Positions 1-64,000 of a stretch of DNA of 64,000 nucleotides are shown here, in pieces. The notes under the pieces are model-generated. The model saw only the letters and a list, made by a program, of their open reading frames with translations, had not been told where the DNA came from and ran no database searches. Within the stretch, counting starts at the first letter, position 1. Each line of letters starts with the position of its first letter. This DNA comes from Carpediemonas membranifera BICM (lineage: Eukaryota; Protista; Fornicata), in the NCBI GenBank assembly GCA_019828565.1, contig JAHDYR010000012.1, positions 434,001 to 498,000 of the forward strand, written 5' to 3'. The position numbers were made by a program, and so were the translations under genes.

Positions 1-2087
1 GCCTTGAAGCGGGCCGCCCGAGCCTGGGGCAGCTGGGGATCCTCGGACACCGCGGCCATCTCGTCGACAGTCAGGGAGACGGTCGGCTTGGAGGCCGCCA
101 GCGCCTCCTTGACGAGCTCAGTCGTGGTCTGCAGGTTGAGGTGGACCCTGGCAGCCTCCTTCGACGCCCGACCATACATGTATACTTCCTTGTTGACCAG
201 ACACGACAGCAGCACGCGATACGTCGTCCAGTACTGCCCAACGACGGCCACAGCGTCCCCCGCCTCCCCCAGGACCTCGAGCAGGAGCATCGAGTCGGTC
301 CCACCGCACGAGGCGGCGTCCAGCTCGAGCTCCACGGGGACACCTTCAGTTGCAAGAACAGACTGAATCAGGACAAGATCTGGAGATTTGGTCTGACCGT
401 CCACGCTGACCGGCCTGGCCTTGACAGCCACTCTGACCCTGTTGTACTTCTGCCCGAAGATCTTGGGCAGGCGCGACCAAGTGACGCGAACCTTGCTATG
501 ATCTGGGACACCGGTCGCCGACATGGCCGAGTCGAGCAAGGGGTTGGCGACCATGCGGCCCTGCTCAACGGCCACCGTCCCCGCGCCCTGAGAGCTGTCC
601 GCCTTGCGGGGGGCGAGCACGAGGCCGGCGGAGACCTGCGACATGGCGAGGGAGAAGGTGCAGATCTCGTCGGGGCAGTCGAGATTGTCGAAGTCAAGCA
701 CTTTGACCGTTATTGACCCGTTGACCCCGCCGCACGCCTCCACCGGCAGCGGGATGTCCCTGAAGTCCGGCGAGAGTGTGTTGGGCCTGACCTCCGTCAT
801 GTGGATGAGCACGTCGCCGTCGGCGTGCGGGGTGGTCGGGTTGGAGTAAATCAACAGATACGGGTCCGCCCGACCGCCCTCAGTGATGGAGTCCATGCGC
901 GGCAGGCCCTTGAAGATGAACGAGCAGCGGATCTCACCCGTACTGGCATCAGCCGCGGCCGACATCGGTCTCGGGGAGAGGGTCAGGGCGAGATCCCGAC
1001 CTTGGGCGTCCTTGAGCCCGACGAACGGCATGGGGCAGTGGGTCAGCGTGTAGAAGCTCGTGGTGGCGGAGTCCAGCTCCACTATGATGTCGCCGTTGAA
1101 CTTGTAGAGGACAACCTCCAGCGGGGCGAACTCGTCCGCGATGACGTCCCGGTCGACGGGGACGGGCTCGAACTGGGCCGAGTCGTGCAGCGGGGGCGAC
1201 CGGACGACCTCCTGGCCGTTGTAGACGAGGGCGAAGAAGACGCCCTTGACGGCAAAGACGGTGGGGGCGACGAGGCTGGCGTCGAGTCGGAAGGCCCGGG
1301 GTGCAGTCGGGACGACGATGACCTTGTGCGTGGCGTCTACACGCAGCGAGGTGGGGCATCTCAGGTTGGTCGATGGGACAACAGGCACTGTTGTATCCGC
1401 CACCTTGAGGGCGCCAGGCAGGAACGTCGCGACCCCGACCTCGACGGGCGTGGAGTAATCCTCCCACGCGACGATGCGGGCCACGATCGTGTCCTCGAGG
1501 TAGTCGCCGTCTATCGTCAGCGGGGTCCATGCAAGGCGGTCGGCCTTGTGTCTGCATGCTTCGGACACGAACAGCAGGTTCCTCGGGCTAACACTGTCGC
1601 GGTAGACCTCCACTTGCTTGGCCTTGGGTGTCAGGACCGAGTCGAGCAGTCCGTTGGCCTCTAGGAGCACTTGGTGCAGGATTCGGCCTCTATTGAGCCC
1701 GTCAACAAGCGCCATGCGGTACTTGACCGCGCCCACCCACTGTTCGATGACGTCGGGAGCGCCCTGCAGGACGATCGTGTGTGGTGGCTCCGTGCCGTCT
1801 GAGGTGTCGCAGGCCTGGATCGTCATGACGTTTGCGACTTCTTGGAATAGTTCGTCCGTGCCGTAACCGAGGCGGACCGAGGCGATGTTGTCCAGGGAAA
1901 TGTGATCTCGGTAGTTATTTGGCATCAGTACATCATCGCTGTATACGAAAATGCCCATGGAATTCAAGCTTATGTAGCGGGAATGCCAACGATGCGGCCT
2001 GTGGTCCGTTCTCCGCTTCAGAACGCCGCAGATGATGGGCTTCTTAAGTGTGAAGAACGTGTCAGTAAATTCACGGGACGCAGACAT
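1..2087 (-). CDS. PH-domain plus C2-domain (copine-like C2) protein; 3' end runs off the window, so absent from the ORF track
   Basis: Manual translation from ATG at 2087 gives a frame that appears open to the window edge. N-terminus is PH-like (GVLKRRTDHRPHRWHSRYISLNSMGIFVY...EQWVGAVK). A later C2 signature reads LPRMDSITEGGRADPYL...TEVRPNTLSPDF...ITVKVLDFD. Confidence 0.8.
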   Translation of the reverse strand, partial: MSASREFTDTFFTLKKPIICGVLKRRTDHRPHRWHSRYISLNSMGIFVYSDDVLMPNNYRDHISLDNIASVRLGYGTDELFQEVANVMTIQACDTSDGTEPPHTIVLQGAPDVIEQWVGAVKYRMALVDGLNRGRILHQVLLEANGLLDSVLTPKAKQVEVYRDSVSPRNLLFVSEACRHKADRLAWTPLTIDGDYLEDTIVARIVAWEDYSTPVEVGVATFLPGALKVADTTVPVVPSTNLRCPTSLRVDATHKVIVVPTAPRAFRLDASLVAPTVFAVKGVFFALVYNGQEVVRSPPLHDSAQFEPVPVDRDVIADEFAPLEVVLYKFNGDIIVELDSATTSFYTLTHCPMPFVGLKDAQGRDLALTLSPRPMSAAADASTGEIRCSFIFKGLPRMDSITEGGRADPYLLIYSNPTTPHADGDVLIHMTEVRPNTLSPDFRDIPLPVEACGGVNGSITVKVLDFDNLDCPDEICTFSLAMSQVSAGLVLAPRKADSSQGAGTVAVEQGRMVANPLLDSAMSATGVPDHSKVRVTWSRLPKIFGQKYNRVRVAVKARPVSVDGQTKSPDLVLIQSVLATEGVPVELELDAASCGGTDSMLLLEVLGEAGDAVAVVGQYWTTYRVLLSCLVNKEVYMYGRASKEAARVHLNLQTTTELVKEALAASKPTVSLTVDEMAAVSEDPQLPQARAARFK

Positions 2088-2409
2088 ATATGCGGGGCAA
2101 AGGGCTCGGGGAAAGTTTCGGCGCCGAGCAGTTGTGCCAACAAGCTCTGTGCAGGTTTGCCGCTGAGTGCCTGGGGTCGAGAGGGTGTCTGCGTGCACGA
2201 GAGTACATGGCGTCAGGGTATTCGGGGCTCACAATTCATCGCCAACACTCAACTCCGAGAGCGGGTGGTGACCCCAATGGAACTTGGAGATGGGGGTGGT
2301 GAACAGGCAAACTGTCCAAGCCGTCTGACATGGCCAAATCATTTCAATTACAGCTATTAATAATAACCACGGCATTTATTATTAATGTCCATGGCCTAAT
2401 AAAATAGCA

Positions 2410-5400
2410 CTAGAATAACAACGGCTGGAACTTCTCCGGCGGCTTCACGAACCGCATCACCTGCGGCCGCGACCCACCCCACATATCCCGCAGACTGCTG
2501 GGCGGCCGGCGGACCCTCACAGCACTGGCGTCCGACCCCCGCTCCGAGTCGGTGTCGTCTGGTGTCGACTCGGCCGACTCCTCCTTGTCGAGCCGCAGCT
2601 TACGATCGCCCAGTGGCGTCCGTACGACCCGACCACCCTCGTACTCATACAGGCCCGCAGGACGGGGTCGGGGGGAGCGGACGCTGGCCGGGCTCGACGG
2701 CGGCTGGGGTGTGGCCGGGGGCCGTGCGGTGTTGAGCCGACTGAGGACGTCGTCGCCGGTGCTCTCTGACAGGAGCACCTGCCCGCTGGTGGCGATGACG
2801 GCGACGTGGCCGCTGTCGAGCCCCACGGCGAACGCGGACGCCACGCTAAGCGGGATGACGGCCGAGACCGTGGCGTTGGATGTTATCGTGAACTCCGCAC
2901 AGGGTCTCAGCTTCTCGTGACCGCCGTCCACCAGGCTGTAGAGGAAGACCCTGGAGCCCTCCACGGCCGCCAGGGTCGGTGGGGACGAGAGCGCGGCGAT
3001 GCGGGCGGGCGACACCTCGAGGCAGTCAGCCTGAATCATAGGGGATGCCGAGAGCGGCGCGACCAGGTGAACCTTGCCCGACTGGGTTAGTACAGCGATA
3101 CGATCTGAAGATATGACCGCCATATCCACTATCCCGCCGATATCCGTGTCAAGCTGGTGGACCTGCTGTCTGTTGCCCCGGAACGGGTCCCACGTCGCCA
3201 CGACACCGTCCGTGCTGGCGGTGACCAGGAACGGCTGTCGCGTGTTGGTCGCGTTCCTCTGCTCGTACGGGTTGGTCGGCTCGTCTCTCACGGGCGAGTG
3301 CGGGATGTCACCCGGGGACACAAGCTTGTCGACGGCGACGATGTCCCCGGTGTGTCCCGAGAGGTCCCGGACGCCAACCGTGAAGACAGTGTCGATCTTG
3401 TCGTCATACTGGTAGCACCGGCCCTGGCCGAATCCCACAGTGTACGGGAAGTCCGTCGGGTCCGAGTCGACGAACATCGAGACAACCTCCCCGCTCCCAG
3501 CTGCACCCGAGACGGCCGCTGCAACCCTGGTGCCAGTGTACGGCTCGAAGCGGGCGAACGTGCCGGCCACCGTGCCTACCAGGAGCCGCTTCCCCGTCCT
3601 GTCGATGGCCGCGGCCGTGATGTCTGCCCCCAGGGCGAGGGCCAGTGACCGCACCTGCTGCAGGGCCGTGGACGAGGCCGAGTACGCCCAAACGTGGCCC
3701 ACACCGCCCTGGTCGACGCTGGCGAACACGGCGTCGGCCACTGCGAGCTCCAGCGCCGTGTTCAAGGCGACACACGCGACAACCTTCCTCTCGTGTGGTC
3801 GGGCGGGCAGGGGGCCGATCGTGGCAGTGACACACGGCCCGGACTCGGGTCTGGGGGTCCACGAGGGGGCGGGTGACAGTCTACCCGCGGGCTGAGAGAG
3901 GGCCGTGTTGAACACAGAGGCGAGGGGCCACAGACGAATGAACGAGCCCGCCGTGAGGAGAATTCCGGCTTTCCGGTCGAACACAGCGGCCGTGAACCTG
4001 TCGATAGGGGTGTGTGTGGTGGGGTCATGCACCGTCTGGATCGGCTGGAGGGAGGATAGCGAGTACGTCACGATCAGCTTCTCCGCGAACACCACGATGG
4101 CGCAGTTGAGGCTCTCCAGCAGGACTACGGCGATGGGGCTGCCCTTGTCGAGGTTGACCGTCGCCGTCGGGTCGTTGACGAATGGGGACCACAACTTGAG
4201 AGTATGGTCGGTCCCGACGGAGACGAGCATCTTCGTAGCTGCGTCGTAGTCGATGCAAATGATGCCCCCCGCGTGTCTGCCGAGTCTCCTGGTCGGGGCG
4301 AGTGTCTTGGCGGACCACAGGGCCATCCGGCCATCTCCGCCGGCACTGACGATGAGGGGGCGGTCCTCGACGTCCTCAAACGTCTGGATGCAGTTCACCC
4401 ACGCTGCCCCGTGCTCCTTGGTCGTCTTGACCAGCTTCATCGTCTCGGCGTCGAAGAACATGACCGCGCCCCCTACTGTTCCTACCATGATCACCGTCTG
4501 GACCTCCCCTGTGGGCCTCTCGGGCGGCCTCCACTTCCCCACACGGACCTTGGCCGGCCGACGGCGGGTCCGCTTCTTCCGGGTCGGCACCTTCTTCCTG
4601 GCGGTACCCTCGCTGGCGTCCGACACCAACGGGCCCGCGGGTCTGGCGAACCAGGCTACCCCCGTCACCGGGGCCCCGACGTCGGCCCTGAAGACGGGCA
4701 CGTATGCGTCGTCCAGCAGCAGTGCCTCGCCCCTGAGCGTACCCACTAGAAGGTACTGCACCCGCTTCACAGTGATGCGGCAGACCGACGTGCACCATGT
4801 CTGGAGTGACTTCTGCACGGCCGAGGTGATGGTAGGCCGCCCCGGATCTCCTGGGTGCAGGATGTCGTCCCGAGTGACCTTCTTTGCTGCCTTATGACGC
4901 CGCTTGTACTGCGATGATCTCGGACGGAACGTCGCCGCGGGACCAGGCGTGCGGGGCGGGGCGGGCGGCGTCATCGTCCGGGCCAGCGTGTCTGTCAGCA
5001 GGGTCGGCCTGTGGAGCCCGTGGGACGTGCTCGGTCGGGCTGGGGCAGGGGACCGCGGCGTCATGGGCCGCTGAGGTGTGCTGGGCCGGATGTTGCGGCT
5101 CGTCATGTAGTTCTCCGTGGCCGACGGCGTGCCCCCCATGAACCTCCCCGGCCGCTCCACCGTCTTCGGCGGCAATGTCATTCCCGTCGGCAGTACCGGG
5201 GCCGGAGGCCGCTGGGATGGCAGCGGGTCCTCTGCCCGTCGGCTGTACCCCACGTAGTCCGTCCTCCGTCGGCGGGACTCGGTTGGGTCGAGCTCCTTGT
5301 CGTCAGGCAGGCCCGTGTCTGCTATCACCGCGGGCAGGGTCGACGTGCCCATGGCTGGCGCCCCGACGTCCGCGTGGGGATCTAGCACAGACCGGAAGGC

Positions 5401-6060
5401 CCTGGGCGGCTTGGAGTCGAGCCCAGTCACCCCTGTAACAGGAACCCGGTGCCAGAGGTGCGCCACGCCGTCGTGCCCGACCGAAACCCACTCACTCCCA
5501 GTCACGGCGAGCACCTCGATGTTCTTACGGTGACCAAAGCGCTCAATGACCGCGGGAGTCTGCGGGTAGGCCTGCTTGACGACGCCCGTGTCAGCGGGGT
5601 TCGCCTTCTCGAGGACCCGGTCGACACAAACTCTCGTCTGCGTCGTGATCGCCGTCATCAGCGCCAGAAAGGTCACCGTACCGTCTGATGTGTCCATTGG
5701 GTCTGATTTCTTCTTCAAGACGTCGAAGATGACATCTGCTGCGTGTGAGGCGACGCCCAGATTCTGCGAGAGGCATTCCACGAAATTATCGCGGGTAAGG
5801 CCCGGCAACTTCTTCTTGCGACGGTTTCCAGCACCGACAAACTTCGTTTCTATGCTCGCTATGGGCGCTTCCTTGTTCTGTTCGTCTAAACGCGCCGCGA
5901 AATCGAAGCGCAGCCGCAGAAGCTGCTCTTCAGTCTCAACTGAGAGTGGATTGAGTTTCTCAGACTCTAGCTCAAGCTCTGGTATTGAAATATCCATGCT
6001 CGCCTTGGTCGGAGTTCTTCCTCGGACCGCGGTGTTTCGCCTTGACGAGATCATTTCCAT
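2410..6060 (-). CDS. Large WD40-repeat protein (possibly WDR49/WDR64-like)
   Basis: About 1216-aa ORF with multiple WD repeats (SVGHDGVAHLW, SAGGDGRMALW, SVGTDHTLKLW, TASTDGVVATWD). First ATG is at 6060. Confidence 0.85.
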   Translation of the reverse strand: MEMISSRRNTAVRGRTPTKASMDISIPELELESEKLNPLSVETEEQLLRLRFDFAARLDEQNKEAPIASIETKFVGAGNRRKKKLPGLTRDNFVECLSQNLGVASHAADVIFDVLKKKSDPMDTSDGTVTFLALMTAITTQTRVCVDRVLEKANPADTGVVKQAYPQTPAVIERFGHRKNIEVLAVTGSEWVSVGHDGVAHLWHRVPVTGVTGLDSKPPRAFRSVLDPHADVGAPAMGTSTLPAVIADTGLPDDKELDPTESRRRRTDYVGYSRRAEDPLPSQRPPAPVLPTGMTLPPKTVERPGRFMGGTPSATENYMTSRNIRPSTPQRPMTPRSPAPARPSTSHGLHRPTLLTDTLARTMTPPAPPRTPGPAATFRPRSSQYKRRHKAAKKVTRDDILHPGDPGRPTITSAVQKSLQTWCTSVCRITVKRVQYLLVGTLRGEALLLDDAYVPVFRADVGAPVTGVAWFARPAGPLVSDASEGTARKKVPTRKKRTRRRPAKVRVGKWRPPERPTGEVQTVIMVGTVGGAVMFFDAETMKLVKTTKEHGAAWVNCIQTFEDVEDRPLIVSAGGDGRMALWSAKTLAPTRRLGRHAGGIICIDYDAATKMLVSVGTDHTLKLWSPFVNDPTATVNLDKGSPIAVVLLESLNCAIVVFAEKLIVTYSLSSLQPIQTVHDPTTHTPIDRFTAAVFDRKAGILLTAGSFIRLWPLASVFNTALSQPAGRLSPAPSWTPRPESGPCVTATIGPLPARPHERKVVACVALNTALELAVADAVFASVDQGGVGHVWAYSASSTALQQVRSLALALGADITAAAIDRTGKRLLVGTVAGTFARFEPYTGTRVAAAVSGAAGSGEVVSMFVDSDPTDFPYTVGFGQGRCYQYDDKIDTVFTVGVRDLSGHTGDIVAVDKLVSPGDIPHSPVRDEPTNPYEQRNATNTRQPFLVTASTDGVVATWDPFRGNRQQVHQLDTDIGGIVDMAVISSDRIAVLTQSGKVHLVAPLSASPMIQADCLEVSPARIAALSSPPTLAAVEGSRVFLYSLVDGGHEKLRPCAEFTITSNATVSAVIPLSVASAFAVGLDSGHVAVIATSGQVLLSESTGDDVLSRLNTARPPATPQPPSSPASVRSPRPRPAGLYEYEGGRVVRTPLGDRKLRLDKEESAESTPDDTDSERGSDASAVRVRRPPSSLRDMWGGSRPQVMRFVKPPEKFQPLLF

Positions 6061-6191
6061 TCCACCCACCTCACCGCATGGCCGGGCCAGGCTAGCATGC
6101 GCCGTGCCACTGCGGTGGGCGGCCGAGGGTTATTCTGCGAAATACCGCCGGTCAACTCCATTGCCGATGACATGCACCAAGCAGCTGGAAC

Positions 6192-8450
6192 ATGGATTTC
6201 GAGGATAGCCTTGGTTCTAACGCAATACCAGTCATGCCTTGCACGATACGAACACGACAGGCCACTGCAGTACCGCCAGTGACTCCTGCTGGGCCCCGGA
6301 AGCGTCTGGAGCGCCCGATTAAGAATCTGCAGGCCATTAGGTCGCTGGAATCTGCGACATTCGACGAGATCTTCGAGCTGAGCTCCATCCAGTACATCCA
6401 GGACTCCATGGCCGATGCCCTCGGGATCTCCGCCCAAATCGTTGCCTCGGACGGCCGGCGCATGACGACGTGGTCGCGCGAGTGCCGCATCTACGACTTT
6501 ATCATCAAGCAGAGCCCCAATAGAGCCCCCGGTGCGAGTGAACGGTATGCGAGGGCCTGGTGCCAGCGTGACCTGGGCCTGCTCGTGTCCGCGATCGGCC
6601 TTTACATGGGCCGCAGGAAGCTCGCGGACTGGGTCATTGGGTACGTCCGCAGGCCAGGACAACCCTACCCCCCTGACGCGAAGGCCTTCCTCTTGGGGCG
6701 GGGTCTGGAGGGCGAGGAGTTCGACGAGATGTGGAGGGAGCTGGGCGAGGTCGACGAGGAGCAGTTCGCATACGACGCCAAGTTTTTGCGGCAATTCAGC
6801 GCCCAATTGACCCAGCTGGCGTTCAAATCGATTCAGAACCAGCAGATCTCGATCTCCCTTAAGGAGAAGAACGCTATGCTGAGGCAGAAGAGCCGGCTCC
6901 TCGATAGCATCGTCAAGGAGCGGACTCGGGCGCTGCTCAAGGTCAACAAGCAGCTCTCCCTCTCGCTCCAGACGCGGCGACTCTTCCTGAGTCGAATCAG
7001 CCACGACATGCGGACGCCGCTGCTGGGGGTGTACGGCGTCGCACAGCTGCTCGTGGACGACAGCCAGAGCGGAGTCATGACACCCGAGGAGCGGCGGTCA
7101 TCCCTCCAGATCATGAGATCATCAACTGAGATCTTGATGTCATTCATCGACCAACTGCTTGATTTCTCCAGGCTGGAGGCGTCCGAGGAGGACAGGACGC
7201 TGTCTCTGTTGGAGGAGAAGGCCATCGACGTCGGGGCCTTCGCGACGAGTCTGGTCGGGTTGTTCAACGGCTCGGCCATGCAGAAGCGGCTCGCAATCAC
7301 CACCGACGTCCAGCCGAGCACGGGCAAGGCGCTGCTGTGCGACCCCCTCCGTGTTGCCCAGGTCGTCAGCAACTTCCTCGGAAATGCCGTGAAGTTCAGC
7401 GGGGTCGGGGGGGCGATCAGCATCACTGTCAGCCGGCTAGTCGTCGGCCAGTCGCCCTACAGGCTGCTGCCGGACTCGAGGTTTGCGGTCATCAACAGGT
7501 CCGAGGCGTCTTCCCCCCTAATGATGCGGGTCCCTTTCCAGCGACTGTACTCGCGGGTCGAGGCCCTCCCCCTCCTGCCACAGGCCACTGAGGAGACGGA
7601 GGTGCTGTGTCTCACCTTTGCCGATACAGGGCCGGGGATCGCGGAGACGCGGCTATACGCGATATTCAGCGCCTTCTCCCAGGAGGATGTGAGCACACCG
7701 CGTGTCTACGGCGGGTCTGGGCTGGGGCTATCGATGTGTAGGTCCATATGCGTCGACATGTACCGCGGCGTGATCACCGTGTGCAACCAGCCCCCTCCCC
7801 TGCAGGGGGCCGTGTTCTCGGCTTTCATCCCGTTGAAGACGAGTGAGCTCACGCCGTTTGATCCTTTCAAAACGATGACCGCCATCCACCCCATCTTCAA
7901 GCGGCGGGGCGTTGACTACCAGCAGGACCTACAGGCCAGCATCACCGCGGTCCCTAAGCTGGAGAGCAAGGAGCCGGGGCCGGACTTCAAGGGCATCCGG
8001 ATCCTGGTCGTGGATGATCTCGACGTCAACCGCATCATCGTAGGGCGGCTGCTGAACGTCGCGCTGAGGAAAGCAAAGCAGGAAGGGCATATTTCTTATG
8101 CGAGTGGGGGTCACGAGTGCGTCAAGCTCGCGGCCGCCCACCATTATGATATCAGTGTGTTCACACCACGACAACGGCTTTACATAGTATTCCTCGATTT
8201 GCATATGCCGAACGACCTCGACGGCCATGAGGTCGTCAAGACCATCCGCAGCAAGGAAGCGATCATGGGTGTCGCACCAGAGGAACACCAGGTCATCCTA
8301 GCCCTGACGGCGATGGTGTCGCATGACATGATAGACCTGTGCGCCAAGGAGGGCTTCGACGGCTATCTTAGTAAGCCGTTCAAGCAGGCCGAGCTGCAGA
8401 GCATCCTCGAGAAGCACTGTGGGGTTAGCCCACCACCGGGCGCGGGATAG
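6192..8450 (+). CDS. Hybrid sensor histidine kinase: PocR-like sensor, HisKA, HATPase, receiver; probable 33-nt intron at 8155-8187
   Basis: H-box SHDMRTPL, N-box NFLGNAVKF, G1 DTGPGI, G2 GGSGLGL, receiver VVDD...FLDLHMP...KPF. N-terminus IQDSMADALGISAQIVASDG...WVIGYV resembles PocR. Confidence 0.9.
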   Translation: MDFEDSLGSNAIPVMPCTIRTRQATAVPPVTPAGPRKRLERPIKNLQAIRSLESATFDEIFELSSIQYIQDSMADALGISAQIVASDGRRMTTWSRECRIYDFIIKQSPNRAPGASERYARAWCQRDLGLLVSAIGLYMGRRKLADWVIGYVRRPGQPYPPDAKAFLLGRGLEGEEFDEMWRELGEVDEEQFAYDAKFLRQFSAQLTQLAFKSIQNQQISISLKEKNAMLRQKSRLLDSIVKERTRALLKVNKQLSLSLQTRRLFLSRISHDMRTPLLGVYGVAQLLVDDSQSGVMTPEERRSSLQIMRSSTEILMSFIDQLLDFSRLEASEEDRTLSLLEEKAIDVGAFATSLVGLFNGSAMQKRLAITTDVQPSTGKALLCDPLRVAQVVSNFLGNAVKFSGVGGAISITVSRLVVGQSPYRLLPDSRFAVINRSEASSPLMMRVPFQRLYSRVEALPLLPQATEETEVLCLTFADTGPGIAETRLYAIFSAFSQEDVSTPRVYGGSGLGLSMCRSICVDMYRGVITVCNQPPPLQGAVFSAFIPLKTSELTPFDPFKTMTAIHPIFKRRGVDYQQDLQASITAVPKLESKEPGPDFKGIRILVVDDLDVNRIIVGRLLNVALRKAKQEGHISYASGGHECVKLAAAHHYDISVFTPRQRLYIVFLDLHMPNDLDGHEVVKTIRSKEAIMGVAPEEHQVILALTAMVSHDMIDLCAKEGFDGYLSKPFKQAELQSILEKHCGVSPPPGAG

Positions 8451-8677
8451 GACCCTGGTCGGCAACCGGTAAACGCCGATTTATCGCTCCGTGAATATTG
8501 CGATTTTCTGAGATCAGGAAACGGGTGGATAATCTCAGATCGAATTCTTGGCGGTAGCGCAATGCGGCCCACATGCCCCCACTGCTTCACCAGGCCCCAC
8601 ACTCTACTGTGTGCCTGGGGGCCGAGTTGGGACTCGCGGTCACTTCGTAGTTGGAGTTCCCTGCGAACCCGAAGCAA

Positions 8678-9718
8678 ATGGCAGAGAAGAACACAAGAAA
8701 GCCAGCTGCGCAAGAAAGAAAGGAAAAGAAACGCACGGGGCCATCTCCGGCTGAGCTGAAGGAGATCCTCGAGTGGTCTCGGTCCCATCTGCAACCATAC
8801 GTCCAGGATGAGATGTCGACATACGATCACATCAAGAGGATCCTCTTCGCCTTCATATGGCCTCTTAGAGTCATTGGCTGCATCATTCCAGGCTTCCTCT
8901 GGGGTGTCATCATGCGTCTTCACGTCGCGTTGATGCCAAGCGGACTCTATCGCTTCCAGAAGGTCTACATGATGTGGCTCGAGTCGTGGCTCGCCCTCAT
9001 CTCCATCTACTTCCTCGGCCTGCACGTCCACGTCCACGGCAAGTTCGCCCCCCGCATGAAGGACGGCCGTTGGATCCCCATCGTGGCCAACCACCAGAGC
9101 TTCTTCGACATCTACAGCCTCGTCACACAACGGAAGATCTCATACGTTGCCCGTGCCGACACTGTTGATTTTCCCATCTTCGGCGTCGGGTCCGTCAACT
9201 CCGACTGCGTCTTCGTCGATCGTCAGGCGGCGGCTTCCAGGGACAAGGCCCGGGCGCAGATCAAGAAGCGTATCGAGGATCCCGAGGCCATCTCACCACT
9301 CGTCGTTTTCCCCGAGGGCACCACAACCAACGGCAAGTACGTTGTGCCCTTCAAGACGTCCATCTTCGAGACCGGCTCCCCCGTCCAGCCCGTCATCATC
9401 GAGTACGCACACAACCACCGCCGCATCGGCTGGTGCCAGGTCTCCCTGCTCGAGCACGTCCGCATTGTCGGCTCGCAGTTCCACACCAGGGTCGACGTCC
9501 ATGTACTGCCCGTGTACACGCCGACGCAGGAGGAGCTCGACAACCCGGGCCTGTACGCGGAGAACGTCAGGCAGTACATGGCCAAGCAGGGCAAGCTCCA
9601 GCTGAGCGAGGTCAAGACCCGCAACAGCTTCAACCTCGTCAAGGCCCTCGCCGGGAAAATCTCCCTGGATGAGCTAAAGAGGCTGTACGATGAGAGCCAC
9701 GCCGTCAACCTCAACTGA
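8678..9718 (+). CDS. Lysophospholipid acyltransferase (LPCAT/PlsC family)
   Basis: Motifs NHQSFFD and FPEGTTTNG, plus N-terminal hydrophobic segments. ATG at 8678. Confidence 0.9.
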   Translation: MAEKNTRKPAAQERKEKKRTGPSPAELKEILEWSRSHLQPYVQDEMSTYDHIKRILFAFIWPLRVIGCIIPGFLWGVIMRLHVALMPSGLYRFQKVYMMWLESWLALISIYFLGLHVHVHGKFAPRMKDGRWIPIVANHQSFFDIYSLVTQRKISYVARADTVDFPIFGVGSVNSDCVFVDRQAAASRDKARAQIKKRIEDPEAISPLVVFPEGTTTNGKYVVPFKTSIFETGSPVQPVIIEYAHNHRRIGWCQVSLLEHVRIVGSQFHTRVDVHVLPVYTPTQEELDNPGLYAENVRQYMAKQGKLQLSEVKTRNSFNLVKALAGKISLDELKRLYDESHAVNLN

Positions 9719-9937
9719 CGATAAGGAATCGTGGCGTGATGGTGTATAAAGTTTTATTTGTGGGATTGATCCTTAAACTGCACTGCAGGTAAATGCGGGA
9801 GGGGGCTACGACGAGAAGATCTGAGCGACTAGACACTGGCTGATGTGTCCCTTTAGCCTCTGTGCTCTCTGGCGAGGGCCGGGCCGGTCGAGATCGAGGT
9901 GGATCTCATCACCAAGATTCACAAAGGACAAAAGACG

Positions 9938-12043
9938 ATGAACCTCAAGCTGAGCTCTCCCGGTGACGATGCAAACTTCTCATATACTGCGCCAAAGCCA
10001 AGAGTCAACAAGCAAGCTCCTGAGCCGGCTCCTGCGCCTGCATCTGCACCGTCTACACAAGCCCCAAAGGTTCTCAGGGGTTCGCTCTTCGCCTTCGACG
10101 ACGGGCAGCGCCAATACATATCCCTTGGGACATGCGGCGTTGTAATCATCGAGACGGCGCCCGCGGTCCGAAAGCTCATGGTGTACATCGAGCCTGAGCC
10201 CGGCAAGCAGCAGACCGTCTTCACCGCGGACGTCAACGGCCAGCTCAACACAGTATTCACCCCCAATGAGCAGTACCGCTCCTTTAGTGCCCACGGTCGC
10301 GCGTTCTCCGTCTTCCTTGAGGCGGCCGACAGCGCCGAGCTCGCATCCATCATCAACAAGGCCTCCGCGCCTGATCTTATCGCCGAGACCAGCGGATCTG
10401 GCACCACAGTGGTCAAGGACGGCTACCGTGTCGGCCTGGTCTACCGCGTGGCCGCCGTTCCCGCCGACTGGGCAACACAGCCGCCCCAGGGGCCGCCACA
10501 GGCCCTGTTCGAGCAGAACGACGAGCTCGTGTTCGTCCTGGGACAGCAGGACAGCGCTCTGGGCGATTATGAGGAGCTGCTGCTGGGCATGCGGAAGGGC
10601 GGGGTCCGACTATTCCTGTGCCCCCCCGGGACGACGGTGTTCGGGGCTCCGGCGGGCACTCCCTTCATGCTGTCGGTCACGCTGCTCAGGACGAAGCGGG
10701 CCAAGAGCGACGCCCCCGCTCCCGCTGTGGTGACCCCTGCCCTGTCCGACGTCAAGCCCTCCCCCCATCTGCCCCCCGCACCCGCACCGGCGCCTATGGC
10801 CGCACCCGCGCCGGTGCCCGCGCCTGTTGCCGCTCCTACCGCTCCTGCGCCATCATCCCCCGCCCCCGCGGCCCCAGCGCCGACCCAGCCCGAGTTCAGG
10901 CTCCCCGCGAACATCGTGACGACAGAAGCACTCGCAGCCGCCCTCGCGCCCATCAGCGCCGCGGTGACGACCCTCCAGGAGCGCCTGGCACCTGCTACAG
11001 TGCCTGCGGACGTCCCATCGGCAGACAAGCTTGTCCTATCGCTGCAGCGTCTGCTGGACACCTGCTATCACGCCGAGGACAGAGTCACGGCCGCGGAGGA
11101 GGCGGCGAAGGACGCCAAGGACGAGCTCAGCGGCCTCCTCCGCAACCATGAGAGGGAGCTGAGTCGTATGGCCGCCCGGTACAGCAAGAACGTCGACGAG
11201 CTCAACGCCAAACTGAAGAAGACCAAGCGCGTGGTGATGCAGCTCAAGAAGTACAAGGAGGAGGCCGGAGCTGCCCGGGAGATCGTCTCTGGTCTGCAGG
11301 ACGAGCTCAGCCGGGCCAGGGCTGACCTAGCGGACGTAGAGGAGAGCGCCGAGCTCGAGGCTGCCGCACTCCGGAGAGAGCTCGTGCGGCGGGAGAACGA
11401 CCTTGCCGCACGGGACGCGGTGATCGCGAGGCTGACGGCTGAAAGAGACCAGGGCGTTGTGGCGCCCGTGAATGTGGCCGTCCCCGAGCCCGAGCCGGAG
11501 CAGTCGGAGACTGAGTTCACCGTCAGCGAGCCCAGCGACGACGACGAGGAGGAGGACGACCTCGTGACTCGAGGGAGCGAGGACGACGGCAGCGAGGACA
11601 ACGTCATACACTATGGTATGCCCGAGTACGATGAGGACGAGGACGACAGCGACGATGACGTCGGGGACATCGACTTTGAAGGAGGGGACAGCACCGAAGT
11701 ACCACTATCCGAGCGGGAAGAGTTTATCCCGGAGGCGCGGCGGGCGACCATTCCTGACGACGCCGGGTCCAGTGGGCCCAGGAGCAGCGAGGCGGACTCC
11801 CTTGAGGTCGAGGGGTCTGAGCAAGAGGCCGAGATCGACGAGAGCCCTGCTGAAGAAAGCCCGGTCGCCTACGACGACGGTAAGGATGATGAAGATGAGG
11901 AGCAAGAGCAAGAGGAGGAGGAAGAAGCCGATGATAATGAGGATGAAGATGACGATGGGGAGTACGAGGCTGGCACCAAGAACTACGTCGTCTCCGACAT
12001 CTCTGACGTGTCCGACGTCTCCCTGGACGACCTCGACCTGTAA
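9938..12043 (+). CDS. FKBP15-like protein (N-terminal domain, degenerate FKBP domain, Pro-rich linker, coiled coil, acidic tail)
   Basis: FSYTAPKP motif and FKBP-like segment LLGMRKGGVRLFLCPP, in the domain order of FKBP15. ATG at 9938. Confidence 0.65.
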   Translation: MNLKLSSPGDDANFSYTAPKPRVNKQAPEPAPAPASAPSTQAPKVLRGSLFAFDDGQRQYISLGTCGVVIIETAPAVRKLMVYIEPEPGKQQTVFTADVNGQLNTVFTPNEQYRSFSAHGRAFSVFLEAADSAELASIINKASAPDLIAETSGSGTTVVKDGYRVGLVYRVAAVPADWATQPPQGPPQALFEQNDELVFVLGQQDSALGDYEELLLGMRKGGVRLFLCPPGTTVFGAPAGTPFMLSVTLLRTKRAKSDAPAPAVVTPALSDVKPSPHLPPAPAPAPMAAPAPVPAPVAAPTAPAPSSPAPAAPAPTQPEFRLPANIVTTEALAAALAPISAAVTTLQERLAPATVPADVPSADKLVLSLQRLLDTCYHAEDRVTAAEEAAKDAKDELSGLLRNHERELSRMAARYSKNVDELNAKLKKTKRVVMQLKKYKEEAGAAREIVSGLQDELSRARADLADVEESAELEAAALRRELVRRENDLAARDAVIARLTAERDQGVVAPVNVAVPEPEPEQSETEFTVSEPSDDDEEEDDLVTRGSEDDGSEDNVIHYGMPEYDEDEDDSDDDVGDIDFEGGDSTEVPLSEREEFIPEARRATIPDDAGSSGPRSSEADSLEVEGSEQEAEIDESPAEESPVAYDDGKDDEDEEQEQEEEEEADDNEDEDDDGEYEAGTKNYVVSDISDVSDVSLDDLDL

Positions 12044-12061
12044 ACACATGTAGCCTTTACT

Positions 12062-13198
12062 CTATGCCTGCTCCACCGCTGGGACCAGGCCATGGGCCGA
12101 TGCCTCCTGCATGGTCCGATCGACCACACCCTGCACGGCCGTCTTCTTGATCGCCCCGAGGTCCCTCGCTGTCCCGGTCAGCCTGGCCCGGCAGCCCTCG
12201 ACTACGTGCTTGGCGTGTGTCGTCGTGTCGGTCGCGCTACTCGCCAGCTCCCTGCCTGCCGCCTCGAACCTGGCTGCCAGCTCGCCCAGCACCTCGATCA
12301 TGTCGCTGTCGAGCACACTGGTGGTCCTGAGGAGCCCGTCGAACGTCAGCGGGCAGCGGGTGGTCGGAGAATCCTCGGCCTGGTGCACAAGGGACCGGAA
12401 GATCGTCGCCGCGTGGGTCGCGACCTCCTGTGTCTTCCTGGCGAGGATGGCGGCCTGGTTCTTAAGGTCAGCCTCGGCATTAGCCTGCGCGAGATCGGTA
12501 CGGCTTAGCGCCTGGCGGATCTGCTGCCGTGCCGCTGCGACCTGCGCCCTGCGCTCCTCCTCGCACGTGATGTGGAGATCATGCAGGTCCGCCTCAATGC
12601 CCTGCCGCCGGGGCTTGCCGCGGAGGGAGACCGGCGCAGGCTGATCGCCCATGACTTGGACGAGTGGCAAGCCCGTCCTCCTGAGTCCGGCCTCGACCTC
12701 GCGGATCGACTCGCACGTGGAGTCGAACTGGCGGTGGGCGCGATCGATGGCCTTGCGGTTGTTCACGACGAACCGGAACAGCGTGTGCTCCCGCATGTTG
12801 AGGATCGAGTCAAGCATCGCCAGGCCCGCGGCATAGACGATCTCGTCGTTGTCCTTGGCTTCAGTGATGAGCTTGCGGAGGTTCGTCGTGCCCTCATTGA
12901 GCACACGCTCGCTGGCGTCGTTGAAGCTCTTGGTCACGTCGCTCAGGGATCGCTGGGTCACGTCGATGCACTCAGTCATGGTGGTCCCGGACGCGATGTT
13001 CAGGTGACTGTTGCTGTCACGGAGGCTATTGTACGCATCGGAAGTTAGCTTGGAGACGATGTAGGCATGGTTTGATATCCTGCGTGTCAGCTCGCTGGCC
13101 TCGTGGTCCACTGCACGCTTGAAATCCTTCAGAGTCTGTCGAGGCACTGGAGTTTCAACGTGGCGGAGGTTCGGCGTCTTCGTCGGACGTGATGACAT
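12062..13198 (-). CDS. Hypothetical helical/coiled-coil protein
   Basis: 378-aa ATG-started ORF with coding-type codon bias, filling the gap between neighbours. No recognisable motif. Confidence 0.75.
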   Translation of the reverse strand: MSSRPTKTPNLRHVETPVPRQTLKDFKRAVDHEASELTRRISNHAYIVSKLTSDAYNSLRDSNSHLNIASGTTMTECIDVTQRSLSDVTKSFNDASERVLNEGTTNLRKLITEAKDNDEIVYAAGLAMLDSILNMREHTLFRFVVNNRKAIDRAHRQFDSTCESIREVEAGLRRTGLPLVQVMGDQPAPVSLRGKPRRQGIEADLHDLHITCEEERRAQVAAARQQIRQALSRTDLAQANAEADLKNQAAILARKTQEVATHAATIFRSLVHQAEDSPTTRCPLTFDGLLRTTSVLDSDMIEVLGELAARFEAAGRELASSATDTTTHAKHVVEGCRARLTGTARDLGAIKKTAVQGVVDRTMQEASAHGLVPAVEQA

Positions 13199-13559
13199 TG
13201 TCGTAGAGAAAATAATGCTTCACAGCCACTATTCGCACAAGGATTGCTTCGCAAGCTCCATCAATCTTATTCGCAACGACGGTTTTGCCACATTTGCACC
13301 CCTGGAAGAGTTAGCCCGTGCCAGCTGTGGGTGTTACGACCCAGCAACACCTCTCGTAGAACCCAGTGAACTTCCCGACCCGCGACCGCGGATGATCATT
13401 CCGGCACCGCTGAGCTCAGGATGCTGAAATCCCCGGCTGCTTAGACGGTCGGGTGTGGTTCCTGACATGTTCACACCCGGCTGCAGTGGCCGTATCAAGG
13501 GTCTTGGGAAGTCAACCGCAATTGACACAAGACTTTCGTAGACAAACCGATCATCAGTA

Positions 13560-14777
13560 ATGGGCGGACAATTGGTACCCAGCGCTTTCGTCTCTGGCCA
13601 GATTAACACTGCTATCGCGAATTCCTCGTGGATCCGCAGAATGTTCGAAGAGGGCGTCACGCTACGCGAGAAGCTCGGCGCTGAGAACGTCTTCGATCTC
13701 TCCATCGGCAACCCCGTGCTCGAGCCTCCCCAGAAGTTCCGTGACAACCTCAAGAAGCTTGCCGCGAACCCTCCCCCCGGTATCCACCGCTACATGTCGA
13801 ACGCCGGCTTCCCCGATGCCCGCGAGGAGGTCGCCGGGTATATCTCAGGATCCCACGGCATCAAGGTCGCCGCTGACGACGTCGTCCTGACCTGCGGCGC
13901 TGCCGGCGCGTCCAACATCTTCATGCGCACAGTCCTGGAGCCCGGAGACGAGGTCATCGTCCTCCCCCCGTACTTCGTCGAGTACGGCGCCTACGTCTCC
14001 CAGCATGGCGGCCGCATCGTCCCCGTCCCCACCGATGACAAGTTCATGCCCGACCTGGACGCCATCCGGGCGGCCATCACCGCCAAGACTCGGGCCATCA
14101 TCCTCAACTCCCCCAACAACCCCACCGGTGTCATCTACCCCAAGGACATCTACGCCAAGCTCGGCAACATCCTCCGCGACGCGTCCGAGAAGCAGGGCCG
14201 CCCTGTGTTCATGATCAGCGACGAGCCCTACCGTCGCCTCGCCTTTGACGACGTCGAGATCGGCTCCGTCCTCACGTCGTACGAAAACGCCATCGTGATG
14301 TCCTCGTTCTCCAAGGACCTCGGCCTGGCCGGCGAGCGTATCGGCTTCGTGACCCCGACCCCGCTCATGTCGAAGGAGGCCCGCCAGACCCTCGTCAACG
14401 GCCTCATCATGACTAACCGCACTCTCGGCTACCTCAACGCCCCCGCCATCATCCAGAAGGCCATCATCGGCGCCACAGGCCAGACTGTCGACATGGACTG
14501 GTACCGCGAGCGCCGCGACATGCTCTACAGCGGCCTCGTCGACTGCGGTCTCGACGTCGTCCGGCCCCAGGGTGCTTTCTTCGCCTTCCCCAAGACCCCA
14601 GCCGGCGTGGACGACATGGAGTTCACCGCCAAGCTCAAGGAGGAGGGTGTGCTCGTCGTGCCGGGCCGCGGCTTTGGGCGGGCGAACCATGTCCGGCTGA
14701 GCTACGTTGCCGAGAAGAAGACGCTGGAGAAGGCCTTGAACAAGATCCAGGGTGTCATCCGCGGCCTCAAGAAGTGA
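13560..14777 (+). CDS. PLP-dependent class I/II aminotransferase (bacterial-type aspartate aminotransferase)
   Basis: SWIRRMFEEG...FDLSIGNP, NSPNNPTG, DEPY, and PLP lysine in SFSKDLGLAGERIG. Confidence 0.93.
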   Translation: MGGQLVPSAFVSGQINTAIANSSWIRRMFEEGVTLREKLGAENVFDLSIGNPVLEPPQKFRDNLKKLAANPPPGIHRYMSNAGFPDAREEVAGYISGSHGIKVAADDVVLTCGAAGASNIFMRTVLEPGDEVIVLPPYFVEYGAYVSQHGGRIVPVPTDDKFMPDLDAIRAAITAKTRAIILNSPNNPTGVIYPKDIYAKLGNILRDASEKQGRPVFMISDEPYRRLAFDDVEIGSVLTSYENAIVMSSFSKDLGLAGERIGFVTPTPLMSKEARQTLVNGLIMTNRTLGYLNAPAIIQKAIIGATGQTVDMDWYRERRDMLYSGLVDCGLDVVRPQGAFFAFPKTPAGVDDMEFTAKLKEEGVLVVPGRGFGRANHVRLSYVAEKKTLEKALNKIQGVIRGLKK

Positions 14778-14908
14778 TCATAAAGTATGTTAGTACCCGG
14801 CAGTCGGGTGGGTCGCATGGCATTTACGTGATTAACGTGAGCGACACGTTATTCGTCCTGGCCACGTTTGGTTTCAGCTATCACCAGCTCTCAAGCAGAC
14901 CTACAGCA

Positions 14909-16687
14909 ATGGAATACGATCCAATCGCTGGCAGTGATGATCCCTTCTTGGAGCTTGATCAGGCCCCCGTCGTCAAGAAGCGCCGTTTCAAGATCCCAAA
15001 ACCTTCGCTAACGCACGTCATATACGCCCTCTACGTCGTCATGAGCCTCATCTCAAGCATATATGTGTTCTTTGGCATTGTATTCCAGTACTATACTGAG
15101 GCTGCGACCGTCTCTCTTATCGTGGCGCAGCTGGTCTTCCTCAGCTACACGGAGATCAGGCACCACTTCAGCTCTCTCCCTCTGACCCTTGTGCTGCCAT
15201 ATCCTCTCTTCACGGGCTTCCTGATGCTGTACAACGCCATCTCAGGCTTCATTGTACTCACCAACGTCTTCGTCGAGCACGAATTCATCCGTAAGATCTA
15301 CATTGTCGTTTGCTCAATCCCTAACACCCTCATGGCCATCCTTGAGTTCAGAACCTTCGTCATGCTCTGCATCGTCACCGTTAAGGCCTACGCCCAGTCC
15401 CGTCGCAAGCAGCATAAGAAGCCCTTCCGCGAGACAGGCAAGGAAAAGGCGCAGCGCAAGAACAGACTCAAGGCAGGTGACACCGACGCCCAGGCGATCC
15501 TGGACATGTCGTCGCTGGCCAACTACAGCATGGCCGAGGACCTCGAGCGGCTGCTGAGCGAGAGCCAGCTCAAAACCGAGGAAGTGCGGCAGATGAAGCG
15601 CGAGCACATGAAGCACGTCCGCTACCAGCTGCTGCGGGACACGCTGCGGTCCAGCTACCTCCTTGGGACCCTGACACCGATGCTCTTCTTCGTCCTCGTT
15701 TGCCTCACCCTCATGCTGCAGAACGTGCTTGTGACGTGGGATCAGCTCAACTACGGCCACCCCGGCTTCTACACGACCTCTGAGGGCCGCACGCTCCACG
15801 TCTACTGCAGCATCGGGCCGGACCTGCCCCACGACGACCCCACCAAGCAGGGCCACCTCATCATGCTGGACGCCGGCTACGGGCTGCCAGGCATGGTCTG
15901 GTACCGCGCCGTGCTCGACCTGGCGGCGGAGATGGACGAGCCGCTGACCATCTGCTACTACGACAAGCCGGGCCTCGGCTGGAGCACCTTGCCGATGTTC
16001 TACCGACCGACGGCCGCCGACTACGTTACGACCCTGCACGACGCCATCAAGGCCGCCCTCGCCAACGACCCGCAGACGGTGAACCCGCGTTCGTCAGTGA
16101 CCCTCGTCTCCCACGGCACGGCGGCCCTCTACATGCCCGAGTTCGTCGCCAAGCACCCCGACCTCGTGGACCACGTCGTCACGGTAGACGGGTACAGCGC
16201 CAACATGACAGGGCAGGTCGACGACACGATCAAACCCTTCACGTCTCGCGTGGTCGCGATGCTGGCGCCCTTCGGCATGGGCAGGCTGTGGGCCCACTCG
16301 CTGGGCGCCCCACACCGCTTTGCATCCTCCGAAGCCGACGCCTGGGTGGCCCTCAACTCCCGGACAACCCAGTGGATCGCCCAGATGGCCGAGGCCGAGG
16401 ACATCGGCAGCCTGCTGGCGTCGAATAAGAAGTACGCCAAGCCCGGCGTCCTGGGCGGCATCCCGCTGTCTGTGATTGTGGCGGACATGTCAGAGAGCCT
16501 CTCAGCCAAGCTTTGGACGAGGCGAAGGGAGCACAGCGAGGCTATGCTGGCCTGGAGCTGCGCGGCCGAGCAGGACATAATCACGATGAAGAGCGGACAC
16601 AGGATGATGATAGACATCCCGATGAAGATCGCCAGCAGTGTGCTCAACGCCATGGGAAAGCAGCAGGGATCGTGTGATATAGTTTAA
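14909..16687 (+). CDS. Multi-pass membrane protein with C-terminal alpha/beta-hydrolase fold
   Basis: About 5 hydrophobic segments, then IMLDAGYG, YYDKPGLGWS, LVSHGTAA, VTVDG and SGH motifs. ATG at 14909. Confidence 0.8.
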   Translation: MEYDPIAGSDDPFLELDQAPVVKKRRFKIPKPSLTHVIYALYVVMSLISSIYVFFGIVFQYYTEAATVSLIVAQLVFLSYTEIRHHFSSLPLTLVLPYPLFTGFLMLYNAISGFIVLTNVFVEHEFIRKIYIVVCSIPNTLMAILEFRTFVMLCIVTVKAYAQSRRKQHKKPFRETGKEKAQRKNRLKAGDTDAQAILDMSSLANYSMAEDLERLLSESQLKTEEVRQMKREHMKHVRYQLLRDTLRSSYLLGTLTPMLFFVLVCLTLMLQNVLVTWDQLNYGHPGFYTTSEGRTLHVYCSIGPDLPHDDPTKQGHLIMLDAGYGLPGMVWYRAVLDLAAEMDEPLTICYYDKPGLGWSTLPMFYRPTAADYVTTLHDAIKAALANDPQTVNPRSSVTLVSHGTAALYMPEFVAKHPDLVDHVVTVDGYSANMTGQVDDTIKPFTSRVVAMLAPFGMGRLWAHSLGAPHRFASSEADAWVALNSRTTQWIAQMAEAEDIGSLLASNKKYAKPGVLGGIPLSVIVADMSESLSAKLWTRRREHSEAMLAWSCAAEQDIITMKSGHRMMIDIPMKIASSVLNAMGKQQGSCDIV

Positions 16688-16735
16688 AGTTTACACCGAG
16701 ATACACTTGACGCTTATGCAACAAGTTTACACATG

Positions 16736-19700
16736 TTAATGAGTGAGGTAGGACTGCAGCAGCTTGAACGACCGGCTGAAGCGGCTCAGCTGGCGGAAGA
16801 GCACTCTGAGCCCGAACATGTACACGATCAGTGTTACGACCACGAGGGCCGCCCCGCCGACCACTGACACAATCTCACTGATGGTCAGCACGAGGGACAT
16901 GCGGGCATAGCGGTCTGCGAACATCGTCTCGATGGATGCGGCGATGGTGGCGGTCTCGCGCACCACGGGAATGAGGGTGCCGCTGCGGACATCGCTGGAC
17001 GCCGTGGGGGCCGTGCGGACGAACTGCTCGACCTTGGCAGCGTACTGGGACGCGCGGATCGAGAGGTCTTCGGGCTCGGTGCCGGTGAAAATGAGGTCGA
17101 GGGTATCGGCGCTGAAGGCGTCCTCGACGGTTTCCATGAGGGTGTCGAGCTCCAACTCAAGCATGGCCGGCTGGTTTGAGTAGGGCATTAGATACGAGTA
17201 GATCGACCGGGATCCAGACATCAGCACGCGAGAGTCCGCGGAGCAGGTGGTCGAGACAAAGAGGTAGATGAAGTAGATACCGGTAAAGAAGGCGATGACG
17301 ACAGCGGCGAAGAGAACGACGCCTGCGGTGACCGAGAGCAGCAGGGCGATCGCAAGGGTGAACTTCGTACGTAGGACCCGGTTGAGGACGTGCTGCTGGC
17401 GGGCTGACTGGGTGCGCTTGCTGGTCTGGCTGGAGAGCGCAGCCGTGGTGTAGGTCGGCAGCAGCAGGAAGGCGACGAAGCCCATCGTGAGCAGCAACAC
17501 GGCGTTGATGATGACGACGCTCGTGAGCTCGAGCTCGTCGGTCGACTCGAGGGTTTCGATGGCGTCCATCCTGAAGTTCTCGTACAGATCGAGGCAGAGT
17601 GCATTCAGTGTCACGAAGTCCTTGTAGGTGATGCGGTCCGTCAAGGCCAGGGTTTGAGCCATCGCCAGCTTGTCGGCGTCCGCCCGGGCAAGGTCGTACG
17701 TGCTGTTGGTGAAGCGCGTGGTGTCGATGGGGCGGGTCGACGCCGTCGAGTTCCAGGTAAAGTTGGCAACGGTCGGCATCATGATCAGGGCGTCGTCGTG
17801 GACTGAGGCTGCGAGCACGAGGGCGATTGCCATATCCTCATAAAGATAGTCATGGTACGCGACGACAGCGGCGAGGTCGTCTTGGTTGACGCCGACGTTG
17901 AGCTCGTTGATCCGGGCCACGGAATTCACGTGGTGCCCGACGGCGGTCTCGACCATGTCGAAGGCCGACTCGACACCGGTGAAGACGTAGCGCTGGACAG
18001 CGAACTGCAGCATCGCCATCACGTCGAGGGCGTACTCAAAGGCCTCGTTCACGGCAGCGGCGTCCTTGGCAACCTCGTTGGGGCGGACGAACTGGTAGGT
18101 GTAGAAGTGGACGCCGTAATCGATGGCCATCGTCGAGAGGCACACGACGAGGCAGCCGAGGGACACTAGGGCGAGTTTGCTGATGCCCGCCCGGCGCCGC
18201 TCGCCAGCGATGAGGGCGCTGAGGACGGTGGGGGCGAAGGCCAGGGCGAGAACGACGACCATGGTGATGGGGACGCCGAACGTCTCGAGGGTGTTGGTTT
18301 CGAGCTCGGAGATGAAGCCGGGGATGAGCTCGGATGTGCCGAGCATGTTGGCGAAGAGGTCCATGCGGAGGGCAGCGACCTTGTCGTCGAACAGGATGGC
18401 CTGGGCGAGGGCGAGCTGGTCTGCCGCGGCGAGTGTGGTGGTGTCGGAGGTCTTGTTGGTGTACCAGACCGACCGGGAGTACTCCTCGACATCGTGGGCG
18501 TAGTATGTCTCGCCCGTGTAGTTCCATGACACTGGGAGCATGAATGTGATGTCGGATGAGTAGCCGTACCCGTACGCCGCGATACTAACCGCGACATCAG
18601 TGTAGTAGTTGAGGTCCTGCGTGATGTCATGCGTGGCGATCGAGCTGTCCTCGGTCAGGATGCCTGGAATGCTCTCCTGGACCTCGAAGAAGGCTTTGGA
18701 CGCCGCCGTGCGCCGGCCGATGTAGGCGTCGAGGCGGTCGGTCGCACCGCTCACGACGAAGGCGCTGGGCTCGAGAATGTCGAGGACGGCGGGGCCGACG
18801 GTTGAGATGGTGGCGTAGTCGAGCATCTTGATAGTCTTCTCGAGCTCCTTATCGTGGTCGTTGTGCGAGGTCACCGTGAAGGCGACGAAGACGGCGATAG
18901 ACACGATGGCCACCAGCTGTCCTGCGATGGCAAGAACACTCCAGATGGCGTGGAAGTTGCCACCCTCGTGTCGGCCGCGATTGTTCTTGATGAGGTTCCT
19001 GACGAGACGGAGCAGGTCAGCCAGCATGCCGAGTGTGCCCTTGGGCGGCTCGGGCAGGAAGTCCTCGACGTCGGACAGGGCCTTGTCCTCGCTGCCACTG
19101 CTGCCCGGCCCGGCAAGCTCGAAGGCCGAGGTGATCTCCTCATCGACGCTCTTGGTCTCGGGAGCCTCCTCGGTGAACATCACGCGCCGCTCAGTGCTCG
19201 GCTTGGGCTCAGAGGGCACAGCAGCGGCCTCGTCGTCGTCGTCGTGGCGGGCTCCGAGGTAGCAGACCTCGTATAGGGCGCCGTCGTCGTCCTCCTCGAC
19301 GCCTAGCTTCGCGTCGATGGCGGCTTCAGTCAGCTCGTCGTCGTTAAGGTCCTCCTGGAGGTCCTCATCGAGGTCGGCGACGACGATGTCCTTGAACTTC
19401 GACTTGGCCATGCCGACCAGCCGCATCTGACGACGGACCTGAGCTCTTGAGACGGAGAGGCAGTTGGTCAGCGAGACGTCGCAGGTCGATACCTCTGCGG
19501 TGAAGTTTCGGAAGATGATCCAGAAGGTGAGCACAACCGTGATCGACAGCTGCACCACGAAGAGCAGCGCGAGGATGAGCGCCATGCCGACGACAAGTGA
19601 GAATATCGTATCCTGCTCGAGCTCCTGGATCGTCTTCAGGTTCTCCACCGACGAGTCGAGGTTCATGCCGACGGCCATGTGTGCCCGAACAAACCGGGTT

Positions 19701-22700
19701 GTCGGGTCGGTCGAGGTCAGCTCCCAGCTGTTCGACGTGATCGTGTCGGCAATCGTCGTCAGCGCGTTCGACAGACTCGCCGCGATTGCCCAGAACTCCT
19801 TCTTGTCGTGCCGCTGGGTGATGGGGATCACGTCGGGGCGATAGAAGTAGTAGAACTCGTTCTCAGCGTAGGTCATGTCGACGAGGAAGTCGTGCCCTGC
19901 TTGGATAGCCGAGGCGGACTCCATAAGGTAGGCGGGCAGACTTTGCTCCAGCCCGACGGCGGCGAGGCCGGTGGCGTTCATGTGGAGCATGGAGGCGTAC
20001 AGGGTGCCCTTGCCAAGGGCGTAGTTGACGTCGTGGAGGCTGCTAACCGTGCCCATACTCGTCCGCATCGTCTCAGAGACCACGAGGATGCCGACGATGC
20101 TGCCGGTGATCAAGACGACGTTGACGACCGCGGCCGCTAGCAGGAAGCGGATGAACGTGCGGCTGGTGCCGTCGCCCACCACTCCCGCGGCGCTGTAGCC
20201 AGTGGAGGCGGTGCCGTTGCTGAAGCTCGAGCCGGACTCGTCGGAGGAGTTGCTCTTGTTGTCGTCCTCGGCGGCTTCAGTGCGGAGCTGCTGGGCGCGG
20301 GCGTGGTCCTGCATGACGGAGTCGAGGAACAGGATGTACCACTCCCGGACGGCGGGGTTGTCCGGGTAGCGGCGGAAGAGGCGCGTGTAGAGCAGGTTGG
20401 CCTGGTTGGTCGACCCACCAATGGCCCTGGCGTGCTTGATGATGAGCGGCAGGTCGGGGCGACGGCGAAGGAGCAGGGGCCAGAACTTGCTGACCTGGAC
20501 GAGGGTGCGCAGGTGGTGGGACCTGGCCTGGGACAGCTTGCTCTGGACCTCGAGGAAGGACGCCGCGTTGTCCCTGCCGCCGAGGGTGTAGATGTGCTCC
20601 ATCTGCTCGATGTAGCGGCGCATCGCGAACTCTTGCATGGCCTGGTCAAGGCGGGTGCGGGAGAAGCACTCCTCGGAGATGCTCGCCAGCACCGAGGTGG
20701 AAGTCGCGATCGAGGCGGCACCCTTCGTGGAGATGGTCAGCAGCGTCAATCTGAGCGGTGGCGTCAGGTCGTCGCTGTATGCCACGCAGGCGCGTCGGAG
20801 CAGCATGTTGGCTCCGGCGTAGAGGTTGTATTCGATGTCGCGGGTGATGCCGCTGAACCCGAAGAGCTTGCGCTCGTGCCAGACAAGGGGCCTGATGCCG
20901 AGCTCGAGCATGTTGACCGAGATGTTGGCCAAGTCGGGCAGTTTAAGGTTGGTGGCCGGGGCAGAGGCGACGCGGCGGATGCTGGCGGCCCGGCTGCCGC
21001 GCTTGAATACAGCGCGGAGCAGGTTGAAGGGCTTGACGGCGGCGTTCCCGGTCTCCGAGAAGAGAATGGCGAAGACCTTGGCCTCGGCGTACCTGATGCG
21101 GATGTGGAGGACCGCCAGGGGCACGAAAGCCAGGACCAGGAGGGGGAGGCAGAGGGCGAGCAGCACGCCGCTCGTGCCGAATGCGATAGTGTCATCGTAG
21201 CCGAGGAAGAAGGCGACGGCCGACCAAACAGACCCGGCGAACAGGACCAATGAGGTGACCGTCGTCAAGCCGAGCATGACGGCGACAAAGCTCTTCTGGC
21301 GCTGGCCGATGACCCAGATCGTGGTCGCGACGACAAACCCGAAAGACACGATGAGGCTGGCGAGACTGACCCCAACAGCGAACACTCTGGCGGCGATACG
21401 GCTGGAACGGGTCATGGCGCTGTCGTCGAACTCGACGGCACCCATGGCGGCCCCAACGAAGGCGACCGAGATGTGGACTGAGAGGAGAAGCAGCTCGCGG
21501 AGGTGGTGCACGCTGACGAGCGTCGGGGCGAAGGAGAAGGTCACGGTGTGCGAGGCCGAGACGCCGAGGGAGACGAAGAGCAGGAAGAACGCCAGGACAT
21601 CGGGGATGATGTCGGTGAACGTGACGGCGAGCCCGTAGCCGGTCTCCCAGATGTAGATGATGCGGAAGGGCGTGCGGGCGGCGAGGAAGCCCAGGGGGAT
21701 GTTGAGGAAGGTCAGCAGAGCCGTCGTCATGAGGAGGCCCACATAGCGGCCGACTTTGCGGGCTACGTTGAACGTGGTCTCCTGGCCGTTGTAAAGGGCC
21801 AGGAGGACGGTGACAGGGCCGGCCAGCTGGAGCATGACGATGGCGAGGGGTTGGAGCAAGGCGCCCCAGGGAGGAAGGTCGGCAGAGAGCACGGGGGTGA
21901 CGAAGGCCATCAGGACGTCCCGGATGGTCTCCGTCGTGGCGCTCATGGGCGTGGTGACCGAGAAGGCGGCGATGAGGGGAAGGAGGAGGCCGCACGCGAG
22001 GGCGACGACAGAACTGACATACACCCAGCCGGGCACGACGCGGTCGGTCGGCTTCCACCAGAGAGCGTACAGCTTGGCCGCGAGCCCGCTGTTCATGATG
22101 TCGCCGATGGTGTTGCGGCCGATGTTGGTGGCCTTGTCGTCGACAGTCAGGGACTCGAGGCGGGCCGTGCGGCGGGCAGCGTAGTTCTGGCTGGCCTGCT
22201 GGGAGAGGAATGTGCACAGCATGTGGAGGGACTCCCCAAGAAGCTGGACCTGCGCCATCGTCATGCGGCGCGTGCGGCGGAAGGCGCGGACGACGTCGAG
22301 GGGCGGCTGGCCGACGTCGTTGGCGAGCTTGACCATAATCTTGGCGGTCTCGACATTGGGGGTTGAGGTAGCTACGCCGCCGATGAGGAAGGACGCGATG
22401 GCGACCCCGTCGAGTTGGATGACGCTGCCGCCGTCCGTCAGGGCGCCAGTATGACAGAAGCCAAAGGTCGACCGGTCGAACGACATAGACCCGAACGCCT
22501 GGTCCGAGATGGCACAGCGCCTCGCGCCCTCCTCGGTCGCCCGGACGTGATCAGTGCAGAGCGTGCTGAGTCGGGACACCTCGCCGATGATGCTGCCCGT
22601 CGGGGACACGAATGCGCCGCCGCACTGGGCATGCTCGGTGAACTTGTCGAGGACGAGCTGCAGCTTCTCGGGCTCGAAGAGAGTCTCCAAAGATTTGTCG

Positions 22701-22939
22701 GTCTGTGCGATGTTCATCTTCGACGGGTCGTACGAAAGGAATGGAGCGAGCTCCCCAAGGTGTCTCTGAATCATGACGGGCTCCTGAATGAAGCTGAATA
22801 CCTCGTCGAGCACTTCCATGAAATCATGGTGTCGTTGGACGGTGAGAGGAAGGTAATCGAGCTGATCTGCGCGGAGAGGTGGTTTTTCTACTGGGGGAAG
22901 TGGTTCTCTTGCAACAGCAAGAACATCCTCCAAGTCCAT
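16736..22939 (-). CDS. Giant multi-pass membrane protein, TmcB/TmcC (tiny macrocysts)-like
   Basis: 2067-aa ORF with many TM helices and a TPR-like block (FWPLL...YTRLFRRYPDNPAVREWYILFLDSVMQD) followed by a Ser-rich linker, as in TmcB-family proteins. Confidence 0.7.
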   Translation of the reverse strand: MDLEDVLAVAREPLPPVEKPPLRADQLDYLPLTVQRHHDFMEVLDEVFSFIQEPVMIQRHLGELAPFLSYDPSKMNIAQTDKSLETLFEPEKLQLVLDKFTEHAQCGGAFVSPTGSIIGEVSRLSTLCTDHVRATEEGARRCAISDQAFGSMSFDRSTFGFCHTGALTDGGSVIQLDGVAIASFLIGGVATSTPNVETAKIMVKLANDVGQPPLDVVRAFRRTRRMTMAQVQLLGESLHMLCTFLSQQASQNYAARRTARLESLTVDDKATNIGRNTIGDIMNSGLAAKLYALWWKPTDRVVPGWVYVSSVVALACGLLLPLIAAFSVTTPMSATTETIRDVLMAFVTPVLSADLPPWGALLQPLAIVMLQLAGPVTVLLALYNGQETTFNVARKVGRYVGLLMTTALLTFLNIPLGFLAARTPFRIIYIWETGYGLAVTFTDIIPDVLAFFLLFVSLGVSASHTVTFSFAPTLVSVHHLRELLLLSVHISVAFVGAAMGAVEFDDSAMTRSSRIAARVFAVGVSLASLIVSFGFVVATTIWVIGQRQKSFVAVMLGLTTVTSLVLFAGSVWSAVAFFLGYDDTIAFGTSGVLLALCLPLLVLAFVPLAVLHIRIRYAEAKVFAILFSETGNAAVKPFNLLRAVFKRGSRAASIRRVASAPATNLKLPDLANISVNMLELGIRPLVWHERKLFGFSGITRDIEYNLYAGANMLLRRACVAYSDDLTPPLRLTLLTISTKGAASIATSTSVLASISEECFSRTRLDQAMQEFAMRRYIEQMEHIYTLGGRDNAASFLEVQSKLSQARSHHLRTLVQVSKFWPLLLRRRPDLPLIIKHARAIGGSTNQANLLYTRLFRRYPDNPAVREWYILFLDSVMQDHARAQQLRTEAAEDDNKSNSSDESGSSFSNGTASTGYSAAGVVGDGTSRTFIRFLLAAAVVNVVLITGSIVGILVVSETMRTSMGTVSSLHDVNYALGKGTLYASMLHMNATGLAAVGLEQSLPAYLMESASAIQAGHDFLVDMTYAENEFYYFYRPDVIPITQRHDKKEFWAIAASLSNALTTIADTITSNSWELTSTDPTTRFVRAHMAVGMNLDSSVENLKTIQELEQDTIFSLVVGMALILALLFVVQLSITVVLTFWIIFRNFTAEVSTCDVSLTNCLSVSRAQVRRQMRLVGMAKSKFKDIVVADLDEDLQEDLNDDELTEAAIDAKLGVEEDDDGALYEVCYLGARHDDDDEAAAVPSEPKPSTERRVMFTEEAPETKSVDEEITSAFELAGPGSSGSEDKALSDVEDFLPEPPKGTLGMLADLLRLVRNLIKNNRGRHEGGNFHAIWSVLAIAGQLVAIVSIAVFVAFTVTSHNDHDKELEKTIKMLDYATISTVGPAVLDILEPSAFVVSGATDRLDAYIGRRTAASKAFFEVQESIPGILTEDSSIATHDITQDLNYYTDVAVSIAAYGYGYSSDITFMLPVSWNYTGETYYAHDVEEYSRSVWYTNKTSDTTTLAAADQLALAQAILFDDKVAALRMDLFANMLGTSELIPGFISELETNTLETFGVPITMVVVLALAFAPTVLSALIAGERRRAGISKLALVSLGCLVVCLSTMAIDYGVHFYTYQFVRPNEVAKDAAAVNEAFEYALDVMAMLQFAVQRYVFTGVESAFDMVETAVGHHVNSVARINELNVGVNQDDLAAVVAYHDYLYEDMAIALVLAASVHDDALIMMPTVANFTWNSTASTRPIDTTRFTNSTYDLARADADKLAMAQTLALTDRITYKDFVTLNALCLDLYENFRMDAIETLESTDELELTSVVIINAVLLLTMGFVAFLLLPTYTTAALSSQTSKRTQSARQQHVLNRVLRTKFTLAIALLLSVTAGVVLFAAVVIAFFTGIYFIYLFVSTTCSADSRVLMSGSRSIYSYLMPYSNQPAMLELELDTLMETVEDAFSADTLDLIFTGTEPEDLSIRASQYAAKVEQFVRTAPTASSDVRSGTLIPVVRETATIAASIETMFADRYARMSLVLTISEIVSVVGGAALVVVTLIVYMFGLRVLFRQLSRFSRSFKLLQSYLTH

Positions 22940-23214
22940 GGACTGATTCGCTCTTGCAGTTGAGTCTTATCCCATTTTTCCAGACTAAGATATAACTGTT
23001 CATCCTTACCTTATTTGGGCAATTCACAGGCGAAGCTACCGACCATCGTCTCTAGCTCGTCATGCTGGGTCCACGCACGTCTTTTTGGCGACGAAGCTGC
23101 CGGTCCCCACTAAGCTGGACCAGCACCAGCTCACCCGACCCAGAGGCACCAGCTCGGATTTACTCCATCCGACGGCACCACTGTTGCTCACTATGCACTA
23201 TCCATCGCGTTCCG

Positions 23215-24480
23215 TCAGGAGAAGACCGACGCCGCCGTCCCCGTGATGGCCACTTGAAGCGGGCCCCCAGCGGCGAACAGCGCCCGGTGCGTCGGTGCCC
23301 AGCTGAGTGTCATCGTTGCCACGGGCACGTCCACCGTCAGCCACAGTGCGGTGGGGTCGCTGTCATCGACACGGCCCCGGTTTAGCACATGGGGCCCGCC
23401 GACCCTGGTCAGCGTCCGCGTGTCGACAAACGAGACCGACCCAGCCCCACCGCCGACAGTCAGGTACGGCGCGGTGTATGCCATGCTCCGAACTCCCCAT
23501 CCGTGGTCGTGACTCGGGTAAAACTGCACAGTCGTAACGGGGCAGCGGAAGTCGTGGACGGTGACGCCAGTCACACTGCCCACAGCGGAAACAGAGTGAC
23601 TGAGGGCCACGGAGCATATACTATCCACCATATCGGGCATCACGGCGGCCTTCACCGGGATGAACTTGTTGAGGTCCCACAGCCTAACAGTCGTCCCCAT
23701 CTCGGGCGACACCGTCACCACAGATTCCGCCGTCTGCCGCGACACGGCCCTGATCTTGTGGCTGTGCGTGACGTTGTCATAGTGGACGGGCCACGCGTCT
23801 CCGTCTCCGTCTCCGTCTCCGTTGCTGCGGACAGAGGCCTCGTCGGCTGACTCAGGCGAAGTCGAGCCGGCGATCGAGACGACGGACCAGAGCGACCCCG
23901 GCGAGTGTATGTTTCCAATACCCGCCGCTGTATTGGGCATGCCAGGTGAGCCCGGTGGCGAGGCGGGCGAGAAGAGGCCCCTCGTCCCGCCGGGTGACTG
24001 CAGCGGTGGCAAAATGTACACGCGGATGCCGCAGTCTCGACTCCCCGTGACGATGCACTCGTCGGAACACCATGCTGCGCTGAACACCAGGTCTGTTGCC
24101 CCCAGCAGTGTCGCCCGCACCTCGGCCGTGTCGGTCGACCGGGCGGTGAGGCCGGCGGGATGGGACACCGCCACGAGGGAGTGGGACGGGTTGGGCGTGA
24201 CCACGTAGCAGGGGCAGCCCAGGTTCGTCACGACGGTGGGGGCGTAGGATGGTAACTCTACGTGGACTAGCGCGCCGTCCTTCGTGCCGTAGTAGAGCTC
24301 GCTGTCCGACACAAACGATGAAGAGAAGATCTTATCGTGTCTCAGTGAGGGTATCGCCGCGATGTGGTGCTGTGCGAGCGAGGAAAGCCTACGCACCTCC
24401 AATTCTCGCGGGGAAGAGTGTAAGGGTGTAGGATGAGAGTCAATAATAGCGGAATACAAGGCGCTGTGCCGAAAACTCAT
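23215..24480 (-). CDS. DCAF12: DCAF12-like WD40 protein (CUL4-DDB1 substrate receptor)
   Basis: KIFSS...GTKD, GVRSM...LTVGGGAGSVSF and C-terminal LFAAGGPL...GTAASVFS match DCAF12 motifs. Confidence 0.75.
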   Translation of the reverse strand: MSFRHSALYSAIIDSHPTPLHSSPRELEVRRLSSLAQHHIAAIPSLRHDKIFSSSFVSDSELYYGTKDGALVHVELPSYAPTVVTNLGCPCYVVTPNPSHSLVAVSHPAGLTARSTDTAEVRATLLGATDLVFSAAWCSDECIVTGSRDCGIRVYILPPLQSPGGTRGLFSPASPPGSPGMPNTAAGIGNIHSPGSLWSVVSIAGSTSPESADEASVRSNGDGDGDGDAWPVHYDNVTHSHKIRAVSRQTAESVVTVSPEMGTTVRLWDLNKFIPVKAAVMPDMVDSICSVALSHSVSAVGSVTGVTVHDFRCPVTTVQFYPSHDHGWGVRSMAYTAPYLTVGGGAGSVSFVDTRTLTRVGGPHVLNRGRVDDSDPTALWLTVDVPVATMTLSWAPTHRALFAAGGPLQVAITGTAASVFS

Positions 24481-24804
24481 GCCGCAGGCCCTGCTATCGA
24501 TTGGAGCATGTCATACCGTGCTCTCGTAGCAGGTCGAAAATGAACGCCAATGACCAGCTGAACACTCCAGCTGAACCAGTTGGCCCTAGTGGACACGCTC
24601 GTCACACTGCCCGCTGTTCCCATGCTACGCAGTTTATGCCTCGAGCATTGTGGTGTTTAGAGGTTTATGTGGAGGATTCATGTAAAGGTGACTTAAGCTG
24701 TCGACCCCCCTGGGATGAACTCCAGAGGACTGAACAGGTTCAGTCTGACGGCCCACCTGTCGTACACCAGAGTTTAGACGATGTTTACTGGGGGTTCATG
24801 TGAA

Positions 24805-24838
24805 TTTAGACTCAAGTATTCTTATCCCGCGCGGCACA
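24805..24838 (+). repeat. 34-bp imperfect direct repeat, left copy, flanking the Fanzor relic
   Basis: tttagactcaagtattcttatcccgcgcggcaca is 29/34 identical to 26854-26887. Confidence 0.75.
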
Positions 24839-25205
24839 CTACCTCCACTCACCCACTTCAGCCCTCGTCTGTACCATCTGGCTTTCGTGCTTTCAGTCGT
24901 CGGTCTGCACGAAAAGATGCGTCGTCTGTCGTCCATCGTCTGTGTCGAACGCTGCTGTCTTCTTTCGCGTCTGTGCCCGTCTGTTACGCGCTCATCTGTC
25001 GTCCATTGCCGGCGTCTGAAGCTCATGTCGTCGTCGTCTTCGTCATCTTCGTCTGTTGTGAGAGACACTAGTGGTGGAAAGCGGTTGTAGCTGGTAGTAA
25101 AGACGCTTTGTGTTGTATGATGCTGGTTTCTTGTGTTTTGAGAGATGCTGCTAGCTGATGAACCCTGAAAAGAAATGATCGATGCAGGCAGCTCAATAGA
25201 CTCCG

Positions 25206-26656
25206 ATGCCTTCCAAGATATACACAGTGAAGGCTTCCGTTAACAAGGCCATTGGCGAGATTAACGGTGGAGGCGATAACAACGCGCCGCGGTGAGGAAG
25301 AGGAAATTTTGAACCCGGCGTGCGTTCTTTCACGCAGGCTAAGTGCACATTCACTTGCCTGCTTGCGTGCGTCTCTGCATCTGCGCACGCGTTGACCCCA
25401 CCGAGGACGGTCAACCTGTTCGACCAGGAGGTCCTCGCGCAGATCGTCAGCATTGCCAAGGGAAGAGAGTCCAAGGCAAAGGCAGCGGATCGGTGCAGGT
25501 GGATTGGCGACCTGGCGATGTGGAGGGACCCTGACATAACCCCACTCGTCGAGGACTTCAGGGAAGCCTACGTTGGAATTGCATTTCCATTTCAGCGCTG
25601 GTTGGGTGAGTACTCCACAGCCACCCGGGTCTGGCTCTCGCGCGCGTCACCCGGGTACCTGACCCGTCTTCGTGCTGGATTAGAACGGGTGCGTCCGCTC
25701 CTCCATGATCAGCCGGGTGTTCGACAGGATCAGGATGACGCCGACGACCAGGTGGCTGAATACGAGCGTGATCACGGCGACATCACCAAGCTCCGCAGAG
25801 TGCTCTCTGTGAGGACTGACGGGGTCTCTGTTGCTGTGACGGTTTGGGTGGGTCGCGAGAAATACCGTGGCGGTCGGGTGGCTGACCGGCCCACGTACAA
25901 AAAGGGTAGCAGCAACAAGCGGGCTCGGCTCGGTCAGGATGACGCCGAGGCTACTCCTGCCCCGGACATTCAAGCTCTCATGGGCTTCGACCCTGGTGCT
26001 CGGTCGCTGGGCGGCTACACGATCCGCCGCCCAGACGGGCAGAGTGTATCTGGCGTGCTCGCTAAGTGTGGCTACACTGCCACCCCCTCTTTCCGCATGA
26101 ATATGAGCGCAGCATCGTTCAAAACGACAAGTCTAGAGGCTCTCAAACAGTCGATTAGGTTTGTCCATGAGAACATCGTTCAGATCATCAACGAGGGGAC
26201 GAGAAAGTGTTTCCGCCGTGCGACTTTTGCCAATCACTGTCTGCGTCTGAAGCACTTCGCCCGGGCTGGACGTCAACTCCTGGATGATCTCGGCGGGCGC
26301 CCCCGGAGCCCATTCATCTCGAAGTCGCGTATGGGGCTGCACTGTTCGGTTCCGCCAGCACTCCCTCCTGTGCTCCGTACCGCCACTTTGCTCGAGCTCT
26401 CCCTGGCATCATGCTCCGGCACAACGTCGTCGTGAGTGTCGACATGGTCTCGGAATTCCGCACTTCCATCGTGTGCCCATACTGCAAAGCACACTTCAGA
26501 CGTGTGGTGCACACACACCGCATCATGCTCTGCCAGAATCCCGCGTGCGAGGGAGCTCCATGGCGCGTTGAACGGCTACGTCGGCATCCCGAGCAGAGAG
26601 ACATACTTCTCAATCTCTCTCACCAAGATAAGAGCGCCAGCAAGAACATCCTTTGA
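25206..26656 (+). pseudogene. Fanzor1 / TnpB-like RNA-guided nuclease, frameshifted
   Basis: Motifs in order across frames: VRTDGVSVAV, RuvC-I GFDPG, SFKT...FRRATF, VAYGAALF, RuvC-II SEFRTS, zinc finger CPYC...CQNPAC, RuvC-III QDKSASKNIL. One frameshift is in the C run at 26300-26304; further frame breaks lie at the 5' end. Confidence 0.8.
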
Positions 26657-26853
26657 TGCACCTTCGATGCAACTTCAGATCAGATAGAGCAATCTCCTTT
26701 CCACTACGACTCCCAGAGAGGTGCTCTTCCTCACTATCATTAACTTGCTAAGTTGAGCAAGCACGCGCTGCAGCGCGCGTGATATGCTGCGCACGATTGA
26801 TAGAGTATGATGAACCACACTGCGATCCTGATGCTGCTTGGATCACTGCGTGT

Positions 26854-26887
26854 TTTGGACTCAACAATTCTAATCCTGCGCGGCACA
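26854..26887 (+). repeat. 34-bp imperfect direct repeat, right copy, flanking the Fanzor relic
   Basis: tttggactcaacaattctaatcctgcgcggcaca is 29/34 identical to 24805-24838. Confidence 0.75.
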
Positions 26888-26952
26888 AGCATGTCAGGCT
26901 GAATGTTGACTTGACATGGTGTCAAATCCCAGAATCAAGAACCAACCAGCAA

Positions 26953-27585
26953 ATGGAAGAGAACTTCATCACTGACAGCAAGGGGCGCCGCTCCCGTACT
27001 TCTTCGCGTGCGGAACGCATGGATCTCAAGGCCATCGTGTCTTCCAGGCGTTGCTGCCGGGAATTCACATCACAGGCCGTTTTGAATGAGCAGCTGGATC
27101 GCATGCTTGACATGACGCGCTACGCCCCCACCGCCGGTGGCCTGCAGTCCTTTGACGTCGTCGTCGTCCACCGGGAGCAGAGGATCGCCAGCCTGGCCGA
27201 CGCCTGCAAACAGCCCTTCGTCAAGGGCGCCAACGTTGTCCTTGTATTCTGCGCCAACAACGACCGCGCTGCCAAGTACGGCGAGAAGGGCCCCAACTAC
27301 GCCGTCCAGGACACCACGCTCGCCGCGTGCTACGCGATGCTCGCTGCCGAGGACGAGGGCCTCAGCACCGTCTGGGTGGGTGCATTCGACCCCAAGGAGG
27401 TTGCCAACATCATCGGGGCCCCTAGCGGCGTCATTCCGGAGGTGATCATGCCCGTCGGCTTCCCGACCGAGGCCGAGGAGGCCCGCAAGACCGGCCCCGG
27501 TCACCGCACGAAAGACCTGGACGAGCTGGTGCACGACGAGCAGTACGGCGAGCGGATCCTTCACCACGAGCCGCTTGCACACTAG
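26953..27585 (+). CDS. Nitroreductase family flavoprotein (start at 26953 or 27019)
   Basis: SRRCCREF, APTAGGLQ, LAAEDEGLSTVWVG, IMPVGFP. Confidence 0.9.
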   Translation: MEENFITDSKGRRSRTSSRAERMDLKAIVSSRRCCREFTSQAVLNEQLDRMLDMTRYAPTAGGLQSFDVVVVHREQRIASLADACKQPFVKGANVVLVFCANNDRAAKYGEKGPNYAVQDTTLAACYAMLAAEDEGLSTVWVGAFDPKEVANIIGAPSGVIPEVIMPVGFPTEAEEARKTGPGHRTKDLDELVHDEQYGERILHHEPLAH

Positions 27586-27611
27586 AAGTCATAAAGCGTT
27601 CAATGGACAGT

Positions 27612-28006
27612 TTAGCAGTCAATGAGCTCGACGTCGAAGAGGAGGGTCGAGTTGGGAGGGATGATCGGGGGGTAGCCGCCGGGGCCGTACGCCCAGGCGG
27701 GAGGGCAGGTGAGGATAGCGCGCTCGCCCTTGGACATTGCGAGGACGCCCTCGTCCCAGCCCTTGATAACCTGGCCGACGCCGATGGTGAACTTGAAGGG
27801 CTTGTTGCGGTCGCGAGAAGAATCGAACTTGGAGCCGTCAGACTGGAGAGTGCCCTGTGTGAGCTGTTGGGGGAGCGTGGCGGACATACAGTGTACTGTG
27901 TGAGGCAGCGGGACAAGGATGGTCAAACGTGAACAGTCACCTTCTTTCCCTTCTTGGGGAAGTTGGTCTTGTCGCCTTCTTGGAGAATCTTACGAGTAAC
28001 GCCCAT
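27612..28006 (-). CDS. FKBP12: FKBP12-type peptidyl-prolyl isomerase, 108 aa; exons 28006-27929, 27895-27890, 27854-27612
   Basis: Splicing two GT-AG introns (33 and 35 nt) restores the canonical VTVH-YT-GTL...[13 protein letters not shown]...VIKGWDEG...AYG...[13 protein letters not shown]. Confidence 0.95.
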
Positions 28007-28315
28007 TTCTTCTGATGCGAGGTGCACGAAAAAAAACTCGCAGTACTCACGGCCCCTATGGAGGTTGATGCAGGCCGCATAGACAGTGTTAGTGATACCT
28101 GGCGCCTGCTGAACTTTTTGGCCGGAAACGGCCATGATAACGAACACCCAACCCACGAAAATGAAGCCCCATCAGCCGGCATGACAAAGCGCTGGAGACC
28201 ACAGTGGCACATTGACGTTGTCCACCCTCCATCGAGCAGTTTACCCCAGGGTCGAGAAATCTGGATCCTGAGATCCCTCAGCACAGCCACTTCACCAAGG
28301 ACACAAGTAACAGAC

Positions 28316-29617
28316 ATGGTCCGACAACAAGATATGAACGCTTTCGACGTTGGTTCATCCAACGCGCCTCCAACCTTCAACCCCCCGCAGAACATGAATG
28401 CATACATCTGTGATGACGTTGATTCCTCCAATGCTTACCTCGGAATCAGCCCGCTCATCATGCCAATCTTCCCTCCCTCCAGGGCGAAACCTGTGCTTCC
28501 CCGCATCTATTCGCAGTCTGTCTTCGACATGCCGCAGTACAACCAGCTGTGGGACTTCCTCCGCCCCTTCGTCTCTGCCACCCGCCTAATGTTCATGATA
28601 TTCGTCCTCGTGGTCTACATTCCTCTTGTTTTTATCATCATCGGCTTCGTCTGGATCCTCGTCGACGAGCTCATCGACACGTACTACCTCCCCGCCTTCT
28701 CCCTCTTCATCGTGGCGGCGGGGATCATACTGGTCTACATGATCATCTCCAGGGTCCTGTTCCAGCTCGTATGCCTCGTCCTCCACCACCGCCTCTCCCA
28801 GTCTGTCCGAAACTACGAGGCCCTCAACGACCTCAAGGCCCGCGGCATCCACCTTGACGTCCGCTTCAGGGCCAGCCGCATCCCGTTCATCGAGACCCTC
28901 CCGACGACCATGAACTTCGCCAGGACCCAGGTCGCCGTGTCTGTCGAGGTCGAGCAGGTCGTCATGTCCCATGGTGGATCCGCCACCTTCCTCGTCGGCG
29001 GCAACAGCATGAGCCTCATGGGCGTCGAGTCCTATGTCCCCCACTTCGTCCTGCCCTTCCTCTCTCCGTCCCAGTGGCTCGCCGCGCTCTCGGCCCTGAA
29101 GACGGGCGTCGTCAAGTACTCCGTGCTCCACGTCGCCACGAACGTTGCCGCGTTCGTCGTCTTCTTCGTCATCTGCGGCGGCTACCTCTCGCTGCTCCTC
29201 TGGCCTCTCTGGGGCGACAACTTCGCCGACATCTCCCTGTTCAACTACCGCGTCACCTACATCGCATCGTCCATACTCTACGTCGTCCTCAGCATCGTGA
29301 CGTTCGGTGTCAGTGAAACGATCTCCAGGGCCCTCAGCATCCGTCTGCTGAACCAGACTAGGTCCGTGTGTGCCCAGCTCAACGCCCTGCACCCCACCCT
29401 ATGCTTCGCCGCACGGACTCCGATCAGGAAATTCAAACTGCGGACGTATTCGAGACGCGTACGGCAGCGGCGGGCCCGCATGTCGACGTCGATCTGCGTG
29501 GACGTCTCCGTCCGGGAGGGCGCCCTTGTGCGGCCCGACTTCGTTCCTAGCGCCCCTCTGCTGGGCGACGTTGACCTTTTGACGGCGGTCGACCAGCCCA
29601 TGCCGTACCAGGAGTAG
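28316..29617 (+). CDS. Hypothetical membrane protein (two pairs of TM helices); start uncertain
   Basis: Long ORF with strong coding bias and four hydrophobic segments. Confidence 0.75.
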   Translation: MVRQQDMNAFDVGSSNAPPTFNPPQNMNAYICDDVDSSNAYLGISPLIMPIFPPSRAKPVLPRIYSQSVFDMPQYNQLWDFLRPFVSATRLMFMIFVLVVYIPLVFIIIGFVWILVDELIDTYYLPAFSLFIVAAGIILVYMIISRVLFQLVCLVLHHRLSQSVRNYEALNDLKARGIHLDVRFRASRIPFIETLPTTMNFARTQVAVSVEVEQVVMSHGGSATFLVGGNSMSLMGVESYVPHFVLPFLSPSQWLAALSALKTGVVKYSVLHVATNVAAFVVFFVICGGYLSLLLWPLWGDNFADISLFNYRVTYIASSILYVVLSIVTFGVSETISRALSIRLLNQTRSVCAQLNALHPTLCFAARTPIRKFKLRTYSRRVRQRRARMSTSICVDVSVREGALVRPDFVPSAPLLGDVDLLTAVDQPMPYQE

Positions 29618-30048
29618 GCATCGAATAAACTGCGTGACACTTGGATCATGGCCTTGAACCAAGGGATTCGGGTCGTCACCGCCCGTACGAGCCCCAGGTG
29701 ACGGCCTGGCCCATCCGCTTCGTACTGTGGGGCTGCGAGAGTGTTAATAAGGCACACGGACTTGACCTGTTTCTGGGTCGACCAGACAGACCACGATGCA
29801 CTGAGCAGGCAGTCACATCCGATGCCTGGCATGACACCTGAGTTACAGCTTCAAAGAGAGCGCCTCCTAGTAGCATGAGGTCGACTCCAAGAATCTGTGC
29901 GTCACAACCCCCTGCCGCAGACTCCAAGGTTGAGTGCAAGGGCTGATCGTGACACGGGACTTCGTTATAAAGAGCTGACCCACTTCGTCCATAAGCCAAA
30001 CAAGCCATACTCTTAAGTAACTTTATACAATCTACATGGCTAACAGCT

Positions 30049-30891
30049 CTACAACAGCTGGATCAGCACGTCGCCCGCCAGGTTCACGAAGGCGCGCGTC
30101 ACCCGGCGGAGGCGGCCATTCCTTCTGCGGTTCCGCTCTGCGATGAGGGCGGCTCTGGCGCTCAGGTCGGCATCGGCCTCGGGCAGGAGGTCGGGCTCGG
30201 GCTCGGGCTCCGGGCTCACAGGAATGAGGAGGACCTCCTCGGTGGCGGACCGGGAGAGCGCGTGGGGCGAGCCAGATGCGTCCGAGCGGACGAACGAGTC
30301 GAAACGGTACGTGCCGTCGAACAGCTCGATCATCTGGCCCGGCACGAGTGAGACTCTGGGGGAAGCGGCGTCCATGGTTGAGCGGGTGGCGCCTCCGTCG
30401 AATGTGGCAGCCTGGGCGGGACTAGTGGACCTCTCGGTCATGTCCGACCAGAGGTCATCGATGTCCATGCCATAGTTGTTGGTGAACGATCGGCCGCCGG
30501 CCTCGATGATGTCCATGAGCTCCTGGGGTGTCGGCTTTGGCTTGGGCTTCTTATGCTGGGGCTTGGGCCCGTTGGGGACGGTTCTGAAGTGTCTCTCCTC
30601 GGTGGGTACGCGGACAACCATAACCTTCTTTGGCGGAGTAACCTCCCGTCGGCGGTGAATTTTGCTCAGGTCCGCCGGTTCAGGGATCTTCAGGGGCTTC
30701 GAAACATGACGTTCAAGTTGTACATGGTGGCTATGATGTTCCCGAGGGCGTTCGTCATGAGTTTTCGTGTGATGATGAACATTGCGGTTCTTATTCTGTT
30801 CTTCTTCTCGGCGCTTTCGCCTCCGGCGTTCTGAAGGCAGTTCCTTGCTGTATTTGCTGCCAGAATGAGGTTTACCAGGCTTTCGATCCAT
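30049..30891 (-). CDS. Hypothetical basic, low-complexity protein
   Basis: 280-aa ORF from ATG at 30891 with coding-like composition. No known motif. Confidence 0.65.
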   Translation of the reverse strand: MDRKPGKPHSGSKYSKELPSERRRRKRREEEQNKNRNVHHHTKTHDERPREHHSHHVQLERHVSKPLKIPEPADLSKIHRRREVTPPKKVMVVRVPTEERHFRTVPNGPKPQHKKPKPKPTPQELMDIIEAGGRSFTNNYGMDIDDLWSDMTERSTSPAQAATFDGGATRSTMDAASPRVSLVPGQMIELFDGTYRFDSFVRSDASGSPHALSRSATEEVLLIPVSPEPEPEPDLLPEADADLSARAALIAERNRRRNGRLRRVTRAFVNLAGDVLIQLL

Positions 30892-31472
30892 TCGAAGTGA
30901 GTGGTTGTAGATGCACTTCAAGCTTAACACGAACTGAGATAAAACGAGATTATTGAATCTTACAGTCGTATATATGACTGTAGAACGCGTCACTAGGTTG
31001 GCACTGGCTCATTGAGCGAGGATCGGGCTTTTAATCCAGCCCAACCCGCCCCAAACCTTGGTAAAGAACAGGAATGAAAGAATCCAAAGAGCACAGTGGG
31101 GCGTCCACCACATAATACTGGGGTGCGGCATTGACACTACTCGCGCCTAATTGCGGTGAAGGGCCTGGCGGGCCCGGGGGGCGGCCCTCAAGGGTTGGTC
31201 GTGTCTGGTCAAATGAGAAAACGTGTGGCAAACAGAAACTGCGGCAAATCACGCTTGCATCGTGCCCTTGACTGTCACACGGGCCATTCTGACCGGCATT
31301 GTAAAAAAGAAATATTTCTAGCCCTTATCTTCACTCGGCTTTCCGGCCGGAGATTTAAATAATCAATTTAGCGAGGCGGCGAAAAGACAAAAATCGCGCC
31401 ACATGCGATCAAACATACCTGACCAACACGCTCCCATCTCCCAGTGTAGCGATGACAAGCTTTATTACAGCC

Positions 31473-34400
31473 TCAAGCGCTACATCCCTTAAACAGCGCG
31501 AACCCGCGGCGCCGCTTTTGGGTTAGCCAGAAGTTCATCCGCTTCTCGATCGACCCCTTAGCTACGTCGAGCGCCTCATCCAGTGTTTCCTTGTCGCGCA
31601 CCTTAACGACATCGCCGCCCTTCGAGACGAACGACACCTCGAGATTTGGGCCGAACCTGTCCGCCACCCCGTGCTTGAACGCGGAGTACTCGATGTTATC
31701 CAGCATCAGGGCGTCGTGCATCGAGTGTCTAAACACAAACCGCACCATCATGTCGGAGACCTCGCCCTCCCGTCGCCTGGTCGTCCATGTGAACATGCTG
31801 GGCGGCTGGGGCGGGCTCTTGTTGGGAGGCAGTGACCCAGTGCCGACCGGTCCTGAGTCGGCGAGGGGGTCGCGGCCCTTGGGGGCGGGGGAGGCGGGTG
31901 GCTTGCTCTTGCCGACCATGCCCTGTAGCGACGTCACCATCTTCTGCAGCTGTGCGTTCTCCCGCCTCAGCTCAGTGATGGATGCCTTGAACCGCTCGAT
32001 GGCGGCCTCGTCCTCCTTGCGCTGCTTGCTGGCCTCTGTCGCCCGCTCCATCAGCATGTCCTTGATCTGCTTCTCCTCCGCCCGCTCCTTCTCCGCCCTA
32101 CCAAGCGCCGCGGAGAGCCGTTTGACATCCCCCTCAAGCCGTCTCGTCCGGCTCTTCTCGGCCGACAGCTCGACCAGCGCCTTGTCGAGCTCGTCCGCGG
32201 AGACGATGTCGTTGTTGCTCCGCGGGGTGACTGCCCTGGGAGATGTGGCAGCGCCCCGGTCCACTGACACCCGCCGCACGGGCGCCAGGGCTGGGATGAC
32301 GGGAGCCTCGCCCTCGGAACTCTCGGCCTCGCTGGTCTCGCCGCTGGTGTCGCCGCTGGGCTCCTCCTGGATGGAGACGAGGCTGGTGAGGTCACCGTCG
32401 GGGCTGTCGTTAAACTGCTCCATCTGCTTGATGAATATTGACGCCCGCTGCCGCTGCCTCGACTGCACCTGGGACACCCGCCGGATCGTGCCGTGCTGCG
32501 TGAGGACGTCCAGCCGCTCATCTACGGCTGCCCTCGCCCCGATGGTCCTGGACGAGGCAGAAGCTGTCTCCTTGAGCTCGCTGAAGAAGGCCATGCGGAG
32601 CTGAGTGATCACGGGAAGCACGCAGATGTCGTCGAGCACGGCCTTGCCGCTCACCGGGTTCATGGTGTGCCCCCCGAACGTCATCACACGCCCGTCGATG
32701 AGGGCAGCGGCATGCCCCGACCGGGCGCTGGGGAGGCTCTGCGGGGAGATGCGCGGCCTCGTCCAGGCCAGGTCCCGCGTGTCGAGGAGGTACGTGTCGA
32801 AGTACTCGTGCAGCTGGGACCGCCCGAAGAGGACGACGACCTGCGACCCGACCAGCGTCGCCGTGTGTTGGTAACGGGTCGGGGGTCGGACGGATTCGGC
32901 CCCCGGGCTGGGCTGGGCGGTCCCCCAGACCCTCGTTGTCGTGTTGAGAACCCAGACGTCCTGGATCATGCCTTCCCGACCAATCCCGCCGATGACGAAG
33001 ATCCGCTGGCCAACGGCGGTGGCCGTGTGCCAGGCGACAGTCGGAGGGACCTTACCCGAGCACGGCATCTCCGTCCAGGCCTGCTCGGTGATGTTGAAGC
33101 GCCACACGTCGTTCAGGAAGTTGCTGTGGGCGTCCCGACCGCCGATGACGTAGATGCTGTCGCCGACGACCGTCATGGCGTGAGCACAGCGGGCTGAGGG
33201 CCACATCGTCTCGACCCCGGCCTTCTCGATCTTGTTGACCGACCAGTCGACGGGGTTGAGGCTGTAGAGACCGTCAAGACGATCCTGACCGTCGTACCCG
33301 CCGAATATATAGATACGGTCGCCATCCTGAGTCGGGACGCGGCATGTCGCGTGCCAGTAGGCCTTGGGCAGCTCTCCGATGGTGTCGGGAGTGTACCAGG
33401 CCGTCTTCTCGGGCACATACACATGCAGGTGGTTGGTGGCAACGTGCTTCTTGGGATTAGTACAACCCCCGAAGCACACAGCTCTCTCCAGCAGCTCCGT
33501 GCCGTCCTCAGAGGGGATCAGGATCTGTGTGAGGGTGTGGTACGTCCGTCCGGTCGGGGGAAGGCCGGCTAGCATCGACGCGTCCGTGGACGACCTCTCG
33601 AGGGCGGTGCGGACGTCCCTGGTGATCGACCCGTCGACGGCCATGCCCGTGCGGAGGGTGTTCCAGACGAGGACGTCGTCCATGGCGGGCCGGGAGAGGG
33701 CGTCGAGGGTCAGCTGGAGGGACGTGAGCCACAGCCGCTTGGTCTCCGCGTCCGGGGCATACACTGTGAACGAGTTCTTGCCGACGTCGAGGACGATGGC
33801 GTTTGCCCTGTCCCCGGCGTCGAGCTGGTCCTTGTAGGAGACGCTCTTGATGGGATACACGCCTGCTGCCTCGAACTTGCGGTCCCTCTTGCCGCTCCTG
33901 TGCTTGCACCGCAGCAGGATGTCGCTGAAGAGATACCAGTGGTCTGCGGCCTTGTCCTTCTTCCCCAGCTCGACGTACGGGTGTTCGGATAGATCGCTGT
34001 CGAGCACGTAGCGGCGGTGTGGCTGGACGAGATCGTCGAAGCCCTGAATGAGCGTCGCCGCGTTCAGCATCTTCTCCAGCTTCTCCGCGGACCTCTTCCG
34101 TTCGTTCACGTACGTCGCCACCTGCTGCACAGTCGAGTAAGCGTCCGTCAGGGAAGGCCAGTCAACGTGGGATGACCGGGTGTTCTTGAGCAGCTCCTTG
34201 AGCAGCATCTCGTACCTAGGGATGCGCTGGATGGGAAGGATCAGGTATGACGCGAGGTCCTTGCCCTCCGTCGTCAGGGCGTTGACATGGTCTCGGAAGG
34301 CGCCGTTCTTCTTCATCAGACGGGTCATGATGCCCAGCGCGCCGTTGTAGTTGTTGACGTACTGGGCGTACAGCTTAAGGAAGGGTGCAAGTTGGATGAA

Positions 34401-34940
34401 CGTCGGCCCGATCTCCTGGATGAAGCCCCAGGCGACCCAGGCGTTCTCGAGAGAGGCCAGAAGCATGTTGTTAAACTCTATGATGGCCTCGACGCCCATG
34501 AACAGCTCTCGGCCCTCGGCCTGCGACAGGATGGGCTTCTTGGCGCTCTTGCTCGTCGTCAGCGGGGTGATGTACAGCTCCTGCAGCTCCCCCAGCTGCT
34601 TCACATACGTCTGCTCGGTGGCACGGAGCTCGTTGACGATCCTGTTCCGCTTGATGGCCTTTTGGTATGCCTGGTTCTTACGGAGAAGAATCATCCTTGT
34701 TCGCCAACCAAGAATGATCGGCGCAAGGAATACCTGCGCGGACTCCCTGGTGAACTCGATCTTCGGCTTGCTAATCTCGCCAGTCTCGATGCCACTGAGG
34801 ACGTCGTCGCTGAAACTGGCCTCGTCTGGTTCCCCGAGCTTGGATCCGGGAAGTTCGGCCTCGAGCGCTTCGTCCTCGTGCTTTGTTGTTGCTCGTCTCA
34901 TCATTTGTCGTTGTAGTGAAGCCATTAGAGCGGAATCCAT
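31473..34940 (-). CDS. RhoGEF (DH-PH) + Kelch repeats + coiled coil + PB1-like C-terminus
   Basis: DH motifs ELRATEQTYVKQL and LILPIQRIPRYEMLLKELLK; PH motifs WYLFSDILL and RLWLTSL; Kelch repeats FGGYDG, VIGGRD, RSGHAA, FGGH; PB1-like GDVVKVRDKETLDEAL. Confidence 0.9.
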   Translation of the reverse strand: MDSALMASLQRQMMRRATTKHEDEALEAELPGSKLGEPDEASFSDDVLSGIETGEISKPKIEFTRESAQVFLAPIILGWRTRMILLRKNQAYQKAIKRNRIVNELRATEQTYVKQLGELQELYITPLTTSKSAKKPILSQAEGRELFMGVEAIIEFNNMLLASLENAWVAWGFIQEIGPTFIQLAPFLKLYAQYVNNYNGALGIMTRLMKKNGAFRDHVNALTTEGKDLASYLILPIQRIPRYEMLLKELLKNTRSSHVDWPSLTDAYSTVQQVATYVNERKRSAEKLEKMLNAATLIQGFDDLVQPHRRYVLDSDLSEHPYVELGKKDKAADHWYLFSDILLRCKHRSGKRDRKFEAAGVYPIKSVSYKDQLDAGDRANAIVLDVGKNSFTVYAPDAETKRLWLTSLQLTLDALSRPAMDDVLVWNTLRTGMAVDGSITRDVRTALERSSTDASMLAGLPPTGRTYHTLTQILIPSEDGTELLERAVCFGGCTNPKKHVATNHLHVYVPEKTAWYTPDTIGELPKAYWHATCRVPTQDGDRIYIFGGYDGQDRLDGLYSLNPVDWSVNKIEKAGVETMWPSARCAHAMTVVGDSIYVIGGRDAHSNFLNDVWRFNITEQAWTEMPCSGKVPPTVAWHTATAVGQRIFVIGGIGREGMIQDVWVLNTTTRVWGTAQPSPGAESVRPPTRYQHTATLVGSQVVVLFGRSQLHEYFDTYLLDTRDLAWTRPRISPQSLPSARSGHAAALIDGRVMTFGGHTMNPVSGKAVLDDICVLPVITQLRMAFFSELKETASASSRTIGARAAVDERLDVLTQHGTIRRVSQVQSRQRQRASIFIKQMEQFNDSPDGDLTSLVSIQEEPSGDTSGETSEAESSEGEAPVIPALAPVRRVSVDRGAATSPRAVTPRSNNDIVSADELDKALVELSAEKSRTRRLEGDVKRLSAALGRAEKERAEEKQIKDMLMERATEASKQRKEDEAAIERFKASITELRRENAQLQKMVTSLQGMVGKSKPPASPAPKGRDPLADSGPVGTGSLPPNKSPPQPPSMFTWTTRRREGEVSDMMVRFVFRHSMHDALMLDNIEYSAFKHGVADRFGPNLEVSFVSKGGDVVKVRDKETLDEALDVAKGSIEKRMNFWLTQKRRRGFALFKGCSA

Positions 34941-35127
34941 GGCGTATAGAGTAAAAGTTCGATGTGTTGTCGTTAAACTGCCCCTCCCGCTCGAGAACGC
35001 CCAGTCGACGCTGGGAAAGCATGTGTCACCAACCACACACACCGGCCCATTATCACCCAGTTGGATCCATAATTCAATAAGTCGGACTCAGCAAGTCCCA
35101 GCAGAAACTCAGCAAACTGTTTTACAA

Positions 35128-35868
35128 TCATCCCCTGCTCTGCATGCCCGCCACCGCCCAGCTCTTGGCGAAGCCACTCTCCTGGCCCCTGAACTCCGGC
35201 GGGATCTTGGGGCAGGAGGGCGGGGCGAACCCGTGGTCCCTGCGCCGCTCCATCCGCTCATGGGGGCCCTCGAACGCCATGGTCCGTCCTGTGTTCATGA
35301 CGTACCCGCTCGACCGGGGTCTGGAGGGCAGTGAAGCGGACAGGCGGGACTGGGGCGGGGCCGTGTGGCCGTTGGACGTGGAGTAGTCGGGGATCGTGGT
35401 CGCGGCGCCCAGCACGCTGCATCCGGTTAGACTGGTGCCCGACACGAAGCCCGACGCGACCGTGCGGGGAACACCGTGGGCTCTGCCGAGCTGAGGCGGG
35501 GGACAGGATCGACGGAACACGGAGGGGTCATAGTCCACCATGACACACGTCCCGACGGTCTCGGCGACCGGTGGGCGTCTCGTGTGGGCGGCGGTGACGG
35601 GGCGGGGGCGGGGGACCGGGTGTTCGGCACCACGGCCGTAAGAATCATTAGAAACCGACCGCGCGGGCATTCTCTCAGCAACGGGAAGGAATGGATTGTC
35701 GGTCTTGTTACTGCACACTGGTGGCGGGCCGTGTGGACGGGCATTGGCGCTGTGCCGAGCAATCACTGTTTCCTGCGCAGCTTTCTGGGTCGTCATGCCA
35801 TCCAATTTAGCCTCTGGACGCCAGACGGCCTTGTAGTTACTTCTAAAGCCAGATGACTGAACAATCAT
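35128..35868 (-). CDS. Hypothetical protein with repeated SGF/SGY motifs (possible ciliary microtubule-inner protein)
   Basis: ORF containing SSGFRSN, ASGFVSG, SSGYVMN and ESGFAKS. Start is uncertain. Confidence 0.55.
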   Translation of the reverse strand: MIVQSSGFRSNYKAVWRPEAKLDGMTTQKAAQETVIARHSANARPHGPPPVCSNKTDNPFLPVAERMPARSVSNDSYGRGAEHPVPRPRPVTAAHTRRPPVAETVGTCVMVDYDPSVFRRSCPPPQLGRAHGVPRTVASGFVSGTSLTGCSVLGAATTIPDYSTSNGHTAPPQSRLSASLPSRPRSSGYVMNTGRTMAFEGPHERMERRRDHGFAPPSCPKIPPEFRGQESGFAKSWAVAGMQSRG

Positions 35869-35978
35869 CGAATGAAATGTTGATGGAACTTCGGAATGAC
35901 GAAGTGGCATAATCTGCACATCGATGTGACAGTGCCAAGCTCATAGCTCATACCACTGCTATGTTTATGTACAATAGC

Positions 35979-37640
35979 TCATTCATTCACACCCCTAGCA
36001 ACCTCCCGGTGCGCCCTCATGTCCCACATCAGCAGCGGTAGCGGCAGGGCCACGTCCCGCACAACGGGGGCGGGATGCGGCACGATGCCGCCGTATGTAC
36101 CCGTCGGGATGACGACGGTCTCGTCCGTCTCGTCAATCCCGAGCCCGTCCGCCAGCCCGGCGGCGAATAGCCCGTCACTGGTCCTGAAGTAGGTCTGCGT
36201 GCCCGTCGACATGATCTCCGTGATGCCCCTCAGGGGGACCTGTACCCAGTCCGCCACGGCCTCCCCCCAGACGCCCAGGGCCCCGGTGGAGTTGGCGCCT
36301 ATGGCGTACCACATGCCGTTCTCCCGGCGACAGTACAGGAAGCTATGGAAGTCACCCCCGAAGTGCGTGATCGGCCAGGGGAAGGGCAGCTCGATCGGCT
36401 GCAGCCCTGTGTACCCCGCGATCTCCCGGGGGAGGGGCAGACCCGTGAGTCGGCCCGCGACGAGGATGCGGCCGGCGCTGTGGAAGAAGGAGAAGATGCC
36501 GTTGGAGTACATGTCCGCGACAGGGAACGGCAGCTCGGCGAACACGGAGAGCCGGCTGCTATGGCCGAGGCCGAGACACCCGAACGCGTTGGTGCCGCAC
36601 ACAAGCCTGCGTCTGCCCTGGCACAGCGTTAGGACGGGGTCAGGGCCGTCGTCGGTCGTCTCGAGGGACGTCAGGGTGAATGTGATCGGCAGCGGCACCA
36701 TTCTGAAGGTCGGGATGCACATCGTCCGGACTGTACTCTGCGGGATGCCGACGCCCAGTGCCCCGCCCGTGTTCCGCCCCGCCCCGACGACGCCGACGGG
36801 GGTGCGGACGAAGACCATGTCGCCCGTCATCTTGACGTCGATGGCGAGCTCGTCCTTGTGCCAGCAGGGCAGCGAGGCCTCGTACTCGGCCACGTCATCG
36901 CAGTCGGGGAAGGACACGCGGGACGGACGGGTTACCGTGGGGTCGGTCAGCCCGAGGCCGAGCTGGCCGTGGGAGTTGTTGCCCCACGCGTAGAGCCCGA
37001 GGGCGGAGATGCCGACGGTGACTCCCTCCTCGACGTGGATGCGGTGTATCGGGGGCATTCGCTGCCACGACCAGGCAACAAGGTCCTCCAGCGTCTGCTC
37101 TGAGTCGGGCACGTACTCCATGTGGAAGAGACGGCCGTTGTACGAGGCGTAGGAGCCGTCCCACGGGATGGCCTCCCGGGACGCCACCTGCTGGACGAAG
37201 TAGAACTTCTTGCACAGGAAGAAGAAGCCGTTGGCTGGGCTTCCCCGCTCGAGCTCCGGGCTGGCCCCGCCCGCCACCAGGGCGGCGAAGAGGGTGCCCT
37301 GGAGCAGGGTGTACAACCGCTCGGGCAGGGGCGCGTCGTGTATTGGAATGCCCATCGACAGCGCGGGTCGGCCCGCCAGGCTCTGCAACACGACGCCCAG
37401 GCGTCGTGTACCGTCGTCGACGGTGTTCCTCAGTGCACGGTCCGCCCGAGCGGTGCTGGGCCGGATATCGGCCAGGCGGGCTCGGACCCTGTCGAGACCC
37501 TCGGCCAGCCCCACGATGTCGAGCATGGTAACGGGATGGGGGACGATGTGGCGGCATGTGGATCGTTCGATATCGTGTATGATCGAGCGGAGGATGCGGG
37601 GGATGTCCCCGGGGAGAGTCTCAGTGACTTCGAGGGACAC
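35979..37640 (-). CDS. RCC1/BLIP-II-like beta-propeller protein
   Basis: LYAWGNNSHGQLGLG, CGTNAFGCLGLG, AIGANSTGALGV repeats. Confidence 0.85.
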   Translation of the reverse strand: MSLEVTETLPGDIPRILRSIIHDIERSTCRHIVPHPVTMLDIVGLAEGLDRVRARLADIRPSTARADRALRNTVDDGTRRLGVVLQSLAGRPALSMGIPIHDAPLPERLYTLLQGTLFAALVAGGASPELERGSPANGFFFLCKKFYFVQQVASREAIPWDGSYASYNGRLFHMEYVPDSEQTLEDLVAWSWQRMPPIHRIHVEEGVTVGISALGLYAWGNNSHGQLGLGLTDPTVTRPSRVSFPDCDDVAEYEASLPCWHKDELAIDVKMTGDMVFVRTPVGVVGAGRNTGGALGVGIPQSTVRTMCIPTFRMVPLPITFTLTSLETTDDGPDPVLTLCQGRRRLVCGTNAFGCLGLGHSSRLSVFAELPFPVADMYSNGIFSFFHSAGRILVAGRLTGLPLPREIAGYTGLQPIELPFPWPITHFGGDFHSFLYCRRENGMWYAIGANSTGALGVWGEAVADWVQVPLRGITEIMSTGTQTYFRTSDGLFAAGLADGLGIDETDETVVIPTGTYGGIVPHPAPVVRDVALPLPLLMWDMRAHREVARGVNE

Positions 37641-37699
37641 ATCAAGTAGGGGGACCAGCTCTGCACCAATGTCGAGCAGGGAGTTCTGTACTGACTGGG

Positions 37700-37983
37700 T
37701 TAGCGGACTGGGAGGATACGCACGGCAATGAGCCCGGATGTTCTCTCGATGTAGAGCACAAGCTCCTGAGCTGCACTCGAAATATGGGTTACAGCTTCAA
37801 TAATGTCATCCGCTGGTTCGGGGGCGGTGTATAGGTGTGAGAGGGACTGTGTCGTGCGGTGAAGTGTATTCAGCGCATCCACTGCGCTGTCGTGGCAAAA
37901 TCTAAGATCCGTTCTTGGTTCAGTTTGGTTGTGTTGGCCATGTTCGAGTTCGTGTTCGTTTGATCCGCGCGTAGTGTCCTGCA
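37700..37983 (-). CDS. Possible small hypothetical protein (MQDTTRG...)
   Basis: Short ORF between genes with weak support. Start coordinate is approximate. Confidence 0.3.
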
Positions 37984-38280
37984 TTTGAATTGTCAGATTT
38001 GCGCACAGAGAACTGGCAAGACGCGTTTTGGGCTCAATTTCCGCGTATTGTATTAACTGGTGTCTGGATAGCCCTTCAGTCGTATCCTCAACAGAATCCC
38101 ATTTTCCTTGTGGCCGACCTTGAAACTCAAAAATGAAAATGCATCCCATGTTGCTCATACCTCCATAGAGAGCTCAGTGCATCCCACCCTTCTGCCTGCA
38201 AAGTCGTTGGAAGGAGCGGGCTAAAGCTGCTGAGAATTTTTTCAAGCAACAGCGAGGTTGAGAATCGAGCCTCAGAAAGA

Positions 38281-39581
38281 ATGTCCAGTGTTAGCGATCG
38301 TGAAATTAACATGGCTCGTGAAGCGAACAAGAACCGCGATAGCCGGTTCCAAACTGACGACGTCTTGCGTAGGAAGGGAAATAGCTTCGAGGTTTGTTCC
38401 TGCCCCCCTGCAGGCAGCTATACTGCTTACTACAGGATTATTATTTGAAGAAAGAACTGTTGCTTGGTCTGTATGAGAACGGGTTTATGTATCCGTCTCC
38501 GATCCAGGAAGCCACCATCCCCATCGCAATGACCTCCAAGCACATCCTCGCCCGCGCCAAGAACGGCACCGGCAAGACGGGGTCGTACCTCATCCCGATC
38601 CTGGACATGGTGGACCGCTCGATCAACAAGGTGCAGGCCGTGATCATCGTCCCGACAAGGGAACTCGCCCTGCAGGTCTCAGCCGTCGCCAAGGCCCTCA
38701 GCACGCACCTCGACCTCAACATCATGTGCTCCATCGGCGGTACCAACTACAAGGACGACATTCTCCGCCTCAAGGGCTCAGTCCACATCCTCATCGGCAC
38801 CCCCGGCCGCATCCACGACTTCACTGAGCGCGGCATCTTCGCCACGGACGCCTGCCACATGATCGCACTCGACGAGGCCGACAAGCTGCTCGACGACAAC
38901 TTCCTGCCCGACGTCGAGGCGGTGATCAGCGCCCTCCCCGCCCAGCGCCAGATCCTCCTCTTCAGCGCCACGTTCCCCAAGCTCGTGCAGAAGTTCAGCC
39001 AGCAGTACATGCCCGGCGCCCACGAGATCAGTCTGATGAACGAGCTCACTCTCAAGGGCATCACTCAGTACTACGCCTTCGTCGACGAGCGCCAGAAGCT
39101 GCAATGCCTCAACACGCTGTTCGCCCAGCTCGCCATCAACCAGTGCATGATCTTCTGCAACTCCAACAACCGCGTGGCGCTCCTGGCCCGCAAGATCACG
39201 GACCTCGGTTACTCGTGCCTCTACATCCACTCCCGCATGAGCCAGGACGACCGCAACAGGGTCTTCCACGACTTCAGACGCGGCGCCGTCCGTAACCTCG
39301 TCTGTTCAGACCTGTTCACCCGCGGCATCGACATCCAGGCGGTCAACGTCGTCGTCAACTTCGACTTCCCCACCACCAGCGAGACATACCTCCACCGCAT
39401 CGGCCGGTCTGGTCGTTTCGGCCACCTCGGCATCGCCATCAACCTGATCGGCATGGACGATCGCTTCAACCTCTACCGCATCGAGCGCGAGCTCAACACG
39501 ACGATTGAGCAGATTCCCCGCTCCATCCCCGCGGAGCTGTACGCCTCGTCGGGCGAGGAGCCCCTCCCTGCCGACATCTGA
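38281..39581 (+). CDS. DDX6: DEAD-box RNA helicase DDX6/Dhh1, 418 aa; intron 38392-38435
   Basis: Spliced [23 protein letters not shown]; [41 protein letters not shown]. Confidence 0.96.
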
Positions 39582-39734
39582 GGTAAACCATCCCCTTGCT
39601 TGCTGGTGTTTGAGGTTGTTGGTGTTAGTTATGTGGATGGAGGGTGAGAGAATGAAGAGCAGCGCTCAATGAACAGACACACCGCATGGCATGGAGCTGG
39701 GCTTTACAGTCATGGGGGCGGCGCCGCAGTGCGA

Positions 39735-39995
39735 TCAGAGCTTGGACATGCGCCATGTCGAGAACCCGGTCCAGATGCTCCAGACGAAGACCACGCTCAC
39801 GATAGGGCACCAACAGAGCAGAATAAACGTGAGCAGCTGGATTATCCCGATGATAAAGACGTTCCGGTCATCAACCATTCTCCCAGCCACGATGTTGCCG
39901 ACACCGGGGAGGAAGGAGAGCAGGAATATCAACAGGCCCTTCGATTCAGGTACTGGGGCAACGCGAATGTGTGCTATATCTTCAAGGATGGTCAT
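39735..39995 (-). CDS. Small Spec3/Stum-like membrane protein
   Basis: FLPGVGNIVAG...GIIQLLT...VWSIWTG pattern. Confidence 0.65.
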   Translation of the reverse strand: MTILEDIAHIRVAPVPESKGLLIFLLSFLPGVGNIVAGRMVDDRNVFIIGIIQLLTFILLCWCPIVSVVFVWSIWTGFSTWRMSKL

Positions 39996-40465
39996 GTCGC
40001 TGTTTTTCGGTTTCTGTTTCAACCGGGATTTGGATAAAGCCTGACTTCACATGGCAAGGTACGAGGGTGCGCTGGGAGTGGTTCCTTGTTGTCCCGGTTC
40101 TGTGTCTCCGCTCTTTGGATGATTCGACTTGGGGTGAGGCTAAGAGGACCCAGCATCCAACCCGAAACGGCACCTGCTTCTGGCGAGAAGGTCAATCCCT
40201 GTGCCAAAAAGCGGATGATACGACATCGCTATGCTCCGTTCAGCCAGTTGCTGGGCATGGGCCACCCACCTTGCCAATTAAAGACAAAAGCCAGATTTGG
40301 TAACTGTGTGTGAGAATTCAGCTAGCTGAGTCTTCAGGGTCTCATTCCCCTCTTGAGTGACTTTACTCGGTTCCATTTCTCCCTGTCCAGCATTTGGACT
40401 TTAAGCCACTTTTGCCGAGAATGAGGTTTTTTGATGAAGGCTTGAGGCTTTAGTGTAAGAGTGAA

Positions 40466-40779
40466 ATGACCAAGGGAACTCAGGCGAAGGGCAAGCGCCA
40501 CACCAAGGTATGATCCAATTCTACATCTTTTCGCTCACGCAGATCCACACCATGTGCGCTCGTTGCGGCAAGCACAGCTTCCACTGCCAGAAGAAGACCT
40601 GCTCCTCTTGCGGCTTCCCCGCTGCCACTCTCCGCAAGTGTATGTGACTGTTTATCCATTGTAACACAGACAACTGGGCTGTCAAGTCTCTCCGCCGCCG
40701 TACTACCGGTACCGGCCGTTGTGCTCACCTCAAGGAGGTTCAGCGCCGCTTCAACGCTGGAACCCTCCTCAAGCACTAA
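40466..40779 (+). CDS. RPL37: 60S ribosomal protein L37 (eL37), 82 aa; introns 40508-40542 and 40640-40669
   Basis: Spliced [23 protein letters not shown]...CSSCGFP...Y-NW...RRRTTGTGR. Not in the ORF track. Confidence 0.96.
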
Positions 40780-41014
40780 ATAAACGGTGTTTTCTAGACA
40801 CCTACCCGGGTAAAGACTTGTTGACGAATGGTTGACCTGTCAGGCCATGAAAGATGAACAATTTCAAGGACGATCCATTCTCGCCGAGAAAGTGAATGCC
40901 TGCAACAGCATGCTGTGCGGTTGCTATACAGACGTTTTACTACCATATCGCTGCGAGAGGCGCCCTGCCAATAGCTTGACTCCACCCCTGAGTCGCATCA
41001 ACGAAACCACGCCT

Positions 41015-43866
41015 ATGGAAGAACAGAGACCTGCTGAAGACATCTTCGGCGTTGATTTCGACATTGAGGACGATATAGACTTGGATGCGATGGATTTTGA
41101 GATGGAAGGCGAGCTCCTCCCCGAGGAGCACTGTAGCTATTGCCAGGCTCACCATCCACACTGTTTGGTGCGCTGCAATGTCTGCAAGAAGTGGTTCTGT
41201 AACGGACGCAGTGGATGCTCCGCATCTCACGCCGTCATGCACATGATCCGCTCGAAACACAAGGAGATCTCCCTTCACTCGAAGAACGCCCTCGGCGCCA
41301 CCCCCATCGAGTGCTACAGTACGCACCAACGCCCTACACTCACACAGACTGCGGCTGCAAGAACATTTTCATGCTGGGCTACGTTCCCGCCAAGAAGGAC
41401 AACGTCGTTGTCCTGCTGTGCCGCGAGCCCTGCCTCTCCAAGTGCACCCACAAGAACGTCGACTGGGACGTCAGCAAGTGGGAGCCACTCATCCAGGACC
41501 GCCAGCTGGTCGACTGGCTGGTCAAGCCCCCGACGACGGAAATGCAGATCCGCTGCCGCGCCGTGACCCAGAGCTCCATCATCCGGCTCGAGGAGCTGTG
41601 GCGCACCAACCCCGCGGCCCACGTCGAGGAGCTGGACCACCCTGTGAACCGTAACGTCGACCCCGACCCCGTCCTGCTCAGATACGGCTCTCCAGGCCAG
41701 TACGCCGCCACGTTTGCCCCACTCATTGCGCTGGAGGCGGAGCACGATCAGCGCATGAAGGAGGCGCAGTCCCAAGACCACGTCGTCGTCCGCTGGGTGC
41801 CCGGCCACAACAAGCGGTTCGTAGCATACTTCACGTACGCCAAGTCCGAGGCGGAGCTGCACCTTGTCCCCGGCGACGAGCTCCGTCTGCGCCACTCCCA
41901 GGGCAACCTTGGTCCATGGATGGCTGAGGGCCACATCATCGCCATCCACCCCAACGAGGAGATCGCCCTGGAGCTCAAGGGATCCAAGGACCCCCCACCG
42001 ACCCACCTCGAGCGGGGGTTCAGCATCGACTTCGTGTGGAAACCAATCTCATTCAACCGCATGCAGCTCGCTATCAGACGGCTCGGGGAGGACTCGAGCG
42101 CCTGTGCCAAGACCATCCTGCACGCCCTCATGGGCGACCCCAGCAGGATCAGCGTCCCCATCCGGACCAATGTGCAGCTTAAGGGCCACGGTGCTCCTAA
42201 CCTGCCCACGCTGAACGCCAGCCAGATGGAGGCCGTCCGCAGCGTCCTGACTGAGCCCCTCGCCCTCGTGCAGGGCCCCCCCGGCACTGGCAAGACCGTC
42301 ACTGCGGCCACGATCGTGTACTACCTGAACCAGCTGGAGCCCGACGAACAGATACTCGTCTGCGCCCCGTCCAACGTCGCCGTCGACCAGCTGTGCGAGA
42401 AGATCAACGCCACCGGCGTCAAGGTCATCCGCTTCTGCGCCAAGAGCCGCGAGTTCGTGCAGACGGCCGTCGAGCCTCTTACCCTCCATTACCACGTCCA
42501 GCACGTCCATGACCCCAGTCGTGAGGAGCTCCAGCGGCTCCAGGCCCGCAAAGACGAGGGCGGATCCCTGCCCGACGACCAGGAGGGCAAGCTCAGGAAG
42601 CTGCGGCTCGGGCTCGAGCGGGACATCCTCAAGACGGCCAACGTCGTGGCTGCCACGTGCGTCTCGTCGGGCGACACGCGGCTGTCAAAGTGCCGCTTCA
42701 AGTACGTCCTCATTGACGAGAGCACGCAGGCCTGCGAGCCCGAGGTGCTCGTCCCCATCGTCCAGGGCGCCGAGCAGCTCATCCTCGTCGGGGACCACTC
42801 ACAGCTCGGGCCCGTCATCATGTGCAAGGCCGCGGCCAGGGCGGGGCTGTCCCAGTCGCTGTACGAGCGGCTCGTGCTGCTGGGCATCAAGCCGCACCGT
42901 CTGCAAGTTCAGTACCGCATGCACCCGGCGCTGTCCGAGTTCCCGTCCAACACCTTCTACCAGGGTGACCTCCAGAACGGCGTCTCTGTCACTGAGCGGC
43001 GGCTGGCGGCCTCCTTCCCGTGGCCCGACGCCGACAAGCCCCTAACCTTCGTTCACACCGCCGGCCGCGAGGAGCTCTCCGCCTCGGGCACCTCGTACCT
43101 CAACCGCACCGAGGCAGTTGTCATTGAGCAGATCGTGACACGGTGCTTAAAGTGCGGCATTGGACCCGACCAGATCGGCGTCATCACGCCCTACACGGGC
43201 CAGCGCGCGTTCGTCGGCTTCCAGCTGCAGAAGGGTGAGCTTCACTCCTCCATCTACCAGGACATCGAGATCAGCTCCGTCGACGGCTTCCAGGGCCGCG
43301 AGAAGGACGTCATCATCTTGTCATGCGTCCGATCCAACGAGCACCAGGGCATCGGCTTCCTGGCCGACCCGCGCCGGCTGAACGTCGCCCTGACCCGCGC
43401 CAAGTACGGCCTCATCATCGTCGGGAACGCCCTTGTGCTCTCGCAGCAGCCCCTGTGGCATGCTCTGCTCCGGCACATGAGAGAGCGGCAGCTGCTCGTG
43501 GAGGGGCCCCTTGATGGCCTGCAGCCCGTCCGCTTCCACCTTATGGCGCCGAAGACGAAGGGGCAGTACCTCCCTGGGTTCGGCCTGGACGCGGGCGTGC
43601 GGGCGTCGGCGGACCTGTATGGCGGGACGGTCGACCTTAAGCAGTACAGCGGGTACTCCCCCGCCATGATCAGCGGCATCACGGGCATACCCCTGGCAGA
43701 TCAAGGCCCCTACCAGAAGAGACCTGAGGCCAAGGGCGGCCCGGCCGACCCCATGGAACAGCTCGGCCTGGACTTCGCCTCGCAGTTATCTGTACTGTCC
43801 CAGACGGGTGGGATGATAGACCCACTGACGCAGCCGGACTACCTCAACCCCCCCGGCCCCGTATAG
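41015..43866 (+). CDS. UPF1: UPF1 nonsense-mediated decay helicase, 940 aa; intron 41319-41347
   Basis: CH domain (CSYC...KWFCNG...SH; spliced ECYNCGCKN), QGPPGTGKT, DESTQ, QYRMHP, FQGREKD, RRLNVALTRA. Confidence 0.96.
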
Positions 43867-43927
43867 GCCGGAATCTGCGACTATTAAACGCCCGTGATCA
43901 TTTACTGCACATGTATACCGTGGATAT

Positions 43928-45187
43928 TTATTCCTTGGCCTTGGCCTTGGCCTGCTCGATCTGCTTGCGTCTGAAGTCGCCGCTCTCGACCTCCTCGACC
44001 GAGGGGCACGAGGCCATGGGGTCGACGCACTCGTCGTCAGGGATGTCCTTGCTGAACGAGAGAATCAGATCCTCTCTAGAAAGCGACGCGTATCTTGGAT
44101 TGGTCCAATTCGCTGAATATTCAGTAAATCTGTCGAAATCGATCCACGTCTTCCACCGGCCCCCAACAAACAACCGACGGTGCACCAGCAACACAGCCCT
44201 GCTGCGGTGCTCGGCAGTCAGTACGGCGTATTCGTCGTCAAGGGCGGCAGCCAGCTCACCGGCCATGTCGACGCATGCCCGCTGGAAGGGCGCATTGTCG
44301 AACGTGAGGCCGCTGTTCCTGCTGTCGCCGGTGTAGCTGTACCCCTTGACTTCGATGAAATCAGGCATGGCCATCCGCACCAGGGGGGCATACCGTGCGG
44401 CGTCCATGTTGACGCCCTGCACTGCAGTCAGCCGGACGGCGGTGCGGCATCGGGCGGTGCGGAGGAATGCGAGGGAGGCCTGGAGCCGCGCCCATGCGTC
44501 GGGGAAGAGGGGCCGGTCGATGGCCTTGAGCTCGGCCTCGGTGGGAGCGTCAACGCTGACGTACAGCTGCGTGACAGGCGGCAGGGTGACGAGGATGTCC
44601 GGGAACTGGCCGTTCGTCACCAGGAAGGTGCTGAGGCCCCTGGCGTGCATGAGCCCGAGCAGCTCCCGGATGTGGGGGTACAGCATGCTCTCCCCGACCA
44701 GACTCAGCGCGACGTGCTTGGGGGACCGGGCCCTCTCCACGGCCTCGCGGTCCACACCAGGCACGCCCCTCATGCCCTTGACCAGACGGTCCTGCTGAGC
44801 CAGTAGGCCCTCGAGCACCGTCTCGGGTAAGTCTGCCTTCCACTTCCACGTGGCCGACGTCGGCGCGACCAATGAGCGCCAGCAGAACGTGCACCGGTTG
44901 GCGCAGGCCTGCGAGGTGGTGGATTGCAGGCAGCGGTTCGAGTCTATGCCGTAGAAGCGGGACTTGTAGCAGGCGCCCTCGGATTTCAGCCCTTTTCTGA
45001 GCCACTCGCACAGCTTGACGGCGCTGTGCGTACCAGCCATGCCGTAGCTCTGCTTCGTCAGCTTCTGGCGGAGTTCCGGCGTCAGCATCTCCGGGAGGTC
45101 CTCGTAAGCATCATGACCGGTCACATTCTGTTGAATGTCAGACTTCTGCGCCTCAGTGAGGTTCTCGCGGTCTTCATGGCCCGTCAT
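43928..45187 (-). CDS. TYW1: TYW1 radical-SAM wybutosine biosynthesis enzyme, no flavodoxin domain
   Basis: HSAVKLCEW, CYKSRFYGI, CANRCTFCWR, HVALSLVGE, FLVTNGQFP, PDFIEVKG. Confidence 0.93.
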   Translation of the reverse strand: MTGHEDRENLTEAQKSDIQQNVTGHDAYEDLPEMLTPELRQKLTKQSYGMAGTHSAVKLCEWLRKGLKSEGACYKSRFYGIDSNRCLQSTTSQACANRCTFCWRSLVAPTSATWKWKADLPETVLEGLLAQQDRLVKGMRGVPGVDREAVERARSPKHVALSLVGESMLYPHIRELLGLMHARGLSTFLVTNGQFPDILVTLPPVTQLYVSVDAPTEAELKAIDRPLFPDAWARLQASLAFLRTARCRTAVRLTAVQGVNMDAARYAPLVRMAMPDFIEVKGYSYTGDSRNSGLTFDNAPFQRACVDMAGELAAALDDEYAVLTAEHRSRAVLLVHRRLFVGGRWKTWIDFDRFTEYSANWTNPRYASLSREDLILSFSKDIPDDECVDPMASCPSVEEVESGDFRRKQIEQAKAKAKE

Positions 45188-45510
45188 TTGAACAGCCCGG
45201 CAAAAACCTGGTCAAAACTGGCAAAACCCGATGGAGGAGATGAGGCGGCCCTGAGCTGGCCCCGGAAATGGCTGTAGTCCTGTGCCGACTGAAGACGATG
45301 AAACCCATCTTGTCCACAACATCTATGGATCCTCGACCCCGCCGCATGGACGAAGGATGATGAGGCTGCTGACCCGGCTCTGGTCCCCTGTGAGTGTCTC
45401 TCACATGGCAATTGTCCATCGTATCTTGAAATTGGGTGATCTTTTACTGATGCTTTGACGAAGTCAGCGAGTCTCTCCAGAAGACGCTTGAATAGAGAGA
45501 AGCACTGGTG

Positions 45511-47235
45511 ATGCCCACCTTATTGTATTACGGCACGCAGTGTTGGAGGCTTGTTGACAGCATTGTCGGCATGCAGGAGCATTTCCTCTTCTATTCGCTG
45601 CTGCTGAGTGTCCCCACCGCCGCCTACCTCCTCCTCACAAGATACTCCCGCAGAAACATGTTCGAGAGCGATACATTGACGTGGCAAGAGCAGGCTTGGT
45701 TTGCTGTGGACAATATCGTCGTCTACGTCCCCCTCTACACCTTCCCCTGCATCGCCGCACTGCTGGCGTATGGGTCGAAGTTGAAGAACGCCTTCGTAGT
45801 CCTTGCCGCGTACACTGGGGTCACGCTAGTCGGCTCCCTCGTCTGCTCCCTCGTCGTTACCCGCTTCCTCCCGGTCAACGTCAGCCACCTTCCCCTGCTC
45901 CCACTTATGGCGTTCATCGCCGTCTACCTCTGCTACATAGGCCACAAGACGGGATTCATCCGACCGATCCAGGTCATTGGGTGGTTTCTTCCTTTCGTGG
46001 CGGACCTGGCATTCGTCGACCTCGTCATCCTACGGCTGTACTTCTCTGAGAGCCTCCACGACGGAAGTATATCATCCTTTCTCATCAAGGCGGCCATCCG
46101 AATGATCGCTGTGCCCCTCATGACCGGGCTCTTCGCCTTCATCGCCCACGTTGTCGCCATCTCCCTCCGTGGCATTCCCAACAACCAGCGTCTGGCCCCG
46201 ACGTGCGGGCCGAGTGCTTTCAAGTCAGTGATGAAGTACCTCATGCTCGCACACGCCTCTTCAGCCCGCGAGATTGCCGTGATGATGGTCTGGAACGCTT
46301 TGTCTGACGCCGTCTTCCGGCTGACCTCGATGTTCCGGGACATGATGGCCGTCTGGGCGATCAAGAAGGGGGCGGCCCTGTTCAAGCCGCCCCCAGCACC
46401 AGCCACCGCCAGCCCGGCCGTCCCCTCTGCTGTCCTGGCAGTGCCGTCGATGCTGGGCGATCGCCTCCAATCCCCAGTTTCCAGTGCGGGCGACGCCACA
46501 CCCGCCATAGCAACGGGGCGGGACGTTATAGAGGGCGCGGGTGAGCTCGCCAGTGCGCAGTGCACCGACACCGAGAGCGTCGCCAGCGATGGGGGCGTGG
46601 AATCACTCCCGACCGACGAGGAGGCCGCCCCTGCGTCGGACCGCGGGGATGACGGGCACGAGACCGGGTCGACCGGCGCCTGTAGGTCCATGAGCACGCT
46701 GCTGACCCGCCCAGACCATCCGGACCTCGAGGCTGGGGTGTCTCCGGGGCTGCTGTACCCGACGGTGGACGACACAACGCCAGTCCACCACCACTCTCAC
46801 ATGTCGCTGAAGCGGCTCGTGTCGAACGGTTCCTTCGTGAAAGAGGCCGACAAGCATGGGCACGCCGAGAAGTTCTTCGGCGTGCCCCGCTGTTACACGT
46901 CGTTTATGATCAACGAGAGCTGTCTCGACTACGCCGCCCTGTTCGGTGTGACCCTCATGACCATGGCGTATCAGATCATATTCGACGGTCAGCCTGTGAG
47001 TCTCTCATCGCTGCAGCTCCCTTGCATTGAGCTGGTAGTCGGCTTAGTTGTTGACTTCTTCATATTCGGGGTCTGGTCGATGCCCCAGATTATCACGGGC
47101 CGGAAGCTATTGATACTGAAGGCCTGGCACCACCGATCGGTCAATATGATCCTCCATCTGTTCGCCGCGAACTGGGTGTGTGCGACATTTCTCACTTACC
47201 GCGTCTTCGAAATCCAACACAAGCTCAACGGATGA
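45511..47235 (+). CDS. Hypothetical multi-pass membrane protein; start uncertain
   Basis: About 574-aa ORF with roughly 9-10 hydrophobic segments and a disordered acidic loop. Confidence 0.75.
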   Translation: MPTLLYYGTQCWRLVDSIVGMQEHFLFYSLLLSVPTAAYLLLTRYSRRNMFESDTLTWQEQAWFAVDNIVVYVPLYTFPCIAALLAYGSKLKNAFVVLAAYTGVTLVGSLVCSLVVTRFLPVNVSHLPLLPLMAFIAVYLCYIGHKTGFIRPIQVIGWFLPFVADLAFVDLVILRLYFSESLHDGSISSFLIKAAIRMIAVPLMTGLFAFIAHVVAISLRGIPNNQRLAPTCGPSAFKSVMKYLMLAHASSAREIAVMMVWNALSDAVFRLTSMFRDMMAVWAIKKGAALFKPPPAPATASPAVPSAVLAVPSMLGDRLQSPVSSAGDATPAIATGRDVIEGAGELASAQCTDTESVASDGGVESLPTDEEAAPASDRGDDGHETGSTGACRSMSTLLTRPDHPDLEAGVSPGLLYPTVDDTTPVHHHSHMSLKRLVSNGSFVKEADKHGHAEKFFGVPRCYTSFMINESCLDYAALFGVTLMTMAYQIIFDGQPVSLSSLQLPCIELVVGLVVDFFIFGVWSMPQIITGRKLLILKAWHHRSVNMILHLFAANWVCATFLTYRVFEIQHKLNG

Positions 47236-48119
47236 TTTTAAAATCAAACTTAGTTTATCGCAGACCTTGGTCGACCTTATGTGCAAACAGAACGCTCCAT
47301 GATGTTTGAATGGGCCGTCATGATGTTCCATGAACTATCTAATATTGATAAGTATGCGGATAGACTGATGCCAGTCCGACCCCACATCTCCGACGAGGCA
47401 TGATTAGTCGCTGACTACCAGGCATCGTTGTTGCGTAATGACTGGACAAAGCTTTATCAAACGGGACCAATACCAGCATCCAGATGGAGGCTGGCCCATC
47501 ACGCAGCATGACCACTTCAAGCGCCAACAGTGAAGGCGAGCTAGTCGGTGTCGAAACCGGCCTATTCAAGCAAATCGATCAATCGATTCAGTCACTGCTC
47601 TTGTATTAGCAGTCATATCGGTGTCCTTAGGCCCTTCCTGCGCCACTCTCGTGGTTGAGGCATTGGTAGACTCCGCATTTTAAGGCTCAGTTTTGTGAAA
47701 ACCAGAATGGCGCGCCTCCGTCGCAGATACGTGGGATTGGGCTGTGAAACATGTTTGAATCGTTGAGTTATAATAATAATCGCTCAGTCATAATTACCAA
47801 AGGGTCCCTAGCTCACGTCAGACGAGCTGACGAGTCGGCAGACTCTGTCTTAACCATCCGGGGGGGTGAACATTTTACTGTGATCTTCTGTAGCACTATG
47901 TAAACAGGAAATTGTTCCGCCGGGCCCTTACTGGGACCCAGACTCACTCCCCTCGAAAGGGGAGGATTGGCAGCCAGGCTGCATTGCGACTTATTTCGCT
48001 TCTCCTTCGTTCTCTGGGTTCCTGATTTGATCTGGTCCTGATTTGGCCTCAATCTGATGCGAATCAGAATGCCTCGACCGCTCAGCCGAAGATTGACCAC
48101 TACGCTGGCCTTGCCAGCG

Positions 48120-48192
48120 GCTCCTTTAGCTCAGTTGGTAGAGCGTGTGATTAGTAATCACAAGGTCCTCGGTTCGAATCCGGGAGGGAGCA
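48120..48192 (+). tRNA. tRNA-Thr (anticodon AGT)
   Basis: Acceptor stem GCTCCTT/AGGGAGC, D arm TAGCTCAGTTGGTAGAGC, anticodon arm TGTGA-TTAGTAA-TCACA, T loop GGTTCGAATCC, discriminator A. Confidence 0.97.
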
Positions 48193-48195
48193 AAC

Positions 48196-48199
48196 TTTT
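48196..48199 (+). terminator. Pol III T4 terminator for tRNA-Thr
   Basis: TTTT 3 nt after the tRNA discriminator. Confidence 0.6.
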
Positions 48200-48223
48200 A
48201 TGTAATCAACGACAAACTGTCTA

Positions 48224-48271
48224 GCGAGCGGCGAGGCGCAGCCGAGCTTCGCGAGCCTGAGCGCAGCGAAG
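48224..48271. repeat. Invariant 48-nt 3'-terminal motif of the non-LTR elements (subfamily A copy)
   Basis: gcgagcggcgaggcgcagccgagcttcgcgagcctgagcgcagcgaag; identical at 57428-57475 and 60880-60927, and split at 50276-50306 / 54004-54022. Confidence 0.92.
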
Positions 48272-49939
48272 CAGTTTGAGGCTATGGGGTGCGTCGGGGT
48301 CCTCCGTCGCTCCATCCAGTGAGTCGCTGGCGAGTCAACAAAACCAACAAGAACACTCTGAAGCGCTCTGCACGAGCCGATTGCTACACCAATATCAGAA
48401 TTGAGTAACAATTAGTGGGAGAGGCCCAAATCCTCTGCTGCAGCATGTGCTGCGTCGCATTGCTTGATGAACGCTGCATATGTGTGCACTTGCCCTCTCA
48501 TGCATGCCAAGAAAGCGTTATCAGCCATCTCGCGGACCTGCTCAGCCTTAAGACCAAGTTCATCGCGCAAATCGTCCGTCCAGCCCCTTCCGTGCACTCT
48601 TCCAACGTCACCGTTGTGAAGCGTCACCGCGGGTATGAGCTTGACGTCCCAGTTGGAGTACTGGGCGCGCTTGCTCGTCATGGCCTGAGACACGTGGTTG
48701 CTGACGACGTTGTCAATGACGATTGCCTTCACGCCAGGTTTCGTGAGGAGGATGTCCGCCCGCGCCTTCATAGGCTTGGTCCGGTCAATGGTCCACTCAC
48801 TGGCCTTGTTCAACCACACCTCGGACTGGACTCTCCAGCCATAACCCTTCAGGTCTCTCACCAGCCCGTCCTTGATAGCGTTGTGACGCTCGTCGTCCAG
48901 GCCTCCACGGAGGCATGGGCAGCACAGGGTGTGAGTAGCGTTGCACACAACGGACTGGTGGTTCACGGTGCGTGCCCTGCAGAGAGGGCAGACGTCAAAT
49001 CCGGGCGTGAATGCGGGGAGGCCCAGGTGATTGCGGAAGATGGGGGCAACAGCGGCATCGGTTACCGAGCGCCCAAGAGAGGTCGGGTCGACCATCATGA
49101 ACGACCGAACGACGTTGGGCGAGACGGCGGCACTCACAGAGAGCTTGGTGGCAATAGATTCCTCAACGAGGCGAACCAAGTTCTTCTGCGTGTGGTCGGC
49201 GTCAAGAGCCTTCACATCGTCCAAGCCACTAGGCCAGTTCGACGGCGTGTTGAGCTGGGGCGGGAGACACTTGATGGCACCCGTCACGCTGTCAGGTGAG
49301 CGTGTAACACCCAGCCCTGCCAGTTGTCTCGTGGCCGCGAGGAACGCGGGAGCCCACACGACTGATGGCATTGCCAGCGCAAGCCCGCGTCTTTCGACCG
49401 GCATACTCAGGCGGAGAGCAAAGTCGTCATCGACCTCAGCCTCGCTCGACAGGATTCGGAGGATGGCCGGGACCGCCTCTTTCTTCTCAAATCCGAGCTC
49501 AGCCTCGTAGAGACCGTTGCCGACTCCACCCGTTGCGGGGGGGAACGTTACGGAAGAAGTGCTCCCACTTTGTGAGCGCACAATACTTCGCAATGATCAA
49601 CGCAGGGGCAGTTGCCTCCGGCCCCTCCTTGGCCACCATCTCTCCGGCAGCGTTAAGGAGTTGCATCACGCGACTGTTGACCTTGGCCAACTCACCCATC
49701 GCATGAGCAGCGGACCCAACCGGAACGCCCACGAGGTTTAGGCTGCGTCTTCTTGGGACGCCTCCCGAGGTGTTGCCGTCGGTAACGTCTCTGTGCGCCA
49801 CAACGCACTTCGACTTGTTGAGCCGCAGGCCGACTTCGAGGAACTTCTCCCTCGCGATCTCGACAAGGTTGTTAGCCTCTCGGCCGACACCGGGCGTCTG
49901 CAAAGGCCGATCAGTCGTGGCGACAAGATCGTCTTGGTA

Positions 49940-50233
49940 CCTTCAGGGCTTTCACGGTAAAGCGTACGATGTGTTTGTTCTGGACGTCGCGCATGAGCTC
50001 GACAACCGCAGTTTCAGAGCACAATGTGTTGAACACCGTGTCCGTATCACACCACAGTCTGTCAATTAGGCTTATGTCGACGAACTTCGCGTAGGTGCTA
50101 TGAACTTCGGTAAGAAGAGCACGAACATCCTCGGCGAAGACGCTTTCGCGCCATACGAGTCTCGTACGTCGTCGAGTCACCATCTGGCCTCCAGGATCAG
50201 CCTGGGGCACAGAAAATGACGACATTTCCATTT
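49940..50233 (-). mobile_element. 5' fragment of subfamily B non-LTR element, fused to the subfamily A 3' half
   Basis: Sequence matches 57092-57385 and the equivalent part of the next copy. Confidence 0.9.
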
Positions 50234-50245
50234 CGGGAGGGAGCA
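50234..50245 (+). repeat. 12-bp copy of the tRNA-Thr 3' end (putative target-site duplication)
   Basis: CGGGAGGGAGCA, identical to 48181-48192. Confidence 0.9.
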
Positions 50246-50755
50246 TCGTTTATTGCCTTTTGGACGAACTGTATTGCGAGCGGCGAGGCGCAGCCGAGCT
50301 TCGCGATCCACAAAGTGTGGCTCTATAACAGAGAGCCCTCCTCTTAAATCCAACCAAAATGGGGGGGGGCGAGTATTTACTTCGGGTGGCTTCCCCGAGC
50401 TCTTATGACAGACCCGGGTAAATCCTCGTCTCGCGGTCCGGTCAGGTCCTAACGGCTCCGACACCTGCCGATGCGTTTCGAAGTGTGACCTAAAGTGCAC
50501 ATTGATCGGCGCGCGCAGGTGCCAGTGATGGTCCTGTGACAGGATCCACAAAGTGTGGCTCTATAACAGAGAGCCCTCCTCTTAAATCCAACCAAAATGG
50601 GACAATCCCGCAAGACGTCCCTGTGGGACTAAAGCTTTGGGCCGGCGAGTCTATCTCGCCTCGACCAGAGTTAAGAATTAATGATGAATCCAGGCCGGCG
50701 AGTCCGTCTCGCCTCGGCCGTTCCCCTCGAACGCGGATGTTTAATGGAGGGGTGG

Positions 50756-53431
50756 TTAAAAGTGGGGCCCGAGAAGGCTGAGGTTCATCCTCCTGGTGAG
50801 GTCCTCGTTTGTTCTGATGGCGTCAGCGACATAGCTGCGGAGGGAGGTGACGTCCTTCCATGTGCCCATTGAGAGGATCACCTCCAGCGGGACTCCTGAT
50901 AGAGCCATCTCCGACGCTGCCCCCTTACGGAAGCTGTGGAGACCCGTCCGTGGACCGAACAACGCCTTCACGACTCGTCGGAGGTGTGCGGCTGTGAGCG
51001 GTTTGTCTCTGCTCAGGCGCCCGTTGACTATGACTCGCCAGATGGGGGTGTCATCAGCCAGGTAGTGTGTGCCCTCGACCCAGCGTCTAAGTGCCAAGGC
51101 CGGGTTGAAGGCGGCTGATAGCCATACGTATGGTACGCGCTTCTTAACTCCCGTTAGGATGGTCTTGGTCCGCTGAATGTGTAGGAGAATGTCGCCGTTC
51201 TTGAGTAGCTCCAGGTCGGCCGGGCATAGGGAGAGTATCTCGATGCCTCTGGACACCGTCAGATAGGCGACTGCCCCAAAGAGACATGCCTGATATGACT
51301 CAAAGTCGTCACTCCGGCGCCCCAGTGCCTCGATCATCTCAGCCTTGGTGATGGCGCGCGAGCCGCCGGTAGTTCCCGCCGTGCTGGCGCCCTTAGCCGC
51401 CTGCTTAACGATGTACTTGGAGTTGGCGGGCGGATGCCAGTCTTTGAGGAACTCCTGTAGCTGAACAATCCAGTAGCCCTTCCTCGCCACGTTCGATGGC
51501 CCGCAGAAGGAGCCTTCGTCCTTGAGGAAGGCTACAAGCTGGTCTCGATCCGACAGGCTGCGATCGCGAGAGCCTTCGAACCTGGCCACCCAGCCGGCCA
51601 CCGTCCGAGCAGACGCGTGATTAAGGTGAATCACTCTGTCCGACCTGAGGACTCTGTGGAAAACGTCCTGAACGCCATCACATTGAACCGTAGGCGTCCT
51701 CTGTCCTGTAGGTGAAGTAGGTGGGCCAGATCTGAGCTCGAAGCCGGGACGGAGAGACGGAGTTTCCAGGACGTCCAACTCTTGAGGAGTCTCATCTCCG
51801 GCGCTTGAACCTCTGGGTAGAGGAGAAAGACTGCTGAGGTCCAAGACCTCGGGTGTCCAGTCTGAGTCTGAACTCTCGCTGTCGCTATCTTCTGGACTAT
51901 GGCTGCCATAGACGAATTGGGGGCCCAGAGGACGCGACATCCAAGCCTTACGTCTACGTCCGCTGAGACTGTCTGGACTGGACCCCACTCCGCGAGGACA
52001 GATTCCATGCTGGACTCCAGAGAGGAAGGGAGTCGTGAGAAGCCTCTGGACAGCCGATCTGCTGCCAGGTTGATGATGCCCGGAGTGTGTAGTCCACGGA
52101 GTGTCAGGTTCCGGTCCTCCGCCTCCTTCTGGATCTGGGCTAGAATGTGCAGGGCCTGAGGTGGAGCCTTCGTAGACCCCGCCTTGTTGAGCCAGGCCAG
52201 AGCTGATGTGTTGTCTGAGAAGATCGATAGCTCGCGTTGGGAACTCTGTCTGCCGATCAGACGGATGCCCTGTAGGATTCCCGCGAGCTCCTTCACGTTG
52301 ATAGATTCTGCTCTTAGTTCTGGAGTGAACGTGCCCGAGGCTGAGGTCCCATACTCGCCGTGCACGGCTGCTCCCCACTTGACTCCAGATGCGTCTGTCG
52401 ATACGACGAGGTCTAAGGAGGGGTGAGTGCCCCAAAGCGACTGAAGTTCTCTGATGTCTCGGACTGGGCGCTCTCTTAGCAGTAGCAGCCACTCTTGCAG
52501 TAGCTCCTTGGAGAGTGGGTCCTGTTGAAGGTGTCTCAGCCGGAGGAAAGCCCCGTGGGCGGTTGTAGCGAAGTAAGTCAGTCTCCCGAGGATCTTGGCC
52601 CAAGTCTCCTGATCGATGGTCTTGCCTGCCAGAGCCTGATGAATGTGAGAGGAGTAACGTTTGGCCTTGTCCGCCGGGAGGCGTATTGTAAAACTCGCGG
52701 AGTCTATCACGAGCCCCAGATAGACCAATGACTGAGTCGGTGCCCATTCTGACTTCTCCTCTGAGGTGAGGACACAGAGGTCGGCTAGAGTCCGCCTGAT
52801 GCGCGGCACCGCCCTCCTCAGGATTTCTCGGTCGCGGTGAAATAAGAGGAAGTCGTCGAGGTAGACAACGATGGTAAGACCCGTCCGAAGGGCTAGTATC
52901 TTGGCGAGTTGGTTGGTGATCGTCTGAAACACGAACGGCGATGCGCGCCAGCCGAAGCCTAGCACTCTGTACTGAAACGCTCGTCCGTCTGGAAGATAGA
53001 CTCCTAGCAGCTTGCGGTCCTCCTTCCGTACTGGTACTTGATGGTACCCGGACTTGAGGTCGAACTTGACCATCCAGTCGCCCCTCTGGAGAAGGGAGAG
53101 AGCTCTGCGCAGACCGTAGAGCCGGAAGGATGAGCGCTCTGCCGAGCAGTCGTTCAGTATCGTGAGGTTGTGAATGATCCTCTTCGACTCGCCCTTCGGC
53201 ACAGTAAACAGCGAGGCGGTGTGTCGCAGGGAAGAGGGATTCACTTGCTCTATGACGCCTGTCTCTATCAAGGAAGGAATCTGCTGGACAATGAATGGGT
53301 CGACTGTCGGCTGTTGCCTTGGTGCTGGTGGTTGACTTCTCAGACGGATCTCGACCCCGTATCGTAACCAGTTGATCACCCGTTGTGATGCTCCCAACCT
53401 CTGCCACTCCCTCCACGCCGCGTTCATGCAT
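50756..53431 (-). CDS. Tyrosine recombinase ORF, overlapping the RT ORF in another frame
   Basis: Catalytic residues R (VSRGIE), K (RTKT), HSFRKG, W (GTW) and Y (LRSY) in the C-terminal third. Frame is open from 53506; first ATG at 53431. Confidence 0.88.
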   Translation of the reverse strand: MHERGVEGVAEVGSITTGDQLVTIRGRDPSEKSTTSTKATADSRPIHCPADSFLDRDRRHRASESLFPATHRLAVYCAEGRVEEDHSQPHDTERLLGRALILPALRSAQSSLPSPEGRLDGQVRPQVRVPSSTSTEGGPQAARSLSSRRTSVSVQSARLRLARIAVRVSDDHQPTRQDTSPSDGSYHRCLPRRLPLISPRPRNPEEGGAAHQADSSRPLCPHLRGEVRMGTDSVIGLSGARDRLREFYNTPPGGQGQTLLLSHSSGSGRQDHRSGDLGQDPRETDLLRYNRPRGFPPAETPSTGPTLQGATARVAATAKRAPSPRHQRTSVALGHSPLLRPRRIDRRIWSQVGSSRARRVWDLSLGHVHSRTKSRIYQREGARGNPTGHPSDRQTEFPTRAIDLLRQHISSGLAQQGGVYEGSTSGPAHSSPDPEGGGGPEPDTPWTTHSGHHQPGSRSAVQRLLTTPFLSGVQHGICPRGVGSSPDSLSGRRRKAWMSRPLGPQFVYGSHSPEDSDSESSDSDWTPEVLDLSSLSPLPRGSSAGDETPQELDVLETPSLRPGFELRSGPPTSPTGQRTPTVQCDGVQDVFHRVLRSDRVIHLNHASARTVAGWVARFEGSRDRSLSDRDQLVAFLKDEGSFCGPSNVARKGYWIVQLQEFLKDWHPPANSKYIVKQAAKGASTAGTTGGSRAITKAEMIEALGRRSDDFESYQACLFGAVAYLTVSRGIEILSLCPADLELLKNGDILLHIQRTKTILTGVKKRVPYVWLSAAFNPALALRRWVEGTHYLADDTPIWRVIVNGRLSRDKPLTAAHLRRVVKALFGPRTGLHSFRKGAASEMALSGVPLEVILSMGTWKDVTSLRSYVADAIRTNEDLTRRMNLSLLGPHF
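51631..53427 (-). CDS. Reverse transcriptase - RNase H of the YR retrotransposon
   Basis: KFDLKSGYHQV, LGFGWRASP, YLDDFL; RNase H motifs TDAS..W, INVKEL, SDNTSA, NLAADRLSR. Confidence 0.93.
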   Translation of the reverse strand: MNAAWREWQRLGASQRVINWLRYGVEIRLRSQPPAPRQQPTVDPFIVQQIPSLIETGVIEQVNPSSLRHTASLFTVPKGESKRIIHNLTILNDCSAERSSFRLYGLRRALSLLQRGDWMVKFDLKSGYHQVPVRKEDRKLLGVYLPDGRAFQYRVLGFGWRASPFVFQTITNQLAKILALRTGLTIVVYLDDFLLFHRDREILRRAVPRIRRTLADLCVLTSEEKSEWAPTQSLVYLGLVIDSASFTIRLPADKAKRYSSHIHQALAGKTIDQETWAKILGRLTYFATTAHGAFLRLRHLQQDPLSKELLQEWLLLLRERPVRDIRELQSLWGTHPSLDLVVSTDASGVKWGAAVHGEYGTSASGTFTPELRAESINVKELAGILQGIRLIGRQSSQRELSIFSDNTSALAWLNKAGSTKAPPQALHILAQIQKEAEDRNLTLRGLHTPGIINLAADRLSRGFSRLPSSLESSMESVLAEWGPVQTVSADVDVRLGCRVLWAPNSSMAAIVQKIATARVQTQTGHPRSWTSAVFLLYPEVQAPEMRLLKSWTSWKLRLSVPASSSDLAHLLHLQDRGRLRFNVMAFRTFSTESSGRTE

Positions 53432-53441
53432 GGAAAGAGGG

Positions 53442-53924
53442 TTAGGTGTGGGCTCTCTTGCCGGAGGATCCTGTCTGAGTGCGACCTCGGTCCTGAGCGC
53501 GGCCACCGCGGCGAAAATTAGCGTCGCGCTTATCGCCCTTAGACTTGGCGCGGGCCGCCAGTTCCAGGACCTCGTCGCGATCAGGCACGCCCTTCGCCTT
53601 GCAATAGTTCTCGAACCGCTCTGCAGTAGCGTCAGTGTACACGTCCTTGATTAGAAGGTACTGGATTCTTGCAAAGAGAATGTTCCCGATCTCCTTCATC
53701 TTTGCGCCGTTCTCGATCCTATTCATGGTCTTGTATACGAATCTGGCCTCATCTTCGAGGCCGAACCTCTTTGGCATCTCCAGGAACAGTGGACGGCGAG
53801 CTGCTTCTGCTTGCTGCTCCAAAATTGCTTCCGATTGTATCTTAACCAAGCGCTCCAGCTTCTCGATACGCTTGTTAAGCTCATCGGGACTGTCTTGCGG
53901 CGGCAGGTCTTCGTTATCAGACAT
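53442..53924 (-). CDS. Gag-like ORF1 of the YR retrotransposon
   Basis: 160-aa ORF starting right after repeat A1, with a coiled coil and an RG-rich C-terminus. Assignment is by position. Confidence 0.7.
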   Translation of the reverse strand: MSDNEDLPPQDSPDELNKRIEKLERLVKIQSEAILEQQAEAARRPLFLEMPKRFGLEDEARFVYKTMNRIENGAKMKEIGNILFARIQYLLIKDVYTDATAERFENYCKAKGVPDRDEVLELAARAKSKGDKRDANFRRGGRAQDRGRTQTGSSGKRAHT

Positions 53925-54162
53925 CCTGCCGATGCGTTTCGAAGTGTGACCTAAAGTGCACATTGATCGGCGCGCGCAGGTGCCAGTGATGGTCCTGTGA
54001 CAGGAGCCTGAGCGCAGCGAAGACGTCACTCTAGTGGTCAGTATGTCGGGTTTGAGGCACTGCTCGCTCCGAAATCTCCCTTTCGACTCTCCACTCAGTC
54101 ACAACGAACGCGAACGCGAATAACGCGCAGATCACGCTCAAAGTACAGAAACAACATCAGTA

Positions 54163-56790
54163 TTAGTGGTTGAGGCCATTAGCCTCAGCTTGACGGTGCG
54201 CAGCATCCGCCTGGCGCATGAACGCATGGAACACATGAACTTGCTGCCGCATACAGGCCATCATGACCGCGTCGGCAATCTGCCCAACAGTTTCGGCATC
54301 AAGGCCCAAAACGTCGCGCATCTCATCGGTCCATCCTCTCCCATGCACAGCACCAACACCACCACTCTGGCGAACGACCACGGGAATAACCCGGACGTTC
54401 CAGTTGGCGTACTGCTCCTTCTTGCTCCGCATAGATGCAGACGCGTGATTGCTCACCACTACGTCAAGCACAACGGGTTCGGTATGGCCCGGTCTGGTCA
54501 AGAGGAGGTCCGCCCGCGCCTTGACCCGTTTGGTCCGGTCCACAGTCCACTCGCTGCCCCGTCCGAGCCAATGCTCAACTCTTACGCGCCAGGGGTGCCC
54601 GCGCAGCAGTTTGGCGAGCGTGTCGCGAATTTGGTCGTGCCGCTCCGATCCCAGCCCCTCCCTCAGGAAGGGACAGGTAAGAGAATGCTCGGCTGAGCAG
54701 GGGACAGACCGGTGGTTAACACTACGGGCCAGGCATAGCGGACAGACGTCGTGGCCTGTCTCAAAGGCAGGAAGGCCGACATGGTTGCGAAGCATCGGTG
54801 CAGCACCCTCGTCACAGGGGTTACGACCCATAGCGGCTGGATCAGCCGCGAGTAGAGACCTGATCACGTTTGGCGAGTCGACTGAAACAGTCAGTTGGCT
54901 GGAAATGTTATCCTGCAGGAGGCGTACCAACTTCTTCTGCGTGCTCTCGAGTGAGAGCTTTCTGACATCGCCATATGATGTCGGCCAATCCTTGGGCGTC
55001 GCGGCGAGAGCCGGGATGCATGGCAGTGCGTCTTGGATGAGAGCCTCGGGCCTTTCGACCTTCAGCTCTATGAGTTGTCGTGCGGCACCCAGATAGGCTG
55101 GGGCCCACACAACAGAGGGCATGGCCAATCCGAGCCCGCCTTGACTGACCGGCAGACAGAGCCTTGCGGCGAAGTCCTTGTCAGTCTCTGCGCTGGACTG
55201 GAGCAGCTTCAGGATGGCGGGGACCACCTTCTGCTGTTCGAAGTCCAGTTGCGACTCGAACATGTCACCCCCGCCCGGCGAAACATTGCGGAAGAAGTGC
55301 TCCCACTTGGTGAGGGCACACAGTTTCGTCACTAGGAGGGCAGGGGCGACGGCTTCCGCGCCAATGTCAGAGACCATCGATGCAGCAGCGTCAAGCAGCT
55401 CCATAACCTTGCGGTTAGCAGAGCCTAGCTCCCGCATGATGTGCGTGGCGGAGCCGATTGGAACACCAACCAGCTTGGTATCGCGTCTCCGTGGGACGCC
55501 ACCAGTTGTGTTGCCGTCAACGACATCCTTATGGGCTAGCACGCACTTGGCACGGTTGAGGCGGAGGCCAACCTCGTTGAACTTCTGAGCGGCGAGTTCT
55601 GTGAGATTGTTGGCCTCACGGCCGACCCCAGGCGACTGTAGCGGGCGGGTAGTGGTGGCTACAATGTCATCCTGGTAGGCACGGATGCACCACCCAGGGA
55701 AAGCCTCGCGCAAGACGTCCAGAATGGGCTTAACGCCTAAGCTGAAAAGAATTGGCGAGAGCGGGTCCCCTTGGTGAATGCCTTCAGCCGACCTCATGGT
55801 GATGCCGGAGGTAGAGAAAAGTAAGCCCCGTCGGTACATGGTCGACAGGTATGGGATGAGCGCCGGCATGTAGGCCGCCACCACCTTCATGGCGAAGGCC
55901 CTCGACAAGCATCCATAGGCGTTGGAAAGGTCGAGTGTGAGCACTGTACCGCCACTTCGGTAGACTGCACTCACCTCCTCTCCCAACCTCTCCAAGCCGC
56001 ACTTCTCACCTACTCCGAACTGGTCCTTCAGGGCACGATCGACGTCAACCAGCCGCTTACGGACGGACCAGGCGAGTGCCTTTGCCGCCACACGGCGAAT
56101 AGAGTCGCCGATCGCGACCCCTCGGACCTTCCCTTCACCTTTCGGCACAGGGACGAGAATGCAATGACTGAACACATCAGTGTAAGCTTCTCCGTTCAGG
56201 ATGTCCTGAACCAGCGGGAGCAGAGCCTGGACTAGTTCGCGCCTTGATGTCTTGTAGGCGATCTTCAGGTGAAGGAACGATAGCCCGGAGGGCCCCGGGG
56301 CCGCCTCAGACTTGAGTGTGTTGAGGATGGTCTTCAGAGTCTTAGAGGAAACTTCGACACACTGCAGGGGGTTCTCGGGGACGTCTCGCATGGGGACGTC
56401 GGGACAAAGCCCGTTGAACCCAACCTGGAGGTCCCGCAGTTGAGCGTCGATTTCAGTCGGTGTCAGGTCAGTCTCATTGGCTACCATGGACGTGGCGGCC
56501 TTCGAGACAAACCCGTGGCGAATCAGGTTCAGCGTCCGACGCCACTTGCTCGCGCTAGCGCGTCGTCCGCCTCGGTCCGACGGCGGTGCGTACAGCGTCT
56601 TGGGGTAGTCTACAACCTTAAGAGCCTCAGCCCGCTTGGCGTCGTCACCTGTCGCGTTGTTCACCTCCCTCAATCGTTCAATAAGGCCTCGTGTGAACTT
56701 CTCGCGCCCGCGCTTGGGCGGAGCGATCTTTCCGAGGAACAAGGCCTGACCCGGGGGAAGGAAGACATCGGGTCGATGAGCAGGGGTAGT
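54163..56790 (-). CDS. RT + CCHC + restriction-like endonuclease (copy 1); start unresolved
   Basis: APGPSG, KVRGVAIGD, QFGVG, LDLSNAY, GIHQGDPLSP, AYQDD, GGLGL, CPLC..H..C, RHD, RADL, LDVVVS, KKEQY. Confidence 0.9.
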   Translation of the reverse strand, partial: TTPAHRPDVFLPPGQALFLGKIAPPKRGREKFTRGLIERLREVNNATGDDAKRAEALKVVDYPKTLYAPPSDRGGRRASASKWRRTLNLIRHGFVSKAATSMVANETDLTPTEIDAQLRDLQVGFNGLCPDVPMRDVPENPLQCVEVSSKTLKTILNTLKSEAAPGPSGLSFLHLKIAYKTSRRELVQALLPLVQDILNGEAYTDVFSHCILVPVPKGEGKVRGVAIGDSIRRVAAKALAWSVRKRLVDVDRALKDQFGVGEKCGLERLGEEVSAVYRSGGTVLTLDLSNAYGCLSRAFAMKVVAAYMPALIPYLSTMYRRGLLFSTSGITMRSAEGIHQGDPLSPILFSLGVKPILDVLREAFPGWCIRAYQDDIVATTTRPLQSPGVGREANNLTELAAQKFNEVGLRLNRAKCVLAHKDVVDGNTTGGVPRRRDTKLVGVPIGSATHIMRELGSANRKVMELLDAAASMVSDIGAEAVAPALLVTKLCALTKWEHFFRNVSPGGGDMFESQLDFEQQKVVPAILKLLQSSAETDKDFAARLCLPVSQGGLGLAMPSVVWAPAYLGAARQLIELKVERPEALIQDALPCIPALAATPKDWPTSYGDVRKLSLESTQKKLVRLLQDNISSQLTVSVDSPNVIRSLLAADPAAMGRNPCDEGAAPMLRNHVGLPAFETGHDVCPLCLARSVNHRSVPCSAEHSLTCPFLREGLGSERHDQIRDTLAKLLRGHPWRVRVEHWLGRGSEWTVDRTKRVKARADLLLTRPGHTEPVVLDVVVSNHASASMRSKKEQYANWNVRVIPVVVRQSGGVGAVHGRGWTDEMRDVLGLDAETVGQIADAVMMACMRQQVHVFHAFMRQADAAHRQAEANGLNH

Positions 56791-56810
56791 GGGAGGTGCT
56801 GATGGCGGGG

Positions 56811-57383
56811 TTAGGGGAAACCAACCGCCGAAACGTGAGCTGCCGTGTCTGCCTGGACCTCTTCGTCAACAGGCTGCGATGACAGACCCTCGTCGTCCGT
56901 CGCGATCTCTACTGCAGAGGGAGGGACATTTGCAGCGGTCTCTGGACGCATAGCGTTGTCTCGTATCGTGCAGGCGATAATCGCAATGGACTTGGGGGCT
57001 GTGTTTGCAGAACGCAACGAAGTTGCCGTTGGCAGCGCCTGTGTGGTGATGCTGTGGGCCTTAAGGAGGTCCTTGAAGCTGTCAGCAATCGCCTTCAGGG
57101 CTTTCACGGTAAAGCGTACGATGTGTTTGTTCTGGACGTCGCGCATGAGCTCGACAACCGCAGTTTCAGAGCACAATGTGTTGAACACCGTGTCCGTATC
57201 ACACCACAGTCTGTCAATTAGGCTTATGTCGACGAACTTCGCGTAGGTGCTATGAACTTCGGTAAGAAGAGCACGAACATCCTCGGCGAAGACGCTTTCG
57301 CGCCATACGAGTCTCGTACGTCGTCGAGTCACCATCTGGCCTCCAGGATCAGCCTGGGGCACAGAAAATGACGACATTTCCAT
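56811..57383 (-). CDS. ORF1 or N-terminal part of the non-LTR protein (copy 1)
   Basis: About 190-aa ORF identical between copies; may be continuous with the RT frame. Confidence 0.7.
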   Translation of the reverse strand: MEMSSFSVPQADPGGQMVTRRRTRLVWRESVFAEDVRALLTEVHSTYAKFVDISLIDRLWCDTDTVFNTLCSETAVVELMRDVQNKHIVRFTVKALKAIADSFKDLLKAHSITTQALPTATSLRSANTAPKSIAIIACTIRDNAMRPETAANVPPSAVEIATDDEGLSSQPVDEEVQADTAAHVSAVGFP

Positions 57384-57385
57384 TT

Positions 57386-57397
57386 CGGGAGGGAGCA
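57386..57397 (+). repeat. 12-bp copy of the tRNA-Thr 3' end (putative target-site duplication)
   Basis: CGGGAGGGAGCA, identical to 48181-48192. Confidence 0.9.
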
Positions 57398-57427
57398 TCG
57401 TTTATTGCCTTTTGGACGAACTGTATT

Positions 57428-57475
57428 GCGAGCGGCGAGGCGCAGCCGAGCTTCGCGAGCCTGAGCGCAGCGAAG
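57428..57475. repeat. Invariant 48-nt motif (subfamily B copy 2)
   Basis: Identical to 48224-48271. Confidence 0.92.
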
Positions 57476-57615
57476 ACGTCACTCTAGTGGTCAGTATGTC
57501 GGGTTTGAGGCACTGCTCGCTCCGAAATCTCCCTTTCGACTCTCCACTCAGTCACAACGAACGCGAACGCGAATAACGCGCAGATCACGCTCAAAGTACA
57601 GAAACAACATCAGTA

Positions 57616-60321
57616 TTAGTGGTTGAGGCCATTAGCCTCAGCTTGACGGTGCGCAGCATCCGCCTGGCGCATGAACGCATGGAACACATGAACTTGCTGC
57701 CGCATACAGGCCATCATGACCGCGTCGGCAATCTGCCCAACAGTTTCGGCATCAAGGCCCAAAACGTCGCGCATCTCATCGGTCCATCCTCTCCCATGCA
57801 CAGCACCAACACCACCACTCTGGCGAACGACCACGGGAATAACCCGGACGTTCCAGTTGGCGTACTGCTCCTTCTTGCTCCGCATAGATGCAGACGCGTG
57901 ATTGCTCACCACTACGTCAAGCACAACGGGTTCGGTATGGCCCGGTCTGGTCAAGAGGAGGTCCGCCCGCGCCTTGACCCGTTTGGTCCGGTCCACAGTC
58001 CACTCGCTGCCCCGTCCGAGCCAATGCTCAACTCTTACGCGCCAGGGGTGCCCGCGCAGCAGTTTGGCGAGCGTGTCGCGAATTTGGTCGTGCCGCTCCG
58101 ATCCCAGCCCCTCCCTCAGGAAGGGACAGGTAAGAGAATGCTCGGCTGAGCAGGGGACAGACCGGTGGTTAACACTACGGGCCAGGCATAGCGGACAGAC
58201 GTCGTGGCCTGTCTCAAAGGCAGGAAGGCCGACATGGTTGCGAAGCATCGGTGCAGCACCCTCGTCACAGGGGTTACGACCCATAGCGGCTGGATCAGCC
58301 GCGAGTAGAGACCTGATCACGTTTGGCGAGTCGACTGAAACAGTCAGTTGGCTGGAAATGTTATCCTGCAGGAGGCGTACCAACTTCTTCTGCGTGCTCT
58401 CGAGTGAGAGCTTTCTGACATCGCCATATGATGTCGGCCAATCCTTGGGCGTCGCGGCGAGAGCCGGGATGCATGGCAGTGCGTCTTGGATGAGAGCCTC
58501 GGGCCTTTCGACCTTCAGCTCTATGAGTTGTCGTGCGGCACCCAGATAGGCTGGGGCCCACACAACAGAGGGCATGGCCAATCCGAGCCCGCCTTGACTG
58601 ACCGGCAGACAGAGCCTTGCGGCGAAGTCCTTGTCAGTCTCTGCGCTGGACTGGAGCAGCTTCAGGATGGCGGGGACCACCTTCTGCTGTTCGAAGTCCA
58701 GTTGCGACTCGAACATGTCACCCCCGCCCGGCGAAACATTGCGGAAGAAGTGCTCCCACTTGGTGAGGGCACACAGTTTCGTCACTAGGAGGGCAGGGGC
58801 GACGGCTTCCGCGCCAATGTCAGAGACCATCGATGCAGCAGCGTCAAGCAGCTCCATAACCTTGCGGTTAGCAGAGCCTAGCTCCCGCATGATGTGCGTG
58901 GCGGAGCCGATTGGAACACCAACCAGCTTGGTATCGCGTCTCCGTGGGACGCCACCAGTTGTGTTGCCGTCAACGACATCCTTATGGGCTAGCACGCACT
59001 TGGCACGGTTGAGGCGGAGGCCAACCTCGTTGAACTTCTGAGCGGCGAGTTCTGTGAGATTGTTGGCCTCACGGCCGACCCCAGGCGACTGTAGCGGGCG
59101 GGTAGTGGTGGCTACAATGTCATCCTGGTAGGCACGGATGCACCACCCAGGGAAAGCCTCGCGCAAGACGTCCAGAATGGGCTTAACGCCTAAGCTGAAA
59201 AGAATTGGCGAGAGCGGGTCCCCTTGGTGAATGCCTTCAGCCGACCTCATGGTGATGCCGGAGGTAGAGAAAAGTAAGCCCCGTCGGTACATGGTCGACA
59301 GGTATGGGATGAGCGCCGGCATGTAGGCCGCCACCACCTTCATGGCGAAGGCCCTCGACAAGCATCCATAGGCGTTGGAAAGGTCGAGTGTGAGCACTGT
59401 ACCGCCACTTCGGTAGACTGCACTCACCTCCTCTCCCAACCTCTCCAAGCCGCACTTCTCACCTACTCCGAACTGGTCCTTCAGGGCACGATCGACGTCA
59501 ACCAGCCGCTTACGGACGGACCAGGCGAGTGCCTTTGCCGCCACACGGCGAATAGAGTCGCCGATCGCGACCCCTCGGACCTTCCCTTCACCTTTCGGCA
59601 CAGGGACGAGAATGCAATGACTGAACACATCAGTGTAAGCTTCTCCGTTCAGGATGTCCTGAACCAGCGGGAGCAGAGCCTGGACTAGTTCGCGCCTTGA
59701 TGTCTTGTAGGCGATCTTCAGGTGAAGGAACGATAGCCCGGAGGGCCCCGGGGCCGCCTCAGACTTGAGTGTGTTGAGGATGGTCTTCAGAGTCTTAGAG
59801 GAAACTTCGACACACTGCAGGGGGTTCTCGGGGACGTCTCGCATGGGGACGTCGGGACAAAGCCCGTTGAACCCAACCTGGAGGTCCCGCAGTTGAGCGT
59901 CGATTTCAGTCGGTGTCAGGTCAGTCTCATTGGCTACCATGGACGTGGCGGCCTTCGAGACAAACCCGTGGCGAATCAGGTTCAGCGTCCGACGCCACTT
60001 GCTCGCGCTAGCGCGTCGTCCGCCTCGGTCCGACGGCGGTGCGTACAGCGTCTTGGGGTAGTCTACAACCTTAAGAGCCTCAGCCCGCTTGGCGTCGTCA
60101 CCTGTCGCGTTGTTCACCTCCCTCAATCGTTCAATAAGGCCTCGTGTGAACTTCTCGCGCCCGCGCTTGGGCGGAGCGATCTTTCCGAGGAACAAGGCCT
60201 GACCCGGGGAAGGAAGACATCGGGTCGATGAGCAGGGGTAGTGGGAGGTGCTGATGGCGGGGTTAGGGGAAACCAACCGCCGAAACGTGAGCTGCCGTGT
60301 CTGCCTGGACCTCTTCGTCAA
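57616..60321 (-). CDS. RT + CCHC + restriction-like endonuclease (copy 2); start unresolved
   Basis: 901-codon open frame with the same motifs as copy 1. Confidence 0.9.
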   Translation of the reverse strand: MTKRSRQTRQLTFRRLVSPNPAISTSHYPCSSTRCLPSPGQALFLGKIAPPKRGREKFTRGLIERLREVNNATGDDAKRAEALKVVDYPKTLYAPPSDRGGRRASASKWRRTLNLIRHGFVSKAATSMVANETDLTPTEIDAQLRDLQVGFNGLCPDVPMRDVPENPLQCVEVSSKTLKTILNTLKSEAAPGPSGLSFLHLKIAYKTSRRELVQALLPLVQDILNGEAYTDVFSHCILVPVPKGEGKVRGVAIGDSIRRVAAKALAWSVRKRLVDVDRALKDQFGVGEKCGLERLGEEVSAVYRSGGTVLTLDLSNAYGCLSRAFAMKVVAAYMPALIPYLSTMYRRGLLFSTSGITMRSAEGIHQGDPLSPILFSLGVKPILDVLREAFPGWCIRAYQDDIVATTTRPLQSPGVGREANNLTELAAQKFNEVGLRLNRAKCVLAHKDVVDGNTTGGVPRRRDTKLVGVPIGSATHIMRELGSANRKVMELLDAAASMVSDIGAEAVAPALLVTKLCALTKWEHFFRNVSPGGGDMFESQLDFEQQKVVPAILKLLQSSAETDKDFAARLCLPVSQGGLGLAMPSVVWAPAYLGAARQLIELKVERPEALIQDALPCIPALAATPKDWPTSYGDVRKLSLESTQKKLVRLLQDNISSQLTVSVDSPNVIRSLLAADPAAMGRNPCDEGAAPMLRNHVGLPAFETGHDVCPLCLARSVNHRSVPCSAEHSLTCPFLREGLGSERHDQIRDTLAKLLRGHPWRVRVEHWLGRGSEWTVDRTKRVKARADLLLTRPGHTEPVVLDVVVSNHASASMRSKKEQYANWNVRVIPVVVRQSGGVGAVHGRGWTDEMRDVLGLDAETVGQIADAVMMACMRQQVHVFHAFMRQADAAHRQAEANGLNH

Positions 60322-60835
60322 CAGGCTGCGATGACAGACCCTCGTCGTCCGTCGCGATCTCTACTGCAGAGGGAGGGACATTTGCAGCGGTCTCTGGACG
60401 CATAGCGTTGTCTCGTATCGTGCAGGCGATAATCGCAATGGACTTGGGGGCTGTGTTTGCAGAACGCAACGAAGTTGCCGTTGGCAGCGCCTGTGTGGTG
60501 ATGCTGTGGGCCTTAAGGAGGTCCTTGAAGCTGTCAGCAATCGCCTTCAGGGCTTTCACGGTAAAGCGTACGATGTGTTTGTTCTGGACGTCGCGCATGA
60601 GCTCGACAACCGCAGTTTCAGAGCACAATGTGTTGAACACCGTGTCCGTATCACACCACAGTCTGTCAATTAGGCTTATGTCGACGAACTTCGCGTAGGT
60701 GCTATGAACTTCGGTAAGAAGAGCACGAACATCCTCGGCGAAGACGCTTTCGCGCCATACGAGTCTCGTACGTCGTCGAGTCACCATCTGGCCTCCAGGA
60801 TCAGCCTGGGGCACAGAAAATGACGACATTTCCAT
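60263..60835 (-). CDS. ORF1 or N-terminal part of the non-LTR protein (copy 2)
   Basis: Identical to the copy 1 ORF1. Confidence 0.7.
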   Translation of the reverse strand: MEMSSFSVPQADPGGQMVTRRRTRLVWRESVFAEDVRALLTEVHSTYAKFVDISLIDRLWCDTDTVFNTLCSETAVVELMRDVQNKHIVRFTVKALKAIADSFKDLLKAHSITTQALPTATSLRSANTAPKSIAIIACTIRDNAMRPETAANVPPSAVEIATDDEGLSSQPVDEEVQADTAAHVSAVGFP

Positions 60836-60837
60836 TT

Positions 60838-60849
60838 CGGGAGGGAGCA
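60838..60849 (+). repeat. 12-bp copy of the tRNA-Thr 3' end (putative target-site duplication)
   Basis: CGGGAGGGAGCA, identical to 48181-48192. Confidence 0.9.
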
Positions 60850-63800
60850 TCGTTTATTGCCTTTTGGACGAACTGTATTGCGAGCGGCGAGGCGCAGCCG
60901 AGCTTCGCGAGCCTGAGCGCAGCGAAGACGTCACTCTAGTGGTCAGTATGTCGGGTTTGAGGCACTGCTCGCTCCGAAATCTCCCTTTCGACTCTCCACT
61001 CAGTCACAACGAACGCGAACGCGAATAACGCGCAGATCACGCTCAAAGTACAGAAACAACATCAGTATTAGTGGTTGAGGCCATTAGCCTCAGCTTGACG
61101 GTGCGCAGCATCCGCCTGGCGCATGAACGCATGGAACACATGAACTTGCTGCCGCATACAGGCCATCATGACCGCGTCGGCAATCTGCCCAACAGTTTCG
61201 GCATCAAGGCCCAAAACGTCGCGCATCTCATCGGTCCATCCTCTCCCATGCACAGCACCAACACCACCACTCTGGCGAACGACCACGGGAATAACCCGGA
61301 CGTTCCAGTTGGCGTACTGCTCCTTCTTGCTCCGCATAGATGCAGACGCGTGATTGCTCACCACTACGTCAAGCACAACGGGTTCGGTATGGCCCGGTCT
61401 GGTCAAGAGGAGGTCCGCCCGCGCCTTGACCCGTTTGGTCCGGTCCACAGTCCACTCGCTGCCCCGTCCGAGCCAATGCTCAACTCTTACGCGCCAGGGG
61501 TGCCCGCGCAGCAGTTTGGCGAGCGTGTCGCGAATTTGGTCGTGCCGCTCCGATCCCAGCCCCTCCCTCAGGAAGGGACAGGTAAGAGAATGCTCGGCTG
61601 AGCAGGGGGACAGACCGGTGGTTAACACTACGGGCCAGGCATAGCGGACAGACGTCGTGGCCTGTCTCCAAAGGCAGGAAGGCCGACATGGTTGCGAAGC
61701 ATCGGTGCAGCACCCTCGTCACAGGGGTTACGACCCATAGCGGCTGGATCAGCCGCGAGTAGAGACCTGATCACGTTTGGCGAGTCGACTGAAACAGTCA
61801 GTTGGCTGGAAATGTTATCCTGCAGGAGGCGTACCAACTTCTTCTGCGTGCTCTCGAGTGAGAGCTTTCTGACATCGCCATATGATGTCGGCCAATCCTT
61901 GGGCGTCGCGGCGAGAGCCGGGATGCATGGCAGTGCGTCTTGGATGAGAGCCTCGGGCCTTTCGACCTTCAGCTCTATGAGTTGTCGTGCGGCACCCAGA
62001 TAGGCTGGGGCCCACACAACAGAGGGCATGGCCAATCCGAGCCCGCCTTTGACTGACCGGCAGACAGAGCCTTGCGGCGAAGTCCTTGTCAGTCTCTGCG
62101 CTGGACTGGAGCAGCTTCAGGATGGCGGGGACCACCTTCTGCTGTTCGAAGTCCAGTTGCGACTCGAACATGTCACCCCCGCCCGGCGAAACATTGCGGA
62201 AGAAGTGCTCCCCACTTGGTGAGGGCACACAGTTTCGTCACTAGGAGGGCAGGGGCGACGGCTTCCGCGCCAATGTCAGAGACCATCGATGCAGCAGCGT
62301 CAAGCAGCTCCATAACCTTGCGGTTAGCAGAGCCTAGCTCCCGCATGATGTGCGTGGCGGAGCCGATTGGAACACCAACCAGCTTGGTATCGCGTCTCCG
62401 TGGGACGCCACCAGTTGTGTTGCCGTCAACGACATCCTTATGGGCTAGCACGCACTTGGCACGGTTGAGGCGGAGGCCAACCTCGTTGAACTTCTGAGCG
62501 GCGAGTTCTGTGAGATTGTTGGCCTCACGGCCGACCCCAGGCGACTGTAGCGGGCGGGTAGTGGTGGCTACGATGTCATCCTGGTAGGCACGGATGCACC
62601 ACCCAGGGAAAGCCTCGCGCAAGACGTCCAGAATGGGCTTAACGCCTAAGCTGAAAAAGAATTGGCGAGAGCGGGTCCCCCTTGGTGAATGCCTTCAGCC
62701 GACCTCATGGTGATGCCGGAGGTAGAGAAAAGTAAGCCCCGTCGGTACATGGTCGACAGGTATGGGATGAGCGCCGGCATGTAGGCCGCCACCACCTTCA
62801 TGGCGAAGGCCCTCGACAAGCATCCATAGGCGTTGGAAAGGTCGAGTGTGAGCACTGTACCGCCACTTCGGTAGACTGCACTCACCTCCTCTCCCAACCT
62901 CTCCAAGCCGCACTTCTCACCTACTCCGAACTGGTCCTTCAGGGCACGATCGACGTCAACCAGCCGCTTACGGACGGACCAGGCGAGTGCCTTTGCCGCC
63001 ACACGGCGAATAGAGTCGCCGATCGCGACCCCTCGGACCTTCCCTTCACCTTTCGGCACAGGGACGAGAATGCAATGACTGAACACATCAGTGTAAGCTT
63101 CTCCGTTCAGGATGTCCTGAACCAGCGGGAGCAGAGCCTGGACTAGTTCGCGCCTTGATGTCTTGTAGGCGATCTTCAGGTGAAGGAACGATAGCCCGGA
63201 GGGCCCCGGGGCCGCCTCAGACTTGAGTGTGTTGAGGATGGTCTTCAGAGTCTTAGAGGAAACTTCGACACACTGCAGGGGGTTCTCGGGGACGTCTCGC
63301 ATGGGGACGTCGGGACAAAGCCCGTTGAACCCAACCTGGAGGTCCCGCAGTTGAGCGTCGATTTCAGTCGGTGTCAGGTCAGTCTCATTGGCTACCATGG
63401 ACGTGGCGGCCTTCGAGACAAAACCCGTGGCGAATCAGGTTCAGCGTCCGACGCCACTTGCTCGCGCTAGCGCGTCGTCCACCTCGGTCCGACGGCGGTG
63501 CGTACAGCGTCTTGGGGTAGTCTACAACCTTAAGAGCCTCAGCCCGCTTGGCGTCGTCACCTGTCGCGTTGTTCACCTCCCTCAATCGTTCAATAAGGCC
63601 TCGTGTGAACTTCTCGCGCCCGCGCTTGGGCGGAGCGATCTTTCCGAGGAACAAGGCCTGACCCGGGGAAGGAAGACATCGGGTCGATGAGCAGGGGTAG
63701 TGGGAGGTGCTGATGGCGGGGTTAGGGGGAAACCAACCGCCGAAACGTGAGCTGCCGTGTCTGCCTGGACCTCTTCGTCAACAGGCTGCGATGACAGACC

Positions 63801-64000
63801 CTCGTCGTCCGTCGCGATCTCTACTGCAGAGGGAGGGACATTTGCAGCGGTCTCTGGACGCATAGCGTTGTCTCGTATCGTGCAGGCGATAATCGCAATG
63901 GACTTGGGGGCTGTGTTTGCAGAACGCAACGAAGTTGCCGTTGGCAGCGCCTGTGTGGTGATGCTGTGGGCCTTAAGGAGGTCCTTGAAGCTGTCAGCAA
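60850..64000 (-). mobile_element. Subfamily B RLE non-LTR retrotransposon, copy 3; 5' end outside the window, many 1-nt homopolymer insertions
   Basis: Near-identical to copies 1-2, with the frame broken at several homopolymers. Confidence 0.93.
60880..60927. repeat. Invariant 48-nt motif (subfamily B copy 3)
   Basis: Identical to 48224-48271. Confidence 0.92.

Follow-up and report, generated by a model that had tools for sequence, protein, structure and literature searches.

The DNA described here belongs to Carpediemonas membranifera BICM, a free-living protist (Eukaryota; Protista; Fornicata) with a genome of 24 Mb. The window, meaning the whole analysed stretch of 64,000 nt, covers positions 434,001-498,000 of the forward strand of contig JAHDYR010000012.1 in assembly GCA_019828565.1. 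From 48120 to 64000, it holds a tRNA-Thr(AGT) gene followed directly by an array of retrotransposons, whose units lie on the minus strand, that is, antisense to the gene. This arrangement had been noticed in an earlier, sequence-only reading and is borne out by ARAGORN and Rfam; the latter found no RNA family besides the tRNA near the elements. The features are as follows.

48120-48192, plus strand: tRNA-Thr(AGT), intact, the probable insertion target (ARAGORN; Rfam RF00005, 69.3 bits)
48193-50233, minus strand: copy 1, tRNA-proximal, an internally deleted A/B hybrid of 2.04 kb (blastn mapping, junction listing)
48211-48271, 57415-57475 and 60867-60927, minus strand: 61-nt 3′-UTR motif (repeat family D13)
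50234-50245, no strand assigned: 12-bp target-site duplication between copies 1 and 2 (exact 12-mer, junction listing)
50246-50309, minus strand: 3′-terminal 64 nt of copy 2 (subfamily A), severed by the insertion of Y (blastn mapping)
50305-54008, minus strand: Y, an unrelated 3.7-kb tyrosine-recombinase element (Pfam Phage_integrase, E 3.7e-6; repeats D15 and D16)
54004-57385, minus strand: positions 60-3440 of copy 2 (subfamily A; blastn mapping)
54163-56742, minus strand: ORF2 of copy 2, open (ORF reading)
56811-57383, minus strand: ORF1 of copy 2, open (ORF reading)
57386-57397, no strand assigned: 12-bp target-site duplication between copies 2 and 3 (exact 12-mer, junction listing)
57398-60837, minus strand: copy 3, full-length subfamily A, 3,440 nt plus the 12-mer (repeat analysis, blastn mapping)
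57616-60321, minus strand: ORF2 open frame of copy 3 (ORF reading)
57874-58197, minus strand: CCHC zinc knuckle and RLE core of ORF2 (invariant residues; whole-protein R2 fold match)
58942-59598, minus strand: reverse-transcriptase domain of ORF2 (Pfam RVT_1, E 1.6e-13; fold match to R2 proteins)
60263-60835, minus strand: ORF1 of copy 3, 190 aa from a conserved ATGGAA start (ORF reading; low-confidence fold)
60838-60849, no strand assigned: 12-bp target-site duplication between copies 3 and 4 (exact 12-mer, junction listing)
60850-64000, minus strand: copy 4 (subfamily A), which leaves the window, with its unit end at 64298 in stitched coordinates (blastn mapping)

The 12-mer CGGGAGGGAGCA at 48181-48192 forms the final 12 nt of tRNA-Thr(AGT) and terminates at the discriminator. 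It is found exactly at 48181, 50234, 57386 and 60838 (chance expectation, 0.01), which confirms its recurrence at every inter-copy junction. The repeat units measure 3,452-3,461 nt, in keeping with the compact size of about 3.4 kb first proposed, and are 99.7-100% identical; for copies in general, identity is 99.5-100%. A regular layout of the tRNA and four elements, each set off by the 12-mer, had also been suggested. Its junctions hold, but the elements are not four plain units: copy 1 joins the 3′ 1,748 nt of subfamily B to ~294 nt of the 5′ end of subfamily A, and copy 2 is split by Y. In copy 4, the ORF2 frame is broken by small indels. The array extends past the window, with 15 12-mers over 62.8 kb (G000:C1:482181-544934).

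The elements are ~3.45-kb non-LTR retrotransposons of two subfamilies, A and B, each encoding an ORF1 of ~190 aa and an ORF2 of ~860 aa with a reverse transcriptase (RT), a CCHC knuckle and a restriction-like endonuclease (RLE). ORF2 is 62% identical between the subfamilies. The ORF2 frame of copy 3, whose conserved part begins near 60192, overlaps the end of ORF1 in a different frame. ORF1 has no recognisable domain, its Pfam search remaining blank even at E 5. In ORF2, motifs and fold point to an endonuclease of the PD-(D/E)XK type after the CCHC motif, C-terminal to the RT; C666, C669, H685, C689, E722, D744, D759 and K773 (858-aa numbering) are invariant across 16 relatives of 20-37% identity. 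The AlphaFold model of ORF2 (pLDDT 85) has R2 proteins as its top PDB matches (E 4e-24, TM 0.60-0.64), followed by LINE-1 ORF2p and then by group II intron RTs. The RLE non-LTR architecture originally read from the DNA thus stands on the RVT_1 match, the invariant CCHC and E/D/D/K residues and the R2 fold. An APE domain is absent from ORF2, with no Exo_endo_phos match in Pfam. The first 240 aa give no Pfam match even at E 5, and the N-terminus has no visible Cys/His cluster; no zinc-finger, Myb or NeSL-type N-terminal domains were detected. Database hits are metagenomic or protist proteins. Several copies keep open frames of at least 900 aa, and the family is recently active.

In the junction catalogue, the elements have a constant 3′ end, 5′ truncations, a fixed 12-bp duplication and no terminal repeats. 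The 12-mer boundary is constant, and element 5′ ends differ by 0-2 nt. Near the 3′ end, the 61-nt motif begins 29-30 nt past the start of each 12-mer and encloses a 48-nt core (unit positions 31-78). It is 95% conserved between A and B, as opposed to ~67% identity otherwise. This motif is a candidate RT-binding site; folding of the 3′ UTR gave no significant or conserved RNA structure.

Genome-wide, the 12-mer occurs 65 times, against 5 for a control pattern, and nearly all occurrences are within arrays. The earlier reading took it for a target-site duplication left by site-specific insertion and named internal coding sequence as the alternative. The former is upheld by an array behind a tRNA-Thr(CGT) gene on contig C68, where the variant 12-mer of this very gene, CGGAAGGGAGCA, stands at the three inner junctions (14889, 15125 and 22555), and by 5′-truncated copies of 134, 224 and 703 nt that are still bounded by the 12-mer. 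Because the inner C68 junctions follow the local CGT variant, the 12-mer is not fixed element sequence, and its variation with the adjacent tRNA gene speaks against internal coding sequence. A target-site duplication copied from the local target is thus supported by the composition of these junctions. Nevertheless, the outer C68 junctions (26008 and 29456) make this array a mixture of canonical and variant 12-mers, and a fragment at C1:50-56 kb likewise mixes both. As such mixtures are not predicted by pure local duplication, ectopic recombination, misassembly or RNA-carried 12-mers are needed in addition.

With up to 3 mismatches to the 22-nt tRNA-Thr 3′ end allowed, the genome has seven sites, and each of them is occupied. 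They comprise five tRNA-Thr(AGT) genes, the one in the window having identical copies at the four other loci, and two tRNA-Thr(CGT) genes, which are still targeted with two substitutions in their last 22 nt. The seven loci have five unrelated 5′ flanks, with two pairs sharing only 129 and 43 nt. Mapping of the copies thus agrees with the proposal that arrays abut tRNA-Thr at the same nucleotide for 7/7 genes, where the element 3′ end directly abuts discriminator A73 in antisense, but not for several array fragments beside which the DNA read contains no tRNA (C1:50-56 kb, C54:898-907 kb, C61 and an inverted C19 block). No A or B copy was found at 12 other tRNA loci examined (Phe, Ala and Lys, and neighbouring Glu, Val and Gly); a related 3′ end survives as a remnant at one tRNA-Phe gene. 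Empty tRNA-Thr alleles were sought, and the assembly contains no unoccupied tRNA-Thr site, so that a comparison before and after insertion is impossible here. The far end expected of an array, the 12-mer followed by unique, non-element flank, was likewise found in no readable array end, all of them being broken by other transposons.

As had been claimed, the insertion leaves the tRNA intact: the gene is complete at 48120-48192, and the element begins right after A73. On the tRNA strand, the terminus of copy 1 reads AACTTTTATG, which places a T-run 3 nt after A73, and the B terminus consists of AAC, then TTTT. Natural tRNA trailers in this genome have 1-2 nt, then TTTT. The T-run of the element terminus occupies the place of these natural Pol III terminators.

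Taken as a whole, the array is very probably the product of site-specific RLE non-LTR retrotransposons, of the R2/CRE/R4/NeSL kind, that target the 3′ boundary of tRNA-Thr genes by repeated insertion with a 12-bp duplication. The exact junctions, orientation, target-derived 12-mer, 5′ truncations, domains and near-identity of copies are seen directly. The steps of the mechanism are drawn by analogy with the target-primed reverse transcription of R2; the order and position of the nicks, the protein or RNA part that would recognise the target, and continued expression of the tRNA are likewise inferred. ORF2 would nick the tRNA-sense strand directly 3′ of A73, and the 3′-OH of this nick would prime the copying of the element RNA into cDNA, beginning at the RNA's 3′ end and leaving the element antisense to the tRNA. 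After a second-strand cut 12 nt upstream, within the acceptor/T-arm region, repair would duplicate the terminal 12 nt of the tRNA. The gene would remain complete, with the new insertion bordered on its 5′ side by the second 12-mer. Repeated insertion at the restored site would then push older copies outward, giving a head-to-tail array with a 12-mer at each junction. Finally, the element terminus would provide a T-run at the usual Pol III terminator position which, together with the intact gene, would account for the full occupancy of the tRNA-Thr(AGT/CGT) genes with their function preserved.

The tRNA might instead be cargo. Read-through of the last element across the antisense tRNA and its flank would then be retrotransposed (3′ transduction), and genes and arrays would spread together. 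The shared flanks agree with this, as the C39 and C1 loci have exactly 129 nt in common past the tRNA 5′ end before diverging and the two CGT loci exactly 43 nt; so does the linkage of every tRNA-Thr(AGT/CGT) gene to an array and, likewise, of all tRNA-Ala(AGC) genes to a sister element. However, internal junctions hold only 12 nt of the tRNA and never the entire gene, at three AGT loci the 5′ flanks are entirely unrelated, and where the shared flanks end, no poly(A) and no second duplication can be seen. Moreover, the CGT variant and the 12-mers at truncated copies require a local target duplication for each event. It is thus improbable that cargo transfer accounts for the arrays, and 3′ transduction of the tRNA would be at most a process additional to site-specific insertion, not its replacement.

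Another route to such arrays is one ancient insertion, either single or per locus, and subsequent tandem amplification at the DNA level, by unequal crossing-over or segmental duplication, of a unit in which the 12-mer is included by chance. Traces of this kind exist: a 402-nt block bounded by 12-mers is present three times on C6 as a higher-order repeat (1115179/1115581, 1136106/1136508 and 1154408/1154810), copies are nearly identical, and the mixed 12-mer types imply some inter-array recombination. Nevertheless, the junction nucleotide is identical at seven tRNA loci with differing flanks, and the 12-mer tracks the local tRNA variant. In addition, arrays interleave copies of the divergent A and B subfamilies with hybrid and truncated ones, each bounded by a 12-mer, so that the junctions are separate events. 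The location of a further element, Z, also argues against amplification. Z usually lies 22-35 nt downstream of tRNA-Ala genes, and inside arrays it lies 26-36 nt after a 12-mer in 5/5 cases. Four of these are now array-internal, which means that later insertions fell between Z and the tRNA; from these positions, arrays appear to grow at their tRNA-proximal end. As the origin of the arrays, amplification is accordingly very unlikely.

Y, which interrupts copy 2 in the window at 64 nt from a 12-mer, has split direct repeats and a 916-aa ORF with a tyrosine-recombinase domain at its end; elsewhere, members of its family follow tRNA-Phe, Ala and Gly genes at a distance of 37-50 nt. In this small genome, at least five element families that are unrelated to one another dock at tRNA gene ends.

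The discriminator base is the RNase Z cleavage point. The 12-mer stops exactly there, as it might if CCA-less pre-tRNA-Thr (RNA) instead of nicked DNA primed reverse transcription, but this suggestion of the sequence-only reading is scarcely credible, since such a primer would leave the whole tRNA or a variable part of it while every junction has the same 12 nt, the 12-mer matches the adjacent CGT gene and not the more numerous AGT genes, and ORF2 carries a complete set of endonuclease motifs.

Site-specific insertion at the tRNA-Thr boundary, the reading preferred here, has parallels among known systems. R2 gives the best structural match over the whole ORF2 (structures 8gh6, 9nl3 and 9dou), with RT, linker, CCHC and C-terminal RLE in the same order. 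Like the present element, it inserts with strict site specificity at a multicopy RNA gene, leaves a junction without a poly(A) tail, and has 5′-truncated and internally deleted copies. By contrast, the sequence similarity of the Carpediemonas ORF2 to R2 is marginal (phmmer E 0.02), the element has a separate ORF1 and no detected N-terminal zinc-finger/Myb region, and its target is not rDNA, where R2 inserts inside 28S, but the end of a tRNA gene that is not inactivated. Furthermore, most R2 elements make small target deletions, in contrast to the 12-bp duplication seen here, whereas all known CRE and R4 elements make target-site duplications (PMC3636483). The duplication fits the label "CRE-like" given in the earlier reading, without proving CRE membership. 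Compared by features, the CRE clade (CRE1/CRE2, SLACS and CZAR) likewise comprises protist RLE elements with a small multicopy RNA gene as target and a target-site duplication, and the nearest ESM Atlas cluster is mostly Euglenozoa, a weak hint. These elements, however, target the spliced-leader gene and not tRNA-Thr, and the Carpediemonas insertion falls at the gene boundary and spares the gene.

Specificity for tRNA genes has precedents among RLE elements, namely, NeSL-1_TV (tRNA-Pro, Trichomonas), LIN15_SM (tRNA-Arg) and LIN25_SM (tRNA-Glu) (Kojima and Jurka 2015, PMC4640811). Consequently, what is new is the geometry of insertion at the gene end and not the choice of a tRNA gene as target. 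Like the Carpediemonas element, each is specific for one tRNA species, and the host of NeSL-1_TV is also a metamonad. The junctions of LIN15_SM, however, are inside the tRNA-Arg body (S6 Fig, PMC4640811), so that the gene is split, and all described NeSL elements cause target deletions (PMC3636483). In Carpediemonas, insertion occurs right after A73, in antisense and with a 12-bp duplication, leaving the gene intact; a NeSL-type insertion, inside the gene and with a target deletion, does not describe it. For the Dictyostelium elements TRE5/TRE3 and yeast Ty3, too, tRNA genes are safe havens within a compact genome (PMC5391098, PMC5633606). Unlike the elements described here, which are bound to a single nucleotide of one tRNA species, they are guided by contacts with transcription factors to sites some distance away from tRNA genes of any kind, and they use other enzymes (APE endonuclease or integrase). 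The GilM, GilT and Genie elements of Giardia, reportedly described by Arkhipova and Morrison in 2001 and by Burke and colleagues in 2002, the second of these studies being cited in PMC4640811, are said to be RLE elements of a metamonad in tandem head-to-tail arrays as well; their reported sites are telomere-associated or lie within a 771-bp repeat, away from tRNA genes.

RNA-templated gene insertion is currently modelled on site-specific RLE retrotransposons such as R2, of which, to our knowledge, every well-studied one disrupts its target. The strategy described here would be non-destructive: insertion at the exact tRNA gene boundary, a 3′ end rebuilt by the 12-bp duplication and a T-run in the place of the Pol III terminator, which would allow the occupancy of every copy in two essential isoacceptor families. 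ORF2, with no zinc-finger/Myb head detected, nevertheless appears from its junctions to reach one-nucleotide precision and to tolerate the CGT substitutions. With such precision in a protein that lacks an R2-type head, recognition of a tRNA boundary may be studied directly.

A related RLE lineage with the same CCHC and RLE motifs abuts the 5′ end of 6/6 tRNA-Ala(AGC) genes, in sense orientation, and coordinates alone hint at at least four further tRNA groups as targets. These suggest that one small genome allows target specificity to be compared across several lineages. It is conceivable, although we hold it to be somewhat short of probable, that RLE lineages have radiated, each for one end of one tRNA family (Thr 3′ in antisense, Ala(AGC) 5′ in sense and maybe at least four others), until isoacceptor families were saturated. 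The elements would provide the genes with a Pol III terminator or an upstream context, and their 3′ transduction may even have spread these genes, in a relationship of mutual dependence and not of plain parasitism. If this is true, a compact RT-endonuclease of ~860 aa, with no zinc-finger/Myb head, would read the boundary of a tRNA gene by a mode unlike that of R2.

The only tRNA gene of the window, located by ARAGORN in agreement with Rfam, is a tRNA-Thr(AGT) on the plus strand (48120-48192). Its final 12 nt, CGGGAGGGAGCA, with the discriminator as the last base, begin at 48181 and recur at 50234, 57386 and 60838, so that this 12-mer is present four times against a chance expectation of 0.01. 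Direct-repeat analysis of the window delimits units of ~3,452 nt with 99.7-100% identity to one another. Because the minus strand carries the long ORFs of these units, the array, which spans 62.8 kb in total, is arranged head-to-tail and antisense to the tRNA. The sequence-only reading of an antisense array with the 12-mer at each junction is in this way confirmed by ARAGORN, Rfam, repeat mapping and ORF mapping. The simple layout that it proposed, with copies alternating with 12-mers from the tRNA onward, needs two refinements: its first two units are a hybrid and an interrupted copy.

Units and insertion of the array in the window
48193-50233: tRNA-proximal unit, a 2.04-kb hybrid of two subfamilies (A and B)
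second unit: a normal copy, interrupted by a 3.7-kb tyrosine-recombinase element that is unrelated to it
50305-54008: that element, here called Y, 3.7 kb, with split direct repeats (59 and 84 nt) and a 916-aa ORF that has a tyrosine-recombinase domain at its end
57398-60849: reference unit of subfamily A

Read along the minus strand, a unit consists of the 12-mer, ORF1, ORF2 and a 3′ UTR of ~220 nt whose terminus has no poly(A). The conserved start of ORF1 (~190 aa) is an ATGGAA immediately within the element, and ORF2 overlaps the end of ORF1 in a different frame. Pfam assigns an RVT_1 domain to ORF2, and across ORF2 and 15 relatives (20-37% identity) the set C666, C669, H685 and C689 is invariant, followed by E722, D744, D759 and K773. 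These CCHC and E/D/D/K columns are the signature of a zinc knuckle plus a restriction-like endonuclease (RLE). An AlphaFold model of ORF2 built on the alignment of the 15 relatives has a pLDDT of 85, and R2 retrotransposon proteins are its top PDB matches, aligned along the full length (E 4e-24, TM 0.64), with LINE-1 ORF2p and group II intron reverse transcriptases (RTs) ranking behind. Neither ORF1 nor the N-terminal 240 residues of ORF2 show a detectable zinc finger, Myb region or APE domain. ORF1 has no Pfam matches, does not resemble the N-termini of fused relatives and yields an unusable AlphaFold model (pLDDT 40). Word-indexed, exhaustive HMMER, cluster and Atlas searches returned no named clade reference among the ORF2 relatives.

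Subfamily B, exemplified by G000:C54:900061-903509 (contig C54 of the C. membranifera genome), has identities to A of ~67% in DNA, 62% in ORF2 and 55% in ORF1. A 61-nt motif of the 3′ UTR stands out at 95% identity between the two. In subfamily A, an AATAAA is present 3 nt from the terminus. The folding energy of the 3′ UTR is no better than that of shuffled sequence (z -0.4 to +1.6), and Rfam finds no known RNA family or ribozyme in the unit besides the tRNA.

In the whole genome (24.2 Mb, 69 contigs), the tRNA sequence of the window is present in five identical copies (AGT), and two further copies, at 89% identity, represent tRNA-Thr(CGT). A search for the 22-nt tRNA-Thr 3′ end with up to three mismatches returns exactly these seven sites and no others. 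Each of the seven tRNAs runs from A73 straight into an element 3′ terminus with no base in between; this terminus is B-type in six and A-type in one. By contrast, neither A nor B copies are found at 12 other tRNA loci (five Phe, six Ala(AGC) and one Lys, with neighboring Glu, Val, Ala(CGC) and Gly genes). Genome-wide counts are 65 for the 12-mer and five for a reversed control, and nearly all of the 65 are at one-unit spacing in arrays. A junction at the same nucleotide was borne out for every tRNA-Thr(AGT/CGT) gene, although the array fragment G000:C1:53862-56419 has no tRNA nearby. Empty tRNA-Thr alleles, which the earlier reading suggested looking for, number zero in this assembly. The 5′ flanks of the tRNA-Thr genes are unrelated among loci, save for two pairs that diverge abruptly after a shared stretch: an AGT pair sharing exactly 129 nt (window 47989-48119 and locus L017 1369-1500) and a CGT pair sharing exactly 43 nt (locus L022 and locus L023 1458-1500). 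Such pairs could stem from joint mobilization of tRNA and array, or else mark the breakpoint of a duplication.

The 12-mer might be coding sequence, a fixed part of the element or a duplication of its target. The first of these is rejected, as an ATG overlapping the 12-mer arises only beside A-type termini and the start conserved among relatives is the ATGGAA inside the element. Against a fixed element sequence, the junctions follow the local target: the 3′ end of tRNA-Thr(CGT) is a variant 12-mer, CGGAAGGGAGCA, and this variant is found at junctions 14889, 15125 and 22555 of the array behind the CGT gene of contig C68. Moreover, the 12-mer is retained on the 5′ side of 5′-truncated copies although the element 5′ end is missing, and its boundary is fixed whereas element 5′ ends vary by 0-2 nt.

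5′-truncated copies flanked by the 12-mer
contig C19: B, 1-134
contig C68: A, 1-224
contig C1: B, 1-703

Together with the position of the start codon, these observations argue for a target-site duplication, as had been proposed from the sequence. The core of that proposal, site-specific insertion at the tRNA-Thr 3′ end, is likewise supported by the seven occupied sites and the target-derived 12-mer. Following established logic of target-primed reverse transcription, the primer would be the tRNA-sense strand ending at A73, the second strand would be cut 12 nt upstream of A73, and insertion would regenerate the tRNA. The family is very probably a site-specific RLE retrotransposon that uses the tRNA-Thr 3′ boundary and creates a 12-bp duplication.

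Within arrays, A, B, hybrid, internally deleted and truncated copies are intermixed, and each has the 12-mer at its boundary, which indicates that the junctions represent separate insertion events. Some block duplication has also occurred; for instance, a 402-nt block is present three times on contig C6. Further information about the order of insertion comes from two unrelated elements. One of them, Z, starts with CTAGCT[AG]TCCTAGCC, has a direct repeat of ~300-315 nt and follows two tRNA-Ala genes at a distance of 22-35 nt. Inside arrays, it lies 26-36 nt after a 12-mer in five of five cases and nowhere else in ~216 kb.

Insertions of Z (n = 7), each 22-36 nt past a tRNA 3′ end or 12-mer
C1:506645, in stitched array coordinates
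C24, two sites
loci L020, L034, L041 and L042

A further copy of the Z motif (locus L045, 2604) is ~390 nt from the nearest tRNA. The other element, Y, follows a tRNA 3′ end or a 12-mer by 37-64 nt in five places (the window and loci L040, L043, L044 and L045); it is probably DIRS-like, with homing to tRNA genes. If Z and Y home just downstream of tRNA genes, the copies that they interrupt were tRNA-proximal at that time. Given such homing by Z, later A or B insertions took place next to the tRNA, since four of the five Z-interrupted copies are now internal.

A far end finishing in the 12-mer plus non-element flank, which the earlier reading suggested looking for, was not found. Patterns that excluded element termini matched only stray single sites, homopolymer variants of the B terminus and C68:29456, and the far ends covered are interrupted by other transposons, among them some whose termini are of the CATACTGT or CATGCTGT type (stitched C24 reverse complement 28700 and C54 16830). 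C68:29456 was rejected as a clean end because a third element-type terminus is present there, followed by another transposon. In one of the five tRNA-Phe(GAA) genes (locus L040, G000:C6:356866-356938, minus strand), A73 is directly followed by a remnant of ~37 nt homologous to the B terminus, which suggests a third terminus type. The final Thr 12-mer of the C68 array is followed by the same type (G000:C68:29456-29538). Two arrays, G000:C68:11444-29456 and the tRNA-less C1 fragment, mix CGT- and AGT-type 12-mers, which points to inter-array recombination or misassembly as the simplest options.

A related RT-RLE lineage, at 26-34% identity and with the same CCHC and RLE motifs, is associated with tRNA-Ala(AGC). 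It lies in sense orientation, and in each of the six tRNA-Ala(AGC) genes nt +1 comes directly after the 3′ terminus of the element, ...GATGATTAAA; the downstream flanks of these genes diverge 6 nt past the tRNA 3′ end.

tRNA-Ala(AGC) loci
L041: G000:C63:891308, minus strand
L042: G000:C48:64465, minus strand
L043: G000:C26:99552, minus strand
L044: G000:C8:223792, plus strand
L045: G000:C6:11625, plus strand
L046: G000:C4:14768, plus strand

The 5′ junctions of the Ala family, the other tRNA-linked lineages and the array far ends are known through coordinates or pattern matches. From coordinates, Ala-lineage units on C8 and C68 would be in tandem, ~4.0 kb apart. Further RT lineages, 35-48% identical to protein P0010, are located at distances of 1.2-6 kb from other tRNA genes, some in sense and some in antisense orientation, and in every such case the tRNA is on the 3′ side of the element. 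By coordinates, the nearest tRNA is on the 3′ side of the element for 44 of the 45 RT matches listed within ~60 kb of a listed tRNA. Among the loci listed, at least eight RT loci other than those of Thr and Ala are within 15 kb of a tRNA, against one or two expected by chance by our own estimate.

Further RT loci and tRNA genes, by coordinates (RT; tRNA)
C6: 1776337; 1779199
C44: 87348; 85841
C5: 396872; 395071
C5: 357572; 363811
C56: 43141; 49606
C26: 1133465; 1140701
C1: 65210; 72071

Upstream of tRNA-Phe, Val (twice), Gly and the C24 tRNA-Thr (loci L036, L037, L038, L045 and L018/L005), a repeat with a length of at least 100 nt and the end ...GGAGCTGACGTCTC stops 2-4 nt short of nt +1. It is a further element, or a module shared on the upstream side, docking at tRNA 5′ ends.

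Outside this genome, no tRNA or other Rfam family is found on seven contigs with relatives at 25-40% identity (L048, L049 and L059-L063).

Closest outside relatives, 37-40% identity
L048: GCA_002919055.1, PPCM01001310.1
L049: contig of Logan SRR31444219

Both have a single fused ORF of 1,100-1,141 aa, and at their junctions the element terminus GCAATAAA[A/G]ACGA is followed by CACCG and the ORF start ATGGAA; these relatives may have a different target. L048 also holds an RT-Dam element and a Ty3-like element. Targeting of tRNA genes by RLE elements is already known from NeSL-1_TV (tRNA-Pro, Trichomonas), LIN15_SM (tRNA-Arg) and LIN25_SM (tRNA-Glu) (Kojima and Jurka, PMC4640811), and the junctions of LIN15_SM are within the tRNA body (PMC4640811, S6 Fig). 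Target duplications are made by CRE and R4, and deletions by NeSL and most R2 elements (PMC3636483). In a non-exhaustive literature search, no publication on this kind of retrotransposon in Carpediemonas came up. What appears undescribed is the precise, gene-preserving targeting of a gene end, the saturation of whole isoacceptor families and the mirrored Ala lineage.

Finally, insertion at this position bears on the tRNA genes themselves. As there are no unoccupied tRNA-Thr(AGT/CGT) genes, function must reside in the occupied ones. Natural tRNA trailers in C. membranifera consist of 1-2 nt followed by TTTT. The B terminus supplies AAC and then TTTT, and the A terminus TTT at +4 and TTTT at +13. 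The occupied tRNA-Thr genes would terminate in a T-run supplied by the element.
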